Assembly (NCBI GenBank): GCA_963652075.1
Contig: CAVJRQ010000089.1
Location: 337 to 64,336 of the forward strand
Direction: 5' to 3'
From: Acutalibacteraceae bacterium
Lineage (GTDB): Bacteria; Bacteroidota; Bacteroidia; Bacteroidales; Bacteroidaceae
Length of the DNA stretch: 64,000 nucleotides
Positions 1 to 64,000 of this stretch are shown one piece after another. Within the stretch, counting starts at the first letter, position 1; each line of letters starts with the position of its first letter. Below the pieces are notes generated by a model. It made no database searches and was not told the origin of the DNA. It saw only the letters and a list, made by a program, of their open reading frames with translations. Both the position numbers and the translations under genes were made by a program.

Positions 1-1701
1 GTGCCCATGTCACTGCCTTTGGCCATCCTGCTCGCATCGCTCATCACGTTCGGCAACTTCGGCGAACGCTACGAGCTCCTCTCCATGAAAGCCGCCGGCA
101 TCCCCTTGATGCGCATCCTGCGGCCGTTGGTCATCTTCGTCGGATGCATCTGTTGCCTCTCTTTCTATTTCCAGAACGTCACGGGACCCAATTCGCAAAC
201 GAAACTGTGGACGCTGCTCATGTCCATGAAACAGAAGTCACCGGAGCTGGACATCCCCGAAGGGGCTTTCTACCGCATCAGCGACTACAACCTCTACGTG
301 AAGAAGAAAAACCCTGACACCGGCATGCTCTATGGCGTGATGATATACAACTTCTCCGACGGTTTCGAGAACGCGCACATCATACAGGCCGATTCGGGCC
401 GCATGATGGTGACGGCCGACAAGGAGCATCTGCTGCTCCACCTCTACAGCGGGGAACAGTTCGAGAACCTGCGCCAGCAGACGCAGCTCTCGCGCAACGT
501 CCCGTACCGGCGCGAATCGTTTGTCGAGAAGCATAGCCTCATCGAGTTCGACTCCAACTTCAACATGATGGACGAGAGTTTCATGAGTTCGCAGTCACAG
601 TCCAAGAACATGAACGAGCTGAGCCACAGCATCGACTCCATGTCGCACCGTTTCGACAGCATCGGGCGCAGCTACTACACGGACGCCAAATCGCGCATCA
701 GTGTAATCAGTTCCCTCAACAAGCACGACTCAATCATGGTGGAACAGTCGCCCGTGAAATCGCTCAGCCTGGACAGCATCTTCCGCATGAAGAGCAAGGT
801 AGACCAGAAGCGTCTGCTGCAGACCGCCGTTACCCGCGTCAACAACATGAAAAGCGATTTCTCGTTCCGGGGCTCCATGATGAAGGACTCCGACCGTTCC
901 CTGCACCGTCACCAGATAGAGTGGAACACCAAAATCGTGCTTTCACTGGCATGCATGCTTTTCCTCTTCATCGGCGCTCCCTTGGGAGCCATCATCCGCA
1001 AGGGAGGACTGGGAATGCCGGTCATCATCTCCATCATCATCTTCCTTATCTACTACATCGTGGATACCATGGGCAGGAAGATGGCGCGCGACGGCACTTG
1101 GGACATCTGGTTCGGTTCGTGGATCAGCACATTCGTACTATTGCCGATGGGTGCGTTTTTCACCTACAAGTCGAACAACGACTCCGTGGTGTTCAACATC
1201 GATGCCTATAAAGAGGTGTTCAGCAAACTGTTGGGACTGCGCACCAAACGTCACATCACCAAGAAGGAGGTGATTATCGACGACCCGGACTACAGCGCGA
1301 TTGCGCAGCAGCTGTGCCAGCTGAGCGACACGTGCAGAGCCTACGCCCAACAACATCAACTGGACAAGGCACCCAACTACTTCCGCTTCTTCTTCCACTG
1401 CCAACCGGACAATGTCGTGACGCAGCTCAACACGCAGCTGGAAGCGGTGATAGAGAATCTGTCGAACAGCCGCGACAACCACGTCATACTGGCACTCAAC
1501 GAGTATCCGATACTCCTCGTGGGAGCGCACAAGAATCCGTTCGGCAAGCCGTGGATGAGCGTTGTAACGGGTATCCTGTTTCCCGTAGGCTTGTTGTTCT
1601 ACTTCCGTGCATGGCGCTTTAGCCTGCGATTGAACAAAGACCTGAAACAGATTGTGGAGACGAACCAAACGATTCTGACCTATATGAAACAAATCAAATA
1701 A
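1..1701 (+). CDS. LptF/LptG (YjgP/YjgQ) family permease, 5' end cut by window edge, with a long C-terminal extension
   Basis: ORF is open from base 1. N-terminal LAILLASLITFGNFGERYELLSMKAAGIPL and the later TM triplet (IVLSLACMLFLFIGAPLGAIIRKGG...) are typical of YjgP/YjgQ permeases. About 170 extra residues end in one more hydrophobic helix. Confidence 0.8.
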   Translation: MPMSLPLAILLASLITFGNFGERYELLSMKAAGIPLMRILRPLVIFVGCICCLSFYFQNVTGPNSQTKLWTLLMSMKQKSPELDIPEGAFYRISDYNLYVKKKNPDTGMLYGVMIYNFSDGFENAHIIQADSGRMMVTADKEHLLLHLYSGEQFENLRQQTQLSRNVPYRRESFVEKHSLIEFDSNFNMMDESFMSSQSQSKNMNELSHSIDSMSHRFDSIGRSYYTDAKSRISVISSLNKHDSIMVEQSPVKSLSLDSIFRMKSKVDQKRLLQTAVTRVNNMKSDFSFRGSMMKDSDRSLHRHQIEWNTKIVLSLACMLFLFIGAPLGAIIRKGGLGMPVIISIIIFLIYYIVDTMGRKMARDGTWDIWFGSWISTFVLLPMGAFFTYKSNNDSVVFNIDAYKEVFSKLLGLRTKRHITKKEVIIDDPDYSAIAQQLCQLSDTCRAYAQQHQLDKAPNYFRFFFHCQPDNVVTQLNTQLEAVIENLSNSRDNHVILALNEYPILLVGAHKNPFGKPWMSVVTGILFPVGLLFYFRAWRFSLRLNKDLKQIVETNQTILTYMKQIK

Positions 1702-1725
1702 CGCCAATCAATAAAAACCAAGAAT

Positions 1726-2952
1726 ATGGAACAAGTTAAGTTAAACACCATCGATGAGGCCGTTGAGGACTTCCGGCAAGGGAAGTTCGTCATCGTGGTC
1801 GATGATGAAGACCGTGAAAATGAAGGCGACCTGATAATCGCCGCCGAGAAGATTACGGCCGATGACGTAAACTTCATGCTAAAATACGCGCGTGGCGTGC
1901 TCTGTGCGCCCATCACAATCTCCCGCTGCAAAGAGCTGGAGCTGGCACACCAGGTGGACGACAACACGTCGCTGCTGGGCACACCATTCACCGTCACCGT
2001 AGACAAGATTGACGGCTGCAGCACCGGTGTCTCCGCTGCCGACCGCGCCAGCACCATCCGCGCCTTGGCAGACCCGCAGTCCACCCCACAGACCTTCGGT
2101 CGTCCGGGACATGTCAATCCCCTCTACGCCCAAGACAAAGGAGTGCTCCGCCGGGCAGGACATACCGAGGCGGCTATCGACCTGGCACGCATGGCCGGGC
2201 TCTACCCTGCCGGTGCCCTGATGGAGATAATGAACGAGGACGGTACGATGGCGCGTCTGCCCCAACTGCGCGCTTTCGCCGATGAGCACAACATGAAGCT
2301 CATCTCCATACACGACATGATAGCCTACCGGCTGAAAGAAGAGTCGATGGTGGAGAAGGGCGTGGAAGTGAGCATGCCCACCGAGTACGGGCAGTTCCGC
2401 CTGATTCCTTTCCGCCAGAAATCCAATGGGCTGGAGCACATCGCCCTCTTCAAGGGCGAGTGGAAAGAAGACGAGTCGATACTCGTACGCGTACACTCCT
2501 CCTGCGCCACCGGGGACATCTTCGGTTCCCTGCGTTGCGACTGCGGCGAGCAGCTCCACAAGGCGATGCAGATGATTGAGAAAGAGGGAAAAGGCGTGGT
2601 TGTCTACCTCAAGCAGGAGGGTCGCGGCATCGGGCTCATGGAAAAGATGAAAGCCTACAAGCTGCAGGAAGACGGCATGGACACCGTGGACGCCAACCTC
2701 TGCCTGGGACATTTGGCGGACGAGCGCGACTATGGCGTAGGGGCTCAGATTCTGCGCGAACTGGGCGTACACAACATGCGTCTGCTCACCAACAACCCCG
2801 TCAAGCGTATCGGACTGGAGGCATATGGGCTAAAGATTGTGGAAAACGTACCCATCGAAATCACGCCCAACCCCTACAACGAACGTTACCTGAAGACCAA
2901 GATGGAGCGCATGGGACACACGTTGCATTTCTCCAACGAACAAAAGAACTAA
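1726..2952 (+). CDS. ribBA: Bifunctional 3,4-dihydroxy-2-butanone-4-phosphate synthase / GTP cyclohydrolase II
   Basis: 408 aa. DHBP synthase block [14 protein letters not shown] and GCH-II zinc block [21 protein letters not shown]. Confidence 0.93.
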
Positions 2953-2980
2953 CAAACAACGAAATAAAACGATTAAAGTT

Positions 2981-4174
2981 ATGAACAATCTATCAGACCG
3001 CTTAAACAGACTCTCCCCGTCGGCCACTCTTGCCATGTCGCAAAGAAGCAACGAGCTCAAGGCACAGGGAGTAGATGTCATCAACCTGAGTGTAGGCGAA
3101 CCGGACTTCAACACGCCCGACCACATCAAAGAGGCAGCCAAACAGGCTATCGATGACAACTTCTCGAAGTACTCTCCCGTCCCCGGATACCCGGCCCTGC
3201 GGGAAGCCATCGTGGCCAAGCTGAAAAACGAGAACGGCGTGGATTACACCGCCGCACAGATTAGTGTTTCCAACGGTGCAAAGCAATGTGTCTGCAATGT
3301 TATCATGACTTTAGTAAGTGACGGCGACGAGGTAATCGTGCCGGCTCCTTATTGGGTCAGCTATCCCGAGATGGTGAAGTTGGCGGACGGTGTCCCCGTC
3401 ATCGTCAGCGCAGGTATCGGCCAAGACTTCAAGATAACCCCCGCCCAGCTGGAGTCCGCCATCACGCCGAAGACACGCGCCCTCATCCTCTGCTCACCGT
3501 CCAACCCTACGGGTTCGGTCTATAGCAAGCAGGAGCTGGCTGGTCTGGCCGCCGTGTTGGCGAAGCATCCGCAGGTGATGGTCGTTGCCGACGAGATTTA
3601 CGAACACATCAATTACGTGGGCAAGCACGAAAGCATCGCACAGTTTGCCGAAGTGAAGGATCAGGTTGTCATCATCAACGGGGTTTCCAAAGCCTATGCC
3701 ATGACCGGATGGCGCATCGGATTCGCTGCCGGACCGGACTGGGTCATCAAGGCTTGCAACAAGCTGCAGGGTCAGTACACCTCCGGCCCGTGCTCCGTTT
3801 CGCAGAAAGCCGCAGAGGCTGCCTACCGCGGCACTCAAGCCCCGGTTGAGCAGATGCGTCAAGCCTTTGAGCGCAGACGTGACCTGATTGTCAAACTGGC
3901 GAAAGAGATTCCCGGGTTCGAGGTCAACGTGCCGCAAGGAGCATTCTACCTCTTCCCCAAGTGCGACCAATACTACGGCAAGTCAGCGGGTGATCGCAAA
4001 ATCAACGACTCCAATGACCTGGCAATGTACCTGTTGGAGGTAGGCCACGTGGCCTGTGTAGGCGGTGCCGCTTTCGGCGCTCCCGAATGCATCCGCATGA
4101 GCTACGCCACTTCCGACGAGAACATCGTTGAGGCAATGCGTCGCATCAAGGAAGCCTTGGCTGAACTGAGATAA
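2981..4174 (+). CDS. PLP-dependent class I aminotransferase (aspartate aminotransferase-like)
   Basis: 397 aa. NLSVGEPDF, SPSNPTG and the Lys block GVSKAYAMTGWRIG are typical of AspC/AspB-type enzymes. Confidence 0.85.
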   Translation: MNNLSDRLNRLSPSATLAMSQRSNELKAQGVDVINLSVGEPDFNTPDHIKEAAKQAIDDNFSKYSPVPGYPALREAIVAKLKNENGVDYTAAQISVSNGAKQCVCNVIMTLVSDGDEVIVPAPYWVSYPEMVKLADGVPVIVSAGIGQDFKITPAQLESAITPKTRALILCSPSNPTGSVYSKQELAGLAAVLAKHPQVMVVADEIYEHINYVGKHESIAQFAEVKDQVVIINGVSKAYAMTGWRIGFAAGPDWVIKACNKLQGQYTSGPCSVSQKAAEAAYRGTQAPVEQMRQAFERRRDLIVKLAKEIPGFEVNVPQGAFYLFPKCDQYYGKSAGDRKINDSNDLAMYLLEVGHVACVGGAAFGAPECIRMSYATSDENIVEAMRRIKEALAELR

Positions 4175-4214
4175 AGGCCAACGTGCCGAACGGGCACTCC
4201 ACACGGTCTTGAAC

Positions 4215-4253
4215 AAAAATCCGCACATCCTTCAGAGGGATGTGCGGATTTTC
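4215..4253. terminator. Bidirectional hairpin terminator between convergent genes
   Basis: aaaaatccgcacatcc / ggatgtgcggatttt perfect arms flanked by A- and T-runs. The right arm touches the stop of the minus-strand gene. Confidence 0.7.
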
Positions 4254-5097
4254 ATTTAGGGTCGTTTGCCAGCCGGATGCCGTTATCTTCCAGCAGGATG
4301 AGCCGATTCCTGTACAACTCGCCAATGGCTTTCTTGAAGGTCTTCTTGCTGACCTGAAACTCCGCATAGATTTCTTCCGCATCACTTTTGTCGTGGAAAG
4401 GGATGAATCCCTGATGCGACTTTATGTAGTGCAGCAAAGACTCGGCAAAGTCGTCCACCTTGCGGGGGCCGCCCCGTTGCAGTTCCAAGTCAATCTTTCC
4501 GTCGGGACGCACCTGCTTGACGAAGGCGGAGAGGTGATTGCCCATCTTTATGGGCTGGAATATCTCGGACTGATAGATTAGGCCACTGTAGCGGTTGTCC
4601 ACTATCACCTTATAGCCCAAATCCGTGCGTTGCCACACCAATGCATCCACCACGCTGCCTTCGCGGTAATGAGGCTGCTCCTTGGAGAGGAAGTGCTCTA
4701 CCTTTGCGGAGGCCATGATGCGATAGCTTTCTTCATCGATGTAGACATAAACGAGATAGCGGTGACCCACCTCCATCTTCATCTTCTGTTCACGGAAAGG
4801 AACGAAGAGGTCTTTCATCAGACCCCAGTTGAGGAACGCGCCAAACTGGTTGGTCCACGCCACTTCGAGCGACGCGAACTCACCCACCTGCACGTAGGGG
4901 GTAAGCGTTGTGGCCACAAGCCGTTCCTCGTTGTCGAGGTAGATGAAGACATTCAGCATATCTCCCGGTTTGCAGTTCTCGGGTACATACCGGGCAGGGA
5001 GCAAAATCTCGCCATCGTCGTCGCCATCGAGGTAGACACCGAAGTCCACGGTCTTCACTACCTTTAGCTGGTTATATTTTCCAAGTTTTATGTGCAT
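4252..5097 (-). CDS. S1-like RNA-binding protein, CvfB/YitL family
   Basis: 281 aa. Repeated S1-like segments (VVKTVDFGVYLDG, VAWTNQFGAFLNWG) and a C-terminal winged-helix-like tail. Confidence 0.75.
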   Translation of the reverse strand: MHIKLGKYNQLKVVKTVDFGVYLDGDDDGEILLPARYVPENCKPGDMLNVFIYLDNEERLVATTLTPYVQVGEFASLEVAWTNQFGAFLNWGLMKDLFVPFREQKMKMEVGHRYLVYVYIDEESYRIMASAKVEHFLSKEQPHYREGSVVDALVWQRTDLGYKVIVDNRYSGLIYQSEIFQPIKMGNHLSAFVKQVRPDGKIDLELQRGGPRKVDDFAESLLHYIKSHQGFIPFHDKSDAEEIYAEFQVSKKTFKKAIGELYRNRLILLEDNGIRLANDPK

Positions 5098-5105
5098 ATC
5101 GTTGT

Positions 5106-5786
5106 TTATTCTTTTGTTTCGTTGTTGCTTGCCTCAGTCAGAATGATACCGTCCACCAAGTGAATGGTGCGGTCGGTCATGGCCGCCAGTCCCTCATCGT
5201 GGGTAACGATGACGAAGGTCTGCCCGAAGGTGTCGCGCAGATGGAAGAAGAGTCGATGCAGTTCCTCCTTGTTGCGACTGTCGAGGCTACCAGAGGGTTC
5301 ATCGGCAAGGATGACCGAAGGGTGGTTGATTAAGGCGCGCGCCACAGCCACACGTTGTTTCTCGCCACCGGACAGTTCGCCGGGTTTATGGTGAGCACGC
5401 TCCATGAGGTTCATAAAGTCGAGAATCTCACTCGCCCGTTTTCGGGCTTCCTTCTCAGAAGCTCCGGCAATGAAGGCAGGAATCATGACATTCTCAATGG
5501 CAGTGAATTCCGGCAAGAGCTGGTGGAACTGAAAGACAAAGCCGAGGTGGCGGTTGCGGAAGTTGGACAGAGCCTTGCCCCGAAGAGCCGCCACGTCCAC
5601 GTCATCGATGCGCAGAGTTCCGGCATCGGGCTTGTCCAGCGTACCTATAATCTGAAGCAAGGTGGTCTTCCCCGCCCCACTCGGTCCCACGATGCTGACC
5701 ACCTCTTTCTTGTCGATGGTAAGGTCGATGCCCTTGAGCACCTGCAATGAGCCGAAGCTCTTGGTTATTCCGTGAATCTCTATCAT
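5106..5786 (-). CDS. ABC transporter ATP-binding protein, LolD/MacB-ATPase-like
   Basis: Walker [10 protein letters not shown], signature [15 protein letters not shown], Walker B VILADEP. Confidence 0.85.
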
Positions 5787-5810
5787 GATTGTTTGTCTGT
5801 CTACGGGGTT

Positions 5811-7946
5811 TTAGATGTCGTTCTTCTTGAGCCACCGGGCAATCCAATGCGAGAGGATTTGGTAGACGCGTCCCTCGACCACGCCACGCGGTTCGGAGAA
5901 GGTTACCAACTCTTGCGCCTCGCCGAACTGGTCGGGATAGATAACCATGAGACTGTTGTTGGCGAAGTAGCGCATAATCTGCTCGGGCAGGTGCTCGAAC
6001 GACGACTGGTAAGAGATGGAACCCCTACGGGCCACTACCACCACGAAAAGGTGATCGTAGTTGACCTTTCCGGTAAGGAGCAACAGGTCGTCCCAAGACT
6101 CCAGCACGGAGAACTCCGCCCGAGTCCCGTTGTGCTTGGCACGCACATAGTCGCTGATACGCCTCAGCGTCTCTTTGGTTGCCCAGAAGTCGATGCGGCA
6201 TCCCAGTTGTTCGTCAAGCCGACAAAGCCGTTCCACCCATTTATAGAATCCGGCCTCGTGCTCGGCATTCTCGGGAACGGCCACGATGATACGCCGCAAG
6301 GTGTTGACGGGTATGAGGCATTTCACTATCGTCAGTTGACGGGCGGTGCCCTTCACCACGTTGGTGGTAATGTTGCCAAAGAACGAGTCTACGATACCTA
6401 TCTTATGATGAAGTCCCAGCACGATGTCGGACGAATCGCTCTCACTGAGCGTGTGGAGTACGCCCGAAGCCACGTTGTTGCTCACCCGGTTTTGGGTACG
6501 CATGGGCACGTCCGCCGAAGCGGCGATACGGGCAGCCTTGGCAAGGCTTTTCTTTCCGAGGGACTGTTTGCGTTCGCGGTCCGCCCCGTCGCATGTCACG
6601 TTGAGGGCAATCAGTTCGTTGGTCGACTTGGGGTTACGCATCATCAGTGCCATTGTCACCAAATCGTCCACCGTATGGGGGTTCTCGATAAGAATCAGTG
6701 TCTTTTCGTCCTTTTCGGAGATGTCCTGCGCACCATCGTCCATAGCGACTGCCAGCTTACGCGCCGCGTTTTCCGTGGCCAACGAGCTGATAATGCACGA
6801 CACAAGTATCATGATGACCACCCCGTTGAGTACATCTTCGTTCATCAGCGGCTGACCGGGCGTGAGTTCGATGCGCGTACCCACCATCACCATGGCCAAG
6901 GCTCCGGCGGCATGGGCATTGCTTAGTCCGAACATCAGGCGACGGGAGACGCTGTTCATGCCACAGAGTATCTGTGTGGCAAACGCCGCTATCCACTTGG
7001 TGCCGGTAGCTACCAGCAACATGACACCTACCACGAACAAGGTCTGTCCGCCATTGAACAAAGCTCCCAAGTTGATGAGCATGCCCACCCCTATCAGAAA
7101 GTAAGGGATGAACAGCGCATTACCCACGAACTCGATGCGGTTCATCAAGGGCGAAGCGTGCGGGACGAGACGGTTGAGCAGCAGTCCTGCCAAGAAAGCG
7201 CCGAAGATGCCTTCCAGTCCGGCCAGCTCCGCCAACGCCGCGCTAAGGAAGACGATTGCCAGCACGAAGATGTACTGCATCACATTGTCGTCGTAGCGAC
7301 GAAAGAAGGCACGGGCGATGCGTTGCACAAAGAAGAAAAGGAAAAACAGGTAGGCGGCACACTTGATGCCGAACAAGCACCAGAACAGTGCGTTGTGTTC
7401 ACCATTGGCACTGCCCGATATGGTCGCGAGCACCAACAGGGAGACCGTCAAGGCGAACATGGTGCCTCCGATGGAAACGGAAACGACCGCATGGCGGCTC
7501 AGACCGTAACGGATGACGATAGGATAAGAGACCAGCGTGTGCGACCCGAAGATGCATGCCAACAGGGCAGAAGCAAGCACGCCGAACTTGAGCCAATAGA
7601 GACCGACAAAGAGCCCAATCCCCGCAGGGATGAACGTGGTAAGCACACCGAACAGCAACGACCTCCCCTTATTCTTCTTGAACCCTTCCAAGTCCATTTC
7701 CAATCCGGCCAGGAACATAATGTAATAGATGCCCACCTTGCCAAAAAGCTCGAAGCTGCTGTCGTACTCGAGTACATTGAAGCCATGGTTGCCCACCAGC
7801 ACGCCGGCCAATATCATGCCCACGATGTGAGGGATTCGCAACCATCCCATAATCATGGGAGCGAACAGGATGATGACCAAGACCAAGAAGAAGGTCCATG
7901 TGGGGTCGGTCACAGGTAAGTCAATATGAAAGTTGAGCCATTCCAT
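5811..7946 (-). CDS. Cation:proton antiporter (CPA family) with large C-terminal cytoplasmic domain
   Basis: About 12 hydrophobic helices followed by a ~300-aa soluble domain. I prefer the start at MEWLNF (7946) because a TACTTTTG -7 box (7982-7989, minus strand) lies inside the longer 8036 ORF. Confidence 0.8.
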   Translation of the reverse strand: MEWLNFHIDLPVTDPTWTFFLVLVIILFAPMIMGWLRIPHIVGMILAGVLVGNHGFNVLEYDSSFELFGKVGIYYIMFLAGLEMDLEGFKKNKGRSLLFGVLTTFIPAGIGLFVGLYWLKFGVLASALLACIFGSHTLVSYPIVIRYGLSRHAVVSVSIGGTMFALTVSLLVLATISGSANGEHNALFWCLFGIKCAAYLFFLFFFVQRIARAFFRRYDDNVMQYIFVLAIVFLSAALAELAGLEGIFGAFLAGLLLNRLVPHASPLMNRIEFVGNALFIPYFLIGVGMLINLGALFNGGQTLFVVGVMLLVATGTKWIAAFATQILCGMNSVSRRLMFGLSNAHAAGALAMVMVGTRIELTPGQPLMNEDVLNGVVIMILVSCIISSLATENAARKLAVAMDDGAQDISEKDEKTLILIENPHTVDDLVTMALMMRNPKSTNELIALNVTCDGADRERKQSLGKKSLAKAARIAASADVPMRTQNRVSNNVASGVLHTLSESDSSDIVLGLHHKIGIVDSFFGNITTNVVKGTARQLTIVKCLIPVNTLRRIIVAVPENAEHEAGFYKWVERLCRLDEQLGCRIDFWATKETLRRISDYVRAKHNGTRAEFSVLESWDDLLLLTGKVNYDHLFVVVVARRGSISYQSSFEHLPEQIMRYFANNSLMVIYPDQFGEAQELVTFSEPRGVVEGRVYQILSHWIARWLKKNDI

Positions 7947-7981
7947 CTGTTTCGTTGCGCCGCTTACGTCGTTTTCTCGTG

Positions 7982-7989
7982 CAAAAGTA
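7982..7989 (-). promoter_or_regulatory. Bacteroidota -7 box TACTTTTG for the antiporter/LolD/CvfB gene string
   Basis: The reverse complement of caaaagta matches TAnnTTTG, 36 nt upstream of ATG 7946. Confidence 0.5.
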
Positions 7990-8084
7990 TAAAAAAGCGG
8001 AGGAATATCCGTGTCGGGGAGGAAGAAAAGACGCAAACATCAAAAGAATGCGATTTTTACAATGCGGTTTGCTCTTATGAATGA

Positions 8085-8092
8085 ACATTTAT
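8085..8092 (+). promoter_or_regulatory. -7 box TATTTTTG for asd
   Basis: TAnnTTTG match about 57 nt upstream of ATG 8149. Confidence 0.5.
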
Positions 8093-8148
8093 TGTATTTT
8101 TGCAAGCTGAAGTACTATTTATTATAAATACAATAAAAGAAATACAGG

Positions 8149-9207
8149 ATGAAAGTAGCAATTGTTGGAGCGAGCGGAGCTGTGGGACAAGAGTTCCTTC
8201 GCGTGCTCGATGAACGGAATTTCCCGATTGATGAGTTAGTATTGTTTGGTTCGCAACGCAGTGCCGGACGAAAATACACATTCCGTGGCAAAGAAATCGA
8301 GGTCAAACTTTTGCAGCATAACGATGACTTCAAAGGAGTGGACATCGCTTTCACATCCGCAGGAGCAGGCACATCGAAGGAGTTCGCCGAGGACATCACC
8401 CGTTACGGAGCCGTGATGATTGACAACTCAAGCGCTTTCCGCATGGACAATGACGTGCCTTTGGTTGTCCCCGAATGCAATGCGGAGGACGCGCTGAACC
8501 GTCCGCGCGGCATCATCGCCAACCCGAACTGCACGACCATCATGATGGTCGTCGTGCTGAAGCCCATCGAGAAGCTGTCGCACATCAAGAGTATACATGT
8601 CGCCTCGTACCAAAGCGCAAGCGGTGCGGGTGCCGCAGCCATGCAGGAACTGCAGGAACAATACAAGGCTCTGGCCGAGTCGAAAGACCCGGTTGTCAGC
8701 AAGTTCGCCTACCAACTGGCATACAACGTGATTCCGCAGATTGACGTCTTCCAGGACAACGGTTACACCAAAGAGGAGATGAAGATGTTCAACGAGACCA
8801 AAAAGATTATGCATACCGATGCCAACTGTTCGGCCACATGCGTCCGTATCTCTTCACTCCGTGCGCACAGCGAGGCCGTGTGGGTAGAGACAGAACGACC
8901 TATCTCCGTTGAAGAGGCGCAGAAGGCCATAGCCGCCGCTGAGGGAGTGATTCTGATTGACAACCCGGCACTGGTAGGAGCCAAGGCCAACCCGGACGCG
9001 ACAAAGGAGACCATGGAGGGGTTGCCTTATCCGATGCCTCTCTACACGGCCGGTAAGGATTGCGTGTACGTGGGACGCGTACGGAAAGACCTCGCCAACG
9101 ACCACGGACTGGCGTTCTGGCTCTCGGGCGACCAAATCAAGAAAGGTGCCGCACTGAACGCCGTGCAGATAGCGGAATACCTTATTAAAGTAGGGAACGT
9201 GAAATAA
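8149..9207 (+). CDS. asd: Aspartate-semialdehyde dehydrogenase
   Basis: [19 protein letters not shown](P) fold, active-site region IANPNCTTI, 352 aa. Confidence 0.92.
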
Positions 9208-9243
9208 ACCGCTGTGCGGTCGGCCGGATACACGCGGCCGTAT

Positions 9244-9290
9244 ACAAAGAGATTCCCGGTTGACCGATGGTCAACCGGGAATCTCTTTGT
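9244..9290. terminator. Bidirectional hairpin terminator (22-bp perfect stem)
   Basis: acaaagagattcccggttgacc gat ggtcaaccgggaatctctttgt, between convergent asd and the FKBP gene. Confidence 0.8.
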
Positions 9291-9307
9291 TTCAGCGAGT
9301 GCAACGC

Positions 9308-9946
9308 CTATCTCCACTCGGGGACAGGGTTGTCACTGTTATATTCTTCCGCCGAATAGACCTTCACCAAGTCGAGGTTAAACACCAGTACGCTGTAGTC
9401 CAGTATCGAGCTGCTGGTTCCGGCCATCGTACCCGGCCCGTAGCCCAACGACCAAGGGATGTAGACAAGCCAGCTGTCACCCTCTTTCATCTGCTGCAAG
9501 GCTGTGGTCCAACCATTGATAAGCGCGGAAGTCAGGAACTTTGAAGGTACGGCAGTGTTGGTATCCAACGTTCCTTTATACGACTGGTCGAACACCGTGC
9601 CGTTTATGTAGCTGCCACGGTAATGCACACGAACCGTGTCGTTATAAAGAGGCGTAGCGCCCGTGCCGCTCTTCACCACCTTCACGAAGACATAATCCAA
9701 CGGGTCTTCCTCCAACAGGGAACCGCCGGCCTGGTCGGCAGGCAAGGTGTAGGACTTGAGTACCTTCCAATCGCCCGAGGCGTTGGCCTGCGCCACGTCG
9801 GCTATGGAATCGAGGTAGGCCTTGTTCCTCACCTCCCAGTTGTCATACTCACTTTCTTCACCCGTCTCGTCGCACGCCGTCATCACGGACAGGGCAGCGA
9901 CAAAAGAGCACAACACGTAAAATACGTTTCTTTTCATCCTATTCAT
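9308..9946 (-). CDS. FKBP-type peptidyl-prolyl isomerase lipoprotein
   Basis: Signal peptide plus lipobox VMTAC followed by acidic DETGEESEYD. C-terminal FKBP block VHYRGSYINGTVFDQS...VYIPWSLGYG. Confidence 0.85.
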   Translation of the reverse strand: MNRMKRNVFYVLCSFVAALSVMTACDETGEESEYDNWEVRNKAYLDSIADVAQANASGDWKVLKSYTLPADQAGGSLLEEDPLDYVFVKVVKSGTGATPLYNDTVRVHYRGSYINGTVFDQSYKGTLDTNTAVPSKFLTSALINGWTTALQQMKEGDSWLVYIPWSLGYGPGTMAGTSSSILDYSVLVFNLDLVKVYSAEEYNSDNPVPEWR

Positions 9947-9951
9947 TCTTG

Positions 9952-11493
9952 TTAAATCAAGGTCTTCAGCAGACTGGTGATGCTCACCTTATCGGCGATG
10001 ATGGAATTCAGGTCCGCTATAGCCACACGCTCCTGCTCCATGGTGTCGCGGTTACGCAAAGTGACGCAATTGTCCTCCAATGTCTGGTGGTCAACGGTCA
10101 CGCAGTAAGGAGTACCGATGGCATCCTGACGGCGGTAACGTTTACCGATGGAGTCTTTCTCGTCGTACTGACAGTTGAAGTGGAACTTGAGGTCATCGAT
10201 AATCTCACGCGCTTTCTCGGGCAGCCCGTCTTTCTTCACCAAAGGCATCACGGCCAACTTCACCGGAGCCAACGCCGCAGGCAACTTCAGCACCACACGC
10301 GTCTCCCCGTTATCCAGTTTCTCCTCGCAGTACGAAGCGCACATGACGCTCAGGAACATACGGTCTACACCGATGGAAGTCTCGATGACGAACGGCGTAT
10401 AGGACTCGTTCAACTCAGGGTCGAAGTATTTGATGCTCTTGCCGGAGAACTTCTCGTGCTGACTCAAGTCGAAGTTGGTTCGGGAGTGAATACCTTCCAC
10501 CTCCTTGAAACCGAACGGCATCAGGAACTCGATATCGGTAGCGGCATTGGCGTAATGCGCCAGCTTCTCATGGTCGTGGAAGCGGTAATGGTCATCACCA
10601 AACCCGAGAGCCTTGTGCCACTTCAAGCGGGTCTCCTTCCACTTAGGGAACCATTCCAGTTCGGTGCCCGGCTTCACGAAGAACTGCATCTCCATCTGTT
10701 CGAACTCACGCATACGGAAGATAAACTGGCGCGCGACGATTTCGTTGCGGAAAGCCTTACCAATCTGCGCTATGCCGAAAGGCACTTTCATACGGCCGGT
10801 TTTCTGTACGTTCAGATAGTTTACGAAGATACCCTGGGCGGTTTCCGGACGGAGGTAAACCTTCATGGAACCGTCAGCGGTTGAACCCATCTCCGTAGAG
10901 AACATCAGGTTGAACTGACGGACCTCGGTCCAGTTCTTCGTTCCCGAGATGGGACAAACAATCTCCTCGTCGATGATAATCTGGCGGAGCTCGTTCAAAT
11001 CCGTAGCGTTCATCGCCTTGGAGTAGCGTTCGTGCAGAGCGTCGCGCTTGGTCTGGTGCTCCAGCACACGGGGATTGGTAGCACGGAACTTGGCCTCATC
11101 GAAGCTGTCGCCAAAGCGTTTGGCGGCCTTTGCCACCTCCTTGTCAATCTTCTCGTCATACTTGGCAATCTGATCTTCAATCAGCACGTCCGCACGGTAT
11201 CTCTTCTTGGAGTCTTTGTTGTCAATCAATGGGTCGTTGAATGCATCCACGTGTCCCGAAGCCTTCCAGATAGTGGGGTGCATGAAGATAGCGGAATCGA
11301 TACCCACAATATTGTCGTGCAGCAGCACCATGCTCTGCCACCAATACTGTTTGATGTTATTCTTGAGTTCTACGCCATTCTGACCGTAATCATACACCGC
11401 TCCCAATCCGTCATAGATGTCACTTGACGGGAAAACGAAACCGTATTCCTTGCAGTGGGACACGATTTTCTTAAATACATCTTCTTGTGCCAT
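9952..11493 (-). CDS. glyQS: Glycine--tRNA ligase (homodimeric type)
   Basis: 513 aa. YGFVFPSSDIYDGL, FRNEI...R and the class II motifs are typical of GlyQS. Confidence 0.93.
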   Translation of the reverse strand: MAQEDVFKKIVSHCKEYGFVFPSSDIYDGLGAVYDYGQNGVELKNNIKQYWWQSMVLLHDNIVGIDSAIFMHPTIWKASGHVDAFNDPLIDNKDSKKRYRADVLIEDQIAKYDEKIDKEVAKAAKRFGDSFDEAKFRATNPRVLEHQTKRDALHERYSKAMNATDLNELRQIIIDEEIVCPISGTKNWTEVRQFNLMFSTEMGSTADGSMKVYLRPETAQGIFVNYLNVQKTGRMKVPFGIAQIGKAFRNEIVARQFIFRMREFEQMEMQFFVKPGTELEWFPKWKETRLKWHKALGFGDDHYRFHDHEKLAHYANAATDIEFLMPFGFKEVEGIHSRTNFDLSQHEKFSGKSIKYFDPELNESYTPFVIETSIGVDRMFLSVMCASYCEEKLDNGETRVVLKLPAALAPVKLAVMPLVKKDGLPEKAREIIDDLKFHFNCQYDEKDSIGKRYRRQDAIGTPYCVTVDHQTLEDNCVTLRNRDTMEQERVAIADLNSIIADKVSITSLLKTLI

Positions 11494-11533
11494 TTTATTA
11501 TATTCTATAAATTCTTACTTCTTAAAAGAGCCA

Positions 11534-11541
11534 CAAAGATA
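11534..11541 (-). promoter_or_regulatory. -7 box TATCTTTG for glyQS
   Basis: Reverse complement of caaagata, 41 nt upstream of ATG 11493. Confidence 0.45.
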
Positions 11542-11614
11542 GCTATTTATCCGCAACAAGAACAAAACGTGTACTTAATAATTATAAACGGCCGCTCTTT
11601 TCCGGAAAAAGTCG

Positions 11615-11622
11615 TACTTTTG
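11615..11622 (+). promoter_or_regulatory. -7 box TACTTTTG for parC
   Basis: TAnnTTTG match 34 nt upstream of ATG 11656. This supports the shorter start. Confidence 0.5.
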
Positions 11623-11655
11623 CACAGCTCACAACGAATCGACAATATTTTTACT

Positions 11656-14313
11656 ATGAACGATGATACCTTCGACAAAGATGATTTGAGTACCGAACAC
11701 TCCGACTACAGACCGGCCGACACCTCCGACCAATCGGTAAAGCATCAGTTGAGCGGCATGTACCAGAACTGGTTTCTCGACTATGCCTCTTACGTGATAC
11801 TGGAACGCGCCGTGCCGCATATAAACGACGGGCTGAAGCCGGTGCAGCGACGCATACTCCACTCCATGAAACGGATGGACGACGGACGGTACAACAAGGT
11901 GGCAAACATCGTGGGACACACCATGCAGTTTCACCCGCACGGTGACGCATCCATTGGCGACGCGTTGGTACAGCTGGGGCAAAAGGAGCTGTTGATTGAC
12001 TGCCAAGGAAACTGGGGAAACATCCTCACGGGGGACAGCGCCGCCGCCCCCCGTTACATCGAAGCGCGCCTCTCCAAATTCGCCTTGGACGTAGTGTTCA
12101 ACCCGAAGACCACGGACTGGAAGCTGTCCTACGACGGGCGCAACAAGGAGCCTATCACACTCCCCGTGAAGTTCCCGTTGCTGCTGTCACAAGGAGTAGA
12201 GGGTATCGCCGTGGGCCTTTCAGCAAAGATTCTCCCCCACAATTTCAACGAATTGTGTGACGCGGCGGTGGCCTATCTGCACAACGAACCATTCAAACTC
12301 TATCCCGACTTTCTGACGGGAGGTTCCATAGACGTGTCGAAATACAACGACGGCGAACGGGGCGGCGTGGTGAAAGTACGCGCCAAGATATCGAAACTGG
12401 ACAACAAGACGTTAGCCATCACGGAGATTCCTTACGGCAAGACGACCTCCACACTGATAGACTCCATCCTGAAGGCTGCGGAGAAGGGAAAGATAAAAAT
12501 CCGGAAGGTGGACGACAACACGTCCGCCAAGGTGGAGATACTGGTACACCTGGCTCCAGGGGTCTCGTCGGACAAGACCTTGGATGCGCTCTATGCCTTC
12601 ACGGACTGCGAGACAAGCATCTCGCCCAACTGCTGCGTCATCGACGAACAAAAGCCACACTTCCTCACCGTGAGCGACGTGCTGAAGAAGTCAGTGGACA
12701 ACACCATGGACTTGCTCCGTAAGGAACTGGAGATACGCAAGCACGAACTGGAGGAGAGCCTGCACTTTGCGTCACTGGAGAAAATCTTCATCGAGGAACG
12801 CATCTACAAGGACCGCGAGTTTGAGCAAGCCCCCGACATGGATGCCGCCTGTGAGCACATCGACGAGAGGTTAACGCCCTTCTACCCCCAGTTCATTCGG
12901 GAGGTGACCAAGGACGACATCCTACGGTTGATGGAAATAAAGATGGCACGCATCCTGAAGTTCAACAAGGACAAGGCAAACGAGGCCATCGCCCGAATGA
13001 AAGAGGAGATTGAGGGTATCGACCGTGACCTCAGCGAGATGGTGCGCGTGACGACGGAGTGGTTTGAGATGCTGAAAGAGAAATACGGCAAAGACCACCC
13101 GCGCCTCACCGAACTTCGGAATTTCGACACGATAGAAGCCACCAAGGTGGCGGAGGCGAACGAGAAACTCTACATCAACCGCGAGGAGGGATTCATCGGT
13201 ACGGGACTGAAGAAGGACGAGTTTGTGGCCAACTGTTCGGACATTGACGATGTCATCCTGTTCTACCGCGACGGCAAGTACAAAGTGGTACGCGTCAGCG
13301 AGAAGATGTTTGTCGGGAAGAACGTGATATACATTAATATATTTAAGAAGAACGACAAGCGAACGATATACAACGTGGTGTACCGCGACGGCAAGGATGG
13401 CATCCATTACCTGAAACGTTTTGCCGTGACGGGTATCACGCGCGACAAGGAGTATGACCTGACGCAAGGCAAACCGGGCTCAAAAGTAGTCTACTTCACC
13501 GCCAACCCCAATGGAGAGGCCGAAGTGATTAAGGTGACGCTGAAGCCCAACCCACGTCTGAAACGCATCACGTTGGAGAAAGACTTCAGCGAGATTGCCG
13601 TCAAAGGTCGTCAGTCGATGGGCAACATTCTGACCAAGAACGAGGTGCACAAGATTAATCTGAAACAGCGAGGCGGTTCTACCTTGGGAGGTCGTCAGGT
13701 CTGGTTCGACCGTGACGTGCTTCGTCTCAATTATGACGGACGCGGAGAATACTTGGGCGAGTTCCAAAGCGACGACACGATACTCGTCATCATGGACAAC
13801 GGAGAGTTCTACACTACGGACTTCGACTTGAACAACCACTACGAGCCTGGCATACAGACCATCGAGAAGTTCGATGCCGGCAAGGTATGGTCCGCAGCCC
13901 TCTACGATGCCGACCAGCAAGGGTATCCTTATCTGAAGCGTTTCATGTTTGAGAATACCAACCGCAAGCAGAGTTTCTTGGGCGAGAACAAGGGAAATCG
14001 GCTCATCCTGCTCACTTGCCAGGTATACCCTCGCCTGCAAGTCACCTTCGGCGGCAAGGACAGTTTCCGCGACCCCTTGGAGATAGACGTGGACGAATTC
14101 ATTGGCGTGAAGAGCTTCAAGGCCAAGGGCAAGCGTATCACCACCTACGAAGTGGGTGAGATTACCGAACTGGAGCCTCTTCGTACGCCCGAGCCGCCAA
14201 CTACCGACGACGAGAGTGCGAATCCCGATGACTTCATCAATGAAGACCCCGACGCAGGCAAGAGCGACAGTGACCTCATTGACGAAATCACCGGGCAGAT
14301 GAAACTCTTCTGA
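11656..14313 (+). CDS. parC: DNA topoisomerase IV subunit A (GyrA/ParC family)
   Basis: YASYVILERAVPHINDGLKPVQRRILHSM, HPHGDASIGDALVQLGQ and the catalytic Tyr context AAPRYIEARL. The start is moved to MNDDTF because the 11455 ORF overlaps glyQS and its promoter region. Confidence 0.85.
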   Translation: MNDDTFDKDDLSTEHSDYRPADTSDQSVKHQLSGMYQNWFLDYASYVILERAVPHINDGLKPVQRRILHSMKRMDDGRYNKVANIVGHTMQFHPHGDASIGDALVQLGQKELLIDCQGNWGNILTGDSAAAPRYIEARLSKFALDVVFNPKTTDWKLSYDGRNKEPITLPVKFPLLLSQGVEGIAVGLSAKILPHNFNELCDAAVAYLHNEPFKLYPDFLTGGSIDVSKYNDGERGGVVKVRAKISKLDNKTLAITEIPYGKTTSTLIDSILKAAEKGKIKIRKVDDNTSAKVEILVHLAPGVSSDKTLDALYAFTDCETSISPNCCVIDEQKPHFLTVSDVLKKSVDNTMDLLRKELEIRKHELEESLHFASLEKIFIEERIYKDREFEQAPDMDAACEHIDERLTPFYPQFIREVTKDDILRLMEIKMARILKFNKDKANEAIARMKEEIEGIDRDLSEMVRVTTEWFEMLKEKYGKDHPRLTELRNFDTIEATKVAEANEKLYINREEGFIGTGLKKDEFVANCSDIDDVILFYRDGKYKVVRVSEKMFVGKNVIYINIFKKNDKRTIYNVVYRDGKDGIHYLKRFAVTGITRDKEYDLTQGKPGSKVVYFTANPNGEAEVIKVTLKPNPRLKRITLEKDFSEIAVKGRQSMGNILTKNEVHKINLKQRGGSTLGGRQVWFDRDVLRLNYDGRGEYLGEFQSDDTILVIMDNGEFYTTDFDLNNHYEPGIQTIEKFDAGKVWSAALYDADQQGYPYLKRFMFENTNRKQSFLGENKGNRLILLTCQVYPRLQVTFGGKDSFRDPLEIDVDEFIGVKSFKAKGKRITTYEVGEITELEPLRTPEPPTTDDESANPDDFINEDPDAGKSDSDLIDEITGQMKLF

Positions 14314-14319
14314 AAACGA

Positions 14320-14364
14320 TTTCGCCCCAACATGAGTTCATGAATGGCTCATGTTGGGGCGAAA
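14320..14364. terminator. Bidirectional hairpin terminator (17-bp stem)
   Basis: tttcgccccaacatgag ... ctcatgttggggcgaaa, between convergent parC and the Smr gene. Confidence 0.75.
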
Positions 14365-14392
14365 CCAAAAGGGACGTGTGCAAGATTACCGA

Positions 14393-15475
14393 TTAGCGGA
14401 TGGTAACCATCGTGGCACCAAAGCCATATTCGCGGAAAGAGGCATCCTGATAGGTGTACTCCTTATACTTGTACTTCAATTCTTTCAGGATAGCGTTGCG
14501 GAGCACGCCGTCTCCCTTGCCGTGGATAAAGACGATGCGCTGACCTTTCTTGGTTTTGTATTCATCCAGCGTCTTGCGAAAAACGTCCAACTGATAGTTG
14601 AGCATCTCCCCATTGCTCATCCCCGTGGTATTGTCGAGCAGTTCGCCGATGTGAAGGTCTGTCTCCACAATGCCGTTCGCATGTGGGCGTTTCTCCGTAG
14701 CCTGAGGACGTGCAGTGTCCACCGTTTTCTTCTGCAACAGGGCTTGCTGCAACGACTCCGCATTCACAAACACCTGATGAGTGGGGAGGTCATCCTTCAC
14801 GATGTCATAACGCAATGAGGGTTCTTCAAAAAAGTCTGATTCGGTGAAGGTGTGCAGTTTATAGAACTTCACGGTATCGATGCGCAGTTCCACGCTGATG
14901 GCGGGCTTCAGCTGAAAAGCGCGGCCATCCTTGTAGGCAATCAACTGCACGGCGACATGCTCCAGGCTGTTAAGCGCCTCCTTACCAAACTCCTCCAAAA
15001 AAAGTTTGGTATTCGGTTCTATGACACCCGTAGAGCGCACCTGCCAACTTTTGTTCTCCGCACTCATATAGGTGTAGCAGAGGTAATAGTTGCTGTCATT
15101 CACCAGATAAGCGTCGAAGTCCGTGGTGGAGATGGCTTTCACGTCCTGTGGCACATAGGCCAACACGACATTCAGTTTCTCACCCTCCTTTGTCTCTGCC
15201 GGGCGATAGGTAATCTTTGGTTCGTCGTTCAGTTCAATAGGTGTGGGTCTGCGTGATTGACCGGTTTGCTGCGGAACGGTCTCTTTGGGCTGAGACACCT
15301 GCGGCTTACGCCGGATGTTATAGTCGTCCGTGTCAATCACCACACACTCCCGTATCAGCATGGGGATGTCGAATCCGTCTTCATCCTCCACCAACACGGT
15401 GTCTTTACCCTGAAAGGCTTTCACGATGCCGCCTCCCTTTTCGCTGAGGAAGCGTACTTTATCTCCTATCTTCAT
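14393..15475 (-). CDS. DUF2027-like N-terminal domain + C-terminal Smr (MutS2-type nuclease) domain protein
   Basis: The C-terminal block [10 protein letters not shown]...[17 protein letters not shown] is Smr-like. 360 aa. Confidence 0.7.
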
Positions 15476-15558
15476 ATGCTATCTTCTTTTTAGTATCCGT
15501 TTCGTTCCGCAAATATCGTCATTCTTACGGGAAGTGTAGGCTATTTGGCAGGTTTTTC

Positions 15559-18500
15559 TTACTCCTCCGTCAACCACACGGGACCAATGATACCCGATGA
15601 AACCAATTCATCGTCGGGCTTGGCAATGACAGGAAAGGCATAGGTGATTCGCTGTGCCTCGGGCAAAGCGGCATCGCCTATCATTCGGTTTGTCAGCGCA
15701 TTGGCGACCTCCAAGCGTAGCGTATTGTCGCCCTCTTGCAAGAATCCGGTCAGTTCCATGCGCCAAGGCGAACACCATACCGTACCTACTTGTTTCCCGT
15801 TCAACGTAATGCGGGCGACAGACTCCAAGCGGCTGAATTGCAAGAACTGACGCTTTGTAGGCGACAGTGAATCCACCCGGAATGTATGTTGGTACACCGC
15901 CGTGCCCGAATAATAGCGGATACGGGTATCAGTGGATTGCGACCAGTCGGTCAGTTCCGTCACCTTCACGAGACCCGGACCTCCCAACTTGGAGGAAAAG
16001 TCTATCGTCCATTCACCAGAGAGTTCCTTACGGGTCTCCTCCGTACCGAAAGCGAGCAAAGGAAGAGCCTCATCACGCGCGTCCCCTTGGTGCAGCACGA
16101 TGACGCAGGACTCGCGGGGTTGCAGACGGAGCGGCACGGCTATTCGGCCGTCCGCTGAACGGGATGAGAGGATGCGGTAACGTTTTCCCGTCACGCCATT
16201 CCACAGTTCGGCATCCTGTTCGCCGCTACGGAACAGGAAGGTATGACTAAGAGGCGTATCCTCGTGATTGTCGATGAAATAGATGTCACCGTCCGCCAAC
16301 CTGCGATGCGCAAAGAAGCATTTCCTTCCGGCAGGCAACGCCACATCGGGCAGCATGCCTTCCGCCTCACAGGCTCCCTGAAGTGACATTCCCCAATATA
16401 CGACACCTTTTCCGTATTCATTCGCAACCGAAGTCTCAGAACTGCTTCCCCACAACGCATCCGCCAACTCACGATACGCTTCCATTTGGCTCTTGTCCTG
16501 GAGCGTACCCGAGTAGCGAGGACGAGGACCATACACGGACAAACCTCCTTTTACCAAGAGGGCAATCTTGCGCAGTGCCTCTAAGGTCATCTCCCCGTTA
16601 GTGGGCAGCACCATCATGCGATAGACAAGTCCATCGGGCAAGGTCAGTTTGCCGTTCTTCATCGCCATACGGGACAGCAACGCATCCGTAGTGAACGCAT
16701 CAAAATCATATCCGGCGGGTATCAACGGCAAGCGATGAGTCAATATCTTCACCGGGGCGTTCTCTCCAAGGTAGACACAGAAGTCCACCACCGGTTTGCC
16801 TTGACGCATGAGGCAGGAGCAACGGGCCTGATAGTCCCAGAAGCCACGACTGTAAGGCCAAAAGGTATTGTTACGGTTGAGGCAATAGTGACGGCCGCCT
16901 CCGGTGTTCCCCGGCATGCGGTCTGTCCAGGGCTGCGCCGCGGAAGCACAAACGACAAACTCATTCAGTCCGTAGCAGTAGGCATAGTCCGCCAGCTGTT
17001 TGATGTAGGCCAGTGAATGGCTGAACTTGGCATCCGTAAAGGCTTCGCCCGAAGCGATGGATTTCCCGTAGAGATGAGCTGCCGAAGAACTTTCCTTGAT
17101 GTCATAATTGCCATCCGGATGCATAGCCCAGAATTCCCCTTGCGGTTTCGTCACCCGTCCCTTTGCCTGCAACTGGTCTGCCACCATGCAGAGGGCATTG
17201 CCCGTGGCCTCTGCCGTGAAGGTTAGGCCTCGGCTGCGGCACAGACTGTCGAACACGGCATAGTGATTGTCCGCCACCAAGTCCGCAATGGTGCGGCGCA
17301 CGTCATAGAGTACGGCATCGGACTGTTCCGCGGTGTTGACCACATAGCCGGTCATCACCGGAAGCCACGTCAAGAGGTCATACCCACGCAAACGGCTGAA
17401 GCTCCGTTCAAACCCGGGTGTCCAGTTTTGCGAGCCCGCCTCGTTGCTGTCCATTGCCACGCCGTGCAACACACCTCCGTGCGCTGCGATGGAATCGGCT
17501 ATCACGGCTGCATAATGGTTCCACTGAACCCGGGCAGCAACGGGTGAGAGTTTGTCACACTCAAGTCCAATCAGGTTGGCACGGCCATGTTTGGTGCGCG
17601 TGCCGATGGGCAGATGAACAAAGCGCATCACCAACCACTCCCCCTCCGGAGCTTGCCAACGGAGTCTGTCGTGAACGGAATCCACATGGGCGGACAGGTC
17701 AACGACTTGTTCAGCAGCGACCAATTCATTCTTACCATATTGGGGTGTACGGTCTTTCTCTATATACTCCGCATAAAGTCCGGCTTTCTCCTCCCATTGG
17801 TCTACACAGGCACGGGCGGACAACACGATGTTGCCTATCTGTAGGTCACGCCGCTGCTCGTCCGACTCCAGCCAATCATGGAAATGCAGCCGATAATAGC
17901 GACCCCGTGTCGTGGGGAAAGCCAAGGTCTTCCGTTTCCAGCTGGAGTGTGCCTTATAGAGGGGTTTCAGTTGACACACCGTACGGAAATGCACACCGTC
18001 GTCAGAGACTTCCAGCTCACCCAAATCGGGCAAGACCCGATAACCGGTACCCACGAAAGTATCTTGGGGAGGAGCCGGCACATTGGTAGCGCTGGTGGTA
18101 GCCTTTCCACGGGGACGGGTACTGTAGGAGATGCTCCGTGCCGTAAACGCCTCCCCGAAGTCGAGCGTGATAGTGATGGGTCCGTCATCCTTCTGTTGGG
18201 GTATGGTAGGCAGTTTTCCGTCATTCATGAGACAGAGCCCTGCGTCAAAGCCTTTCACATTGGACGTGACAACGGGTTGCAACCTTCGGCTGTCCGCCCC
18301 GGTCTCTTTCGTATAAGGGATAGCCACAAGAGCCACATCCCTGTAATGGTCCGACGCGACGCACGGCAAAGGGATGTCCAGCGATTCGCCTCCGCTGACC
18401 AACGTGTCCACACAGGCAAGCCGTTGCATGCCCAGTTCCGGTGTAATCCATGGGCCTCCCGCCACATATCCGTTAGAGATATGCACTTCGAAAGTCAGTC

Positions 18501-18855
18501 CCAGCCGTTTGGCTTCCTGCGAGGCGAAGATTAGTGACCGCCACCATTCGGGCGAGAACGCGTCGCAAGCCTTTTCGCCCTTTCCGTGCACCTGGTCGTA
18601 GTACACCACTCCGCCAACGCCCGCATTCTTGAATGCTTCCAGGTCGGCCGTGATGCCTTCGTCCGTGGACTCCGTCTCCCCATGAAACCACCACACTTTG
18701 GTGCGTGCCGAGTCTTGCGGATTGGAGAATCCCGCCCAAGCCTTCCGCACATCGTCCGTTGTAACACCCGTTGGACGGCAACCCGTCGTGATGACGAGCA
18801 ACGCCAGTCCCGCAACAACCCAATAGAATTGTCCTTTTGTCATATCCTTTATCAT
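15559..18855 (-). CDS. Large secreted glycoside hydrolase, GH106-like / jelly-roll glycosylhydrolase family (family assignment tentative)
   Basis: About 1100 aa. Signal/lipobox-like LLVITTGC. The C-terminal block LNGKQVGTVWCSPWRMELTGFL..GDNTLRLEVANALTNRMIGD is typical of these large Bacteroidales hydrolases. The ATG at 18855 (or 18843) is preferred over the TTG at 18906. Confidence 0.55.
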   Translation of the reverse strand: MIKDMTKGQFYWVVAGLALLVITTGCRPTGVTTDDVRKAWAGFSNPQDSARTKVWWFHGETESTDEGITADLEAFKNAGVGGVVYYDQVHGKGEKACDAFSPEWWRSLIFASQEAKRLGLTFEVHISNGYVAGGPWITPELGMQRLACVDTLVSGGESLDIPLPCVASDHYRDVALVAIPYTKETGADSRRLQPVVTSNVKGFDAGLCLMNDGKLPTIPQQKDDGPITITLDFGEAFTARSISYSTRPRGKATTSATNVPAPPQDTFVGTGYRVLPDLGELEVSDDGVHFRTVCQLKPLYKAHSSWKRKTLAFPTTRGRYYRLHFHDWLESDEQRRDLQIGNIVLSARACVDQWEEKAGLYAEYIEKDRTPQYGKNELVAAEQVVDLSAHVDSVHDRLRWQAPEGEWLVMRFVHLPIGTRTKHGRANLIGLECDKLSPVAARVQWNHYAAVIADSIAAHGGVLHGVAMDSNEAGSQNWTPGFERSFSRLRGYDLLTWLPVMTGYVVNTAEQSDAVLYDVRRTIADLVADNHYAVFDSLCRSRGLTFTAEATGNALCMVADQLQAKGRVTKPQGEFWAMHPDGNYDIKESSSAAHLYGKSIASGEAFTDAKFSHSLAYIKQLADYAYCYGLNEFVVCASAAQPWTDRMPGNTGGGRHYCLNRNNTFWPYSRGFWDYQARCSCLMRQGKPVVDFCVYLGENAPVKILTHRLPLIPAGYDFDAFTTDALLSRMAMKNGKLTLPDGLVYRMMVLPTNGEMTLEALRKIALLVKGGLSVYGPRPRYSGTLQDKSQMEAYRELADALWGSSSETSVANEYGKGVVYWGMSLQGACEAEGMLPDVALPAGRKCFFAHRRLADGDIYFIDNHEDTPLSHTFLFRSGEQDAELWNGVTGKRYRILSSRSADGRIAVPLRLQPRESCVIVLHQGDARDEALPLLAFGTEETRKELSGEWTIDFSSKLGGPGLVKVTELTDWSQSTDTRIRYYSGTAVYQHTFRVDSLSPTKRQFLQFSRLESVARITLNGKQVGTVWCSPWRMELTGFLQEGDNTLRLEVANALTNRMIGDAALPEAQRITYAFPVIAKPDDELVSSGIIGPVWLTEE

Positions 18856-18977
18856 ATCCTTTGAATTTCGACTGTATCTTTTCGACTGATTATTTACCCC
18901 GTCCAATACTGGAGGAACTTCCGTTCATGAAAGCAAGCACTCCCGCATCGGTGACATCCGAGGCTATCACTTTTCCG

Positions 18978-18985
18978 CAAAGGTA
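18978..18985 (-). promoter_or_regulatory. -7 box TACCTTTG for the GH106-like gene
   Basis: Reverse complement of caaaggta. It implies a ~120-nt leader. Confidence 0.4.
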
Positions 18986-19024
18986 GCAAATTCTTTTTAC
19001 CGCAGCAATTCGCTCAACAATCCA

Positions 19025-19116
19025 CAGCCAAACGTTGCAACGAAATACAGCCAAACGCTGCAACGAAACACAGCCAAACGTTGCAACAAAACACGGCCAA
19101 ACGTTGCAAAATTGCT
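19025..19116. repeat. Tandem array A1: 4 x 23-bp units, core palindrome CGTTGCAACG
   Basis: Units start at 19025/19048/19071/19094: cagccaaacgttgcaacgaaata, cagccaaacgctgcaacgaaaca, cagccaaacgttgcaacaaaaca, cggccaaacgttgcaaaattgct. Confidence 0.95.
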
Positions 19117-19147
19117 TAAAATATTTGGCGTTTCTAATTCATCATTG

Positions 19148-19155
19148 TACTTTTG
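19148..19155 (+). promoter_or_regulatory. -7 box TACTTTTG for the AAA+ ATPase gene, overlapping a half repeat TTGCAACGAAAT
   Basis: TAnnTTTG match 25 nt upstream of ATG 19180. TTGCAACGAAAT (19153-19164) repeats the array core. Confidence 0.5.
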
Positions 19156-19179
19156 CAACGAAATCAACCGGGAATAGGC

Positions 19180-20454
19180 ATGAAAGATTATAAAAAAAGA
19201 ATAGCAGACAAACTATTGGAATATAGGCTTGAAGAAGTAGGCGCAGTACTCATAGAAGGGCCAAAGTGGTGCGGAAAGACGACCTCTGCCGAGCAACAAG
19301 CCAAGAGTGTGCTATATATGGCAGACCCGGACAACCAAAAGAACTATCTGGAAATGGCTGAACTTGGGATAAAAATGCTCCTCAAAGGAGATAATCCCCG
19401 ATTGATAGACGAGTGGCAGATAATCCCCCAGATTTGGGATGCCATCAGATTTGAAGTTGACCACCGAGGCAAAGAAGGGCTATTTATCCTAACCGGTTCG
19501 GCCGTTCCGGCATCGACAGAAAGAATCCACCACACAGGTACCGGACGATTCGCATGGATTACGATGCGCCCTATGTCGCTATGGGAATCCGGAGAATCCA
19601 CTGGCGAAGTAAGCATCAGCCGACTTTTCAAAGGGGATGCAGATATTGAGGGCTATAACAAACTCAATATTGAAGATATCGCTTTCCTTGTATGTCGCGG
19701 TGGATGGCCCAGTGCCACGACCAAAAGCAAACGTGCCGCCTTACGGCAAGCATACGACTACCATGACGCTGTCGTAAAAACCGACATTTCAAGAGTAGAT
19801 GAAGTAACAAGAAGCAGCGAGCGTACCAAACTACTGTTACGTTCGTACGCTCGGGCACAAGGCGGTCAAGTGAGCATCGAAGCCATTAGACAAGACATGA
19901 TAAACAATGACGATGAGAGTCTGGCCGAAAGAACCGTTATGAGTTACATCGGTGCTCTCAAGAAGATTTTCGTCATCGAAGACATGCCTGCATGGAATCC
20001 CAACCTACGCAGTAAAACCGCCATCCGCACAGCCGAGACCCGATATTTTGTAGACCCGTCCATTGCAGTAGCCGCTTTAGGCTTAGGCCCAGACGACCTC
20101 ATCAACGACTTGGAAACTTTCGGGTTGCTCTTTGAAACCCTCTGTGTCCGTGACCTTCGCGTATACGCCGATGCGATAGACGGCAATGTCTATCATTACC
20201 GCGACAAGAACGGTTTGGAATGCGATGCCGTGCTACATCTTCGCAACGGCTCTTATGGTCTCGTCGAAATCAAATTGGGCGGCGCACCAGCCATCGAGAA
20301 AGGGGCTTCTACCCTAACCAGTCTCGCCTCAAAGATAGATACCACCAAGATGAAGGCTCCCGCTTTCATGATGGTACTCACCGCCATTGGCAACTACGCC
20401 TATCGGCGCAAAGACGGAGTATACGTTGTACCTGTCGGTTGTTTGAAGGACTGA
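19180..20454 (+). CDS. COG1373-type AAA+ ATPase with C-terminal DUF4143 / PD-(D/E)xK-like domain
   Basis: Walker A GPKWCGKTT, Walker B RLIDEWQ, C-terminal GLECDAVLHLRNGSYGLVEIKLG (D ... ExK pattern). The start is taken at MKDYKK. Confidence 0.8.
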   Translation: MKDYKKRIADKLLEYRLEEVGAVLIEGPKWCGKTTSAEQQAKSVLYMADPDNQKNYLEMAELGIKMLLKGDNPRLIDEWQIIPQIWDAIRFEVDHRGKEGLFILTGSAVPASTERIHHTGTGRFAWITMRPMSLWESGESTGEVSISRLFKGDADIEGYNKLNIEDIAFLVCRGGWPSATTKSKRAALRQAYDYHDAVVKTDISRVDEVTRSSERTKLLLRSYARAQGGQVSIEAIRQDMINNDDESLAERTVMSYIGALKKIFVIEDMPAWNPNLRSKTAIRTAETRYFVDPSIAVAALGLGPDDLINDLETFGLLFETLCVRDLRVYADAIDGNVYHYRDKNGLECDAVLHLRNGSYGLVEIKLGGAPAIEKGASTLTSLASKIDTTKMKAPAFMMVLTAIGNYAYRRKDGVYVVPVGCLKD

Positions 20455-20482
20455 TATCCCCCATTGGAAGTTCGTTCATAAA
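20381..20482 (+). repeat. Left copy of ~100-bp direct repeat (3' end of the ATPase gene plus ~30 nt downstream)
   Basis: The 74 nt at 20381-20454 differ at only 2 positions from 23330-23403. Homology (cattggaa.t..gttc..aaa) decays after the stop codon. Confidence 0.9.
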
Positions 20483-20522
20483 TGACAAGCAATAGGTATG
20501 CACCATTTCGCAATATTATTCG

Positions 20523-20530
20523 TATTTTTG
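20523..20530 (+). promoter_or_regulatory. -7 box TATTTTTG for sulfatase-anSME
   Basis: TAnnTTTG match 24 nt upstream of ATG 20554. Confidence 0.5.
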
Positions 20531-20553
20531 CAAGCAATCAACAAAAATACAAT

Positions 20554-21993
20554 ATGGACAAGAAACTACTCTACTGTACAGGCTTATTGGCCGTTGCCTT
20601 ACCAGGTCAGGCTGCCACAGAAGCCCATGCTGCCGACAAGCAAAAGGCGACCCCCGACCGCCCAAACATCATATTTATCCTTGCCGACGACCTCGGACTG
20701 GGCGACCTGTCATGCTATGGCAGCCAGTGTATCAAGACACCAAACATCGACAAGCTGGCCGAAACGGGTACCCGGTTCACGAATAGCTATGCAGGCTCCG
20801 GCATCAGTTCGCCATCACGCTGCTCACTCATCACCGGCAAGAACACAGGTAATACCACCATCCGTGACAATACCTGCACCGCCGGAGGACTGACGGGGTA
20901 CAAGATTAATCCCAATGGCGACACCACCATCGTGAGAAGAGCCAACATTCTTCCAACAGATACCACCATCGCCACCGTCCTGAAGACAGCAGGCTACAAG
21001 ACCTGTCTTGTCAACAAGTGGCACTTGGACGGTTACGACCCTAAGGCATCCCCCATCTACAGAGGCTTCGACGAGTTCCACGGTTGGTTAATCAGTACCG
21101 TAGAGTCAAACTCACCTTATTATTACCCATACAACCGATTCGAGAACGACAAACTCATCCACATCGAGGCGAATGAGCACGACAAGCACGTGCGTCATAA
21201 CACCGACATATCCACCGATGATGCCATCGGCTTCATCAAGCGCAACCGGAACAATCCTTTCTTCCTCTATCTCGCCTTTGATGCACCCCACGAGCCATAC
21301 ATTATCGACAACACCTCTTGGTACGACGATGAGTCGTGGGACATGAACGACAAGCGATACGCCTCGCTCGTTACCCATATGGACGCAGCCATCGGAAGAC
21401 TTCTGAAAGTATTGGATGAGTTGAAACTCCGTGAAAATACCCTAATCATCTTCGCTTCCGACAATGGCGCCGCCGTGCAAGCTCCCCTGAAACTCTTCAA
21501 CTGCAACGCAGGCTTCCGTGGTCGCAAAGCACAACTCTACGAGGGCGGAATCCGTGTACCTTTCATCGTCAACCAACCCAACAAGGTACCCGTGCAGAGC
21601 TTGGACAACATCATCTACTTCCCCGACGTGATGCCTACCCTCGCAGCCCTCACCGGTTCAGAAGGGGCATTGCCACAGGGATATAACGGCATCAACATAC
21701 TGCCACTCTTCTATGGCAAGCAGAACTACCAAGACGGCAAGCCGGTAAATACCGACAACCGGCTCTTGTACTGGGAATTTCCAGGCAAACAGCGTGCGGC
21801 ACGCAAGGGCGACTGGAAGTGCGTAACCATCCAGAAGGATGCACCCCTCGAACTATACAACTTGAAGGAAGACCCTACCGAAAGCCACAATCTCGCCAAA
21901 GAGTATCCCGAGATGGTGGAACAATTCGACAAGGAGATGAGAGCGGCACGCAAACCGTCGCCCAACTGGCCTCTCCCCGATGACAACAAGTAA
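20554..21993 (+). CDS. Sulfatase (arylsulfatase family), Ser-type formylglycine motif
   Basis: Signal peptide, PNIIFILADDLGLGD, and the motif SSPSRCSLITGK (S-x-P-x-R, i.e. Ser rather than Cys at the FGly position). Confidence 0.85.
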   Translation: MDKKLLYCTGLLAVALPGQAATEAHAADKQKATPDRPNIIFILADDLGLGDLSCYGSQCIKTPNIDKLAETGTRFTNSYAGSGISSPSRCSLITGKNTGNTTIRDNTCTAGGLTGYKINPNGDTTIVRRANILPTDTTIATVLKTAGYKTCLVNKWHLDGYDPKASPIYRGFDEFHGWLISTVESNSPYYYPYNRFENDKLIHIEANEHDKHVRHNTDISTDDAIGFIKRNRNNPFFLYLAFDAPHEPYIIDNTSWYDDESWDMNDKRYASLVTHMDAAIGRLLKVLDELKLRENTLIIFASDNGAAVQAPLKLFNCNAGFRGRKAQLYEGGIRVPFIVNQPNKVPVQSLDNIIYFPDVMPTLAALTGSEGALPQGYNGINILPLFYGKQNYQDGKPVNTDNRLLYWEFPGKQRAARKGDWKCVTIQKDAPLELYNLKEDPTESHNLAKEYPEMVEQFDKEMRAARKPSPNWPLPDDNK

Positions 21994-22002
21994 AGAAGGT
22001 AT

Positions 22003-23202
22003 ATGGCCGACCAAGACTTCGCGCGCCCCTTCTCCAGGCCACTCTACGTGATGCTGAAACCAACAGGAGCCAGCTGTAACCTTGCCTGCAAGTACTGCTA
22101 CTATCTGGAAAAAGCGGATTTATACGCCAAGGGCTTCATGGACGAAAAGCTGTTGGAGCATTTCACCAAGGAGTATATCGAGATGCAAACCGTGCCGCAA
22201 GTACTCTTCACCTGGCATGGAGGCGAGCCGCTTCTGCTGCCCGTCTCCTATTACGAGAAAGCACTGGAGTTTCAACGGAAATATGGCAGGGGAAGAGAGA
22301 TAGACAATGTCATCCAAACCAACGGTACACTGCTCACCGACGAGTGGTGCGAGTTTCTGAAGAAGAACCGTTTTCTTGTGGGCATCTCCATAGATGGCCC
22401 ACAAGAATACCATGACCGTTATCGCCAAAACAAACAAGGCTTGCCTTCATGGCAAAAGGTGATGGATGGAATCCACCTGCTCAACAAGCACGGCGTGGAA
22501 TGGAACGGAATGGCCACGGTAAATGCCTACAACGTAAAACACCCCCTGGAGTTCTATCACTTCTTCAAGGAGATTGGCTGTAAATACATCCAGTTTGCCC
22601 CCATCGTGGAACGGAAATATCAGACACATCTCTCCCACTTGTTGGATGCACACCACTCCTTACTGACAGAGGAGAGCATCACTCCCGAGGACTGGGGCAA
22701 CTTTCTCTGCACCATCTTCGACGAATGGGTACGCCACGACGTGGGCGAATATTTCGTGGAAATCTTCGACAGCATCCTATCCAACTGGGTGGGAGAAGCA
22801 CCAGGCATCTGCATTTTCGGAAAAGAATGCGCCAATGTCGGCGTGATGGAGAAGAATGGCGACGTATACTCATGCGACCATTTCGTTTTCCCCGAGTTCA
22901 AGTTAGGGAACATCAAAGAAGACTCATTGGTCTCCTTGTTCTATGGCAAAAAACAACAAAAATTCGCACAGTTGAAGTCCCGCAGTTTACCCCAACAATG
23001 TCGAGAGTGCAACTTTCTTTTCGCCTGTCACGGCGAATGTCCCAAGAACCGTTTTGCCAATGACAGATACGGAAATCCAGGGCTCAACTACCTCTGCGAA
23101 GGCTATCGTCACTTCTTTGAGCATGTAGCTCCCTATATGGAATGGATGAAGAATGAATATCTGGCAGGCGGTGCGCCTGCCAACATCATGAAAGTTCTAT
23201 AA
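22003..23202 (+). CDS. Anaerobic sulfatase-maturating enzyme (radical SAM, SPASM)
   Basis: CNLACKYCY radical-SAM cluster motif near the N-terminus, C-terminal Cys-rich SPASM region (CRECNFLFACHGECPKNR), 399 aa, directly downstream of the sulfatase. Confidence 0.88.
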   Translation: MADQDFARPFSRPLYVMLKPTGASCNLACKYCYYLEKADLYAKGFMDEKLLEHFTKEYIEMQTVPQVLFTWHGGEPLLLPVSYYEKALEFQRKYGRGREIDNVIQTNGTLLTDEWCEFLKKNRFLVGISIDGPQEYHDRYRQNKQGLPSWQKVMDGIHLLNKHGVEWNGMATVNAYNVKHPLEFYHFFKEIGCKYIQFAPIVERKYQTHLSHLLDAHHSLLTEESITPEDWGNFLCTIFDEWVRHDVGEYFVEIFDSILSNWVGEAPGICIFGKECANVGVMEKNGDVYSCDHFVFPEFKLGNIKEDSLVSLFYGKKQQKFAQLKSRSLPQQCRECNFLFACHGECPKNRFANDRYGNPGLNYLCEGYRHFFEHVAPYMEWMKNEYLAGGAPANIMKVL

Positions 23203-23265
23203 TCCTTTGTAACTTCACGGAACAAAGATTACACGGGCAAAGGCAAAGAGTGGCATTCCGAAACA

Positions 23266-23329
23266 CAGCCAAACGTTGCAACAAAACCCGTCCAAACGCT
23301 GCAACGAAATACGACCAAACGTTGCAACG
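23266..23329. repeat. Tandem array A2: 3 units of the same 23-bp repeat as A1
   Basis: Units start at 23266/23289/23312: cagccaaacgttgcaacaaaacc, cgtccaaacgctgcaacgaaata, cgaccaaacgttgcaacg. The last unit runs straight into the gene remnant. Confidence 0.92.
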
Positions 23330-23403
23330 CCGCCATTGGCAACTACGCCTATCGGCGCAAGGACGGAGTATACGTTGTACCTGTCGGTTGTTTGAAGAAC
23401 TGA
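23330..23403 (+). pseudogene. Remnant of the COG1373 ATPase gene (last 23 codons + stop), right copy of the direct repeat
   Basis: Encodes AIGNYAYRRKDGVYVVPVGCLKN*, versus AIGNYAYRRKDGVYVVPVGCLKD* at the end of 19180-20454. There is no start codon and no upstream coding sequence. Confidence 0.9.
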
Positions 23404-23470
23404 AATTCTTCATTGGAACTCTGTTCGGAAACCGTTGATACAGTGTAAGAAAGCCCTTGCATTGATTGAA

Positions 23471-23580
23471 TGACAATTGTCAGCAAGGTGAATGACAATT
23501 GTCAGAAACGTTTACGACAATTGTCAGCAACATGGATGACAACTGTCAGCAACCTTTACGACAGTTGTCAAAACAGCTTG
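23471..23580. repeat. Tandem array B: 5 x 22-bp units, core palindrome TGACAATTGTCA
   Basis: Cores at 23471, 23493, 23515, 23537, 23559 (tgacaattgtca x2, cgacaattgtca, tgacaactgtca, cgacagttgtca). Unit 5 contains the nrdG stop codon. Confidence 0.95.
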
Positions 23581-24020
23581 ATGGCCGTAAGCTTACCATC
23601 ATGTATCTGGTAGAGTCGCTGATTGGTGGTAGGGGATTTGAGTCCTCCCAGACGTTGGATGTAAGGACCGAGTTTGAGGTAATCAAGCCATGCGGCATCG
23701 TAACCATCCGGAAGAACGGAACGTCCGGAATACCATGCGGTCTTGAGGTCAGAGAACCGCTCACGAAGGAGAAGAGAGAGGCGACGCACCTCGTCCGGCT
23801 CACCGTCACCTCCCATAAAACAGACGCAAGTGACAGCAGGGACATAGGTACGGACAAGGTCTGTCAAGAAACCGTCCGTGACAGCCTCTCCCTTGTCCTC
23901 CCACAGCCAAGGGCTATGGCAGCCCTGGCAATGGATGGGACAGTTGGAGATGTTGAGCGCCAACGTCACTTCGTCCGGGATTTCCTGACAGACGATGTCG
24001 TAACTATAACATTTCAGCAT
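23568..24020 (-). CDS. nrdG: Anaerobic ribonucleoside-triphosphate reductase activating protein
   Basis: 150 aa. Radical-SAM cluster CPIHCQGCHSP. Overlaps the nrdD stop by 7 nt. Confidence 0.88.
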   Translation of the reverse strand: MLKCYSYDIVCQEIPDEVTLALNISNCPIHCQGCHSPWLWEDKGEAVTDGFLTDLVRTYVPAVTCVCFMGGDGEPDEVRRLSLLLRERFSDLKTAWYSGRSVLPDGYDAAWLDYLKLGPYIQRLGGLKSPTTNQRLYQIHDGKLTAIKLF

Positions 24021-26122
24021 TTTATCTCTCCGTGTTCCTTTGCGTAATAGCGACGGGCCGCTTCTTGTTGACGGGCCGCGGAGAAGTTGCTGACACGTTT
24101 CATGTATCCGATGATACGCGTCAAGTAGTCCAGATTCTCACTGCCACACTTAGGACATTTATGCAGATAGTGCTTCGTAATGTGTCCGCAGTCGTTGCAG
24201 ACGGTGTTGGGGATGTTGAAGGTGAAGTAGTTGCAACCCTCCACCGCAGCCACGCGCAGCAACTGACGATATTGTTTTTTGGAGAGGTGCTCCGCCAGGT
24301 TGAGGTGAAGCGCGGAACCTCCCGTCAGGTGTTCGATGTACTTGCGACCATGCAGGCGGAACTTGTCGATGATATTCTTCGAGTGGTCCTCTACAATATA
24401 GAAATAGCTGTTGTAGCAATCGCGCGGCACCACGTAACCGTCCTCCTTGTCCCACTTGGCGTGCTTCACTCCCACGTTCTCCGCAGGAATCATCTCGCAG
24501 TTGAACAAGGTATCCTTGGTACGGTAGCGTTTGTTGTACTCTTCCACCAGGCCAAGTACCTGTTGCACATACTCCACGTACTTGGGATTGTCGCTAATCT
24601 CGATACCCAGGAATTCGGCGGACTCCACCAGACCGTTGATACCCACCGTGAGGTATTGGCGGCCGATGTTGATATAGCCGGCATCGAACAGAGGCAACAT
24701 GCCGTTGCGCTGCAGGTTCTTCAGGTTTTCGTCGTAGGCGAGCTGCACTTTATGCACGAGGTCTACCACCTCTGTCAGGAACGACATGTAATCCATGCCG
24801 TTGTTAACGGCGTATTGCACGCAGCGGTTGAGGTTGATGGTGAGCACGCTCTTCGAGCCCGTGGAGACACCGCCGGCACCCAACGTGTAGCTGAACCCAT
24901 TGTCCTGTATCTCGTTACGCAAGCGGCAGCAGGATGCCAACGAGTCGGCGTTGTCGCTCATGTAGGTAAAGAAGCTATGTCCCTCGGCATACATCTCCGC
25001 GGTGAAATCACCCCATTCTTCGTCCTTCACGTCATTGTTTTCAGTGAGCAGCGCCATGGTCTCTACGGGGAAGGTCAACGGAGTCTTCAGTCGCTCGGCG
25101 TTGAACCACTTCATGAAGCGCTTCTGCAACCAGGAAAGGGAGTCCCATTCAGGCTTCTCCCCGTCGGGGAAGACAAACTCGCCGAAGAGGCTCTCAAAGT
25201 AAGGTCTGTCGTAGTAGGAGATATTCCAGAACACCGCCTGAAAGTTACGCGCCCCCGTAGGTTGGTTGATGGAATAGACAATCTGCTCGAAACAGTCGGT
25301 GATAACCTTGTCGATGGTGCGGTGTTTCAGGGAGAGGTCTACCACCTCGTCCGCCCGTTTATAATAATCCTTACCGTACTCCTTACCGATGAAGTAGTTC
25401 ATGTACATAAGGAATTCGGGAGTGGCGCAGGCACCGCTCAACATACTGGAGACGATGAACACCAGATTGACGAAGCCGCCGCAAAAAGACTTCAGGTTGG
25501 TAGGTTTGGAGGAGTTTCCGCCCACGGAGAGTGTTCCGTTGAGCAACCATGGATACATGGTGATGCTGGCGCAATAGTTGGCCAAACTGGTCTCGTCGTT
25601 TTTGTAGACGAAGTGGTTGTTGAGCATACGGATGTATTTGTCGGAGAACTCCTTGCCATACATCTCCTTCATGCGGTCAGTGAGCAAACGCCGGTTAAGA
25701 CGGATGAAGCCGGACTTGGGCAACTCGCCTATCAACGTGGCGATGTTCTTGCGCTCCACGTTGGCGTTGGAGTCATACTTACTGCCCGTAGCGGGATTCT
25801 CTGCCCGGCAGTAGCTTATCAGAAAGTCGAGACGATCACGCACCTCGCGATCCTCGGTATGACTTTGGCGATAGAGCATGTAGGACTTTGCCACGGCGAA
25901 ATAACGTTCAGACATCAGTGCCGCCTCCACCTGATTCTGTATCTCTTCCACACTCATCCCGTTGGTTATACGCAAATGGGACAGGATATTCGTCAAATCT
26001 TCCTCGGTAGCGAATGCTCCCACGGACAAGAAAGCCTTGCGTATGGCATTCTTGATCTTCTCAACAGAAAACAGTCTGCGTTTCCCGTCGCGCTTCACAA
26101 TAATCGTTTCCGCACTACTCAT
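24014..26122 (-). CDS. nrdD: Anaerobic ribonucleoside-triphosphate reductase
   Basis: 702 aa. N-terminal ATP-cone, C-terminal Zn ribbon CNDCGH...CPKCGS and glycyl-radical region TRIIGYMKRV. Confidence 0.93.
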   Translation of the reverse strand: MSSAETIIVKRDGKRRLFSVEKIKNAIRKAFLSVGAFATEEDLTNILSHLRITNGMSVEEIQNQVEAALMSERYFAVAKSYMLYRQSHTEDREVRDRLDFLISYCRAENPATGSKYDSNANVERKNIATLIGELPKSGFIRLNRRLLTDRMKEMYGKEFSDKYIRMLNNHFVYKNDETSLANYCASITMYPWLLNGTLSVGGNSSKPTNLKSFCGGFVNLVFIVSSMLSGACATPEFLMYMNYFIGKEYGKDYYKRADEVVDLSLKHRTIDKVITDCFEQIVYSINQPTGARNFQAVFWNISYYDRPYFESLFGEFVFPDGEKPEWDSLSWLQKRFMKWFNAERLKTPLTFPVETMALLTENNDVKDEEWGDFTAEMYAEGHSFFTYMSDNADSLASCCRLRNEIQDNGFSYTLGAGGVSTGSKSVLTINLNRCVQYAVNNGMDYMSFLTEVVDLVHKVQLAYDENLKNLQRNGMLPLFDAGYINIGRQYLTVGINGLVESAEFLGIEISDNPKYVEYVQQVLGLVEEYNKRYRTKDTLFNCEMIPAENVGVKHAKWDKEDGYVVPRDCYNSYFYIVEDHSKNIIDKFRLHGRKYIEHLTGGSALHLNLAEHLSKKQYRQLLRVAAVEGCNYFTFNIPNTVCNDCGHITKHYLHKCPKCGSENLDYLTRIIGYMKRVSNFSAARQQEAARRYYAKEHGEIKC

Positions 26123-26235
26123 AATCGTTGTTTTTTGCTAACTGTGCTTATTATTAATCGTTATATATTTCGGTGTCATGCAACAAGGTTTGCCATCGAA
26201 CGAACCTGCGGAGGGGTATCTCCGCTCTTGCCCGG

Positions 26236-26243
26236 CAAAGATA
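26236..26243 (-). promoter_or_regulatory. -7 box TATCTTTG for nrdDG (implies a ~100-nt leader)
   Basis: Reverse complement of caaagata, 114 nt upstream of ATG 26122. Confidence 0.4.
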
Positions 26244-26476
26244 ACAAGGCTTTATAAAATGCCAAACGAGTAATGCGAATTTATTCAACCCACAAAGTGA
26301 TTTAGAAAATAAAGTTGTCCAAAACCGGCTATGCTACATCTGTATATCAATATATTACGAAGACGTACAAATGAAAAAGTTTTCCAAAACGAAAACTCTT
26401 TCCAAATTACAGGAGCACAAAAGACAAGATTATCACCTCACTGACAGCCCTTAGCAGAAAGGCTTTCCGATGTGTT

Positions 26477-26494
26477 TGTAACAGGATTGTAACA
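26477..26494 (+). promoter_or_regulatory. Candidate Pho box: TGTAACA-ggat-TGTAACA (7-bp direct repeats, 11-bp phasing)
   Basis: A perfect 7-mer duplicated with a 4-nt spacer. It ends 32 nt upstream of a -7-like box GACCTTTG (26526-26533) and 67 nt upstream of the phosphate transporter ATG. Confidence 0.45.
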
Positions 26495-26560
26495 CCTATG
26501 ACACTACATTATAACATGGCCTACCGACCTTTGCGGCCATAATAACTAACGCTACAACAA

Positions 26561-28810
26561 ATGGAAACAATTTATTTATGTTTTGTCATTTTCTTGTTCG
26601 TGTTGGCTGTGTTCGACCTCTCCGTGGGAGTGAGCAACGACGCGGTGAACTTCCTCAACTCCGCCATCGGAGCCAAGGCAGCCACGTTCAAGACGATTAT
26701 CATTATTGCCGCCGTGGGCGTATTCTGTGGTGCGGCCATGAGTAACGGCATGATGGAGATTGCCCGTCACGGCATCTTCCGTCCCGAGCAGTTCTACTTC
26801 AATGAGCTGATGTACATCTTCCTTGCCGTCATGGTAACGGACATCGTGCTGCTGGACGTATTCAACTCGCTGGGCATGCCCACCTCCACCACCGTGTCGA
26901 TGGTGTTTGAGCTGTTGGGTGCCACATTCGCGCTTACGCTTCCGAAAATCATCGCGGACAGCTCGCTCAGCATCGCGGACTTGATGAATACCGAAAAGGC
27001 GTTGTCCGTCATCATGGCGATATTCGTGTCGGTTGCCATCGCGTTCGTCTTTGGCGTGGTGGTACAGTTTCTGTCACGACTGTTGTTCACCTTTAACTAC
27101 CGGTCGAAGCTGAAATGGAAAATCGGTCTGTTCGGCGGTATCGCCGCCACGTCCATCATCTACTTCATGTTGATAAAGGGCATCAAAGACCTCTCGTTCA
27201 TGAACGACGACCTGAAAGCGCTGATTCACGACAACACGGTGTTGATCATGGGCGGATGCTTCATCTTCTTCACCATTCTGATGCAGATTCTGCACTGGTG
27301 CAAGGTGAACGTTTTCAAGATTATTGTGTTGATGGGTACTTTCGCGTTGGCTATGGCTTTCGCCGGTAACGACTTGGTAAACTTCATCGGTGTGCCTTTG
27401 GCCGGTTATTCTTCCTATATGGACTACATGGCCAACGGCAACGGCAATCCGGGTTCTTTCCTCATGGGCTCACTCAACGGGCCTGCACGCACGCCAGCCG
27501 TCTTCCTGATTGTCGCAGGGGCGGTGATGGTCTATTCATTGACGACCTCGAAGAAGGCGTATAACGTGGTGAAGACATCGGTTGACCTCTCCCGTCAGGA
27601 CGAGGGAGACGAGATGTTCGGTTCGTCACGTATGGCCCGCAGCCTTGTACGTTCGGCAAACATCACCTCGCGTTTTGTGTTGAACATTATTCCCGGTAGT
27701 GTCAAACGCTGGATAAACATACGTTTCAACAAAGAAGAGGCTATCATCGAAGAGGGTGCCGCTTTCGATATGGTGCGCGCCGCCGTCAACCTGGTGTTGG
27801 CGGGACTGCTCATCGCCCTGGGTACTTCACTGAAATTGCCCCTTTCTACAACCTACGTAGCTTTCATGGTAGCCATGGGTACCTCGTTGGCAGACCGGGC
27901 CTGGAGCCGCGAGAGTGCCGTGTTCCGCATCACCGGAGTGCTCTCCGTCATCGGTGGTTGGTTCATCACGGCGGGTGCCGCTTTCCTGCTCTGTTTCGTC
28001 GTGGTGCTGGCCATGTACTATGGAGGCATGATAGTGACCATCGCGCTGGTCATCCTTGCCGTCGTAATCCTCATCCGCAGCAACATCCAATATTCAAAGA
28101 AATTGAAGAGCGAGAAGTCGGACGACCTGTTCCACAAGATGATTGCCTCAAAGGACAAGGCCGAGACTTACGAGTTGCTGAAAGCCCATATGGCAAAGAA
28201 CCAGACGGACTACATGACCTATGTCACGACCGTCTACCAACAGATAACGGACGGTTTCATCAACGAGGACTTGAAGAGTCTGCGTCGTGCCGGCTCTACC
28301 ATGAAGAGCAAGAAACAGGAGCTGAAGAAGCTGCGCCGCCGCGAGATGATAGGCATGCGCCGCATCGACCGCGACTTGGCTATCGAGAAGAACACGTGGT
28401 TCCACCTTGCCAGCAACAGCACCGAACAGATGCTCTACTGCCTCGTGCGCATCTGCAACTCTTGCGAGGAGCATGTGGACAACAACTTCTCGCCCATCGG
28501 TCAAGACCGCGTGAAGGAGTTCATCCCCTTGCGTGACACGCTGCTTTACCTGTTGAACCGCACAAAGACTTTGATTAACAACGGCAATTTCACCGAGATT
28601 GACGAGGTGCGCAACGAGTGCGACAAGCTGAAAGAGTCTTTCTCACGAGTGCGTAAGGAACAGATGAACCGCATGCAGGACGACCATGACAACTTTGCCG
28701 TGTCATACGTCTACCTGAGCACCTTGCAGGAATCCCAAGAGTTGATAGCGTTGCTGCGTCATCTGTTGCGCGCCATCCGCAACTTCAGGGATGTACCCCA
28801 ACTCCGATAA
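26561..28810 (+). CDS. Inorganic phosphate transporter (PiT family) fused to a C-terminal PhoU-like helical domain
   Basis: N-terminal GVSNDAVNFLNSAIGA and the second repeat GNDLVNFIGVPLAG are PiT signatures. About 230 C-terminal residues are soluble and helical. Confidence 0.85.
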   Translation: METIYLCFVIFLFVLAVFDLSVGVSNDAVNFLNSAIGAKAATFKTIIIIAAVGVFCGAAMSNGMMEIARHGIFRPEQFYFNELMYIFLAVMVTDIVLLDVFNSLGMPTSTTVSMVFELLGATFALTLPKIIADSSLSIADLMNTEKALSVIMAIFVSVAIAFVFGVVVQFLSRLLFTFNYRSKLKWKIGLFGGIAATSIIYFMLIKGIKDLSFMNDDLKALIHDNTVLIMGGCFIFFTILMQILHWCKVNVFKIIVLMGTFALAMAFAGNDLVNFIGVPLAGYSSYMDYMANGNGNPGSFLMGSLNGPARTPAVFLIVAGAVMVYSLTTSKKAYNVVKTSVDLSRQDEGDEMFGSSRMARSLVRSANITSRFVLNIIPGSVKRWINIRFNKEEAIIEEGAAFDMVRAAVNLVLAGLLIALGTSLKLPLSTTYVAFMVAMGTSLADRAWSRESAVFRITGVLSVIGGWFITAGAAFLLCFVVVLAMYYGGMIVTIALVILAVVILIRSNIQYSKKLKSEKSDDLFHKMIASKDKAETYELLKAHMAKNQTDYMTYVTTVYQQITDGFINEDLKSLRRAGSTMKSKKQELKKLRRREMIGMRRIDRDLAIEKNTWFHLASNSTEQMLYCLVRICNSCEEHVDNNFSPIGQDRVKEFIPLRDTLLYLLNRTKTLINNGNFTEIDEVRNECDKLKESFSRVRKEQMNRMQDDHDNFAVSYVYLSTLQESQELIALLRHLLRAIRNFRDVPQLR

Positions 28811-28822
28811 TGCGAACAGACC

Positions 28823-29863
28823 ATGAATGCAAGATATGTTTTCCCAGTGCTGTTGTCCTGTGTATGCAGCCTCGGCATGCATGCACAGGATGACGACAAC
28901 GCCAAATACGCGGCGGAGATTCACGGAACAATCCGCGGGAAGTATGAGTACCAGCCGGACATGAAAGCCGGACGCTTCGAGGTGCGAAACGCGCGTTTCA
29001 GTCTGACGGGAAAGGTGGCTCCGACAGTCTCCTACAAGGCGGAGATAGATCTCTCTGACGAAGGGAGCATCAAGATGCTGGATGCCTACACGCGTCTGAC
29101 ACCGGACAATCACTTCAACTTCACTATCGGACAGATGCGCGTGCCGTTTACCATCGATGCCCACCGCTCACCGCACCAACAATACTTCGCCAACCGTTCG
29201 TTCATCGCCAAGCAGGTAGGTAATGTGCGTGACGTAGGCGCCACGTTGGGCTACAAGTTAAACGGCGGTCTGCCGATGGTATTGGAGGCTGGACTTTTCA
29301 ACGGTTCCGGACTGACAGACCAGAAGAACTTCTGGACCCAAGGCATCAACTTCTCCGCCAAGATGCAGTTCTTCCTGCCGCAAGGTTTCAACGTCACGCT
29401 TAGCGCGCAGAAAATCAAGCCGAGCCTCCACTCGGTGATGATGTATGACGGAGGAGTCTATTACCACAGTCGCGGATGGCACATCGAGGCCGAGTACCTG
29501 TTCAAGCACTACAGCGACCATTCGTACCACGATGTCAATGCCTTCGACGGGTTCGTCTGCTACGACTTCCGGCTTCGCAAGAAGTTCTTCAGTAAGGTGT
29601 CCGTCCTGGCGCGCTACGACTACATGGGCGACCACAGCGACGGCAAATGTTACACGGACGGCAAGGAGGATTCGGAAAACGGAGTGCTCACCACCAACGA
29701 CTATCGTCGCCAACGCGTCACGGGCGGAGTGACCCTGAGCATCGCCAAGCCATTTATCTCGGACATCCGTATCAACTACGAGAAGTACTTCTATGGCCGC
29801 AACTCCATCGCCAAGACCTCGGAACAGGACAAGTTCGTCATCGAATTCATGACGAGGTTCTAA
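28823..29863 (+). CDS. Outer-membrane porin, phosphate-selective porin O/P-like
   Basis: Signal peptide, alternating beta-strand pattern, RNARFSLTGK / GQMRVPFT blocks, C-terminal Phe. Lies 12 nt after the PiT gene. Confidence 0.65.
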   Translation: MNARYVFPVLLSCVCSLGMHAQDDDNAKYAAEIHGTIRGKYEYQPDMKAGRFEVRNARFSLTGKVAPTVSYKAEIDLSDEGSIKMLDAYTRLTPDNHFNFTIGQMRVPFTIDAHRSPHQQYFANRSFIAKQVGNVRDVGATLGYKLNGGLPMVLEAGLFNGSGLTDQKNFWTQGINFSAKMQFFLPQGFNVTLSAQKIKPSLHSVMMYDGGVYYHSRGWHIEAEYLFKHYSDHSYHDVNAFDGFVCYDFRLRKKFFSKVSVLARYDYMGDHSDGKCYTDGKEDSENGVLTTNDYRRQRVTGGVTLSIAKPFISDIRINYEKYFYGRNSIAKTSEQDKFVIEFMTRF

Positions 29864-29898
29864 GACGGCCATCAGCCGGACATATAGTAATAGGTATA

Positions 29899-29943
29899 CA
29901 CCCCAACCGGACAAATGCCCACAGAGGCAGTCCGGTTGGGGTG
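29899..29943 (+). terminator. Hairpin terminator after the porin gene (14-bp stem)
   Basis: caccccaaccggac ... gtccggttggggtg. Confidence 0.6.
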
Positions 29944-30046
29944 TAACAGTTCTGAAACATCATCGTAACCGAAACTTATCCTCGCCGTTATGCGAAAGAA
30001 ACGCCACAGGCCGACCTTTGCAGCGTAAAACAAAAAAGGATATACG

Positions 30047-32854
30047 ATGAAACAATTGTTGAGAAAAACCATTTTGCTTGTAATGCTCCTCGCCGTATGG
30101 TCGGCCACTCAAGCCGCCATCCTGAAAGGTACGGTGAAGGACAAGACTACAAAGGAACCCCTCGTGGGGGCAACCATCCAGCTGGTAGGCACTACGCTCG
30201 GCGTGGTAACCGACCTGGACGGCAACTATCAATTGGCAAACCTGAAAGCAGGTACATACGATGTGGAGATTAAGTATATTTCGTACCAGACCATGGTGGT
30301 CAAGGGTGTGAAGGTGACGGAGAAGGAGCCTTTCACGCTGGATGCTGAACTGGCTACGGAAGATTTGGCGTTGGGCGAGGTCACCGTGGTGGCTCATGCG
30401 AAGCGCAACACGGAGATGGCTCTGGTATCGGCCACCAAAAACAGTTTGGTAGTGCAGAGCGGTGTCTCGGCACAACAGATTCTGCGCACACAGGACCGCG
30501 ACGCGTCGGAGGTCATCAAGCGTGTGCCAGGTGTCAGCATCATCGACGACAAGTTCGTGATGGTTCGCGGTCTCTCACAACGATACAACAACGTATGGCT
30601 CAACGGCAATGCCGTACCGAGTTCCGAGGCGGACTCGCGCGCCTTTTCATTCGACATCATTCCCTCTTCGCAACTCGATAACATGGTAATCGTAAAGAGT
30701 CCGGCTCCCGAATACCCTGCCGACTTCACAGGAGGTTTCATTCTTATCAACACGAAAGATATGCCAAGCGACAACGGGTTTAGCGTTACCGTTGGAACGG
30801 GTGTCAACGACCAGACTCACTTCAAGGATTTCTATAAGAGTCAAGGTTCCGGTTTGGACTTCCTCGGCTTGGGTTCGGGATACCGTTCTCTGAATGCGGG
30901 CATGAAAGGGGCACTGAATATGTATCCGGGATACGCCACCGGCAACAACCCGCGCATCGATTTGCTCAACAACGGATTCCACAACGACTGGACCGTGAAG
31001 AACTCCTCTCCCGTTGGCGACCTCAAGGTGAACCTCTCCTACAACCATCGTTGGGAAACGGAAAGCGGACGCTCCGTTGGTTTGCTCGCAGCCGCCAACT
31101 ACAGCAACACCTACAAGACCTATCTCGACATGGAGAACTCGCTCTATGGACCCTACGACACGGACCACGACACGGAAGTCTTTCTGCGTAAGGCTAAAGA
31201 CAACCAGTACAGCAACGACGTACGCTTGGGAGGTATGCTCAACCTGACCTACCAACCGGTCAACCGGAACCACACCTATGAGTGGAAGAACATCATCAAC
31301 CAAATCAGCAAGGACCGCTACTCGGAACGTACGGGTTACAATGCGCAACCCGACCAGATCAACAACATGGAGTACTACTACTCCTCACGTATGACCTACA
31401 ACACACAGTTCACGGGTAAGCACAACTTCAACAATACCGACTTCATTGACTGGAGCGTGGGTTACGCTTACGCCAACCGCAACCTGCCGGACCGCCGCCT
31501 CATTGAGCGCACGGACCGTACGGACAACCGCATGAGCATCTATCGCATCAGCCGCGAGTTTACCAAGTTGGACGAGAACATCGCTTCGGCCAATGTCAAC
31601 TACCGCAAGGAGTTCAGCATCTGGAATATCAACCCCACACTGAGAGCCGGTGCCTACGGTGAGTACCGCACACGTACCTACAGAACCCGTGAGTTCCAAT
31701 ATGCATGGGAACCGACCAACAGCCTGCCCGACGGATTCCAGTTCGACGACAACGTGCAGAGCAACGTGCTTATCGATTCCAACTACGGTGCGGACAAGCT
31801 CTTCATGCAGGAGGAGGTGGACTACACCAACAACTATGACGGAAACAATACACAGATAGCCGGTTACATGGGATTGAACATCCCCTTGGGCAAGTTCAAC
31901 ATCTACGCCGGCGTGCGTTACGAGAACAATCGCCAGGAGCTCATCATGAACACCCGCTCCTATGAAGAGAGCAAGCACAGCACGTTCTACGACTACAGCG
32001 ACTTCTTCCCCTCGTTCAACGCAACCTATAAGTTGAACGACAAGCACCAGTTGCGTCTGGCCTACGGTAAATCGGTGAACCGCCCTGAGTTCCGCGAACT
32101 CTCTTCCTCTGTCTACTACGACTTCGACCTCGGTAGTAACGTGATGGGTAACTCCAGCCTGAAACCCGCCTACATCCAGAACGTAGACCTTCGTTACGAG
32201 TGGTATCCGAACAAAGGCGAGCAGGTTTCGGTAGCGCTCTTCTACAAGAACTTCAAAGACCCTATCGAATGGACCTATACGGTAACCGGAGGTACAGACC
32301 CTGTCTACTCTTACATCAACGCCAAAGGCGCCAACAACTACGGTATCGAGGTGGACATCCGCAAGAACCTGGACTTCATCGGACTGAAAGACTTCAGCCT
32401 CTCGCTGAACTACGCATGGATCAAGAGTGAAGTGGAATTCGAGAAAGGCAGCAAGGAACTCAACAGACCGATGCAAGGACAATCTCCCTACCTCATCAAC
32501 ACGGGAATCTTCTACAACAACACCCGCAAGGGCTGGAACGTGGCACTGCTCTACAACCGCATCGGAAAACGAATCATCGGCGTAGGCAACCGCTACGGTA
32601 CGTCGAGCGAAGGCGATGCCAAGAACATTCCAAACTCTTACGAAATGCCCCGCAACACCATCGACTTCTCTGTCGGAAAGAAACTTGGCAAATGGGAAGT
32701 GAAGGCTTCCGTACGCGACCTGCTCGCGGAGAGGTACTACTTCAAACAGTTTGAGGACGTGACCGTGAACGGACAGAACCGTACCATCGAAGAGGTGACC
32801 CGCAGCTACAAGCCGGGACGGAATTTCAACCTGAGTGTAGGATACAGTTTCTGA
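30047..32854 (+). CDS. TonB-dependent outer-membrane receptor with N-terminal carboxypeptidase-regulatory-like domain (not SusC-type pairing)
   Basis: 935 aa. N-terminal GTVKDKTTKEPLVGATIQLVGT, plug region VKRVPGVSIIDDKFVMVRGL, C-terminal ...NLSVGYSF. Confidence 0.88.
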   Translation: MKQLLRKTILLVMLLAVWSATQAAILKGTVKDKTTKEPLVGATIQLVGTTLGVVTDLDGNYQLANLKAGTYDVEIKYISYQTMVVKGVKVTEKEPFTLDAELATEDLALGEVTVVAHAKRNTEMALVSATKNSLVVQSGVSAQQILRTQDRDASEVIKRVPGVSIIDDKFVMVRGLSQRYNNVWLNGNAVPSSEADSRAFSFDIIPSSQLDNMVIVKSPAPEYPADFTGGFILINTKDMPSDNGFSVTVGTGVNDQTHFKDFYKSQGSGLDFLGLGSGYRSLNAGMKGALNMYPGYATGNNPRIDLLNNGFHNDWTVKNSSPVGDLKVNLSYNHRWETESGRSVGLLAAANYSNTYKTYLDMENSLYGPYDTDHDTEVFLRKAKDNQYSNDVRLGGMLNLTYQPVNRNHTYEWKNIINQISKDRYSERTGYNAQPDQINNMEYYYSSRMTYNTQFTGKHNFNNTDFIDWSVGYAYANRNLPDRRLIERTDRTDNRMSIYRISREFTKLDENIASANVNYRKEFSIWNINPTLRAGAYGEYRTRTYRTREFQYAWEPTNSLPDGFQFDDNVQSNVLIDSNYGADKLFMQEEVDYTNNYDGNNTQIAGYMGLNIPLGKFNIYAGVRYENNRQELIMNTRSYEESKHSTFYDYSDFFPSFNATYKLNDKHQLRLAYGKSVNRPEFRELSSSVYYDFDLGSNVMGNSSLKPAYIQNVDLRYEWYPNKGEQVSVALFYKNFKDPIEWTYTVTGGTDPVYSYINAKGANNYGIEVDIRKNLDFIGLKDFSLSLNYAWIKSEVEFEKGSKELNRPMQGQSPYLINTGIFYNNTRKGWNVALLYNRIGKRIIGVGNRYGTSSEGDAKNIPNSYEMPRNTIDFSVGKKLGKWEVKASVRDLLAERYYFKQFEDVTVNGQNRTIEEVTRSYKPGRNFNLSVGYSF

Positions 32855-32946
32855 CAACAAGGCAAACAACCGGCCCGGCTCGCCAGGCCACAAAAGATAT
32901 TAACTAAAACATTAGATGACTAACCAAATTCTTAAGTAAAAAGATT

Positions 32947-34470
32947 ATGAAAATGGAAATCAAAAAGATGGGCTTGAGCCTCCTTATGGGTGCAGCCATT
33001 TGTTCAGGATGTTTGTTCACCGCTTGTGACGACAGCAACAACGGAGACGACAAAAAAGACCAAAAAGATCCCGAAGTGACTTATGACGGAACTACCGCTA
33101 TCAGCAGCGGCATCCTCTTCAACGGAGGAACGCAGTTGGGTAACGGCGACCAGAACTTCGTCTTCACCGGCGACGTGACATTGGAGAAGGGCACTTACCT
33201 GTTGAAAGGATGGGTTTATGTAGCCGAGGGCGCTAAGCTCTACATCCCCGCAGGTACAATCATCAAGGGCGACAAGCAGACGAAAGCCGCGCTGATTGTT
33301 GAACCGGGTGGATACGCCGAAATCAAAGGAACAAAGACGGAGCCTGTCGTAATGACCTCCGAAGAGGCTGTAGGAAACAGAAAACCGGGTGACTGGGGTG
33401 GCCTCATCATCTGCGGTAAGTCTCTCAACAACAACGGTACACTGGGACAGCAGATTGAAGGCGGCCCGCGCACAAAGCACGGCGGTGAAGTGGCCAACGA
33501 CAACTCCGGTATCTATCAGTACATCCGCGTAGAGTTCGCAGGTTATCCCTTCGACACCGACAAGGAAATCAACGGTATCACCTTCGGTTCCGTTGGTAGC
33601 GGAACGACCATCGACCACTTGCAGGTTTCTTACTCCAACGACGACTCTTTCGAGTGGTTCGGCGGAACGGTAGACTGCAAATACCTTGTAGCGTTCAAAG
33701 GATGGGACGATGAGTTCGATACCGACAACGGTTTCAGCGGCAACGTGGAATACTGTCTCTCTATCCGCGACCCGCGTATCGCCGACACGTCACAGAGCAA
33801 CGGCTTCGAGAGCGACAACAACGCTTCCGGTTCCACCACTACTCCGTTCACAAACTGCAAGTTCAAGCACGTGACTTTCATCGGCCCGGCCGCAGGCAAC
33901 GACTCGTTTGACTACTCCACCACAGCAGACGGTGGCGACATGAACCCGAACAACGGTTCAAAACTCGGCAAGTTCCAAGCCGCTATGCAAATCCGCCGCA
34001 GCAGCAAGCTCAACTGCGAGAACTCTTTGGCCGTAGGCTATCCCATCGGTCTGATGATTGACTGGGAGAAGGGTAACTGCAAGGAATATGCTGAGAGCGG
34101 TGACATCAAGTTGAAGAACATCATCTTCGCTGGCATGAGCTTCCTCGGTAGCGATGCCAACAAAAAATACGCTGACGTGCTCTGCACTGGCTACGACGCT
34201 GACAAGAAAGCCACTTACGACGAGAGTCAGTATTCATTCTCACACACGTTCTTCTTGAACGAGAAGGGTTCTTACACGGGTTCCGTAAACAACAAGGTGA
34301 TGGAGTACTCCGCACTGAACCTGACCGACCCGAAGAACACGGGTAGCAAGTACTGTCCTTCCACAGCCCTCTCTGACGGCAACGGTGGTTACATCGGCGC
34401 CTTCAAGGATGCCAGCGACAACTGGCTGGATGGGTGGACGGAATTTGACCCTCAACACAAAGAGTATTAA
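32947..34470 (+). CDS. Surface lipoprotein of unknown function (beta-helix-like repeats), partner of the upstream TonB-dependent receptor
   Basis: Lipobox LFTAC followed by the acidic DDSNNGDDKKD (a Bacteroidota surface-export-like signal). Recurring D-x-F-E/D-x-x-G rungs (DDSFEWFGG, DDEFDTDNG, NGFESDNN). I recognised no enzyme motif. Confidence 0.6.
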   Translation: MKMEIKKMGLSLLMGAAICSGCLFTACDDSNNGDDKKDQKDPEVTYDGTTAISSGILFNGGTQLGNGDQNFVFTGDVTLEKGTYLLKGWVYVAEGAKLYIPAGTIIKGDKQTKAALIVEPGGYAEIKGTKTEPVVMTSEEAVGNRKPGDWGGLIICGKSLNNNGTLGQQIEGGPRTKHGGEVANDNSGIYQYIRVEFAGYPFDTDKEINGITFGSVGSGTTIDHLQVSYSNDDSFEWFGGTVDCKYLVAFKGWDDEFDTDNGFSGNVEYCLSIRDPRIADTSQSNGFESDNNASGSTTTPFTNCKFKHVTFIGPAAGNDSFDYSTTADGGDMNPNNGSKLGKFQAAMQIRRSSKLNCENSLAVGYPIGLMIDWEKGNCKEYAESGDIKLKNIIFAGMSFLGSDANKKYADVLCTGYDADKKATYDESQYSFSHTFFLNEKGSYTGSVNNKVMEYSALNLTDPKNTGSKYCPSTALSDGNGGYIGAFKDASDNWLDGWTEFDPQHKEY

Positions 34471-34501
34471 TTAATACAATTGTTTTATCACCCTTTTACG
34501 C

Positions 34502-34540
34502 AGGAGGGGCGGCTTGCGATAAGCTGCCCCTCCTCTTTTG
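34502..34540 (+). terminator. Rho-independent terminator after the lipoprotein gene
   Basis: aggaggggcggctt ... aagctgcccctcct followed by cttttg. Confidence 0.75.
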
Positions 34541-34697
34541 TGTGACAGTCCCCACTTTGCCATAGAGCCATCGTCATATTGAGAGAGGAGTAATCCTACT
34601 TTTTCTTATGACACAGGGATATAAATCGTGATTTATGTCTATATTTGCCACACGGTATTGCAACCTTAATTGAAAAACATACAAAACCTTGGAATCT

Positions 34698-36758
34698 ATG
34701 AAACGGACAATCTTTACCATAACCTTGGCGACGGCCACCCTACTGCCTGCTTTGGCTCAGAAAAGCGGAAACCCGTCAAGCGGCTACCCCATCACGCCCG
34801 TCCCCTTTACTTCGGTGAAAGTAGAGGGAAATTCCTTCTGGGGGCAACGACTGGAAACCTCACGCAAAGTGACCATCCCTTTGGCCTTCAGCAAGTGCGA
34901 GAGCGAGGGACGCTACAAGAATTTCGAGCGAGCCGTGCATCCTGACGAGAGCTATGATGTCACCAAACTGATGCCTTACAGTTTCGATGACACAGACCCC
35001 TACAAGACCATTGAGGGGGCATCGTATATCCTGCAGACCTATCCGGACAAGAAACTGAAGGCATACATCGACAGTGTGCTCAACATCATCGGTGCGGCAC
35101 AGGAGCCGGACGGCTACCTCTACACCGCACGCACGCAGAACCCCAAGCATCCTCATCATTGGGCGGGGTCTACCCGTTGGAGCAAGACGGAGGACTTGAG
35201 CCATGAACTCTATAACTTAGGCCACATGACGGAAGCCGCCGTAGCCCACTATCAAGCCACCGGAAGCCGCAAGTTCCTGGATATCGCCATCCGCTATGCG
35301 GACTGCGTCATCCGTGAGGTTGGTCCCAACAAGGGACAGGCTTGTGTAGTACCCGGCCATCAGATAGCGGAGATGGCACTCTGCCGACTCTATCTCGTCA
35401 CGGGCGACAAACGGTATCTGGATGAGGCCAAGTTCTTCCTCGATTATCGCGGAAAGACCACCATCAAAAGCGAATATTCACAGAGCCACCAGCCCGTCGT
35501 AGAACAATCCGAGGCGGTGGGTCATGCCGTGCGCGCGGCTTATATGTATGCCGGCATGGCGGATGTGGCGGCTCTCACGGGCGACACGGCCTACATCCAT
35601 GCCATTGACCGTATTTGGGAGAATATCGTCAGCAAGAAACTCTACATCACCGGAGGCATCGGTGCCACCAACAGAGGAGAGGCTTTCGGAGCGAACTATG
35701 AATTGCCCAACCTCACGGCTTACTGCGAGACTTGCGCCGCCATCGGCAACGTCTACGTCAACCATCGGCTTTTCTTGCTTCATGGCGAGAGCAAATATTA
35801 CGACGTGTTGGAGCGCACGCTCTACAACGGCCTCATCAGCGGTGTGAGCCTCGACGGCGGCAGTTTCTTCTACCCCAATCCTTTGGAGAGTACCGGAGGG
35901 TATGCACGCCAACCTTGGTTTGGCTGTGCCTGCTGCCCCAGCAACATCTGTCGTTTCCTCCCCTCCCTGCCGGGTTATGTCTATGCGGTAAAGGACCGCA
36001 ACGTCTATGTCAACCTCTTCCTCGACAACAGCGCATCGCTCTCCGTTGTGGGCAAAAAGGTAACACTCAGTCAAGAAACACGCTATCCGTGGGATGGCGA
36101 CATCTCCCTCACCGTAGACCAGAACAGAGCCGGTCAGTTTAGCCTGAAGGTTCGCATCCCCGGTTGGGTGAAAGGTCAGCCTCTCCCCTCTGACCTCTAT
36201 GCGTATACCGACAACAAACAGGCTTCTTATTCCGTTACCGTCAATGGTGGTGAGGCTGAAGGGCAGCTCACCGAAGACGGATACTTCACCATTGAACGCA
36301 AGTGGAAGAAGGGCGACCAAGTCCGCATCCATTTGGATATGCCCGTTCGCACCGTATGCGCCAACCCGCAAGTGACGGCAGACCGCGGTTGTGTCAGCGT
36401 GGAGAGAGGACCGTTGGTTTACTGTGCCGAATGGCCCGACAACAAGGGTACAGACCTCATGAGTATCCTCGTGAACCGCAAACCGACGTTCACCGAAGGA
36501 CAGGAAGCCTATGACGGATTCATTGCCACAGGCTACAGGGAGGTGCTCGCCCTCTACAAAGGCCAGCAACTCGTCACGCTGCAAACTCCGGCACAGTCGT
36601 TGGCTTACGACAACGAGGGACGGCTCACCGTCAGGGACACCACCCTCACCCTCATTCCCTACTTTGCGTGGGCACACCGCGGCAAAGGCAGCATGAGGGT
36701 ATGGCTTCCACAGGATGTACGGGCTACCCACCCGACATCATCCGCTACGGCAAAATAA
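34698..36758 (+). CDS. Glycoside hydrolase family 127 (DUF1680, beta-L-arabinofuranosidase-like)
   Basis: Signal peptide. FWGQRLETSRKVTIP, ELYNLGHMTEAAVAHY and the Cys-rich CETCAAIG / CACCPSN blocks are typical of GH127. ATG 34698 is preferred over TTG 34689. Confidence 0.85.
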   Translation: MKRTIFTITLATATLLPALAQKSGNPSSGYPITPVPFTSVKVEGNSFWGQRLETSRKVTIPLAFSKCESEGRYKNFERAVHPDESYDVTKLMPYSFDDTDPYKTIEGASYILQTYPDKKLKAYIDSVLNIIGAAQEPDGYLYTARTQNPKHPHHWAGSTRWSKTEDLSHELYNLGHMTEAAVAHYQATGSRKFLDIAIRYADCVIREVGPNKGQACVVPGHQIAEMALCRLYLVTGDKRYLDEAKFFLDYRGKTTIKSEYSQSHQPVVEQSEAVGHAVRAAYMYAGMADVAALTGDTAYIHAIDRIWENIVSKKLYITGGIGATNRGEAFGANYELPNLTAYCETCAAIGNVYVNHRLFLLHGESKYYDVLERTLYNGLISGVSLDGGSFFYPNPLESTGGYARQPWFGCACCPSNICRFLPSLPGYVYAVKDRNVYVNLFLDNSASLSVVGKKVTLSQETRYPWDGDISLTVDQNRAGQFSLKVRIPGWVKGQPLPSDLYAYTDNKQASYSVTVNGGEAEGQLTEDGYFTIERKWKKGDQVRIHLDMPVRTVCANPQVTADRGCVSVERGPLVYCAEWPDNKGTDLMSILVNRKPTFTEGQEAYDGFIATGYREVLALYKGQQLVTLQTPAQSLAYDNEGRLTVRDTTLTLIPYFAWAHRGKGSMRVWLPQDVRATHPTSSATAK

Positions 36759-36773
36759 GAGGAAGAGGAGTTG

Positions 36774-37355
36774 TTACAGCAGCGACATGCAGCTTAGCAG
36801 CGCGAAGCCTACGGCAGTAAGCAAAGGAAGGAAACCGTGTTGCTCCGTTTCGTTGTCGAAGTATTCGCGGAGCTTCTTCATGGCCCGTTTCTTTTGGGTC
36901 TTCACGGTAAGCACCGACAGATTCATCCGTGCCGCTATCTCGTCGTTGCTGTATCCATCCAGATGGAGCAAGAAAATCTCACGGCAACGTTCGGGGAGTT
37001 TGTCTATCTCCTTGAAGAGCAGTGTCATCACCTCTTCGTCAAGCTGCTCCTCCCATTCCGCCGCTTCGCTTTCCGTGCGTTCCGCTTGTTCGGCGTAACG
37101 GTTCTCCATCTCCGCACGTCTCAGATAATCGATGGCGGCATTCTTTACGCTGGTAAACAGATAACCCTCTGTCAACTGGCTCATGTTCACGCCTTTCTCC
37201 CACAAACGGGTGAAAAGTTCCTGCACCAGGTCTTCCGCCACATCGTGCCTGTCCACCATTCCCGTGACAAAGTTCACCAGGTCGACGTACCGTTGTTCAT
37301 ACATCTGCATGAACTTGTCGTGCGCTTGACTGTATGTAGTATCTGAGCTAACCAT
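36774..37355 (-). CDS. ECF-type RNA polymerase sigma-70 family factor with hydrophobic C-terminal tail
   Basis: Region 2 (DLVQELFTRLWEK) and region 4 (FLLHLDGYSNDEIAARMNLSVLTVKTQKKRAMKKLR), then the tail FLPLLTAVGFALLSCMSLL. Confidence 0.85.
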   Translation of the reverse strand: MVSSDTTYSQAHDKFMQMYEQRYVDLVNFVTGMVDRHDVAEDLVQELFTRLWEKGVNMSQLTEGYLFTSVKNAAIDYLRRAEMENRYAEQAERTESEAAEWEEQLDEEVMTLLFKEIDKLPERCREIFLLHLDGYSNDEIAARMNLSVLTVKTQKKRAMKKLREYFDNETEQHGFLPLLTAVGFALLSCMSLL

Positions 37356-37394
37356 TCAATTCTCTCTGCCGCGTCGCTTACCGTTATCTGGTTG

Positions 37395-37402
37395 CAAAAG
37401 TA
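37395..37402 (-). promoter_or_regulatory. -7 box TACTTTTG for the ECF sigma gene
   Basis: Reverse complement of caaaagta, 40 nt upstream of ATG 37355. Confidence 0.5.
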
Positions 37403-37487
37403 TGAAAAATAGAATAAAAAGAACCTTTTCCCGTACAAAAGTTTATCAGCAAAGGAATTTAGTATCAATTTGCGGTAATTTTCACCA

Positions 37488-39476
37488 TCACCGCTCCTTG
37501 ATGATTCCCTTGCGATAGGCGGTGAGCAGCTTATAGAGGTCATCAATCTGACGCTCCAACTCCTTACCTTTGTCGGTATCACGCACCATGACGCGCTTAC
37601 TGCTCAGTTCCACCAGTTGGGTAGTGGAGATGATGTCCTTACCGTAACGGATAGCCTCTTGGGCAGAGGTGAAGGGTTCGTGCTGCACGAGCTGCAGGCC
37701 GCGCGAGTGGTAAACCAACGTGTAGCCGGCAATGCCGGTCTCGGAATGGTAGGCTTTGGAGAATCCGCCATCGATGACGAGAAGTTTACCGTTGGCCTTC
37801 ACCGGGTTCTCTCCTTTCTTGGTCTTCACGGGAACATGACCACTGATGATGTGACGGTGTTCACCGGTCACTTGGAACTCGTCGAGCAACATGTCGCACA
37901 TCTCTTCAGAGTCGCGAAGGGCATAGTATGCCCCTTTCTCCTCGGCATGGAGAGATTTATCCTTGATGAAGTACCGTTCGAAGGTGGCCATCTTCGACTT
38001 GTCGAAGAGCGGAGAGTCCTTGCCGCACCACAGATACCACATATAGTCAATGGCAAAGGCTTTGTCCTTCGACGGGTCATCGTTGAACGCCATGCGGGCG
38101 AGGTTGTCTACCTTATCGAGCAGCGCCTTGCCTTTGTAGGGTTTGTTTTGGATGAAGACTTCCTTCAGGGAACCGTCGGCATTGAGGGGGACGGAAGCAT
38201 GGTAGAGGAGATTGGAGTTCATCACCAAGTACATGCTACCGTGGGTATAGAGGCACTGGATGTGACGTTTGAGTTTCTCGCTGAGGATGAACGAGCGGTG
38301 CATCTTCTTCACGATATCCAACTCTTCAGGGGTCAGCTTGGTAGGGTCTTTGGGGTCAATGGTGGGGAAACAGCAATCGCTCAGTTCGTATTCAGTTCCA
38401 TCGACGCGAAGCACGCCTTTCCCGTAGTCTATCATTTCCAACAGGTTGCGGTCCGCCATGCCGAACTCCGGACGGCGTTTGACGATAGCGGCCTCAAGTT
38501 TGAACTGTATCACGCTGATGGCCTTGTGCATTTGAGCGATGAGCTTGCGGGTGCGCTCGTTGTGTGTCTTGTCGTCCTCGTCTATCTTGGGATAGAACAC
38601 CGCACAGGGGTCGTCGCCATACGTATCCATTGCGAAGGTGGCCAGTGGCAAAAGGTTGATGCCATAACCGTCTTCCAACGTGGCGAGGTTGCCATAGCGC
38701 ATGGCGATGCGAAGGACGTTGGCGATGCAACTGTCGCAACCGGAAGCGGCCCCCATCCACAGGATGTCGTGATTGCCCCATTGGATGTCCACGTTGTGAT
38801 AGTTGCACAGGAGGTCCATGATGAGGTGAGCGCCCGGACCGCGGTCGTAGATGTCACCGATGACGTGGAGCGAGTCGATAACAAGGCGCTGGATAAGGTT
38901 ACACATGGCCTCGATAAACTGGTCTGCCCGGTGGGTGGCGATGATGGTTTGTATGATGACGTTCACATAGCCGTGCTTGTTTGGCTCCATGGAACTCTCG
39001 TGGAGCAACTCCTGAATGATGTAGGAGAATTCCGTGGGCAAAGCCTTGCGGACTTTGGAACGGGTGTATTTGGAGGAGACGCTACGGCAGACCAGAATCA
39101 GGTGGTTCAGTGTGATGACGTACCAGTCGTCGAGGTCGGTCTCCGCAGACTTCACCAACTCCAGTTTCTGTTTCGGATAATATATCAAGGTACAGAGATC
39201 CTTCTTCTCGGACTCGCGCAGCGTGTTGCCGAAGATTTCGTTGACCTTACGTTTCACGTCACCCGAAGCGTTCTTCAGTACGTGTTGGAAAGCCTCATAC
39301 TCACCGTGGATGTCGCTCATGAAGTGTTCCGTCCCCTTAGGGAGGTTCAGTATCGCCTCAAGGTTGATTATCTCGGTGCTTGCCGCAGCGATGGTGGGGA
39401 ATTGGTTGCTCAGCAGCCGCAGGTATTTCAGCTGCTGTTCAACGGGGTCTTTGGGATTAGTCTTGTCGTTTTCCAT
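37488..39476 (-). CDS. fbp: Fructose-1,6-bisphosphatase class 3
   Basis: 662 aa. LRLLSNQFPTIAAASTEIINLEAILNLPKGTEHFMSDIHGEYEAF and GDIYDRGP metallophosphatase blocks are typical of class-3 FBPase. Confidence 0.92.
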   Translation of the reverse strand: MENDKTNPKDPVEQQLKYLRLLSNQFPTIAAASTEIINLEAILNLPKGTEHFMSDIHGEYEAFQHVLKNASGDVKRKVNEIFGNTLRESEKKDLCTLIYYPKQKLELVKSAETDLDDWYVITLNHLILVCRSVSSKYTRSKVRKALPTEFSYIIQELLHESSMEPNKHGYVNVIIQTIIATHRADQFIEAMCNLIQRLVIDSLHVIGDIYDRGPGAHLIMDLLCNYHNVDIQWGNHDILWMGAASGCDSCIANVLRIAMRYGNLATLEDGYGINLLPLATFAMDTYGDDPCAVFYPKIDEDDKTHNERTRKLIAQMHKAISVIQFKLEAAIVKRRPEFGMADRNLLEMIDYGKGVLRVDGTEYELSDCCFPTIDPKDPTKLTPEELDIVKKMHRSFILSEKLKRHIQCLYTHGSMYLVMNSNLLYHASVPLNADGSLKEVFIQNKPYKGKALLDKVDNLARMAFNDDPSKDKAFAIDYMWYLWCGKDSPLFDKSKMATFERYFIKDKSLHAEEKGAYYALRDSEEMCDMLLDEFQVTGEHRHIISGHVPVKTKKGENPVKANGKLLVIDGGFSKAYHSETGIAGYTLVYHSRGLQLVQHEPFTSAQEAIRYGKDIISTTQLVELSSKRVMVRDTDKGKELERQIDDLYKLLTAYRKGIIKER

Positions 39477-39513
39477 AGTTTATTTCTGTTTAGAGTGCAA
39501 ATATAGTCTTTTT

Positions 39514-40896
39514 TCATGCCATGCGCAAGGCAAATGCCTTTTTACGGACACGGTAGTAGGTAAACCATACCGCCGTGCCGGTGACAATCCACGAAATGGG
39601 ATAGACGGCCATCAGCACTTCGTAGGTGGGATACTCACGCGCCACGGTGTAGACCCAGACAAGACGCAGGACGCACGTACCGAAGACCGTGAGGATAGTG
39701 GGTGTCATGGAATGGCCAAGTCCACGCATGGCGGCACCGCTGATTTCATAGGAACTGGCGAGGGACTGGAAGCAGAGCACGTAGAACATCCGCACGGCGG
39801 CATAGTTCGCCACCTCGGGACTGTCAGTGAAGAGACCGATAAAGAACGGGTTCTGCCAGGTGATGAAGAGGTTGAGCGCCCCGCAACAGAGGACACTCAG
39901 AATCATGCCCAACCGGAAGATGCGCCGGCAACGTTCTATCTCGCCGGCTCCATAGTTCTGGCTGGTGAAAGTAACCGTGGCCTGCACAAAGGCGCTGACG
40001 ACGAAATAGCAGTAGTATTCATAGTTGAGTTCCACGGCAGACCCGGCCACGGCATCGGAACCGAATCCGTTGATGGCGGACTGGATAAAGACGTTGGCAA
40101 ACGAGAAGACCATGCCCTGCAATCCGGCCGGCACGCCGATACGCAACATCTTATGGAGTTCGGGCTTGGCAATCTTGAGTTCCTTGACGTTGAGGCGGAA
40201 CGGATAAGTCTCATGCTTGAGGATGTAGACGATGATGGCAGCGTTGACCACATTGGAGACCACGGTCGCAATGGCCACACCCGCCACGCTCATGTGGAAG
40301 ACGATGACGAGAACCAGATTGAGTACGGTATTGATGATGCCCGATACCACCAAGCTGTAGAGCGGACGTTTGGTATCGCCCATGCTGCGGAGCACGGCGG
40401 CGCCAAAGTTGAATATCATGATGAAAGGCATGCCCAGGAAATAGATGCGCAGGTAGAGACTGGCCAAATCAATGACATCATGCGGCGTATCCATCAGTTC
40501 GAGGATGGGACGCGCCGCCACGAAGCCCACCACCATGAGCAACAGTCCGCTCACGACGGCTATCACCCCCACGGTCTGCACCGAGCGGTAGACTCCGGCA
40601 TCGTCTTTCTGTCCGATGTAATTGCCTATCACCACGCTGGCACCCACGGAAATCCCTACAAACAGGTTGATGAGCAGGCTGATGAGGGAGCCGTTGCTAC
40701 CCACCGCCGCCAAGGCCTGACTGCTGGCAAAGCGGCCTACCACCGCCACATCCACCGAGTTGAACAACTGCTGCAGGATGCTGCTGGCAGCCAAGGGCAG
40801 GGCAAACATCAGCATCTTTCCCAGCAAGCCCCCGTGAAGCATATCCATGCGTACTGTGCCGTGGCCGCTCTCTTTCTTCATCTTCATTTTGTGCAA
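39514..40896 (-). CDS. MATE family efflux transporter
   Basis: 12 predicted helices. The N-terminal block LGKMLMFALPLAASSILQQLFNSVDVAVVGRF is MATE-typical. The true start may be the internal MDMLHGG. Confidence 0.85.
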   Translation of the reverse strand: MHKMKMKKESGHGTVRMDMLHGGLLGKMLMFALPLAASSILQQLFNSVDVAVVGRFASSQALAAVGSNGSLISLLINLFVGISVGASVVIGNYIGQKDDAGVYRSVQTVGVIAVVSGLLLMVVGFVAARPILELMDTPHDVIDLASLYLRIYFLGMPFIMIFNFGAAVLRSMGDTKRPLYSLVVSGIINTVLNLVLVIVFHMSVAGVAIATVVSNVVNAAIIVYILKHETYPFRLNVKELKIAKPELHKMLRIGVPAGLQGMVFSFANVFIQSAINGFGSDAVAGSAVELNYEYYCYFVVSAFVQATVTFTSQNYGAGEIERCRRIFRLGMILSVLCCGALNLFITWQNPFFIGLFTDSPEVANYAAVRMFYVLCFQSLASSYEISGAAMRGLGHSMTPTILTVFGTCVLRLVWVYTVAREYPTYEVLMAVYPISWIVTGTAVWFTYYRVRKKAFALRMA

Positions 40897-41011
40897 TACC
40901 TATTGTGTGTGTAATACCTATTATATACGCTCCTCACGCACCACCCCACTCCATGCGAAGCCGTGCCTCGGGGAATCGGGTGCAAAATTAGCTATAAGTT
41001 CGTTACGAACA

Positions 41012-41362
41012 TTACTTCTTCCGTTGTTCCTTTTTCTCCTCGGCGGAAATGCGGAACGAAGTGTAGAGTTCAAGGACGGCGGCGACGGTAAGGCAAAGCA
41101 CCCACTCGTTATTCTCGAAGAAGAACATGAAGAAGGTGGTCATCATGAGCAGCAAAGCGGCCAGTATCTGTTGACGGCGGAGACGGCGGATGATGAAATT
41201 GCCGCCCTCGTAGCGGTCGAGCAACTGCGGTATGGCGAACAGTGCGGAGCCTATCCCATAGAGATAGGGCGAAGCCGACCAACCGGTAACAAACGAACCG
41301 CAACCCAACAGCAGCAAGACACCGCCCGAATAATACATCCACGAAAGATTCTTCATAGTCAT
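41012..41362 (-). CDS. Small integral membrane protein, unknown function
   Basis: 116 aa, four hydrophobic segments, basic tail. Its start overlaps the upstream stop (ATGA), suggesting translational coupling. Confidence 0.6.
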   Translation of the reverse strand: MTMKNLSWMYYSGGVLLLLGCGSFVTGWSASPYLYGIGSALFAIPQLLDRYEGGNFIIRRLRRQQILAALLLMMTTFFMFFFENNEWVLCLTVAAVLELYTSFRISAEEKKEQRKK

Positions 41363-41673
41363 TCCTCCCCCTCTATAATATATATGTCCTCGTTGGCCGT
41401 TTTCATCAGATACTTCTCACGCGCGATTTTCTCTATCGCCTCCGGGTTTGTCTCCAACTGGTTGAGCCGTTCCGTGTCGCGCACATAGATGCCGCGGTAT
41501 TTCTCAATCTCTTCATTGAGCGTGCGTATCTCCTGCTTGTGTTGGAAGCGGCGAATCAAGTTATTCTCGTCCAGAAAGACAAAGATAAGCAAAAACACCG
41601 ATACCGCTATAAGGTATTTGTTTCTGCCCACTATATGATAAATGGCAAGAAAGACGGAGAATAATCTGCTCAT
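41359..41673 (-). CDS. Septum formation initiator (FtsB/DivIC-like) protein
   Basis: 104 aa. One N-terminal TM helix, then a coiled coil (RTLNEEIEKYRGIYVRDTERLNQLETNPEAIEKIAREKY). Confidence 0.7.
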   Translation of the reverse strand: MSRLFSVFLAIYHIVGRNKYLIAVSVFLLIFVFLDENNLIRRFQHKQEIRTLNEEIEKYRGIYVRDTERLNQLETNPEAIEKIAREKYLMKTANEDIYIIEGEE

Positions 41674-41749
41674 GGCCTAATTATGAATTAACTACGGCAA
41701 AGGTAGAAATATTTCCGGCTCCACAGGCACGGGAAACCGATATTTTAAT

Positions 41750-41757
41750 GTACATTT
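41750..41757 (+). promoter_or_regulatory. -7 box TACATTTG for dnaX
   Basis: TAnnTTTG match 34 nt upstream of ATG 41791. A divergent TACCTTTG (41698-41705, minus strand) serves the FtsB-like gene. Confidence 0.5.
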
Positions 41758-41790
41758 GCAACATTACTTCTAAAGAAACACGTTTCCGCC

Positions 41791-43620
41791 ATGGATAATT
41801 ATATCGTATCGGCCCGTAAATACCGCCCCTCCACCTTCGACACGGTGATAGGGCAGCGTGCGTTGACTATGACACTGAAGAACGCCATCGCCTCGCACAA
41901 GTTGGCAAGCGCCTACCTGTTTTGCGGACCGCGTGGCGTGGGAAAGACCACCTGCGCCCGCATCTTCGCCAAGACCATCAACTGCCTGCACCCGACAGCG
42001 AACGGAGAGGCGTGCAACGAGTGCGAATCGTGCAAGGCCTTCAACGAGCAGCGTTCGTACAACATCCATGAACTGGATGCCGCGTCGAACAACTCGGTGG
42101 ATGACATCCGCGCCCTGATAGAGCAGGTACGCATCCCTCCCCAGGTCGGCAAATACAAGGTGTACATCATCGATGAGGTGCACATGCTGTCGCCCGCGGC
42201 CTTCAACGCTTTCCTGAAGACGTTGGAAGAGCCTCCCTTGCATGCCATCTTCATCTTGGCGACAACGGAGAAGCACAAGATTATCCCCACGATTCTCTCC
42301 CGCTGCCAGATTTACGATTTCAACCGCATCACGGTGAACGACACGGTGGAGCATCTGAAATACGTGGCGGAGAAGGAGGGCATCGAAGCCGAGCCCGAAG
42401 CCTTGAACGTGATTGCGCAGAAAGCGGACGGAGGTATGCGCGACGCACTTTCCATCTTCGACCAGATGGTCAGTTTCTCGGGCGGCCACATCACCTACAA
42501 GAGCGTGGTGGAGAACCTCAACGTACTGGACTATGAGTACTTCTTCCGCATGACCGACATCCTGCTGGGGAACAAGGTGGCGGAAGCGATGTTGCTCTTC
42601 AACGACATCCTGAGCAAAGGTTTCGAGGGGAACATCTTCATTGCGGGACTGGCAGGCCACTTCCGCAACCTGCTCGTGGGCCGCGACGCTTCGACACTCT
42701 GTCTGCTGGAGGTGAGCGATGCGGTGAAGTCGCGCTATCAGCAACAGGCGCAACAATGCAAACCGACCTACCTCTACAGGGCGATGAAACTTTGCAACGA
42801 CTGCGGAATGGCCTATCGGGAAAGCAAGAGCAAACGCTTCTTGGTAGAGCTGACGTTGATAGAGTTGGCACAGGCAGCCGCGGATGACGACGGAGACTCG
42901 TGTGGGCATCGCCCTACGAAGCGATTAAACCCCATCTTCAAGGCACAGACCCAGGCTCAGCCTCAGGTCACAGCCACCGCCACAGGCAATAAGGACACCG
43001 GCAACGCGAATCGTGTGAACCCACAAGCAGTGAACGCGCAAACGGGCAACCCGTCTGTCGGTAACCCACAAACAAGTGGGACAGAGAGCCCTTCACCACA
43101 AGCCGATACGATCCGGAAGATTCCTACGATGAACATGAATCGGGTAGGATTCTCCATCAAACGTACACAAGAGGTGCTGGAGAGCAAGAACGTTGTGGCC
43201 AAATCCACCCAACCGAACCTGTTCAGCGCACAGCCTCCTGCCGGGGAGACTGCGGACCAACCGTTTGACGAAGAGGCGCTGAGGTATCAGTGGCTTCGTT
43301 TCGCCAACGAGTTGCCCAACGAGGAGAAATCGACCGCACAGCGCATGAAGACAATGACGTTCAGCAAACTGGCCGATGCCATTGTGGAGGTTGCCGTCGA
43401 CAATGAGTGGGTGGAGAGCTCCATGCGCGCCATCGCGCCCCGCATTGAGCAGCATCTGCGCACCAGTCTCCACAACAAACAAATAACCCTGCGGTTCAAG
43501 GTAACCCAACAAACGGAACGGAAACGCGCCTACAGCCGGGTGGAGCAGTTCCAACTGATGGCGGAGAAGAACCCCGCCCTACAAAAACTGAAAGAGCGCT
43601 TCGACTTGGAGTTGTCGTAA
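41791..43620 (+). CDS. dnaX: DNA polymerase III subunit gamma/tau
   Basis: YRPSTFDTVIGQ, Walker A GPRGVGKTT, zinc module CNECESC, IIDEVHMLS, sensor SRC. Confidence 0.93.
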   Translation: MDNYIVSARKYRPSTFDTVIGQRALTMTLKNAIASHKLASAYLFCGPRGVGKTTCARIFAKTINCLHPTANGEACNECESCKAFNEQRSYNIHELDAASNNSVDDIRALIEQVRIPPQVGKYKVYIIDEVHMLSPAAFNAFLKTLEEPPLHAIFILATTEKHKIIPTILSRCQIYDFNRITVNDTVEHLKYVAEKEGIEAEPEALNVIAQKADGGMRDALSIFDQMVSFSGGHITYKSVVENLNVLDYEYFFRMTDILLGNKVAEAMLLFNDILSKGFEGNIFIAGLAGHFRNLLVGRDASTLCLLEVSDAVKSRYQQQAQQCKPTYLYRAMKLCNDCGMAYRESKSKRFLVELTLIELAQAAADDDGDSCGHRPTKRLNPIFKAQTQAQPQVTATATGNKDTGNANRVNPQAVNAQTGNPSVGNPQTSGTESPSPQADTIRKIPTMNMNRVGFSIKRTQEVLESKNVVAKSTQPNLFSAQPPAGETADQPFDEEALRYQWLRFANELPNEEKSTAQRMKTMTFSKLADAIVEVAVDNEWVESSMRAIAPRIEQHLRTSLHNKQITLRFKVTQQTERKRAYSRVEQFQLMAEKNPALQKLKERFDLELS

Positions 43621-43807
43621 GTGCAGGAAAACAGGAAACATACGCACAGCTGTCTCCTACCCTCTCGCTTGGTTTGGGCAGAAGGGGAGATATGTTGAAG
43701 GAATTCGGGCATTCATTGATTATTGTTGCAGAATGATTACACGATGGATATATTTGCAACAAAAACGTACGTATATCCAATAATTATTAACTTGTGGAAT
43801 CAGAATT

Positions 43808-44551
43808 ATGTGTAACGCAATGAATGCATTGATACGGAACTTTCAGCCTATCTCGCTGGAAGAGATGGACGGCATCAGACTGATGAACCGTACCGACACC
43901 AAGTTTGTGATGTCAATCGACAAGTTAACAACCTTGCTTCGTATGGCAGGAGATGAATACAGGGTGCAGGAGATAGACGGCAAGCGCAACATGAACTACG
44001 CCACGGTCTATTACGACTCCAAGGACTATGTCTTCTACAATGCCCACCACGACGGGCATGCCGGCAGACAAAAGGTGAGGGTGCGCTCGTACGTGGACAG
44101 CGACCTGAGCTTCCTTGAGGTGAAGACCAAGGACAACCACGGCAAAACCCACAAATGCCGCATCTCCGCGCACGGGTTGGGAGACGAAGCGTCAATGGAC
44201 TTCCTGCGGCACAACTTGCGAGTTGACCCGAAGTCCTTGGAGAAGAAGATAGCCAACCGCTTTCATCGCGTCACGCTCGTCAACAAGAACAAGACCGAAC
44301 GCCTCACGATAGACACCGACCTGGAGTTTGACAACCTCTCTACCGGCCGTCACTGCTCGCTCAGCCATTTGGCGATAGTGGAGCTGAAACGCGACGGGCT
44401 GAAGGAGTCTCCCATTTTGGCGATGTTGCGCCAGCTGCGCATCCACCAGAGCGGCTTCAGCAAGTATTGCATCGGAGAGGCTCTCACCAACCCCTCCTTG
44501 CGGCTCAACCGCATGAAGCCACGGCTTCAGGAGATCATGAAGATTTCGTGA
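43808..44551 (+). CDS. VTC-domain (triphosphate-tunnel, polyphosphate-polymerase-like) protein
   Basis: 247 aa. Alternating charged beta-strand motifs KVRVRSY, LEVKTKD, LTIDTDL, IVELKRD and FSKYCIG are as in VTC/CYTH tunnel folds. Confidence 0.75.
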   Translation: MCNAMNALIRNFQPISLEEMDGIRLMNRTDTKFVMSIDKLTTLLRMAGDEYRVQEIDGKRNMNYATVYYDSKDYVFYNAHHDGHAGRQKVRVRSYVDSDLSFLEVKTKDNHGKTHKCRISAHGLGDEASMDFLRHNLRVDPKSLEKKIANRFHRVTLVNKNKTERLTIDTDLEFDNLSTGRHCSLSHLAIVELKRDGLKESPILAMLRQLRIHQSGFSKYCIGEALTNPSLRLNRMKPRLQEIMKIS

Positions 44552-44605
44552 CGACAAGGTCACGAATACAACAAACCGGAAATTGACAAAACAATCATTT
44601 GCATT

Positions 44606-45265
44606 ATGAACAACTTTGAAATCGTAACCAATGACCTGGCGGCAATGATTCCGCTCATGACAAAATTCCTCTTCAACACCCTTACCGTGTGGATTATCAC
44701 CCATTGGCTCTATTTCCCGAAAAGTCGGCAGCGCGAGTACTATTTCACTTTTATGCTGATGGCCGTCAGCGTCTTCTTCCTCATAAACCTTTTGGGAGAC
44801 GTACAGATAAAGATAGAGTTCGCCCTCGGACTCTTCGCCATCTTCGGAATTATCCGCTACCGTACCGAATCGATGCCCGTGCGCGAGATGACCTATCTGT
44901 TTCTGATACTTGCCTTGTCCGTCATCAACGGTTTGTCGGCAAGCATGGGATGGGCCACGTTGGTTGGTGTCAACCTGCTTTTCATACTCACCACCTGGTT
45001 CTTTGAGAACATAAAGGTGAAGGGATGCTTGGCGGTGAAACTGGTACAGTATGACCGAATCGAACTCATCAAGCCCGAACTTCGCGAGCAGCTCATTGCC
45101 GACCTGCGCGAGCGCACGGGACTCGACATCGTAAAGGTGGAGGTTGGCGGCATTGATTTTCTGCGCGACATGAGTGTCATAAAAATCTACTACCACACCA
45201 CCACGCCAGGAAGTTCCGTTGACGAACAGCTGAAAGTCCATTCTTATGAATATGAGCATATTTAA
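44606..45265 (+). CDS. DUF4956-like membrane protein
   Basis: 219 aa. Four N-terminal hydrophobic helices plus a soluble C-terminal domain. A usual genomic partner of bacterial VTC-domain genes. Confidence 0.65.
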   Translation: MNNFEIVTNDLAAMIPLMTKFLFNTLTVWIITHWLYFPKSRQREYYFTFMLMAVSVFFLINLLGDVQIKIEFALGLFAIFGIIRYRTESMPVREMTYLFLILALSVINGLSASMGWATLVGVNLLFILTTWFFENIKVKGCLAVKLVQYDRIELIKPELREQLIADLRERTGLDIVKVEVGGIDFLRDMSVIKIYYHTTTPGSSVDEQLKVHSYEYEHI

Positions 45266-45287
45266 CACGACAACAAAACAAGAGAAC

Positions 45288-46055
45288 ATGAAGAGTATCC
45301 TTTCCGTACACGGGCGCACGATTCTTGTCGGCCTGGCATTATTTGCACAGGGTATCGTGCCGGCCTTTGCCCAAAGCGACTCCGATTTCGGGGTTTGGCT
45401 GAATGCCGACGTAAAGAAAAAGATTGACAAACACTGGAGCGTGGACGGCGAACTGGGAGCGAAAACGCGCGACAACTCCAAGGAGATGGACCGCCTCAGC
45501 CTCGGTATAGGCACGGACTATAAGTTCAACAAGTACCTGAAACTTTCGGCCGGTTATAATTTCCTTTACGACCATCGCGCCAAGAAGCAGACTTACCACA
45601 AGGACGGGACGGTAAACAAGATTACCCCCTCCTATTGGTGGCCGCGCCACCGTTTCCTGTTGGGTGCGACGGGCAGCTACAGCATTGGCAATCTGGGATT
45701 GTCGCTGCGCGAGATGTACCAATACACCTATCGTGCCAAGGCGAAAAACAAAAAGTACGACACCGACACGGAGGAGTGGGAAGACGTGAAGAGCAAAAGC
45801 CTGCACATCTTGCGCTCGCGCTTTCTGGTGGACTATCGCATAAAGGGCACACCATTTACGCCGTACGGCAGCGTGGAGACCTATCACGGTGAAGGTGGAC
45901 TGAGGAAAACCCGCTATACACTCGGTACCGGCTTCTCCATAGCCAAGCGTCACGAGCTGAAACTCTACTGGCGCTACCAAGACTTGCGCCACAACGATGA
46001 CGACGAAGACCTCGACACCCATGTGCTTGGAGTAAGTTACAGTTTCAAGCTCTGA
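45288..46055 (+). CDS. DUF2490-like outer-membrane beta-barrel protein
   Basis: Signal peptide LALFAQGIVPAFAQ, alternating strand pattern throughout. The start at MKSILS removes the overlap with the upstream gene. Confidence 0.6.
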   Translation: MKSILSVHGRTILVGLALFAQGIVPAFAQSDSDFGVWLNADVKKKIDKHWSVDGELGAKTRDNSKEMDRLSLGIGTDYKFNKYLKLSAGYNFLYDHRAKKQTYHKDGTVNKITPSYWWPRHRFLLGATGSYSIGNLGLSLREMYQYTYRAKAKNKKYDTDTEEWEDVKSKSLHILRSRFLVDYRIKGTPFTPYGSVETYHGEGGLRKTRYTLGTGFSIAKRHELKLYWRYQDLRHNDDDEDLDTHVLGVSYSFKL

Positions 46056-46083
46056 CATTCGTCCACTGACAGTCGAACTTATA

Positions 46084-46193
46084 CGTAAGTACTTTCATGA
46101 GCCAACGTAAGTACTTACGTGAGCCATCGTAAGTACTTTCATCGGGCAACGTAAGTACTTACCCCGAGCAACGTAAGTACTTTCATCGGACTA
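46084..46193. repeat. Tandem array C: 5 x 22-bp units, core palindrome (A)CGTAAGTACTTACG(T)
   Basis: Units start at 46084/46106/46128/46150/46172. Units 1, 3 and 5 read cgtaagtactttcat..., units 2 and 4 read cgtaagtacttac.... Unit 2 forms the perfect 16-mer acgtaagtacttacgt (46105-46120). Confidence 0.95.
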
Positions 46194-46195
46194 CG

Positions 46196-46236
46196 CAACA
46201 AAAGACCGCAGAACTAATCAATAGTCTGCGGTCTTT
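46196..46236 (-). terminator. Rho-independent terminator of tRNA-Ser
   Basis: aaagaccgcaga ... tctgcggtcttt. On the minus strand it is followed by ttttgtt. Confidence 0.75.
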
Positions 46237-46256
46237 CGTCTTTGACATATCAGGTT

Positions 46257-46347
46257 TGGCGGAAAGAGTGGGATTCAAACCCACGGAACGGACAAGCCGT
46301 TCACCGGATTTCGAGTCCGGCCCATTCGGTCACTCTGGCATCTTTCC
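46257..46347 (-). tRNA. tRNA-Ser (anticodon CGA), CCA encoded
   Basis: Hand-folded from the minus-strand read: acceptor GGAAAGA/TCTTTCC, anticodon stem CCGGA/TCCGG with loop CTCGAAA, long variable arm GAACGG-CTTG-TCCGTTC, T arm GTGGG-TTTGAAT-CCCAC, 3' GCCA. 91 nt. Confidence 0.9.
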
Positions 46348-46352
46348 GGGTG

Positions 46353-46360
46353 CAAAGGTA
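46353..46360 (-). promoter_or_regulatory. -7 box TACCTTTG placing the TSS at about the tRNA 5' end
   Basis: Reverse complement of caaaggta, 6 nt upstream of tRNA position 1. Confidence 0.55.
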
Positions 46361-46541
46361 CAATAATTTGCTTTCCATGTATCTTCATAGGCAAAAAAAA
46401 TTTTGAAGTCAGGCAGACAAGCTATCCTACTCGCCTACCCACACGATGATTTCTGACAGGTTCAAACGCAAATTCAGCCTGTCTTGTAAGGATAATCTGA
46501 ATTAGTTTACTATTTTTGCAAGACATAAAAACCACAAGAGG

Positions 46542-47294
46542 ATGAAACCACGCTTTATCGCCGGTCCCTGCGTCATCGAATCAATGGAAATCATGAACGA
46601 AGTGGCTGAGGAACTGGTACGACTGAATAAGAAGTACGACATAGACATCATTTTCAAGGCTTCGTTTGACAAAGCCAACCGCACTTCCATCCACTCGTTC
46701 CGCGGACCGGGCATGGAAAAGGGGCTACAGATGTTGGCGGACATACGAAGCCGATATGGGTTGAAACTGCTGACAGACATCCACGAGAGCTATCAGGCAC
46801 AACCCGTTGGCGAGGTGGTGGACGTGCTGCAAATCCCCGCGTTCCTCTGCCGGCAGACGGACTTGCTCGTTGCCGCCGCAAAGACAGGAAAGACCGTAAA
46901 TATCAAAAAGGCACAGTTCCTCTCCGGAAAGGACATGCAATACCCCGTGCAGAAGGTGCGCGAAGCGGGCAATGACAAGGTGTGGCTCACCGAACGCGGC
47001 AACATGTTCGGATACAACAACCTGATTGTGGACTTCCGCAACATTGCGGACATGAAGCTCTACGCCGACACGGTGATTATGGACTGCACGCACAGCGTGC
47101 AACGCCCGGGAGCGGCCGACGGCAAGACAGGAGGCAACCGCGAGTATGTGCCGGCAATGGCAATGGCGGCAAAGGCGTTCGGTGCCAACGGATATTTCTT
47201 TGAGGTTCATCCTTTCCCCGACGAGGCTTTGAGTGACGGCCCCAACATGCTCCACTTGAATGATTTGGAAAAAGTAATAGCTAACCTGCTGTGA
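46542..47294 (+). CDS. kdsA: 3-deoxy-8-phosphooctulonate (KDO-8-P) synthase
   Basis: FIAGPCVIES, FKASFDKANRTS, LQIPAFLCRQTDLL, DCTHSVQ blocks. A TATTTTTG box lies at 46511-46518. Confidence 0.9.
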   Translation: MKPRFIAGPCVIESMEIMNEVAEELVRLNKKYDIDIIFKASFDKANRTSIHSFRGPGMEKGLQMLADIRSRYGLKLLTDIHESYQAQPVGEVVDVLQIPAFLCRQTDLLVAAAKTGKTVNIKKAQFLSGKDMQYPVQKVREAGNDKVWLTERGNMFGYNNLIVDFRNIADMKLYADTVIMDCTHSVQRPGAADGKTGGNREYVPAMAMAAKAFGANGYFFEVHPFPDEALSDGPNMLHLNDLEKVIANLL

Positions 47295-47295
47295 G

Positions 47296-48243
47296 ATGAA
47301 AGACACCACACCATATGCCGTCAAGTGTTTCCAAGATGAAGCGCAGGCGATACTCAACCTCATTCCTATGCTCGACGAGAACTTCTCGAAAGCGGTGGAT
47401 TTGATATACAACAGCACCGGCAAGGTGGTTGTGACCGGTGTAGGGAAAAGCGGACACGTGGGCGAGAAGATTGCCGCCACATTGGCTTCGCTGGGTACGC
47501 CCTCGTTCTTCCTCAACCCGTTGGACGCTTACCATGGCGACTTGGGCATGATAGCGCAAGGGGACGTGGTGATGGCTATCAGTTACAGCGGCAACACGGA
47601 TGAGCTGTTGCGCTTTATCCCCTTGCTAATAGAACGCAACATCCCTATTATCGGTGTCTCCGGCAATCCGCAATCGTTACTCGGGCAGTATGCCTCGTGC
47701 AACCTGAATATACGCGTGGAGCGCGAGGCAGACCCGCTGAACCTGGCACCGACCTCGTCGACGACCACTACCATGGCCATGGGCGATGCCATCGCTTGCG
47801 CCTTGGTGCATCTGCGCAACTTCAAGGCTTCGGACTTCGCCCAGTTCCACCCGGGCGGCAGCTTGGGCAAGCGATTGCTGAGCAAGGTGAAGAGTTACAT
47901 GGTGTCGGACAACCTTCCCGTGGTGACCACCCACGACATGGTGAGCGACACCATCATACAGATTAGCAAGACGAAGCAAGGCATCGCCGTAGTGATAGAG
48001 GATGGGAACATCATCGGCGTGGTGACGGACGGCGACGTACGGCGCGCCATGCAGAACCGGCAGAATCACTTCTTCTCGCTCACGGTGAAGGATATCATGA
48101 GCCACAATCCCAAGACGGTACGGGAGGACGACAAATTGTCGCAGGCGGAAAAGCTGATGCGTCGGTACAACATCCACTCGTTGGTGGTAGTGAACGACGA
48201 AGGGAAATTCACGGGGCTCATTGATGCCTTCAGTTGTTTGTAA
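47296..48243 (+). CDS. kdsD: Arabinose-5-phosphate isomerase (KpsF/GutQ family; SIS + tandem CBS)
   Basis: GKVVVTGVGKSGHVGEKIAATLASLGTPSFFL SIS block. C-terminal CBS pair. Confidence 0.88.
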   Translation: MKDTTPYAVKCFQDEAQAILNLIPMLDENFSKAVDLIYNSTGKVVVTGVGKSGHVGEKIAATLASLGTPSFFLNPLDAYHGDLGMIAQGDVVMAISYSGNTDELLRFIPLLIERNIPIIGVSGNPQSLLGQYASCNLNIRVEREADPLNLAPTSSTTTTMAMGDAIACALVHLRNFKASDFAQFHPGGSLGKRLLSKVKSYMVSDNLPVVTTHDMVSDTIIQISKTKQGIAVVIEDGNIIGVVTDGDVRRAMQNRQNHFFSLTVKDIMSHNPKTVREDDKLSQAEKLMRRYNIHSLVVVNDEGKFTGLIDAFSCL

Positions 48244-48260
48244 CCTATAAATACGGCAGC

Positions 48261-48944
48261 ATGAAAACGGTAGCTTTTGTTCCCATCCGACTGAACAGCA
48301 GACGAGTAGCAGGGAAGAACATGCGGATTTTGGGCGACAGGCCGCTGATGTGCTACGTACTGGAGACGCTGGTGAAGGTACCTCGCATCGATGAAATATA
48401 CGTCTACTGTAGCCAGGACATCATCCGGCAGTACCTGCCCCATGGGGTGAAATTCCTGAAACGGTCCACTGCACTGGACAGCGACGAGACCACAGGCAGC
48501 GAGATTTACGAGGCGTTCACCCGGGAAGTAAAGGCGGACATCTACCTGTTGGCGCACACCACCTCGCCCTTCATACAGGGAGCGACCATAGAGAACGCCC
48601 TCAACAAGGTGTTGGACGAAGCCTACGACTCCGCCTTCAGCTACAAGAAGATACAGACCTTTGCATGGTATGACGGCAAGCCGCTGAACTACGACCTGAA
48701 GCACATCCCTCACACGGAGGCTCTCAAGCCCGTGATTGTGGAGACAAGTGCGTTCTTTATCTTTCGCCGTGAGGTGTGGACCGAGTACAAGCAACGCATC
48801 GGGATGCATCCTTACCTTGCCCCGGTGAGCAGAACGGAGGAACTGGACATCGACTGGCCCGAGGACTTCGAGTTCGCGGAACAGTTGCTGCAAATTGTAC
48901 ACAATAAGCAGGAGCAACCAGAAACGCACCACGCTACGCGATGA
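48261..48944 (+). CDS. Cytidylyltransferase, NeuA/KdsB (CTP_transf_3) superfamily
   Basis: MKTVAFVPIRLNSRRVAGKNMR nucleotide-binding start. About 227 aa. It resembles acylneuraminate cytidylyltransferases more than canonical KdsB. Confidence 0.65.
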   Translation: MKTVAFVPIRLNSRRVAGKNMRILGDRPLMCYVLETLVKVPRIDEIYVYCSQDIIRQYLPHGVKFLKRSTALDSDETTGSEIYEAFTREVKADIYLLAHTTSPFIQGATIENALNKVLDEAYDSAFSYKKIQTFAWYDGKPLNYDLKHIPHTEALKPVIVETSAFFIFRREVWTEYKQRIGMHPYLAPVSRTEELDIDWPEDFEFAEQLLQIVHNKQEQPETHHATR

Positions 48945-48996
48945 AGACTATATAGAGATTGGTAACTTATCTTTTAACTCGAAAAATACTATACTT

Positions 48997-51078
48997 ATGC
49001 AAAAGAAAATGATGACAACGCTCTGCGCACTACTGATGGCAGGCGGACTGGCCGCGCAAAACAAAGCGTGGTTCAACGAGAAAGAGCTGACCATCACGGG
49101 AGCTTACTACTACCCCGAGCACTGGGACGAGAGCCAATGGGAACGCGACTTGAAGAACATGCACGACATGGGATTCGAGTTCACCCACTTCGCCGAGTTC
49201 GCCTGGGCGGAGATAGAACCCGAAGAGGGCCGGTTCGACTTCAGCTGGCTGGACAAGGCCGTGGCTTTGGCGGCAAAGTACGACCTGAAGGTGATAATGT
49301 GTACCTCTACCGCTACCCCACCGGTTTGGCTGACACGTAAATATCCAGAGATATTGGTGCAGCACGAAAACGGCACACATACCGACCACGGAGCAAGACA
49401 GCACGCGTCGTTCTCCTCACCGAAGTATCGCGAGTTGGCCTACAAGATGATAGCCAAGCTGGCAGAGCACTACGGGAATGACAGCCGCATCATAGGATGG
49501 CAGTTGGACAACGAACCCGGTGTGCAGTATGACCACAGTCCGAAGGCAGAGGAGGAGTTCCGGGCGTTCCTGCGCGAAAAATACCACAACAACATCAACG
49601 AGCTGAACAAAGCCTGGGGCACGGCATTCTGGAGCCAAAGCTACAGCGACTTCAACCAGATAAACATCCCCTTGGTAAGCGAGAGCTACACCAATCACCA
49701 CTTCGTGCTGGACTACAAACGGTTCGCCGCCAAGGAGACTTGCGACTTTTTGGACGCTCAGTGCCGCCTCATCAAGCAGTACGCCAAGAACCAGTGGGTG
49801 ACGACAAACTATATCCCCAGCTACGAGAAAGGACATATCGGAGGCAGCAAGGCACTCGACTTTGTGAGCTACACGCGTTATATGGTATACGGTGTCAACG
49901 AGGGCATCGGCCGCCGTGGCTTCCGTGTGGGCAATCCGCTGCGTATCGCTTTCGCCAATGACTTTTTCCGCCCGATTGACGGCACCTATGGCGTGATGGA
50001 ACTGCAACCCGGACAGGTAAACTGGGGCTCTTGCAACTTCCAACCCCTGCCGGGTGCGGTACGTCTGTGGCTGTGGAGCGTGTTTGCCGGAGGCAGTGAC
50101 TTCGTCTGCACCTACCGCTATCGTCAACCGCTGTTCGGTACGGAGCAGTACCACTACGGCATTGTCGGACCGGACGGAGTGACGGTAACTCCCGGCGGAG
50201 CCGAGTACGCGCAGTTCATCAAAGAGATGAAGGTAATCCGCAAGGAGGCCGACAAGAAAGAGGTAGTTCCCGCAGACTACACGGCACGTCGCACGGCGAT
50301 ACTCTATAACCACGAGAACAGTTGGAACCTGGATCGCCAGAAACAGAACTACAGTTGGAACACTGGCAACCACATACGCCGCTACTACAAGGCACTGAAG
50401 AGTTTCGGCGCTCCGGTGGACGTGATAGACGAGAGTAAGGACTTCAACGCCTACCCGGTGATGGTGGTTCCGGCTTATCAGCAGGTGGACAAGGATTTGG
50501 TAAATCGATGGAAATCCTACGCCGAGCAAGGCGGCAACCTGATTCTCACCTGCCGTACGGCACAGAAAGACCGCATGGGCCGGTTACCCGAGATGGCTTT
50601 CGGAGGCATGTTGAACGAACTGACCGGTTGCGAGATGAGCTTCTTCGACCTCTTGTTGCCGGAGACACCCGGTAAAGTATCCTTGGACGGCAAGAGCTAT
50701 CAGTGGAACACGTGGGGCGAGGTGATGAAACCGGGCAAGGACGTTACCGTGCTGGCCACTTACCAGGAAGAGTTCTACGAAGGAGAGGCAGCCGTCGTCA
50801 CCCGCAAACTGGGCAAAGGCACGGTGACTTATGTGGGCGTGGATTCACAGAACGGCAACTTCGAGGCAGACCTGTTGCGCAAGCTCTACGCACAGTTTGG
50901 CATCGACGTGATGAACCTCCCCTATGGCGTAAACATCGATTACCGCAACGGCCTGGGTGTCGTGACGAACTACAGCGACAAGCCCTACACGTTCGACTTG
51001 CCGAGCGGAGCGAAGGTGCTCATTGGCGACACGACCCTCCCCACCGCAGGTGTGTTGGTGTTCAAGTGCAGGAAATAA
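48997..51078 (+). CDS. Beta-galactosidase, glycoside hydrolase family 42
   Basis: Signal peptide. YYPEHWDESQWERDLKNMHDMGFEFTHFAEFAWAEIEPEEGRFDFSWLD and GWQLDNEPG are GH42 signatures. Confidence 0.88.
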   Translation: MQKKMMTTLCALLMAGGLAAQNKAWFNEKELTITGAYYYPEHWDESQWERDLKNMHDMGFEFTHFAEFAWAEIEPEEGRFDFSWLDKAVALAAKYDLKVIMCTSTATPPVWLTRKYPEILVQHENGTHTDHGARQHASFSSPKYRELAYKMIAKLAEHYGNDSRIIGWQLDNEPGVQYDHSPKAEEEFRAFLREKYHNNINELNKAWGTAFWSQSYSDFNQINIPLVSESYTNHHFVLDYKRFAAKETCDFLDAQCRLIKQYAKNQWVTTNYIPSYEKGHIGGSKALDFVSYTRYMVYGVNEGIGRRGFRVGNPLRIAFANDFFRPIDGTYGVMELQPGQVNWGSCNFQPLPGAVRLWLWSVFAGGSDFVCTYRYRQPLFGTEQYHYGIVGPDGVTVTPGGAEYAQFIKEMKVIRKEADKKEVVPADYTARRTAILYNHENSWNLDRQKQNYSWNTGNHIRRYYKALKSFGAPVDVIDESKDFNAYPVMVVPAYQQVDKDLVNRWKSYAEQGGNLILTCRTAQKDRMGRLPEMAFGGMLNELTGCEMSFFDLLLPETPGKVSLDGKSYQWNTWGEVMKPGKDVTVLATYQEEFYEGEAAVVTRKLGKGTVTYVGVDSQNGNFEADLLRKLYAQFGIDVMNLPYGVNIDYRNGLGVVTNYSDKPYTFDLPSGAKVLIGDTTLPTAGVLVFKCRK

Positions 51079-51108
51079 CAGGAACAAACAAATTTAATTC
51101 ACAATATC

Positions 51109-52476
51109 ATGAAGCAGAAAAAATGGATGACAGTGGTGGCGGCAGCCACAATGGGACTTGCGTGCGCCTGCACGTCGAGCAAAAAGGAGGAGGCTCTCTA
51201 CTCGCAGAAGATGGTGGAGAGCCACGGGTTGGTGGACTTCTATTGTAACCGGCATTACCAAGACTCGCTGTGTCATACCGGATGGGACTATGTGTCCGGA
51301 TTGGTGGCGAATGCGGTGCTGAAGGCTTGGCAGATGTACCCCGAGAAGACCGGTTACTACGAAGCGGTGAAGGCTTTTGCCGACCACAACACAAACGAGG
51401 ACGGGTCGATGATTCTGAACGAAAAGGGCGGCAACGCCTTGCGGCCGAGCAACATCGACGACCTGCCTGCCGGGAATATCTACTTCGCCCTCTATGCCGA
51501 GGAGCTGAAAAAAGGTAACACAAAGGACGCGGAGCGCTACCGCAATGCGGCTACGGTGATACGCAACAAACTGAAGTACGAACACTCGCGCATCGCCGAA
51601 GGGCTGCCCGGAGCCGGCGGATTCTTCCACAAATCGAGCTATCCCAACCAGATGTGGCTGGACGGGCTCTTCATGGGTTCACCCATCTATGCCCAGTGGC
51701 AACATGTTTTCGGTCAAGCCGACGCACAGGACAACTCCGAAAGCTGGAGCGACATCGCCTCACAATTCAAGACGATACACAAGTATACGTATGATGAGGA
51801 AGAACAGCTGAACTACCATGCGTGGACAGCCACGCCGAATGACTCGAACGCTTTCTGGAGCAACAAGCAAGACCCCTATATGGGTTGCAGCAAGGAGTTC
51901 TGGGGCAGAGGCATGGGTTGGTACTTCGCCGCCTTGGTGGATGTATTGGAGTTCATGCCAAAGGAACATGCGGACTACCCTGCCGTGAACGCCATTCTGC
52001 AACAGGTGGCCACAGGTATCGCGCGCCGTCAGGACGAGACATCGGGAGTGTGGTACCAGTTGCTGCGCTATGATGCCAACACGACAGCGGACGGCATAGG
52101 CGACACGGTAGACGGCGAGACCTACAACATAGGGGATGCGGCGAATTACCTGGAGGCTTCCTGCTCGTGCATCTTCACCTATGCCTTCTACAAAGGCATT
52201 CGATTGGGATTGCTCGACAAAGAGGTCTATCAGTCCGTGGCGGACAAAGCCTACGCAGGTTTGCTGAAGACCTTTATCCGCGAGCAAGAGGGACGTACGG
52301 ACATCATACAGAGCTGCGCCTCCGCAGGTCTTGGCCCGGCCAAGAACCCAAGTCGTACAGGTACCGTAAACTACTACCTTTGCGGCAAAGACACCGGACT
52401 GGCACAGAACGAAGGCAAAGCCATCGGCACCTTTATCCTCGCTTCTTTGGAGCACGAAGCGGCAGCGAAGAAATAG
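51109..52476 (+). CDS. Glycoside hydrolase family 88/105 (unsaturated uronyl hydrolase) lipoprotein
   Basis: Lipobox GLACAC. WDYVSGLV, YPNQMWLDGLFMGSPIYAQW and the (alpha/alpha)6 pattern. Confidence 0.8.
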   Translation: MKQKKWMTVVAAATMGLACACTSSKKEEALYSQKMVESHGLVDFYCNRHYQDSLCHTGWDYVSGLVANAVLKAWQMYPEKTGYYEAVKAFADHNTNEDGSMILNEKGGNALRPSNIDDLPAGNIYFALYAEELKKGNTKDAERYRNAATVIRNKLKYEHSRIAEGLPGAGGFFHKSSYPNQMWLDGLFMGSPIYAQWQHVFGQADAQDNSESWSDIASQFKTIHKYTYDEEEQLNYHAWTATPNDSNAFWSNKQDPYMGCSKEFWGRGMGWYFAALVDVLEFMPKEHADYPAVNAILQQVATGIARRQDETSGVWYQLLRYDANTTADGIGDTVDGETYNIGDAANYLEASCSCIFTYAFYKGIRLGLLDKEVYQSVADKAYAGLLKTFIREQEGRTDIIQSCASAGLGPAKNPSRTGTVNYYLCGKDTGLAQNEGKAIGTFILASLEHEAAAKK

Positions 52477-52511
52477 AACAGACTCCCTTCTTTCTTGAAG
52501 AGACAATAGAA

Positions 52512-52565
52512 CAACTCCTTCCGTAAGCGAGAGAATAACCTTGCTTATGGAAGGAGTTGGTTTTT
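52512..52565 (+). terminator. Rho-independent terminator after the GH88/105 gene
   Basis: caactccttccgtaagc ... gcttatggaaggagttg followed by gttttt. Confidence 0.75.
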
Positions 52566-52617
52566 ATGCGCCATGGATTCGTTGACTATCAAGCCATGGC
52601 ACGTTTAGGGAGAGGTA

Positions 52618-54735
52618 TTAGTACTGCAGGATGTCCCAAAGGTCGCGGATGCGTTGTTCGGGATCCCACTTACCAAAGAAAGTCCACTTGGCGGTGATGC
52701 GCCAGAACTCAGGCGAACCGGGCAGTTCATCGAGGTTGTCGTTCATCCACCCGCTGTGTCCGCCGTCGCGTACACATCTATAGTAATAGGTACGCTGACC
52801 GTAGACGCAAGGGTCGAGCACTTTGTCGGAATAGGCATAATGGATATTCTCGTTGAGCACATTGCCAGAGAAGTGGCAATTGATGAGGATAAACTGCGAG
52901 TCGTGATGATAGCGGCCGAGCAGGGTCGGTGTCTTGGCATCGAAGTCGGAGTTGGTGATGACCAGACGGTTGTCCGGCGTATCGCGTCCATCATGCCAAA
53001 TCATAGCCCGGCTGTCACCGTAGAAGCGGCAACGGGTAGCGTAGCACGTACCGCGCGGACAAAGGAAATCCACACCGGGGCAGCGCAAGTAAAGGTCGGC
53101 ATGGTAGTACATGCCCTTGCCATCCCGTGCCCAAAGAGCGAGCGCGTCGTTGCCGTCAGCCCAAACGTTGCAGTTGGTGATGATGGTGCGTGTGGCGCGT
53201 CCGAAGATGGACATCTGGTGAACGGTGGTCTGCTCCACGGTTGTACCGTAATTGTTATAAGCGGTAAGGTTGTTGATGATGCAGTCGTCCGCTCCTTCGA
53301 GGAGAACGATGGCACCCATATGCACGTCCTGTCCTTTGTACTTCTCCACCATGCGTTTCTGTGAAGTCTCGGCAACAACGATGACGGTACTGTCGCGGTC
53401 CTCACCTACCAGCACAATGTTCGGACGGTCGATGATGACCTTTTGGTTGTAGGTACCCTTACGGATAAGTATCTTGTAGGGGGCTTCTGCATGCTCCGGA
53501 GCCTTCTCAATAGCCGCCTGAATGCTCTCACCCGGCTTCACCACCGCATCAAAAAGTTTGGCGTTCTTCACCGGTTTGCGGAACATCTCGAACGTTCCGT
53601 TCTCGTTGCCGCCTTTGGTAGTGAGGCTGATTTTCACCTTGTGCTTCGGGTCGTTCTGTGCAACCCACTTCTCATATTTTTCATAGAGGTCTGCCGGACC
53701 GGTGGTGTACCAGCCATAGCCGTTGCGACGTTCCGGGCCGATGTCTTCCAGACGGCGACGGGGAATACCGTCACGGTCGCATACGAACGGCTCGCAACGC
53801 TGCAAGTCGTAGAAGCGTGCCCACATAGGTTTGGCATTCGGGTCGCTCACCAAGCGAGTGTTGCGTTGTCCCTTCTCATCCACAGAACGTTCCACGCGAT
53901 AGCCCGTAATCTTATACGTGTCGAACCACTTCATGGCACCATGGATAGCCTTCTTCACCTTTGCGCTCGGGTTGGGGAGATCCATCAACAAGTCCACGAT
54001 AGAGCTGCTCTCTGCCGAACAGAACGACGGGAGTTCAAACGCCCGGGCAGGTGCAGGCTGCAAGGTTTCTCGGTCATGCTGCTGGCACCATACGGTGGGC
54101 TTGCCCTTCACCAGAATCTGTGTGGCAAGGATGCAGTCCACGCCTTTGTTGAACGATTCGGTGAGCTGGTTGCGCAGCGCCTCATCCGTGAGGTCGTCAC
54201 CATAGGGATATTCTGCCGCGATGATTTCCTGGAAGAGGCGAAGCGTGTTGACAATCGCGTCGTCATTGAAGGTAATGTGAATCTGGTAGTCACGCATCTT
54301 GGGCCAGAACTGAGGCCATCCGCCATTCTCATACTGTCCGCTAAGCAGATACTTCACGGCTTCACGGAAAGCGTCCCGATAGCGCACGTCCTTGGTCTGG
54401 TGATAGAGACGGGCCAGATAGACCATCTGCGTCGTGGTGGCATCGTTGTCGATGGTGGAATCGTCCGTACGCTCTTTGTCTTTTTGCACGTCGGCCAGTT
54501 CCTTGTCAGTGAGGCGGCGTGCCATATCGATGTTCTTAGGCCATCCGCCCGTACAACGTTGGTACACCAACACCTGGTCGCCGATGCGGCGAGCCTCATC
54601 GGTCTTGAAGAATTCCGGATCGGATATCCGGATACTGTTTCGTCCCGGACGTACCTGTGCCGTCAGGGAAAGCGAGCAGAAGAAAGCCGTTGCCACGAGC
54701 AACACTCCTCCGCGAGTTAACATTTTACATTTCAT
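52618..54735 (-). CDS. Fusion protein: PL10 pectate lyase (PelA/Pel-15E-like) N-terminal domain + CE8 pectin methylesterase C-terminal domain
   Basis: N-terminal half: QVLVYQRCTGGWPKNID, DNDATTTQMVYLARLY. C-terminal half: a parallel beta-helix esterase (YKILIRKGTYNQKVII..., QMSIFGRATR, ADGNDALA, FYGDSRAMIWHDG). The start is at MKCKM, which begins a signal peptide. Confidence 0.75.
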   Translation of the reverse strand: MKCKMLTRGGVLLVATAFFCSLSLTAQVRPGRNSIRISDPEFFKTDEARRIGDQVLVYQRCTGGWPKNIDMARRLTDKELADVQKDKERTDDSTIDNDATTTQMVYLARLYHQTKDVRYRDAFREAVKYLLSGQYENGGWPQFWPKMRDYQIHITFNDDAIVNTLRLFQEIIAAEYPYGDDLTDEALRNQLTESFNKGVDCILATQILVKGKPTVWCQQHDRETLQPAPARAFELPSFCSAESSSIVDLLMDLPNPSAKVKKAIHGAMKWFDTYKITGYRVERSVDEKGQRNTRLVSDPNAKPMWARFYDLQRCEPFVCDRDGIPRRRLEDIGPERRNGYGWYTTGPADLYEKYEKWVAQNDPKHKVKISLTTKGGNENGTFEMFRKPVKNAKLFDAVVKPGESIQAAIEKAPEHAEAPYKILIRKGTYNQKVIIDRPNIVLVGEDRDSTVIVVAETSQKRMVEKYKGQDVHMGAIVLLEGADDCIINNLTAYNNYGTTVEQTTVHQMSIFGRATRTIITNCNVWADGNDALALWARDGKGMYYHADLYLRCPGVDFLCPRGTCYATRCRFYGDSRAMIWHDGRDTPDNRLVITNSDFDAKTPTLLGRYHHDSQFILINCHFSGNVLNENIHYAYSDKVLDPCVYGQRTYYYRCVRDGGHSGWMNDNLDELPGSPEFWRITAKWTFFGKWDPEQRIRDLWDILQY

Positions 54736-54772
54736 AATAATTGGTATTAGTATTAATAGAGTAAAAAACACG

Positions 54773-56077
54773 TCAAAGCAAGTCCGCCAGCGGCGCAAGG
54801 CGCATGCTGTTGGAACCTTTAATCAGTATATAGTATCCGTGAGGCTTCCCGACCTCGATGGCCTGTCGCACCTCGTCGGCATCGGCGAAGCAACGAAACG
54901 GCGAGTGGGTAGCGCGGAAGTTGTCTCCCACAAGCCATACCACATCGAACGCCGCCTTCGCGAGGTAGTCCACAATGCGCTGATGCTCCTCCGCAGTAGA
55001 AGCGCCCAGCTCTTTCATATCGCCGAGGATAGCCATTTTGGGGCTCACCTTCATGGCGGTGAAATTGGCGAGAGCCGCCATCATGCTGGTGGGGTTGGCA
55101 TTGTAGGCATCCACAATCAGCGAGTTGTCCGCCGTAACCTTCAGCTGCGAGCGGTTATTCTGCGGCGTGTAGCCTGCCAAAGCCTCATCTATCTGTTGGG
55201 GTGTCACTCCAAAATAGATGCCTATGGCCGCTGCTGCCAGCATATTGTCTATGTTGTAAGCACCAATAAGGTGGGTGGCTATGCGGTGCCACCCCGTGTT
55301 GGTGACGCGCCAACGGAATGTGAGGGTGGGTGCGCATTCAACCACTTCACCGTTGACATGCAACATCTCCTTGTCGTCACTCTTTCCGTAGCGTACCAAA
55401 TTCAATCCATCCGCCTCGGCCATGAGGTAAGGATTGTCGTTGTGGATAAACGCCACGCTCTCCGGTTTCGTCCGCAAATAGCGATAGAGAGCCGTCTTGG
55501 TGTGAATCACCTCCTCGAACGTACCGAACCCTTCGAGGTGCGCCTTTCCCACATTGGTAATGATGCCATAGTCCGGCTCCACGATATGCACCAGTTGGTC
55601 TATCTCCCCCGGATGATTGGCACCCATCTCCACCACAGCCATCTCGTGCTCGGCCGTGAGGCGAAGCAGGGTGAGCGGCACACCGATGTGGTTGTTGAGG
55701 TTTCCTTGGGTATAGAGCACCCGATATTTCTCGGCCAACACGGTGGCGATGAGTTCCTTGGTAGTGGTCTTTCCGTTGGTGCCGGTAACGCCGATGACGC
55801 GTGTGCCCAGTTGCCGACGGTGGTAGTGCGCCAGTTGCTGGAGCGCGGCAAGGCAATCGTCCACCACTATCAGCCGTTTGTCTTGCGACGAGGCATACCG
55901 TGGGTCGTCGACGACGGCATAGGCGCAACCTTGCTCCAGAGCCTGGAGGGCAAACGCGTTGCCATCGAACGAAGTCCCTTTAAGTGCGAAAAAGATGGAG
56001 CCGGATGGGCAGTTACGACTGTCGGTTGTGACCAACGGATGCTGTTGGAAGATGTGGTAAAGTGATGCTATTTCCAT
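54773..56077 (-). CDS. murF: UDP-N-acetylmuramoyl-tripeptide--D-alanyl-D-alanine ligase
   Basis: 434 aa. VIGVTGTNGKTTTKE P-loop and the Mur ligase middle and C-terminal domains. Confidence 0.9.
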   Translation of the reverse strand: MEIASLYHIFQQHPLVTTDSRNCPSGSIFFALKGTSFDGNAFALQALEQGCAYAVVDDPRYASSQDKRLIVVDDCLAALQQLAHYHRRQLGTRVIGVTGTNGKTTTKELIATVLAEKYRVLYTQGNLNNHIGVPLTLLRLTAEHEMAVVEMGANHPGEIDQLVHIVEPDYGIITNVGKAHLEGFGTFEEVIHTKTALYRYLRTKPESVAFIHNDNPYLMAEADGLNLVRYGKSDDKEMLHVNGEVVECAPTLTFRWRVTNTGWHRIATHLIGAYNIDNMLAAAAIGIYFGVTPQQIDEALAGYTPQNNRSQLKVTADNSLIVDAYNANPTSMMAALANFTAMKVSPKMAILGDMKELGASTAEEHQRIVDYLAKAAFDVVWLVGDNFRATHSPFRCFADADEVRQAIEVGKPHGYYILIKGSNSMRLAPLADLL

Positions 56078-56349
56078 AATATATTGCAGTCAATGGCGGT
56101 CCTGTGGACCGTGACGTTCTCTATATAGATGCCGCAAAAGTAACGATTTTGCGGAAGTGAACAAACAAACGGAGCGGAAAGTAGTCGACGAAACGTTAAA
56201 AAGGAGTTTGTCACGAACCGCACCGCGTTGGCTATCGAGGTATAGGCTCGAATAAAAGAGCCGTAAACTGAAAAAGTTGACGGCAGATGAAGATTATATC
56301 AAACCATTAGACTACATTTGTACTTTCTTTAACTAAATCAGTTTTGGGT

Positions 56350-57729
56350 ATGAAATATACGCTAACAATTTTTCTGGCATGCTCACTCTGTCTATCCGCG
56401 ACAGCGCAACTGCCGGAACGCACCCCGGAGAACGTCCAAAAGTATAAGACCATTTGCCGCGAACATATCTATAAGGATATGAAAGGCATGTACCGCGAAC
56501 CGGGAGGTGCCTTAAAGTTCCCCTTCCTGGCACCGGGCAGCAACCAGTATCTGGATATGCTGTGGGACTGGGACTCCTGGTTGAGCAACGTCGCCCTGCG
56601 CCAGATACTGTTGGAGAACGGCACCGACAAAGACCGTGAACAGGCACTGCGGTACGAGCAGGGTTGTGTACTCAACGCCTTGAGCTACGGTGGCATGGAC
56701 GGATGGATACCCATCTGGATTGAGCGCAACGCACCGAGCCGCGAGGAGATGCTGAAGAAACGCAATCCTTGGAAGACCAACATGCACAAGCCGACCATCG
56801 CGCAGCATGCCGCCTTCATCATCCGCAACATGGACGGCGATGCCGAATGGTTGCGCGAGGACTTTTACACCCTACAGGCATTCGTCTGCAAATACCTGAA
56901 CTTTCACCGCCACAAGGCTACGGGACTGATGTATTGGGAAACGGACGAGGCGATAGGCGTAGACAACGACCCAAGCACTTTCTACCGTCCACACGAGAGC
57001 TCCGGTTCCATCTTCTTGAACGCGCTGATGTACAAAGAGCTGAAAGCGATGGCATACATAGCCGACTGCCTGAAACTGACCGACATCGCCAAACGGTTCG
57101 ACCAGGAAGCCGACACGCTGAAAGTCAAGATACAGGAACATTGCTGGGACCCTCGCGACGGATTCTACTATAGCGTGGACTTGAACCTGCTGCCCGTGGA
57201 GAAGCCCGACATCGAAGGTCTGATGCCCGGAGACCTCTACCTGCATGTGGGACAGCCGCGCACATACGACTGCCTGATACAGCGGTTCAGCGTATGGAGC
57301 GGATTCATGTCCATGTGGGCCGGCATCGCCACACCGGAGCAGGCACAAGAGATGGTGAAGCGACAGTATCACGACACGTTGTCGTTCAATGCGCCGGCAG
57401 GCGTGCGCACCCTCTCGCCACTGGAAAAGATGTATAACGCTTGCGCCAGCGGCAACCCCTCGTCATGGCAAGGCCCGATATGGATTAACGTGAACTACCT
57501 GGTGTTTCGCGGACTGGTACAGTACGGCTTCGATGCGGAAGCGCGCGAACTGGCGGAGAAAACCATCGTACTGTTAGGCCGCGACTACGAACGGTTCGGC
57601 GCGTTGCACGAGTATTACCTGCCGGACAACGGTGAACCCGTGTTGAACAAAGGATTCCAGAACTGGAACCTCTTGGTGCTGAACATGGCGGCTTGGCTCG
57701 ACGGGAAGTCCGTAGTTACGGAATTCTGA
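56350..57729 (+). CDS. (alpha/alpha)6-barrel glycoside hydrolase, GH63/GH37 (trehalase / MGH1-like)
   Basis: Signal peptide. DMLWDWDSW, GLMYWETDEAIGVDNDPS and WQGPIWINVNYLVFRGL blocks. A TACATTTG box lies at 56313-56320. Confidence 0.65.
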   Translation: MKYTLTIFLACSLCLSATAQLPERTPENVQKYKTICREHIYKDMKGMYREPGGALKFPFLAPGSNQYLDMLWDWDSWLSNVALRQILLENGTDKDREQALRYEQGCVLNALSYGGMDGWIPIWIERNAPSREEMLKKRNPWKTNMHKPTIAQHAAFIIRNMDGDAEWLREDFYTLQAFVCKYLNFHRHKATGLMYWETDEAIGVDNDPSTFYRPHESSGSIFLNALMYKELKAMAYIADCLKLTDIAKRFDQEADTLKVKIQEHCWDPRDGFYYSVDLNLLPVEKPDIEGLMPGDLYLHVGQPRTYDCLIQRFSVWSGFMSMWAGIATPEQAQEMVKRQYHDTLSFNAPAGVRTLSPLEKMYNACASGNPSSWQGPIWINVNYLVFRGLVQYGFDAEARELAEKTIVLLGRDYERFGALHEYYLPDNGEPVLNKGFQNWNLLVLNMAAWLDGKSVVTEF

Positions 57730-57822
57730 GCCAAGGCATACCGTACCGAGTAAAGAGAAAGAGGAATAAATATAAACTAAACAATACAATATCATTAACG
57801 TCTTAACAACACATTATTAAAA

Positions 57823-58584
57823 ATGAAGACTAACAAATTATCCGTGATGGTCCCTTTGTTTGCGCTACTTCTTTTGTGCGCCCCCAAAGCAAAGGCTCAA
57901 GTGAATGCACAGCTTTACTACGACTTCGGCGACGACCGCAAGTTCGAGACCTTGACACTGGAAATGTTCAAGGCCGACAAATGGGGTAGCACCTATTTCT
58001 TTATCGACCACGACTTCAACTACAATAGAGTCAACGGAAAGAAAGTGGGACCACAGGTTTCGCACGGAGGCACCTATACCGAGATTGCCCGCAGCATCAA
58101 CCTGTGGCAGGATTCAGACCTGAAGGCGTGGAGCCTGCACGCTGAGTACAACGGCGGCATCACGCAGGACTATCCCATCAACACGGCGTGGCTGTTTGGT
58201 GTGGATTACTTCATGCACAGCGAGGACTTCAAGAACACCCTGACCCTGCAAGTACTCGGCAAGCACATCCACAAGGCCAGCAGCGATGTGCCGGTGCAGC
58301 TCACGGCCGTATGGGCCATGAACGACATCTTTGGCGTGAAGGGACTGAACTTCTTGGGCTTTGCCGACTTCTGGTGGGAGAACCACACGACTTACGATGA
58401 CGGCCAGACCCCGGAAGACGCCAGCACCGTGTTCATCACCGAGCCGCAGTTGTTCTACAACATCGGCCGTCACTTCGGCGTAGACAACTTCAGCGTCGGT
58501 ACGGAGATTGAGCTGAGCAACGACTTCGGAAGTACCAGCGGCTTCAAATGCCGTCCCTGCCTGGGTGTCAGATGGGATTTCTAA
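57823..58584 (+). CDS. DUF5020 / Tsx-like outer-membrane beta-barrel protein
   Basis: Signal peptide, QLYYDFGDDRKFETLTLEMFKADKWGSTYFFIDHDF, C-terminal ...GVRWDF. Lies 20 nt upstream of a nucleobase permease. Confidence 0.6.
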   Translation: MKTNKLSVMVPLFALLLLCAPKAKAQVNAQLYYDFGDDRKFETLTLEMFKADKWGSTYFFIDHDFNYNRVNGKKVGPQVSHGGTYTEIARSINLWQDSDLKAWSLHAEYNGGITQDYPINTAWLFGVDYFMHSEDFKNTLTLQVLGKHIHKASSDVPVQLTAVWAMNDIFGVKGLNFLGFADFWWENHTTYDDGQTPEDASTVFITEPQLFYNIGRHFGVDNFSVGTEIELSNDFGSTSGFKCRPCLGVRWDF

Positions 58585-58604
58585 TCCTCTAAACAACAAA
58601 TACA

Positions 58605-59903
58605 ATGCTACAGAAACTTTTTGGGTTCAACCCGACACAGCACAAAGTGAAGACAGAAGTGTTGGCCGGCATCACCACCTTCCTGACCATGGCCTATATC
58701 CTGGCCGTGAACCCCGCCATGTTCGGCGAGCTCTCCGCACAGGGTATGGATGCCAATGCGTCCTTCACCGCAACGGCATTGGCCGCCATCGTGGGTACGC
58801 TCATCATGGCCATCTATGCCAAGATGCCTTTTGCCTTGGCTCCGGGTATGGGTCTGAACGCCTTCTTTGTCTACACGGTCTGCTTGGGCATGGGATACAG
58901 TTGGCAGTTTGCCCTCACCGCAATCCTGATTGAAGGTCTGCTCTTCGTGCTGCTCACCGTAACGAAGGTGCGCGCATGGATTGTAGACTCCATCCCCGCC
59001 TCGCTGAAGAGCGCTATCGGTGGCGGCATCGGACTCTTCATCGCCTTCATCGGTCTGAAGAACGCCGGCATCATTGTCCCCAACGCCTCCACTTACGTGG
59101 GCATTGGCGACCTGACACAAGGCAACGCCTTGCTGGGAGTTATCGGAATCTTCATCACCGGGCTGTTGGTAATCAAGAAAGTGCCGGGCAACCTCCTTCT
59201 GGGTATCCTCATCACTACCCTCATCGGCATCCCGATGGGGCTGGCGCACTTTGGCGGTATCGTAAGCACGCCGCCTTCCATTGAGCCGATATTCTGTCAG
59301 TTCCAGTTCCACGACATCTTCTGTCACGACATGTTCATCGTGGTGTTCACCTTCCTCTTCTTCGACATGTTCGACACCGTAGGAACATTGGTAGGCGTAT
59401 GCACCAAGGCCAAGAAGGTACAGAAGGACGGGAAAATACCCGGACTGACGAAGGCGTTCATGGCCGACGCGTTGGCTACCGTCGCCGGTGCCTGCTTCGG
59501 GACCAGCACGACCACCACTTACGTGGAGAGCACGTCGGGCATCGCACAGGGCGGACGTACGGGACTCACCGCCTTCACGACGGCAATCTGTTTCGTCGTA
59601 GCCCTCTTCTTTGCGCCGTTGTTCCTGGCTATGCCTGCGGCTGCCACCGCTCCGGTATTGGTGATTGTCGGCCTCTTCATGGTGACACCGATTCTGACTA
59701 TCGATTTTGAGGACTACTCGGAGTCTATCCCCGCATTCCTTACCATCGTCATCATGCCGTTGGCGGGAAGCATCTCCGACGGCATCATGTGCGGAATGAT
59801 TGTCTACACCGTGCTCAACGCCCTCTGTGGCAACATCAAGAAGGTGAACCCCATGATGTGGGTGTTGGCTGTCCTCTTCGTCGCGAAGTATATCTTCATC
59901 TAA
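58605..59903 (+). CDS. NCS2 family nucleobase permease (AzgA/PbuG-like adenine-guanine-hypoxanthine)
   Basis: EVLAGITTFLTMAYILAVNP and the TTYVESTSGIAQGGRTGLT blocks. 432 aa. Confidence 0.85.
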   Translation: MLQKLFGFNPTQHKVKTEVLAGITTFLTMAYILAVNPAMFGELSAQGMDANASFTATALAAIVGTLIMAIYAKMPFALAPGMGLNAFFVYTVCLGMGYSWQFALTAILIEGLLFVLLTVTKVRAWIVDSIPASLKSAIGGGIGLFIAFIGLKNAGIIVPNASTYVGIGDLTQGNALLGVIGIFITGLLVIKKVPGNLLLGILITTLIGIPMGLAHFGGIVSTPPSIEPIFCQFQFHDIFCHDMFIVVFTFLFFDMFDTVGTLVGVCTKAKKVQKDGKIPGLTKAFMADALATVAGACFGTSTTTTYVESTSGIAQGGRTGLTAFTTAICFVVALFFAPLFLAMPAAATAPVLVIVGLFMVTPILTIDFEDYSESIPAFLTIVIMPLAGSISDGIMCGMIVYTVLNALCGNIKKVNPMMWVLAVLFVAKYIFI

Positions 59904-60029
59904 GAGACTACACTGCCCCCTGAAGGCAGTTGCTTCGGGCGGTATTCCGTAAAGGATGCCGCCCGCTTTGTTTCCCAACATTTTTCTTCCATAATTCCGC
60001 TGAGGGATTCCGTCTAACGAAAAATACAT

Positions 60030-60037
60030 TAACTTTG
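60030..60037 (+). promoter_or_regulatory. -7 box TAACTTTG for folP-cdaA
   Basis: TAnnTTTG match 25 nt upstream of ATG 60062. This supports the shorter folP start. Confidence 0.5.
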
Positions 60038-60061
60038 CAAGCAGTGAAAAATGCCGGAGAC

Positions 60062-60907
60062 ATGAAGCGAAACTTTATACAGACAAACGGGCGACTGATG
60101 GACCTCAGCACCCCACAGGTGATGGGTATCCTCAACGTGACGCCCGACTCGTTCTATGCGCAGAGCCGAAAGCAAAGCGACGAGGAGATTGCCCAACGGG
60201 CCACACAGATATTGAGCGAAGGGGCGAGCATCATCGACATTGGTGCCTACTCGTCGCGGCCGAACGCCGAACACATCACCGCAGAGGAGGAGATGAGGCG
60301 GCTGCGCCACGGACTGAGCATCATCACCCGTGAACATCCGGAAGCCGTGTTGTCAGTCGACACTTTCCGCGCCGACGTTGCCGCCATGTGCGTGGAAGAG
60401 TATGGCGTGGCTATCATCAACGACATCGCCGCCGGCGAGATGGACAACCGGATGTTCGACACCGTAGCCCGGCTGAACGTGCCCTACATCATGATGCACA
60501 TGCAAGGAACGCCGCAAACCATGCAGGCGACACCCCACTACGACAATCTGATGAAAGAGATTTTCCTCTACTTTGCCGAGAAGATTGCCAAGCTGCACGA
60601 GCTGGGCGTGAAGGACATCATACTGGACCCAGGATTCGGCTTCGGGAAGACGTTGGCGCACAACTACGAGTTGCTGAACAACCTGCAGGAGTTCGCCCAG
60701 TTCGAAATGCCGCTGTTGGTAGGCGTATCACGCAAATCAATGATATACAAACTACTGGGTACGACACCCGAAGAAGCACTCAACGGGACGACGGTGATTG
60801 ACACCGTCGCCTTGCTGAAAGGAGCGGACATCCTGCGCGTGCACGACGTACGCCAGGCGGTGGAAGCCGTAAGGATAACGGAAGCCATGAAACATGGCAT
60901 TCAATAA
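60062..60907 (+). CDS. folP: Dihydropteroate synthase
   Basis: VMGILNVTPDSFYA, IIDIGAYSSRP, DPGFGFGKT, LLVGVSRKS. Confidence 0.92.
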   Translation: MKRNFIQTNGRLMDLSTPQVMGILNVTPDSFYAQSRKQSDEEIAQRATQILSEGASIIDIGAYSSRPNAEHITAEEEMRRLRHGLSIITREHPEAVLSVDTFRADVAAMCVEEYGVAIINDIAAGEMDNRMFDTVARLNVPYIMMHMQGTPQTMQATPHYDNLMKEIFLYFAEKIAKLHELGVKDIILDPGFGFGKTLAHNYELLNNLQEFAQFEMPLLVGVSRKSMIYKLLGTTPEEALNGTTVIDTVALLKGADILRVHDVRQAVEAVRITEAMKHGIQ

Positions 60908-60929
60908 GAACCCCTAAAACACAACGAAT

Positions 60930-61697
60930 ATGTTCAGCGTCAGCATAAAAGACATTATCGACATCCTGTTGGTGACATTCATGCTCTACTATGCCTACCG
61001 GTTCATGAAGGACTCCGGTTCCATAAAAGTGTTTATCGGTATCCTCACCTTCATCCTCCTCTGGCTGCTGGTGTCGCAGATACTGGAGATGAAACTGTTG
61101 GGTGCCATCTTCGACAGCCTGGTGCAGGTGGGTGCCATCGCCCTGATTGTCCTGTTTCAGGACGAGATACGCAAGTTCCTCATCACGTTGGGATCGCACG
61201 AGCGGGCAAGCAAGCTGTTGCGGTTCATCACCGGCACGAAGAAGAAAACCACCGAGCGCGCGGACATCATGCCCGTGGTGATGGCCTGCCTCAACATGAG
61301 CAAACAAAAGGTGGGGGCACTCATCATCTTCGAGAGGAGCATTCCCCTCAACGACATCATCGCCTCGGGCGACGTGATTGACGCCAACATAAACCAACGG
61401 CTGATAGAGAACATCTTCTTCAAGAACAGTCCGTTGCACGACGGAGCGATGATTGTCCGCCACAAGCGCATCACCGCCGCCGGCTGCATCCTGCCCGTAT
61501 CGCATAGTGTGGACATACCCAAGTCATTGGGTCTGCGCCATCGGGCGGCTCTGGGCATCGCGCAGGAAACGGATGCCTTGTCCGTAGTGGTCTCCGAGGA
61601 GACGGGAGACATATCCGTTGCCTACAAAGGACAGTTCCACCTACACCTCTCCGCCGAGGAGCTGGAGCGTTTTCTCACCGAGGAAGAACCCGCATAA
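60930..61697 (+). CDS. cdaA: Diadenylate cyclase (CdaA-type, membrane-anchored DAC domain)
   Basis: Three N-terminal helices, then a DAC domain with PLHDGAMIV and GLRHRAALGI..TDA..VVVSEETG. Confidence 0.9.
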   Translation: MFSVSIKDIIDILLVTFMLYYAYRFMKDSGSIKVFIGILTFILLWLLVSQILEMKLLGAIFDSLVQVGAIALIVLFQDEIRKFLITLGSHERASKLLRFITGTKKKTTERADIMPVVMACLNMSKQKVGALIIFERSIPLNDIIASGDVIDANINQRLIENIFFKNSPLHDGAMIVRHKRITAAGCILPVSHSVDIPKSLGLRHRAALGIAQETDALSVVVSEETGDISVAYKGQFHLHLSAEELERFLTEEEPA

Positions 61698-61820
61698 TGG
61701 TTTGGGTGAAAAAAGATTCCGTTTTTGCAATGTGTATATGACAAATATATGTAATTTTGCACATCTCTATATCAGTAGACTGAGAAAGAAATAGGAATAT
61801 CAATTTAAACTTATAATATC

Positions 61821-62837
61821 ATGGATTTAATTAGCGAAATTGTATCACGTGCAAAAGCCAACAAGCAACGCATCGTGTTGCCCGAAGGTACAGAAGAGCG
61901 CACACTGAAGGCTGCCGACAGAATTCTGGCAGACGGCGTGGCCGACTTGATTCTCCTTGGTAATGTGGAAGAAATCGAGAGTCTGGCAAAGAAATGGGAA
62001 CTGAACAACATCAGCAAGGCTACCCTCATCGACCCGGCTACCAGCCCGAAGCGCGAGGCTTATGCGGAGTTGCTCTATGAACTGCGCAAGAAAAAAGGCA
62101 TGACCTTGGAAGAGGCTCAGAAGAAAGCCCTCGACCCGATGTACTTCGGTTGCCTCATCATCAAAGCCGGCGATGCCGACGGACAGTTGGCAGGTGCGCT
62201 GAACACCACGGCCGCTACGCTGCGTCCCGCCCTGCAGATTATCAAGACAGAGCCGGGAATCTCATGTGTATCGGGTGCCATGGTGATGCTGACGCAAGCC
62301 CCCGAGTATGGCGAGAACGGTGTATTGGTTATCGGCGACGTGGCCGTAACCCCGATGCCGGACGCAGACCAGTTGGCGCAGATTGCCGTATGCACGGCCC
62401 GCACAGCCAAAGCCGTTACAGGATTCGCTGAGCCGCGTGTAGCTATGCTGAGCTTCTCTACCAAAGGCTCCGCCGACCACGAAGTGGTTGACAAAGTGCG
62501 TGAGGCTACGGCGAAAGCCAAGGCTTTGGATCCTACCTTGAAGATTGACGGTGAGTTGCAGGCAGATGCCGCTTTGGTTCCGTCGGTAGGCGCAAGCAAA
62601 GCTCCGGGATCGGAGATTGCGGGCAAAGCCAACGTGTTGGTTGTTCCTTGCCTTGAGGTGGGTAACATCAGCTACAAGCTGGTACAACGTCTCGGTCACG
62701 CCACCGCTTTGGGTCCAATCCTCCAGGGTATCGCCCGTCCGGTGAATGACCTCTCCCGCGGATGTTCCATCGACGACGTTTACTTGATGATTGCCATCAC
62801 AGCCAACCAGGCTATCGCAGCTAAGCAAAACAACTAA
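61821..62837 (+). CDS. pta: Phosphate acetyltransferase
   Basis: 338 aa. RIVLPEGTEERTLKAA, SGAMVM, LSFSTKGSA, GPILQG. A TAATTTTG box lies at 61752-61759. Confidence 0.92.
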   Translation: MDLISEIVSRAKANKQRIVLPEGTEERTLKAADRILADGVADLILLGNVEEIESLAKKWELNNISKATLIDPATSPKREAYAELLYELRKKKGMTLEEAQKKALDPMYFGCLIIKAGDADGQLAGALNTTAATLRPALQIIKTEPGISCVSGAMVMLTQAPEYGENGVLVIGDVAVTPMPDADQLAQIAVCTARTAKAVTGFAEPRVAMLSFSTKGSADHEVVDKVREATAKAKALDPTLKIDGELQADAALVPSVGASKAPGSEIAGKANVLVVPCLEVGNISYKLVQRLGHATALGPILQGIARPVNDLSRGCSIDDVYLMIAITANQAIAAKQNN

Positions 62838-62848
62838 ACAGTCCGGCT

Positions 62849-64000
62849 ATGAAGATATTGGTACTTAACTGCGGAAGTTCGTCCATCAAATACAAATTGT
62901 TTGAGATGACGGAGAAGAAGGTGCTGGCACAAGGCGGCATCGAGAAGATAGGCTTGAAAGGATCCTTTCTGAAACTCACCTTGCCGAACGGCGAGAAGGT
63001 TGTCTTGGAAAAGGATATCCATGAACACACGGCCGGTGTGGAGTTCATTCTGTCCACACTGACCAGCGAGAAATACGGTGCGCTGAAGTCACTGAACGAG
63101 CTGGATGCAGTCGGTCACCGTATGGTACACGGAGGCGAACGTTTCAGCGAGTCCGTGTTGCTGAGCAAAGAGGTGTTGGATGCCTTCACGGCTTGCAACG
63201 ACTTGGCTCCGCTGCACAACCCCGCCAACCTGAAGGGTGTGAATGCCGTATCGACATTGCTGCCCAACCTGCCTCAGGTGGGTGTGTTCGATACCGCTTT
63301 CCATCAGACCATGCCGGACTATGCGTACATGTACGCCATTCCGTATGAGTTGTATGAGAAATACGGCGTACGCCGCTACGGTTTCCACGGAACGTCACAC
63401 CGTTACGTGTCCAAGCGCGCCTGCGAGTTCCTGGGCATCAACCCCGTTGGCATCAAGATGATTACCTGCCATGTAGGTAACGGAGGTTCCGTTTCCGCCA
63501 TCCAGGACGGCAAATGCGTGGACACCAGCATGGGTCTCACCCCATTGGAAGGCTTGATGATGGGAACACGAAGCGGTGACATTGACGGTGGTGCCGTGAC
63601 CTTCATCATGGAGAAAGAGGGACTGAATCCTACGGGCGTGTCGAACTTGCTGAACAAGAAGTCCGGTGTGTTGGGCGTATCGGGTGTCTCTTCAGACATG
63701 CGCGAGCTCTCCGCCGCCGCTAACGAGGGCAACAAGAGGGCTATTCTGGCTCAGAACATGTACTTCTACCGCATCCGTAAATACATCGGTTCGTACGCCG
63801 CCGCACTGGGTGGTGTCAACGTGATTGTCTTCACCGGCGGTGTAGGCGAGAACGACGGACTGGCTCGTGAGGTAGCTTGCGAAGGACTGGAATTCATGGG
63901 CGTGAAGCTGGACAAGGAGCTGAACAAGAAGATTCATGGTGACGAGGCGGTCATCTCCACGGCGGATTCCAAGGTGAAGGTAGTCGTTATCCCCACCGAC
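62849..64000 (+). CDS. ackA: Acetate kinase, 3' end cut by window edge
   Basis: My own translation from ATG 62849: MKILVLNCGSSSIKYKLFEM...AVGHRMVHGGERF...RRYGFHGTSHRYV. The frame is open to base 64000. It is absent from the supplied ORF track because there is no stop in the window. Confidence 0.92.
   Translation, partial: MKILVLNCGSSSIKYKLFEMTEKKVLAQGGIEKIGLKGSFLKLTLPNGEKVVLEKDIHEHTAGVEFILSTLTSEKYGALKSLNELDAVGHRMVHGGERFSESVLLSKEVLDAFTACNDLAPLHNPANLKGVNAVSTLLPNLPQVGVFDTAFHQTMPDYAYMYAIPYELYEKYGVRRYGFHGTSHRYVSKRACEFLGINPVGIKMITCHVGNGGSVSAIQDGKCVDTSMGLTPLEGLMMGTRSGDIDGGAVTFIMEKEGLNPTGVSNLLNKKSGVLGVSGVSSDMRELSAAANEGNKRAILAQNMYFYRIRKYIGSYAAALGGVNVIVFTGGVGENDGLAREVACEGLEFMGVKLDKELNKKIHGDEAVISTADSKVKVVVIPTD

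Follow-up and report, generated by a model that had tools for sequence, protein, structure and literature searches.

In the iteron plasmids pPS10, R6K, RK2 and F, the direct repeats number three to seven, have a period of 22-23 bp and receive one winged-helix Rep protomer each; Rep comes from the adjacent gene, the site controls the promoter of that gene, and site and protein co-evolve. MalT and other STAND/LAL regulators bind, as oligomers, to arrays of direct MalT boxes near promoters, MalT being an activator of other operons which combines a LuxR-type HTH with a sensor domain. The archaeal ORB elements are typically inverted around an unwinding region and mark the origin, and the ToxI repeats of the type III toxin-antitoxin systems (36 nt long) are transcribed from an upstream promoter and followed by a terminator and then by toxN. 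Finally, the BrickBuilt elements of P. gingivalis have a leader and a tail with IS5-like terminal inverted repeats (GAGACCTTTGCA) and up to 23 copies of their repeat (PMC4596501).

The array studied here (array A) precedes a gene of the DUF4143 family in a stretch of 64,000 nucleotides, called the window throughout. It shares with the plasmid iterons the 22-23-bp direct repeats, placed beside the gene of a candidate winged-helix binder and linked to a promoter, but the product of that gene carries AAA_14 and PD-(D/E)XK nuclease domains instead of the WH1-WH2 architecture of Rep, and the arrays are chromosomal, multi-copy and non-replicative, with no DnaA boxes and no unwinding element. As with MalT, an ATPase with a DNA-binding module is here proposed to act at several directly repeated, asymmetric sites beside a promoter; the differences are that its own promoter would be the target, that the extra domain is a nuclease and that the fold match is weak (TM 0.27, for the MalT structure 8bob, the second match given by Foldseek). 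The ORB elements are similar in that repeated sites adjoin an AAA+ winged-helix gene (ORC is a weak fold match of the protein), whereas the repeats of the array are strictly direct, contiguous and upstream of a promoter, and nothing there indicates an origin. The type III toxin-antitoxin systems likewise place a short tandem array immediately before a nuclease-type gene, often in a defence setting, but in the present case the array comes before the predicted promoter and the searches for an RNA signal gave nothing. BrickBuilt resembles the array in being an intergenic Bacteroidales repeat of spacerless 23-nt tandem units, partly conserved and partly variable and polymorphic in copy number; however, it has no listed DUF4143 neighbour (PMC4596501), and the present arrays are tied to one gene family. 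The literature found under DUF4143, COG1373, PDC-S01 and the Pfam names, in a search that covered journals other than subscription ones, mentions no upstream repeats.

Array A, its predicted promoter and the DUF4143 gene

Array A was recovered by TRF (19015-19109, period 23, 4.1 copies, 87% matches, score 141) as the four 23-bp units that the original prediction had described, starting at 19025, 19048, 19071 and 19094; in the register adopted for the family, GCCAA begins at 19027, 19050, 19073 and 19096 (see Table 1 for the remaining coordinates). The unit consists of a core (gCCAAACGyTGCAA) and a spacer (cGAAAyACA), and all four units, the last of them 70 nt from the ATG, have the orientation of the DUF4143 gene. 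The 18-mer CCAAACGTTGCAACGAAA, with three or fewer mismatches, is matched six times in the window (shuffles provided the expectation), and all six matches fall in array A or in a second array, array B. The units had also been called palindrome-cored, with CGTTGCAACG exact or one mismatch away in each: this holds for unit 1 (perfect) and for units 2 and 3 (one mismatch), and fails for unit 4 (CGTTGCAAAA), which has two mismatches. The palindrome was rejected as a functional core, since a palindrome of at least 6 bp is found in only 5 of 59 unit consensuses; it is an incidental feature of the array A unit and not one conserved in the family.

A CRISPR array was discarded because the units of array A are contiguous and their sole variable part is the ~10 nt inside each 23-nt unit, and a sigma-54 promoter on the opposite strand (TGGC...TTGCA) because the GG-to-GC distance, counted manually, is 14 and not 12. 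The region of array A has no match to an Rfam family, and its folding is no better than that of shuffles (z = -1.5), neither RNA nor DNA folding giving a signal.

Table 1. Coordinates of the features discussed, in window positions.
Feature	Position	Strand	Basis
Array A, four direct 23-bp units	19025..19116	+	TRF; repeat family D1; motif count 6 vs 0.05 expected
AT-rich stretch with -33 element TTTG (19124-19127)	19117..19147	+	74% A+T; motif match
-7 box TACTTTTG of the DUF4143 gene	19148..19155	+	motif match
Unit half copy TTGCAACGAAAT over the -7 box/transcription start region	19153..19164	+	3 nt off the array register (manual count)
Gene for a 424-aa AAA_14 ATPase + DUF4143 (PD-(D/E)XK nuclease) protein, PADLOC candidate PDC-S01	19180..20454	+	Pfam, PADLOC
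Codons 213-290, predicted winged-helix-like module	19816..20049	+	AlphaFold2, pLDDT 55-65 in this stretch
Codons 228-255 (helix 2 and first half of helix 3), covarying with array-specific core bases	19861..19944	+	sliding-window partial correlation
Predicted PD-(D/E)XK catalytic codons 347-365	20218..20274	+	E347, D349, E363, K365 invariant; model pLDDT 80-94
Array B, three units, same family (D1) as array A, no promoter after it	23259..23329	+	TRF period 23, 3.1 copies, score 93
Remnant of a second DUF4143 gene	23330..23431	+	89% nucleotide copy of 20381-20482 (repeat family D3); tblastn 23332-23400

The AT-richness of the 38 nt separating array A from the -7 box (74% A+T, against 47% in the whole window) had been correctly noted, and likened to the layout of a replication origin. 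Judged from motif matches, which are the only basis of the promoter positions throughout this work, the stretch is instead the canonical Bacteroidetes -33/-7 promoter of the DUF4143 gene itself, and not an unwinding element. The -33 element sits 20 bp ahead of the -7 box, within TTTGGCGTTT, which repeats part of the unit's GCCAAA in inverted orientation, and the pattern TTTG-N20-TAnnTTTG has one match only on the + strand of 18800-19250, at 19124-19155. The AT-rich stretch is kept in two orthologous loci (L002 and L004), and the half copy of the unit does overlap the -7 box, as claimed. The further statement that the region is unlike a standard Bacteroidales promoter needs to be divided: the predicted promoter is a standard one, and the array upstream of it comes as an extra. 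The -33 element had been overlooked in that first reading, together with array B and two 22-bp arrays.

From the start of the final GCCAA of array A to the -7 box there are 52 nt, the commonest spacing class in the family, in which this distance is 29-31, 52-54 or 74 nt (~30 + n x 22-23 nt). Modulo 23, the last GCCAA has a phase of 5-8 relative to the -7 box at 36 of 39 loci (R = 0.84), and the -33 element is in many cases covered by the last well-preserved unit or by a degenerate one that keeps the phase. Because the predicted promoter stands between array and gene, the array would have no place in the mRNA of the Bacteroidetes loci. Units acting as reiterated -33/-7 promoters were also considered and rejected, since TTTG is in the core only in some lineages and the spacing is wrong.

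The downstream gene belongs to the AAA_14-DUF4143 family (COG1373; PDC-S01). The AAA+/nuclease-like character ascribed to its product was borne out by Pfam (AAA_14, PF13173, 1.6e-14; DUF4143, PF13635, 3.2e-31), and the PADLOC profile PDLC04790 (PDC-S01) covers residues 1-422 of 424 (1.5e-63). The Walker A/B residues (G27, G32, K33, T34, D77 and E78) are invariant in the family alignment, and the DUF4143 family is counted among the PD-(D/E)XK nucleases (PMC3424549). In the AlphaFold2 model (pLDDT 78 and pTM 0.80 overall, from an alignment with two clades), a three-helix, winged-helix-like module lies between ATPase and nuclease, with predicted helices at residues 213-226, 233-243 and 246-263, strands at 264-266 and 288-290, and a floppy wing loop between the strands. 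Foldseek returned only generic AAA+/STAND matches for the model (TM <=0.30), the nearest being the winged-helix proteins MalT, ORC and NB-ARC, and the PDB, searched by sequence and by profile, holds no relative of the product. A phage origin was rejected because only 6 of 50,697 phage records match, all of them unannotated virome contigs. The genes around it encode a GH106 rhamnosidase, a sulfatase and a radical-SAM maturase. One survey ranks PDC-S01/DUF4143 as the fourth most common candidate defence system of prokaryotes, with ~29,500 instances in bacteria and ~10,000 in archaea; it describes most PDCs as awaiting validation and has no antiviral activity of PDC-S01 on record (PMC12988326).

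Array B lies 4.2 kb downstream of array A, with the gene and two cargo genes between the two arrays. No -7 box was found after it in 23200-23480. Fused directly onto its last unit, the remnant of a second DUF4143 gene comprises residues 402-424 (96% identical), the stop codon and ~30 nt beyond; because it is a gene remnant that follows the array, the arrangement fits a duplication and a later deletion, not an integration. The cores of the two further 22-bp arrays of the window (C and D) are absent from all 122 loci examined, and the IS5-like terminal inverted repeat of BrickBuilt has no occurrence in 18500-24000.

Arrays of related genes and covariation with the protein

The original prediction had proposed a cis-site for the ATPase-nuclease family, and arrays do recur upstream of its members across phyla. 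A significant periodicity, judged by autocorrelation over lags 12-40, was present in the 220 nt upstream of the gene in 67 of 73 metagenomic relatives, 65 of them at lag 23 and two at lag 22, and at a lag of 22-23 in 16 of 23 distant homologues (14/17 diverse and 2/6 more distant ones) from ~9 phyla; among 330 control windows, 19 were significant and just one had lag 23. A further protein search, with a profile built from a 5-sequence alignment, recovered these close relatives again with no gain in diversity. The arrays reside within ~100 nt of the start codon, in gene orientation, with a TRF array density of 2.79 per kb upstream of family genes vs 0.058 per kb elsewhere. The groups with arrays include Bacteroidota, Bacillota-like lineages, Actinomycetota, Chlorobiota, Desulfobacterota, Krumholzibacteria, and Alpha- and Gammaproteobacteria; six of the 73 close relatives have no array, and neither do distant members in Thermus, Emticicia, Aliarcobacter, Dinoroseobacter and Moraxella. 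Unit sequence varies by lineage, and period, orientation and promoter register are kept. Array A has the common form (at least three direct units of period 22-23, within ~100 nt of the gene and in sense orientation), the family arrays having typically 3-6 units and up to nine. A scan of 185,579 genomes for the core pattern of the window gave three loci, two of which directly precede DUF4143 genes, one in a gammaproteobacterium. Additionally, one related locus (L003) has the same core as the window and a protein only 27% identical, which simple co-divergence would not predict.

A comparison of unit number across strains had also been proposed: among samples encoding an identical protein there are four, five or six units, and the cores stay intact, which argues against neutral slippage. 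The module of array and gene is found at many chromosomal sites, with several copies per genome. Proteins 86-91% identical occur with their arrays in four unrelated contexts, where homology begins exactly at the first unit, and contexts are wholly different between close relatives, most loci having no conserved neighbouring regulator. Among the relatives, several are found within type I restriction-modification loci or beside SLFN/AlbA_2 genes, and a few loci (L018, L107 and L109) have a small HTH gene upstream. At one locus (L001) the array is solo, with no gene, and another (L061) has its gene between two copies of the same leader and array; apart from the window, such two-sided arrays were seen in one of the 73 loci. 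Several 21-23-nt minisatellites lie in the flanks of related loci.

Comparison within arrays divides the unit into a conserved 13-bp core and a drifting 10-bp spacer: positions 3-6 and 10-13 diverge in 0-4% of copies, positions 15-16 and 20-23 in 15-20%. From array to array, positions 6-12 are the ones that vary. Core distance and protein distance correlate best at residues 237-255 (r = 0.42, partial r = 0.25), with values close to zero in more variable windows of the protein; 0 of 300 permutations, which ignore relatedness, reach this peak. The best single pair is residue 251 and unit base 10, with Lys accompanying G in 12/12 cases and Asp, Glu or Asn accompanying C in 30/31, a rule that spans several unrelated helix sequences (in the window, codon 251, at 19930-19932, encodes Arg, and unit base 10 is T). 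Mutual information computed column by column, which is confounded by phylogeny, showed no significant enrichment of residues 205-265 among the top 50 column pairs (13 vs 9.2 expected, p = 0.11), and the replacements that distinguish 86-91% identical proteins whose arrays differ gave no clear picture by themselves.

Proposed cognate operators and the competing explanations

The array is probably, in our assessment, a set of cognate, iteron-like operators to which the protein encoded just downstream would bind for its assembly and autoregulation; the latter was one of the options of the original prediction and is the one favoured here. This reading is suggested by the association with one gene family, the core/spacer anatomy, the covariation, the promoter register and the modelled winged helix. 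In the proposed mechanism, the 13-bp core would be read by the winged-helix module and the 10-bp spacer would be free to vary, with AAA+ ATPase protomers arranged head-to-tail on successive units at intervals of about two helical turns. The register with the -33/-7 promoter, and the last unit often lying over the -33 element, suggest that occupancy of the array would control transcription of the gene, most likely by repression (the direction is a guess). We infer from sequence and model that the protein binds the array, that binding may be cooperative or ATP-dependent and that its effect may be repression as opposed to activation. Observations pointing the other way are the members with no array, the arrays with no gene (array B and the solo array), the core shared with a distantly related protein and the low model confidence of the winged helix (pLDDT 55-65).

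The evidence for cognate binding would fit equally well a working platform, on which the array nucleates an ATP-dependent oligomer of the ATPase-nuclease and a stored or licensed complex does the family's possibly antiviral job, promoter control being a by-product. A 22-23-bp period held strictly across phyla suggests a constraint set by an oligomer and not by a promoter; arrays usually have several units, the nearest folds are oligomerising AAA+/STAND proteins, relatives occur in restriction-modification loci or by SLFN/AlbA_2 genes, and the family is catalogued as the defence candidate PDC-S01, but no antiviral activity of PDC-S01 is on record (PMC12988326), unit number varies freely among strains, and the fixed register with the -7 box, in an array that abuts or overlaps the -33 element, points to transcription. 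We consider this explanation unlikely, although it has some weight. Somewhat less likely still would be a two-part system in which the array is a docking station that holds an AAA+ oligomer of fixed geometry inactive, one protomer per 23 bp, and in which release or re-targeting of the oligomer (e.g. by invading DNA or loss of supercoiling) would turn the nuclease on. Defence genes are often under separate repressors, and the units could be operators of another, host-encoded regulator with which the DUF4143 protein makes no contact, for which the HTH genes upstream of three loci may be taken as support; most loci, however, have no conserved neighbouring regulator, contexts differ completely among close relatives, and the unit sequence follows DUF4143 residues 228-255, including the rule for residue 251 and base 10, all of which makes this quite improbable. 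We give slightly less credence to a recombination or mobility site, with the module of array, promoter and gene moving or duplicating between arrays as between attachment sites. The four unrelated contexts with homology from the first unit, the cargo genes between arrays A and B, the bracketed gene and the solo array would all suit it, but two-sided arrays are rare, the remnant after array B fits duplication and deletion, the module has no recombinase, and promoter register and helix covariation would be left unexplained.

A functionless slippage minisatellite, or a MITE-borne repeat of the BrickBuilt type, is very improbable: many minisatellites of 21-23 nt exist in Bacteroidales (two more in the window, several in the flanks of related loci, and a 23-nt one in P. 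gingivalis; PMC4596501) and unit number is polymorphic here too, but the arrays accompany one gene family through many phyla in which the unit sequences are unrelated, their position and orientation do not vary, the core is conserved beside a free spacer, and there is no leader, tail or terminal inverted repeat of the BrickBuilt type. An equally slight chance is given to transcribed repeats acting as RNA, e.g. as the processed antitoxin of a type III toxin-antitoxin system (ToxI/ToxN), whose layout of tandem direct repeats before a nuclease-type gene is the same; at the Bacteroidetes loci the predicted promoter comes between array and gene, no terminator separates the two, neither Rfam nor folding gave a signal for array A, and the protein is AAA+/PD-(D/E)XK and not ToxN-like. 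The least probable explanation in our view is the iteron-type replication origin or partition (centromere) site to which the locus had originally been compared. Direct repeats about two helical turns apart, an AT-rich stretch and an AAA+ winged-helix gene do resemble plasmid iterons or ORB-orc1/cdc6, and ORC is among the weak fold matches. The analogy nevertheless did not survive, as the product is of no Rep, Orc1/Cdc6 or ParB family, no par gene is nearby (the neighbours being those named above), the AT-rich stretch is the predicted promoter, the cumulative GC skew has no turn at 16-24 kb (the array lying at ~19 kb) and the module occupies many chromosomal contexts, in several copies per genome.

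Implications for the DUF4143 family

Returning to the proposed cognate operators, a conserved companion DNA element is the first concrete handle on the uncharacterised DUF4143/PDC-S01 family. From the array one would expect sequence-specific DNA binding by the protein through residues 228-255, with residue 251 and base 10 as a candidate recognition rule that single mutations can test, and the array is a natural DNA substrate for structural work on the putative oligomer. Heterologous tests of PDC-S01 genes should include, or deliberately omit, the ~150 nt upstream. The array also provides a simple annotation signature for the true start codon and promoter of DUF4143 genes, and accounts for some of the minisatellites of 22-23 nt for which Bacteroidales genomes have long been known. 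If the array were indeed a docking station, PDC-S01 would be a DNA-plus-protein system, the DNA half of which has gone unnoticed so far.

The repeat array and its gene in the window

The product of the gene at 19180-20454 contains AAA_14 and DUF4143 domains, with the Walker motifs and the PD-(D/E)XK residues intact, and matches the PADLOC candidate defence system PDC-S01 at 1.5e-63. Its neighbours are a GH106 rhamnosidase gene, on the opposite strand, and a sulfatase gene followed by one for a radical-SAM maturase. The original prediction placed four 23-bp units, an AT-rich stretch and a further half copy, TTGCAACGAAAT, upstream of this gene, and all three were recovered: Tandem Repeats Finder reports an array of period 23 (4.1 copies, 87% matches, score 141), the half copy is in its predicted place, and A+T makes up 74% of the 38 nt that separate the array from the -7 box. 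With up to three mismatches allowed, the window contains six occurrences of the 18-mer core, where 0.05 would be expected. The palindrome CGTTGCAACG, described as exact or with one mismatch in every unit, has two mismatches in unit 4, and it does not hold as the core of the element, since palindromes of at least 6 bp are found in just 5 of 59 unit types and the one in the window is thus incidental.

The DUF4143 promoter itself appears ordinary, with array A directly upstream of it, since its motif (TTTG, 20 bp, TACTTTTG) matches the Bacteroidetes -33/-7 consensus established for Bacteroides fragilis promoters; 18800-19250 holds no other plus-strand match, and the whole window has four in all. 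A minus-strand -7 box, TACCTTTG, lies at 18978-18985, about 40 nt to the left of the array, and probably serves the divergent rhamnosidase gene. Because the two promoters share a 270-nt intergenic region, occupancy of the array could affect both.

Array B is joined directly to a copy, 89% identical, of the final 102 nt of the DUF4143 gene region; this copy encodes residues 402-424 at 96% identity, and to judge from these matches the two together are a decayed second copy of the array/gene module. Exactly between the intact and the decayed modules (20482-23202) lie the sulfatase gene and that of its maturase, an anaerobic sulfatase-maturating radical-SAM/SPASM enzyme, which look like cargo flanked by two module copies. 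Additionally, the window holds two 22-bp arrays with palindromic cores differing from that of array A and absent from all 122 fetched loci: array C, with the DUF4143 remnant on one side and the 3' end of nrdG (minus strand) on the other, and array D, which follows a DUF2490 outer-membrane-barrel gene and precedes a hairpin and tRNA-Ser(CGA) at 46257-46347 (minus strand).

Repeat, promoter and protein features (nucleotide positions in the window unless a locus or residues are named)
Feature	Position	Strand	Description	Basis
Array A	19025-19116	+	four 23-bp units arranged head-to-tail, CAGCCAAACGTTGCAACGAAATA or variants of it	
-33 element TTTG	19124-19127	+	exactly 20 bp before the -7 box, within the AT-rich stretch	
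-7 box TACTTTTG	19148-19155	+	promoter of the DUF4143 gene	motif match
Half copy of unit	19153-19164	+	TTGCAACGAAAT	sequence match
Array B	23259-23329		three units of array A type	Tandem Repeats Finder and repeat family
Array C	23467-23570		4.5 units of 22 bp; perfect 12-bp palindrome TGACAATTGTCA, variable 6-nt spacer	
Array D	46083-46189		4.7 units of 22 bp that alternate, giving a 44-bp period as well; core ACGTAAGTACTT(ACGT)	
Upstream array, locus L061	2880-2960		three units	
Downstream array, locus L061	4290-4384		four units from 30 nt past the stop codon	
AAA+ core	residues 1-200			AlphaFold2 model
Three helices	residues 213-226, 233-243, 246-263			AlphaFold2, pLDDT 55-65
Two-stranded wing	residues 264-290		floppy loop	AlphaFold2, pLDDT 55-65
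PD-(D/E)XK domain			confidently modelled	AlphaFold2

Arrays upstream of related genes

A scan of 185,579 species genomes for two cores 23 bp apart returned three loci. In one (L002), a four-unit array of the window type and a window-type promoter precede a gene for a 91% identical protein, in a gene context unlike that of the window (between GH97 and DUF3810 genes). The contig, CAVHEN010000004.1, is titled Oscillospiraceae bacterium and carries Bacteroidetes-type promoters, SusD-like and GH97 genes and the 91% identical gene copy; it is probably mis-binned. In a gammaproteobacterium (L003), five to six 23-bp units whose core, CCAAACGTTGCAA, is exactly that of the window lie at 707-850 (minus strand), directly before a PDC-S01-matching gene (1.1e-89) whose product is just 27% identical to the window protein over the 235 available residues, a sharing of core that may reflect either convergence or transfer of a recognition module. 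The third, from a Prevotella genome (L001), is a solo five-unit array of the window type (5970-6085) between convergent pfkB-kinase and metallophosphoesterase genes, with neither a DUF4143 gene nor the remains of one in the locus.

Starting from the protein, we collected 80 metagenomic relatives 61-89% identical to that of the window, 73 of them with enough upstream sequence. Tandem Repeats Finder detects an upstream repeat of period 22, 23, 46 or 69 in 59 of these 73, and autocorrelation (lags 12-40, against 100 shuffles) is significant in 67, with the best lag at 23 in 65 and at 22 in two. In control windows from the same loci 19 of 330 reached significance, at lags that were scattered and included 23 just once, and array density was 2.79 per kb in the upstream windows vs 0.058 per kb elsewhere. 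A protein 86% identical to that of the window (P0022), encoded between OmpA-family and ECF sigma-factor genes, has a different unit, CAGCCAAATTGGGTAACGATTCT, present in 4, 5 or 6 copies across ten samples encoding the identical protein; a 90% identical one (P0002) has a further gene context and a further unit variant.

The association extends to a distant set, formed by plasmid homologues 20-63% identical and by a second clade found with a Prosthecochloris protein as query, in which autocorrelation is significant in 16 of 23 loci, with a lag of 22 or 23 every time (the positive taxa being Bacteroides, Collinsella, Prosthecochloris, Lentilactobacillus, Rhizobium, Agrobacterium, Marinobacter, Spartinivicinus, Mycobacterium, Desulfobulbaceae, Krumholzibacteria and others). 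The core is clade-specific, for example TGGCGAAACGGTAGCG among the Chlorobi-like members and T(G/A)GACG among several proteobacteria. By the same test, the Thermus, Emticicia, Aliarcobacter and Dinoroseobacter loci show no upstream periodicity, and in a Moraxella bovis plasmid homologue (L121, 22% identical) a long perfect inverted repeat, AAACCTAGTTTAATTTAAGAT/ATCTTAAATTAAACTAGGTTT (about 560-697), spans the promoter region and replaces the direct repeats.

Several loci differ in layout. A 65% identical relative (L061) carries the same leader, GGCTGGCGTTTTT, with the same 23-bp array on either side of the gene, with no second gene after the downstream array. On the contig of L014, another AAA_14/DUF4143 paralogue, a more distant one of 389 aa, is preceded at 8640-8778 by two units of about 35 nt, each with the inverted repeat GCACT-N7-AGTGC, and by no 23-bp array. 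In the Chlorobi-like clade, two members (L111 and L113, gene at 1501-2778) lie immediately upstream of type I restriction hsdR and also adjoin SLFN/AlbA_2 + HATPase_c_4 genes, in keeping with a PDC-S01 label that arose from genes "embedded in defence systems". The flanks of L030, L041, L049, L051, L057, L061, L076 and L085 hold many further tandem arrays, unrelated to these and with periods of 21 (also 42 and 51); short minisatellites of about two helical turns seem general in these Bacteroidales genomes, beyond those linked to DUF4143.

Unit anatomy and covariation with the protein

Rotated into one register, Bacteroidales and Firmicutes units follow the pattern GCCAA-nnnnnnn-AA-yr-AAAA-nnn, always in the orientation of the gene. 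Within arrays, 0-4% of copies differ at positions 3-6 and 10-13 and 15-20% at positions 15-16 and 20-23, while differences between arrays fall at positions 6-12. An array-specific 13-bp core that is kept, next to a 10-bp spacer that is free, looks like a protein-binding iteron and not like slippage alone. The distance from the last GCCAA start to the TA of the -7 box is 29-31, 52-54 or 74 nt (the window is in the 52 class), the phase modulo 23 being 5-8 in 36 of 39 loci (R = 0.84); in the 30-nt class, the variable core of the last unit covers the -33 position.

PDB sequence and profile searches found no solved relative of the window protein. An AlphaFold2 model built from two clades (pLDDT 78, pTM 0.80) is only moderately confident for residues 213-290, and its nearest folds, all weak (TM ≤0.30), are AAA+/STAND proteins in which a winged helix follows the ATPase (NB-ARC, MalT, ORC, clamp loaders, Avs).

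Across 49 protein-array pairs, it is at residues 241-255 that protein distance follows the distance between array cores (positions 6-14) most closely (r = 0.42). With whole-protein distance removed and phylogeny not modelled, the correlation is highest at residues 237-251 (partial r = 0.25), a value reached by none of 300 label permutations, which likewise ignore phylogeny (permutation maximum 0.231); for the more variable stretches 51-65 and 151-165 the correlation is about zero. The top column pair, again irrespective of phylogeny, is residue 251 with unit base 10 (normalised mutual information 0.84; next 0.66). This residue lies at the start of helix 3, immediately before the invariant Thr252. 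Lys251 occurs with G at base 10 in 12 of 12 pairs, every one of which has G at base 11 too; Asp, Glu or Asn occurs with C in 30 of 31, and Arg with G (2) or T (3) in 5 of 5. In the window clade, where the residue is Arg, base 10 is T and base 11 is G. The rule spans several unrelated helix sequences, and its direction makes chemical sense, as basic side chains go with guanine and acidic or amide ones with cytosine. Among the top 50 column pairs, residues 205-265 are not significantly enriched (p = 0.11).

Alternative readings and a candidate autoregulatory operator

That the units are operators for another regulator is opposed both by the gene contexts, which differ between loci, and by the covariation of unit bases with the DUF4143 protein itself. 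A recombination site would be suggested by arrays on both sides of a gene, but these are rare, being found just in the window and in L061. The link between array and protein family crosses phyla, which argues against a neutral minisatellite or a MITE of the BrickBuilt type (a 23-nt minisatellite of P. gingivalis, PMC4596501, with no link to DUF4143 genes reported there), and no terminal inverted repeats of that type are present between 18500 and 24000. An RNA element is disfavoured by the promoter downstream of the array, as well as by the lack of an Rfam match and a folding z of -1.5. The analogy to a replication origin or partition site, drawn in the original prediction, likewise fails: there is no Rep or Par gene and no GC-skew turn, and the module occurs in many chromosomal contexts. 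What stands of that interpretation is a cis-site for the protein family, given the arrays before its relatives. An array acting mainly as assembly platform for an ATPase-nuclease oligomer would be a variant of the operator reading, from which our analysis cannot separate it.

The kind of element is familiar, namely direct-repeat operators or iterons of a winged-helix protein. The DUF4143 family is listed as a PD-(D/E)XK group without an assigned function (PMC3424549), and the openly accessible literature searched on DUF4143, COG1373 and PDC-S01, which includes the preprint introducing the candidate defence systems, does not describe the upstream repeats; an array tied to this family, with one period kept across phyla, has apparently not been described before.

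Based on these comparisons of sequence, we propose that the units would be cognate operators of the DUF4143 protein, one winged-helix protomer binding per 23 bp in a head-to-tail row that keeps register with the promoter. By itself, cognate binding is perhaps quite likely. Its combination with autoregulation, in which occupancy of the array would control the transcription of the DUF4143 gene itself, we hold to be somewhat less so, if still favoured; repression would be the preferred outcome, because the site nearest the promoter overlies or adjoins the -33 element.

Follow-up and report, generated by a model that had tools for sequence, protein, structure and literature searches.

Plasmid iterons, which have Rep proteins as initiators (pPS10, R6K and RK2 are examples), are tandem repeats whose short units each span about two turns of the helix. 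The wHTH/WYL autoregulators of defence loci, BrxR and CapW, are separate small repressors that act on inverted repeats. REP/BIME and other extragenic palindromic repeats are scattered between genes, with a preference for gene 3′ ends, and each genome has many copies; the REP units themselves, of approximately 35 bp, form clusters in which the orientation alternates and are linked to RAYT transposases. The centromere-like sopC site of F is built from 43-bp units, with one array per plasmid, beside the par genes. The BrickBuilt/PgRS minisatellite MITEs of Porphyromonas gingivalis consist of spacerless tandem units of 22, 23 or 41 nt, are always intergenic and occur in about 10-20 copies per genome with variable copy number, and BrickBuilt carries leader and tail segments with IS5-like inverted ends (PMC4596501).

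The first-pass annotation of the window, the 64-kb stretch of DNA analysed here, grouped four tandem arrays (A1, A2, B and C) as a possible single family of intergenic palindromic sites, one that it did not recognise as a described repeat class, with paralogous dimeric proteins, perhaps of COG1373 type, each reading its own array. Plasmid iterons already have this layout. So does the 23-nt BrickBuilt minisatellite (PMC4596501). Moreover, A1/A2 and B/C are two unrelated element classes, and the grouping of one layout into one family fails. The account that we put forward in its place, with the A arrays as operators cognate to an ATPase and B and C as dispersed minisatellites with a predicted dimeric partner, is in our judgement probable as a whole.

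Results

Tandem Repeats Finder (TRF) recovers exactly four arrays of period 22-23 in the window, as claimed, and their unit cores number 6-10 where shuffled sequence gives an expectation of 0.2-0.7; none of 100 shuffles attained the observed count. All four are intergenic and at gene boundaries, again as described: A1 between the divergent GH106 and DUF4143 ATPase genes, A2 and B between the convergent genes for an anaerobic sulfatase-maturating radical-SAM enzyme (anSME) and nrdG, and C between the convergent DUF2490 and tRNA-Ser genes. The palindromes CGTTG-CAACG, TGACAA-TTGTCA and (ACGT)AAGT-ACTT(ACGT) are all found in the window arrays, the last as a full 16-bp palindrome in unit 2 of C only, the other units of C sharing just the common core AAGTACTT. 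Anatomy, association, co-variation, phasing, dispersal and copy-number variation are shown here for these arrays and their relatives. The features around A1 are as follows.

18978-18985, minus strand: -7 box of the GH106 gene, TACCTTTG (sequence; the same box precedes GH106 at the empty site of L110)
19004-19118, plus strand: array A1, 23-bp direct repeats (TRF 19015-19109, 23 bp x 4.1; sequence; family-logo register; promoter phase)
19124-19155, plus strand: Bacteroidota-type promoter of the ATPase gene (sequence; -33 TTTG at 19124-19127, -7 TACTTTTG at 19148-19155)
19180-20454, plus strand: DUF4143/AAA_14 ATPase-nuclease, PADLOC candidate PDC-S01 (Pfam; PADLOC E 1.5e-63; AF2; Foldseek)

The units of A1 start with GCCAA at 19027, 19050, 19073 and 19096, with a degenerate unit at 19004-19026; the last, promoter-proximal unit (19096) deviates from the unit consensus in its 3′ part, and the left edge of the array is reached by the -33 region of the divergent GH106 gene. 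The ATPase-gene promoter, called against the Bacteroides promoter consensus, has its -7 box beginning 52 bp after the start of the last A1 unit. The protein comprises an AAA+ domain (1-205), a winged helix (approximately 213-290) and a PD-(D/E)XK nuclease (293-424), and its AF2 model (pLDDT 95.5) is matched by Foldseek to archaeal AAA+ ATPases, Orc1/Cdc6 and STAND proteins. PDC-S01 is a very common, uncharacterised anti-phage candidate.

A1 is the cognate upstream array of this ATPase gene. An upstream array is present at about 60-75 of 79 homologous DUF4143/AAA_14 ATPase loci sampled from several phyla; 61 of the 79 have at least three copies of period 22-24 no more than 300 bp upstream, with a period of exactly 23 in 60 of these 61, and about 18 have fewer than three clear units, most of them showing two. 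Elsewhere, approximately 0.8 Mb of flanks hold only about seven more 23-bp arrays. The family unit logo is GCCAA-N7-AA-N-RAAA-N4, in which CAA is invariant and no palindrome is conserved; the palindrome of the A arrays, although present in the window, is absent from homologous arrays elsewhere and is accidental. The dimeric binding proposed for A is accordingly replaced by monomer-type sites, as direct repeats without a family-wide palindrome fit one predicted monomer per unit. The phase between array and promoter is fixed in Bacteroidota-type and Firmicutes-type promoters alike, some 30 Bacteroidota loci having either 50-54 bp or 29-32 bp from the start of the last unit to the -7 box, and the copy number of the 23-bp array varies among strains. 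Homologues of 86-91% identity are found in three further genomic settings and have a 23-bp array of their own in each; between the window and locus L013, the nucleotide homology begins with the array and ends at the stop codon. Array, promoter and gene are a co-travelling module of approximately 1.45 kb. The array also persists without an adjacent gene, as in the solo arrays A2, L033 and L059.

20482-23202, plus strand: sulfatase and anSME genes (Pfam; 20482-21993 and 22003-23202)
23259-23329, plus strand: array A2, three 23-bp units (TRF, 23 x 3.1; 86-93% identical to A1)
23330-23418, plus strand: remnant of a second ATPase gene (93% nucleotide identity to 20381-20469; tblastn; comparison with L001)

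The sulfatase and radical-SAM genes are bracketed by A1 and A2 and belong to a 4.7-kb insertion, the pair being missing between nrdG and GH106 in L110 and L111. The units of A2 start at 23269 (GCCAA), 23292 (TCCAA) and 23315 (ACCAA) in the orientation of A1, and fused directly to them are the last 23 codons, the stop and about 15 nt beyond of an ATPase gene (tblastn, aa 402-424, 96%, E 1e-9). A2 and 23330-23418 are a second module whose gene has been deleted internally.

The more two loci differ in the variable core, the more they differ in the wHTH region (rho 0.33, Mantel p <= 0.001); no such correlation holds for the other domains, which served as the internal control (AAA+ -0.03; nuclease 0.02). 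The best co-varying columns, 251, 215, 250 and 234, lie at or beside the N-terminal ends of modelled wHTH helices: K251 goes with a GG core at 9/10 loci versus 0/52 (p 5e-10), D/E251 with C at 31/33 versus 11/29, and non-R215 with (T/A)G at 10/18 versus 2/44. Lys with G and Asp/Glu with C are ordinary contact preferences. This co-variation, which is correlative and drawn from loci related by descent, supports a 'specificity swapping' in which the A core switches from paralogue to paralogue together with the winged-helix recognition residues.

The palindromic arrays have a different distribution.

23467-23576, no strand assigned: array B, five 22-bp units, core TGACA-AY-TGTCA (TRF 23467-23570, 22 x 4.5; L001; L110/L111; metagenomes)
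46083-46192, no strand assigned: array C, five 22-bp units, core (ACGT)AAGTACTT(ACGT) (TRF 46083-46189, 22 x 4.7; L098; L006)
46257-46347, minus strand: tRNA-Ser(CGA), context outside the arrays (ARAGORN; Rfam)

The last B unit overlaps the nrdG stop codon, and C sits between DUF2490 and the terminator hairpin of tRNA-Ser. Copy number changes from 4.5 in the window to 5.5 in strain L001 for B, and from 4.7 to 8.8 in strain L098 for C; array C is absent in species at about 70% protein identity, and a C-related unit occurs at 19389-19511 of L006. A B-like array whose unit is identical at 17 of 22 positions lies at a different locus in L110/L111. The B motif GACA-NN-TGTC at 22-bp spacing is present in at least 120 metagenome stretches, defined by three phased GACARYTGYC cores, with many per genome and about 15 or more different B-family contigs in each of the assemblies ERZ826016 and Ga0256406. 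B-family arrays are intergenic in 65 of 68 cases and mostly near gene 3′ ends, with convergent contexts (13) outnumbering divergent ones (5). Among the 363 ORFs flanking these 68 arrays there was neither a match to the ATPase profile nor a recurrent neighbouring gene family. The suggested enrichment beside DUF4143 ATPases, and the idea of swapped sites for COG1373 paralogues, thus hold for the 23-bp arrays and not for B and C, whose tie to the ATPase is not supported. In the loci retrieved around the window genes and their homologues there are eleven 22-bp arrays with an inverted-repeat core. Several have a DUF4143 module no more than about 0.4 kb away: four lie just 3′ of the stop codon (L028, L035, L086 and, after the remnant, window B) and two upstream of the module (L013/L017 and L060). 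A loose link through shared insertion hot spots may therefore exist.

Discussion

B and C are most likely 22-bp minisatellites with a 12-16 bp palindromic core, of a class dispersed through Bacteroidota-type genomes and resembling the REP or BrickBuilt kind of dispersed minisatellite. As to function, we infer that any action they have would be on the level of DNA, the likeliest role being that of clustered putative sites for a dimeric protein encoded elsewhere, and they may be neutral. It is unlikely that they are instead the minisatellite cores of non-autonomous transposable elements such as BrickBuilt-like MITEs. BrickBuilt is indeed a spacerless, intergenic 23-nt minisatellite with 19 copies per genome (PMC4596501), and B-family copies in ERZ826016 have a common flank of 55-110 bp, but the window arrays B and C have no flanks in common, either between themselves or with L110 or L006, leader and tail segments with IS5-like inverted ends as in BrickBuilt were not seen around them, and the BrickBuilt unit AGAYCATARTATCCTCTCRTRTG is unrelated and non-palindromic. 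We give less credence to a role as hairpins in RNA or single-stranded DNA, be it as terminators, as stabilisers of mRNA 3′ ends or as REP-like targets of a single-strand transposase. The single strands give better folds than shuffled sequence does (z -4.3 and -3.7), and the position near gene 3′ ends with over-represented convergent contexts would suit such a role; however, a consensus scan gave no terminator-like site in or beside B or C, in the best folds adjacent units pair with each other and do not form hairpins of their own, the palindrome centre is only 2 nt, G.T versus A.C mismatches have no strand bias (57 versus 48), one family occurs in both orientations relative to the flanking genes, and Rfam, a search that the first-pass annotation had recommended, returned no match for B or C.

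For the A arrays we propose a model in which they are, most likely and on the evidence of sequence patterns, cognate autoregulatory operators. Each unit combines two constant boxes, GCCAA and, further on, AA-N-RAAA, with a variable core of 7 nt, and this core would be read by the winged-helix domain of the adjacently encoded ATPase: residue 251, with which the recognition helix begins, would read unit positions 10-12, and residue 215 positions 6-8. In this model a head-to-tail row of two to six protomers sits immediately upstream of the -35/-33 element and controls the ATPase gene's own promoter, most likely holding a potentially toxic ATPase-nuclease at a set level. Both the binding and any direction of regulation are what we infer here; sites upstream of -35 are more typical of activators.

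The arrays could also be promoter architecture (phased A-tracts or a UP-like element) or a hitch-hiking VNTR, unbound by the ATPase. A-rich constant boxes about 10-11 bp apart, a last unit that adjoins the -35 and the strain-variable copy number are in keeping with this, but it leaves both the invariant CAA and the domain-specific amino-acid/base co-variation unexplained, and we regard it as improbable. The original scheme, in which A, B and C are one family and each is bound by its own dimeric COG1373/DUF4143 paralogue, is very improbable. A is really paired with a DUF4143 ATPase, and the four 3′ arrays named above lie 20-121 bp downstream of DUF4143 genes, but the B family is dispersed and highly multi-copy with no ATPase match around it, the A family has no conserved palindrome, the period is consistently 23 bp in the ATPase arrays versus 22 bp in the palindromic class, and in more distant paralogues the direct repeats lie 37-43 bp apart, again without palindromes. 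Least credible is the view of the A arrays as iterons that serve a small mobile replicon for replication or partition, its initiator being the Orc1/Cdc6-like ATPase, for although two to six direct 23-bp repeats beside a wHTH-protein gene have the layout of iterons and a rep gene, the fold is similar to Orc1/Cdc6 bound to origin DNA and the module is found across many contexts and phyla, the cross-context homology ends at the array start and stop codon and so leaves no room for other replicon functions, the modules examined lie in ordinary chromosomal neighbourhoods, the strict phase with the gene's own promoter suits an operator better, and the C-terminal PD-(D/E)XK nuclease sets the protein apart from Rep and Orc.

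For the proposed working of A1/A2 as operators, plasmid iterons are nevertheless the best analogue: both have direct repeats (2-7 of 17-23 bp) at a spacing of about 22-23 bp, adjoin the gene of a winged-helix reader and co-evolve with it in specificity. Unlike iterons, the A module is without replicon features, is phased with its gene's own promoter and is a single chromosomal gene, encoding an AAA+ ATPase fused to a PD-(D/E)XK nuclease. Archaeal Orc1/Cdc6 (PDB 2qby) likewise combines AAA+ with a C-terminal winged helix (Foldseek E ~5e-6), and with its origin recognition boxes (ORB) offers repeated recognition elements beside a gene; however, TM-scores are low (0.22-0.27), the ATPase carries a nuclease domain in addition, the ORB elements have another arrangement and nothing points to an origin function for A. 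With BrxR and CapW, and with RptR (PMC12255303), a defence-associated locus is also controlled through a cognate operator upstream of its promoter; unlike these separate small repressors, the A module places the DNA-reading domain inside an effector-like ATPase-nuclease, and its predicted operator is a tandem direct-repeat array. B and C resemble F sopC in that every tandem unit contains an inverted repeat to be bound by a dimeric protein, putative in their case, but they are chromosomal, dispersed and without par genes. They share with REP/BIME a dispersed, palindromic, intergenic, multi-copy occurrence at gene 3′ ends, but form strict head-to-tail 22-bp arrays with no RAYT-type gene seen. 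Apart from its unit sequence, BrickBuilt/PgRS is the closest described relative of B and C, all of them belonging to the Bacteroidales.

Four tandem arrays in the window

Tandem Repeats Finder (TRF) returns exactly four arrays with a period of 22-23 bp in the 64-kb window, the ones described in the first-pass annotation, and the unit cores of A, B and C are far commoner there than in shuffled sequence. The arrays are as follows.

19015-19109, array A1, 23 bp x 4.1 copies
23259-23329, array A2, 23 bp x 3.1 copies
23467-23570, array B, 22 bp x 4.5 copies
46083-46189, array C, 22 bp x 4.7 copies

The palindromic cores named by the annotation are all present in the window sequence, and gene calls agree with it that all four arrays are intergenic, in ordinary chromosome of Bacteroidales type. 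The gene order across the A1-B region is GH106 (minus strand), A1, a DUF4143/AAA_14 ATPase (plus), a sulfatase, an anSME, A2, B, nrdG (minus) and nrdD (minus); further along the window lie DUF2490 (plus), C and a tRNA-Ser (minus). With respect to CRISPR features, the units are contiguous without spacers and no Cas domain occurs among the annotated genes between 14 and 46 kb. Rfam, which the annotation had proposed to search, recovered only the tRNA-Ser at the gathering score and matched no array.

The annotation had further read A, B and C as a possible single family of specificity-swapped sites for dimeric COG1373 paralogues, a unifying view that turns out half right, for here the arrays part company. 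The evidence for A as a specificity-swapped cis element of the COG1373 ATPases is stronger than the earlier reader could have hoped, and B and C fall outside that system. What is found for A adds a new feature, open to testing, to a very abundant and uncharacterised gene family, and what is found for B and C extends a type of repeat that is already known.

A 23-bp array precedes most of the DUF4143 ATPase genes

A scan of one genome per species, with an alignment of eight sequences as the query, gave 80 loci that encode relatives at 61-92% identity, 79 of them with sufficient upstream DNA. By autocorrelation, 61 of the 79 carry at least three copies of a repeat with a period of 22-24 bp, exactly 23 bp in 60, and most of the remaining loci, with fewer than three copies by this measure, have two units when judged by eye. 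In most loci the 23-bp array ends 10-120 bp 5′ of the start codon (TRF); elsewhere in the fetched flanks, ~0.8 Mb in all, only some seven 23-bp arrays were found. When 63 arrays are aligned in register, the unit logo consists of GCCAA, seven variable positions, AA-N-RAAA and four weakly conserved positions; the window A unit, GCCAA ACGTTGC AACGAAACACA, is in register with it. B and C have a period of 22 bp and are without the GCCAA...RAAA boxes, and no ATPase lies near 68 arrays of the B family, the dispersed 22-bp arrays treated below.

Homologues that are 86-91% identical in amino acids sit in quite different neighbourhoods from that of the window, namely OmpA/ATPase/sigma factor (L003-L012) and DUF2442/ATPase/FdtA with tRNAs (L013-L017). 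Throughout these loci the array, with units ATTCTCAGCCAAATTGGGTAACG or AAACACAGCCAAACACTGCAACG, stands immediately 5′ of the ATPase wherever upstream sequence is present (L016 begins 57 bp before the gene). At the nucleotide level the window and L013 are homologous over 19001-20455 only, a stretch that opens with the first unit and closes with the stop codon. Among samples of one species the copy number ranges from 3.9 to 5.9. The palindrome CGTTGCAACG of the window A unit is missing from the L003-L017 relatives and is therefore not a property of the family. A second, 424-aa gene in L017 was considered as an ATPase paralogue and ruled out as unrelated. In a closer relative (L107/L108) another DUF4143 ATPase lies beside Porin_O_P; the 5′ end and upstream region of this ATPase gene fall beyond the sequence end. 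Exact-protein look-ups of the window ATPase and DUF2490 returned no match. The assemblies L014, L015, L016 and L107 break at or beside the ATPase module (array, promoter and gene) or the arrays, consistent with multi-copy sequence fragmenting short-read assemblies.

Further and more distant AAA_14-like paralogues also carry direct repeats of their own upstream, with other units and spacings; some are 23-bp arrays with other units and others are 17-20 bp, spaced 37-43 bp.

L020, 7410-8774, AAA_14-like paralogue with upstream repeats
L030, 7404-8762, the same
L032, 2511-3722, the same
L089, 7743-9032, the same
L075, 76-1350 and 2683-3972, the same, two genes

This suggests that the array principle reaches beyond the analysed subfamily, and such private repeats fit the idea of a private address for each paralogue.

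The relatives are labelled Bacteroidales, Lachnospiraceae, Oscillospiraceae, Treponema, Victivallis, Sutterella and others, and some of these labels are probably binning errors. Firmicutes-type hosts are real, since true -35/-10 promoters are present at several loci. Two records, L018 (labelled Clostridiales) and L019 (Lachnospiraceae), have a Bacteroidota-type -7 box, TAnnTTTG, before the ATPase gene and are on that sequence probably mis-binned, so that a host range taken from record titles would be overstated.

The variable core of the array co-varies with the winged helix

The window ATPase contains AAA_14 and DUF4143 domains (Pfam), the latter classed in the PD-(D/E)XK nuclease superfamily (PMC3424549), and matches the PADLOC candidate PDC-S01 end to end (E 1.5e-63). 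NCBIfam holds no model for the family, and a sequence search of the PDB with the family profile gave only weak P-loop matches. The AlphaFold model (pLDDT 95.5) has an AAA+ core (residues 1-205), a helix-helix-helix-wing (~213-290) and an alpha/beta nuclease-like domain; among solved structures, the closest in fold are archaeal AAA+-wHTH ATPases (2qen, 2fna), Orc1/Cdc6 on origin DNA (2qby) and STAND NTPases.

Across the 63 loci, array distance over the seven variable positions correlates with protein distance over residues 206-292 (Spearman 0.33, partial 0.36, Mantel p <= 0.001), and not with that of the AAA+ domain (-0.03, p 0.74), the domain physically closest to the array, or of the nuclease domain (0.02, p 0.35). 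As the co-variation is limited to the middle domain, it is not explained by linkage or shared descent alone. A sliding window of 15 residues places its peaks at 201-215 and 241-260, and the top co-varying columns, 251, 215, 250 and 234, lie at or beside the N-terminal ends of three modelled helices. Lys251 accompanies GG at unit positions 10-11 (9/10 loci vs 0/52, p 5e-10), Asp or Glu251 accompanies C at position 10 (31/33 vs 11/29, p 2e-6) and Asn251 accompanies CAC or ACC. All three loci with Arg at both 251 and 215, at least ~91% identical to the window protein (the window itself, L013 and L018), have TGC at positions 10-12; the fourth Arg251 locus, the more distant L074, has ACT there. Where Leu, Thr or Phe stands in place of Arg215, positions 6-8 tend to read (C/G)TG (10/18 vs 2/44, p 2e-5). 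To judge from sequence, this pattern reads like ordinary protein-DNA contacts, and we infer that the ATPase would read its own array via the winged helix, with one protomer per direct repeat.

The array is in phase with the promoter

At Bacteroidota-type loci the distance from the last unit's first base to that of the -7 box, TAnnTTTG, is 29-32 or 50-54 bp, two phase classes that differ by one unit length, and at loci with TTGAYA/TATAAT promoters the -10 begins 41-44 bp after the last unit start, with the -35 following unit position 19-20. The window ATPase gene conforms to the longer Bacteroidota spacing, and its 52-bp offset at A1 matches ~20 other loci.

19148-19155 (plus strand), -7 box of the ATPase gene, TACTTTTG, 52 bp after the last unit start at 19096

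On its left side A1 abuts the promoter of the divergent GH106 gene, meeting the -33 region; the -7 box of that promoter lies at 18978-18985. For A2 the promoter phase is only historical, as a gene remnant now follows that array. A half-unit overlapping the window -7/TSS region (TTGCAACGAAA) was dropped, having no recurrence in L004, L013 or L018. Because the array stands directly upstream of the core promoter, control of the gene's own transcription is most likely the purpose of the A array, whichever direction such regulation might take.

A2 and the history of the locus

Directly after A2 come 89 bp (23330-23418) with 93% identity to the 3′ end of the ATPase gene (20381-20469), covering its final 23 codons, its stop codon and 15 nt beyond. 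On this sequence match A2 is the stump of a second module, its gene deleted from the array edge to near the 3′ end, and the remnant provides the first tie of an A array to the ATPase gene, not to neighbouring genes. When ATPase remnants were sought beside B and C, only 23332-23400 was found, which adjoins A2.

In two loci from a related species (L110 and L111, NrdG 78% identical), GH106 follows nrdG after 99 bp, without an equivalent of window 19000-23576. It follows that ~4.7 kb of the window is inserted DNA; this insertion is bounded by A1 and B and contains an intact module, the sulfatase/anSME pair, a decayed module (A2 and the remnant) and B. The empty-site intergenic DNA of L110 (7468-7567) is too diverged from the window for base-exact junctions. 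On both sides of the sulfatase/anSME pair lies a direct copy of the A array; these copies could promote loss or duplication of the pair.

Solo arrays like A2 are recurrent, as shown by extra cognate 23-bp arrays at three further loci, where they directly follow the stop codon, lie 2.2 kb upstream or form a second block.

L033, 7296-7381, solo cognate 23-bp array, no gene remnant
L059, 3713-3785, solo cognate 23-bp array, no gene remnant
L093, 5637-5760, solo cognate 23-bp array, no gene remnant

B and C belong to a class of 22-bp palindromic arrays

B and C are built of 22-bp units with a real inverted repeat. Copy number differs between strains of the same species, B having 5.5 copies in L001 vs 4.5 in the window and C 8.8 in L098 vs 4.7. 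The known C loci are these two and one relative only; C is missing in species at ~70% protein identity, where the site holds other genes, including an AAA-ATPase_like/PDDEXK_9 gene. Genes of this type occupy the C site in L099 and L100 and in L014 stand divergent from a DUF4143 module, and the two kinds of gene seem to share insertion hot spots. In L099, L014 and L048 the sequence upstream of such genes shows no clear period.

L099, 4176-5738, AAA-ATPase_like (PF09820) and PDDEXK_9 (PF08011) ATPase-nuclease
L100, 3114-4676, the same
L014, 3-818, the same

In L110/L111 a B-like array, with a unit TGACAACTGCCGTACACGTGTT identical to that of B at 17/22 positions, lies elsewhere, downstream of GH106, and in L107/L108 a 23-bp array with a different 16-bp palindrome, CATCCCGTACGGGATG, lies downstream of nrdG. 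There, the CATCCCGTACGGGATG array (7515-7588) is followed by a run of AGTTAACGG repeats of ~10.5 bp (7621-7734), and in L108 a separate array of 15 bp x 19.9 (11237-11534) lies 4 kb beyond that run. Other 22-bp arrays with inverted-repeat cores are present in the fetched Bacteroidales loci L013/L017, L006, L028, L035, L045 (two), L060 and L086. Window B and C share no flanks with L110 or L006.

Scanning metagenome contigs for three GACARYTGYC cores at 22-bp spacing identified at least 120 stretches of this B family. Arrays have 2.5 to 43 copies (80 of the at least 120 loci), 65 of 68 are intergenic, and the neighbouring genes are convergent in 13 cases, tandem in 18 and divergent in 5. The flanking genes are housekeeping (rpoC, uvrA, glnA, glycoside hydrolases), no gene family recurs beside the arrays, and the DUF4143 ATPase profile matches none of the 363 ORFs that flank them. 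Each of two metagenome assemblies contributes ~15 or more different contigs among the matches listed, which points to many copies per genome, and in one of them (ERZ826016) the copies have a common flank of 55-110 bp, as in a MITE. Viral contigs scanned for two phased B cores or two phased C cores gave no match to either.

The arms of the B-family palindrome are conserved and its central dinucleotide is mostly GT/AC. Arm mismatches show no bias (G.T 57 vs A.C 48), one B-type family is found in both orientations relative to its neighbours, and a consensus scan found no terminator-like sites in or beside B or C, all of which argues against an RNA-level role for the B family. B and C do fold better as single strands than shuffles (z -4.3 and -3.7, respectively), as is expected of any palindrome array.

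The second metagenome assembly (Ga0256406) holds composite arrays (L119, L128, L138, L143) in which CGTGAC-AGTT-GTCACG blocks abut CGTGAC-GGTC-GTCACG blocks and CGTGAAAACAGTCATGACCTAT blocks, as if variants arise and amplify locally. In the 22-bp class, the middle of many cores is a 6-bp palindrome such as is typical for type II restriction sites (CAATTG, CAGCTG, AGTACT, CTCGAG, CTTAAG, CGTACG, CACGTG, CGATCG); within the B family AATT/AGCT centres are less frequent than the non-palindromic AGTT/AACT. Cores so centred occur in window B and C and at the following sites.

L013, 9644-9711
L086, 7384-7459
L108, 7515-7588
L110, 11027-11108
L118, 10652-10728

A possible model for the arrays

We offer a model that goes further than the observations, and which in its entirety we consider unlikely to hold. 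Beyond acting as an operator, the 23-bp array would provide a chromosomal docking platform for head-to-tail assembly of the Orc1/STAND-like ATPase-nuclease. Recognition would follow a simple, largely readable code, in which residue 251 specifies unit positions 10-12 and residue 215 specifies positions 6-8, such that every one of the many PDC-S01 paralogues of a genome would have a private address at which it is anchored and from which it is controlled. The switch of the PDC-S01 candidate defence system would then be the release or activation of the ATPase from this platform, for example when a phage infects, and the 22-bp palindromic arrays would form a second, independent address system for some dimeric protein.

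PDC-S01 is among the commonest defence calls in two surveys, ranking fourth across prokaryotes and first among single loci in rumen genomes, and according to one of the two, experimental validation is still outstanding for most such candidates (PMC12988326, PMC13356809). A cognate array with a residue-to-base code provides an experimental handle, in that binding, promoter and swap tests can be designed from sequence alone, and such a code may explain how dozens of paralogues coexist without cross-talk. Furthermore, arrays mark module boundaries and solo arrays mark lost modules, which is a gain for annotation. Far from being peculiar to this locus, 22-bp palindromic minisatellites are widespread in Bacteroidota-type genomes and present there in multiple copies; assemblies break at them, and as they differ between strains they could serve as typing markers.

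Comparison with known systems

In the papers searched on DUF4143, COG1373 and PDC-S01 the gene appears solely as a domain or defence call and no repeat array is described upstream of it, nor are the window arrays described in that on Bacteroidales minisatellites and 22/23-bp tandem repeats. Among the nearest to B and C are BrickBuilt, a spacerless 23-nt minisatellite, and the 22- and 41-nt repeats of Porphyromonas gingivalis (PMC4596501). The B family has the BrickBuilt type of layout, with spacerless units of ~22-23 nt, intergenic and in multiple copies; however, the BrickBuilt unit AGAYCATARTATCCTCTCRTRTG resembles none of the A, B and C units, and flanks comparable to its leader and tail were not seen when window B and C were compared with L110 and L006. 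B and C also resemble REP-type extragenic palindromes in having palindromic units near gene 3′ ends in many copies, but they are strictly head to tail and have no recurrent neighbour gene family, unlike REP/BIME elements with their alternating orientation and RAYT.

For the A arrays, Orc1/Cdc6 with its origin boxes offers a looser likeness, and plasmid iterons with their Rep protein are the closest in both layout and logic. Iterons are direct repeats of ~17-23 bp beside the gene of the protein that binds them, and the layout and co-variation of A fit this description, with binding by the ATPase as the predicted counterpart. With regard to an origin function, the homology of the A module between contexts is confined to the stretch from array to stop codon and nothing points to replication; the strict promoter phase of the A array argues instead for an operator rather than a replication origin.
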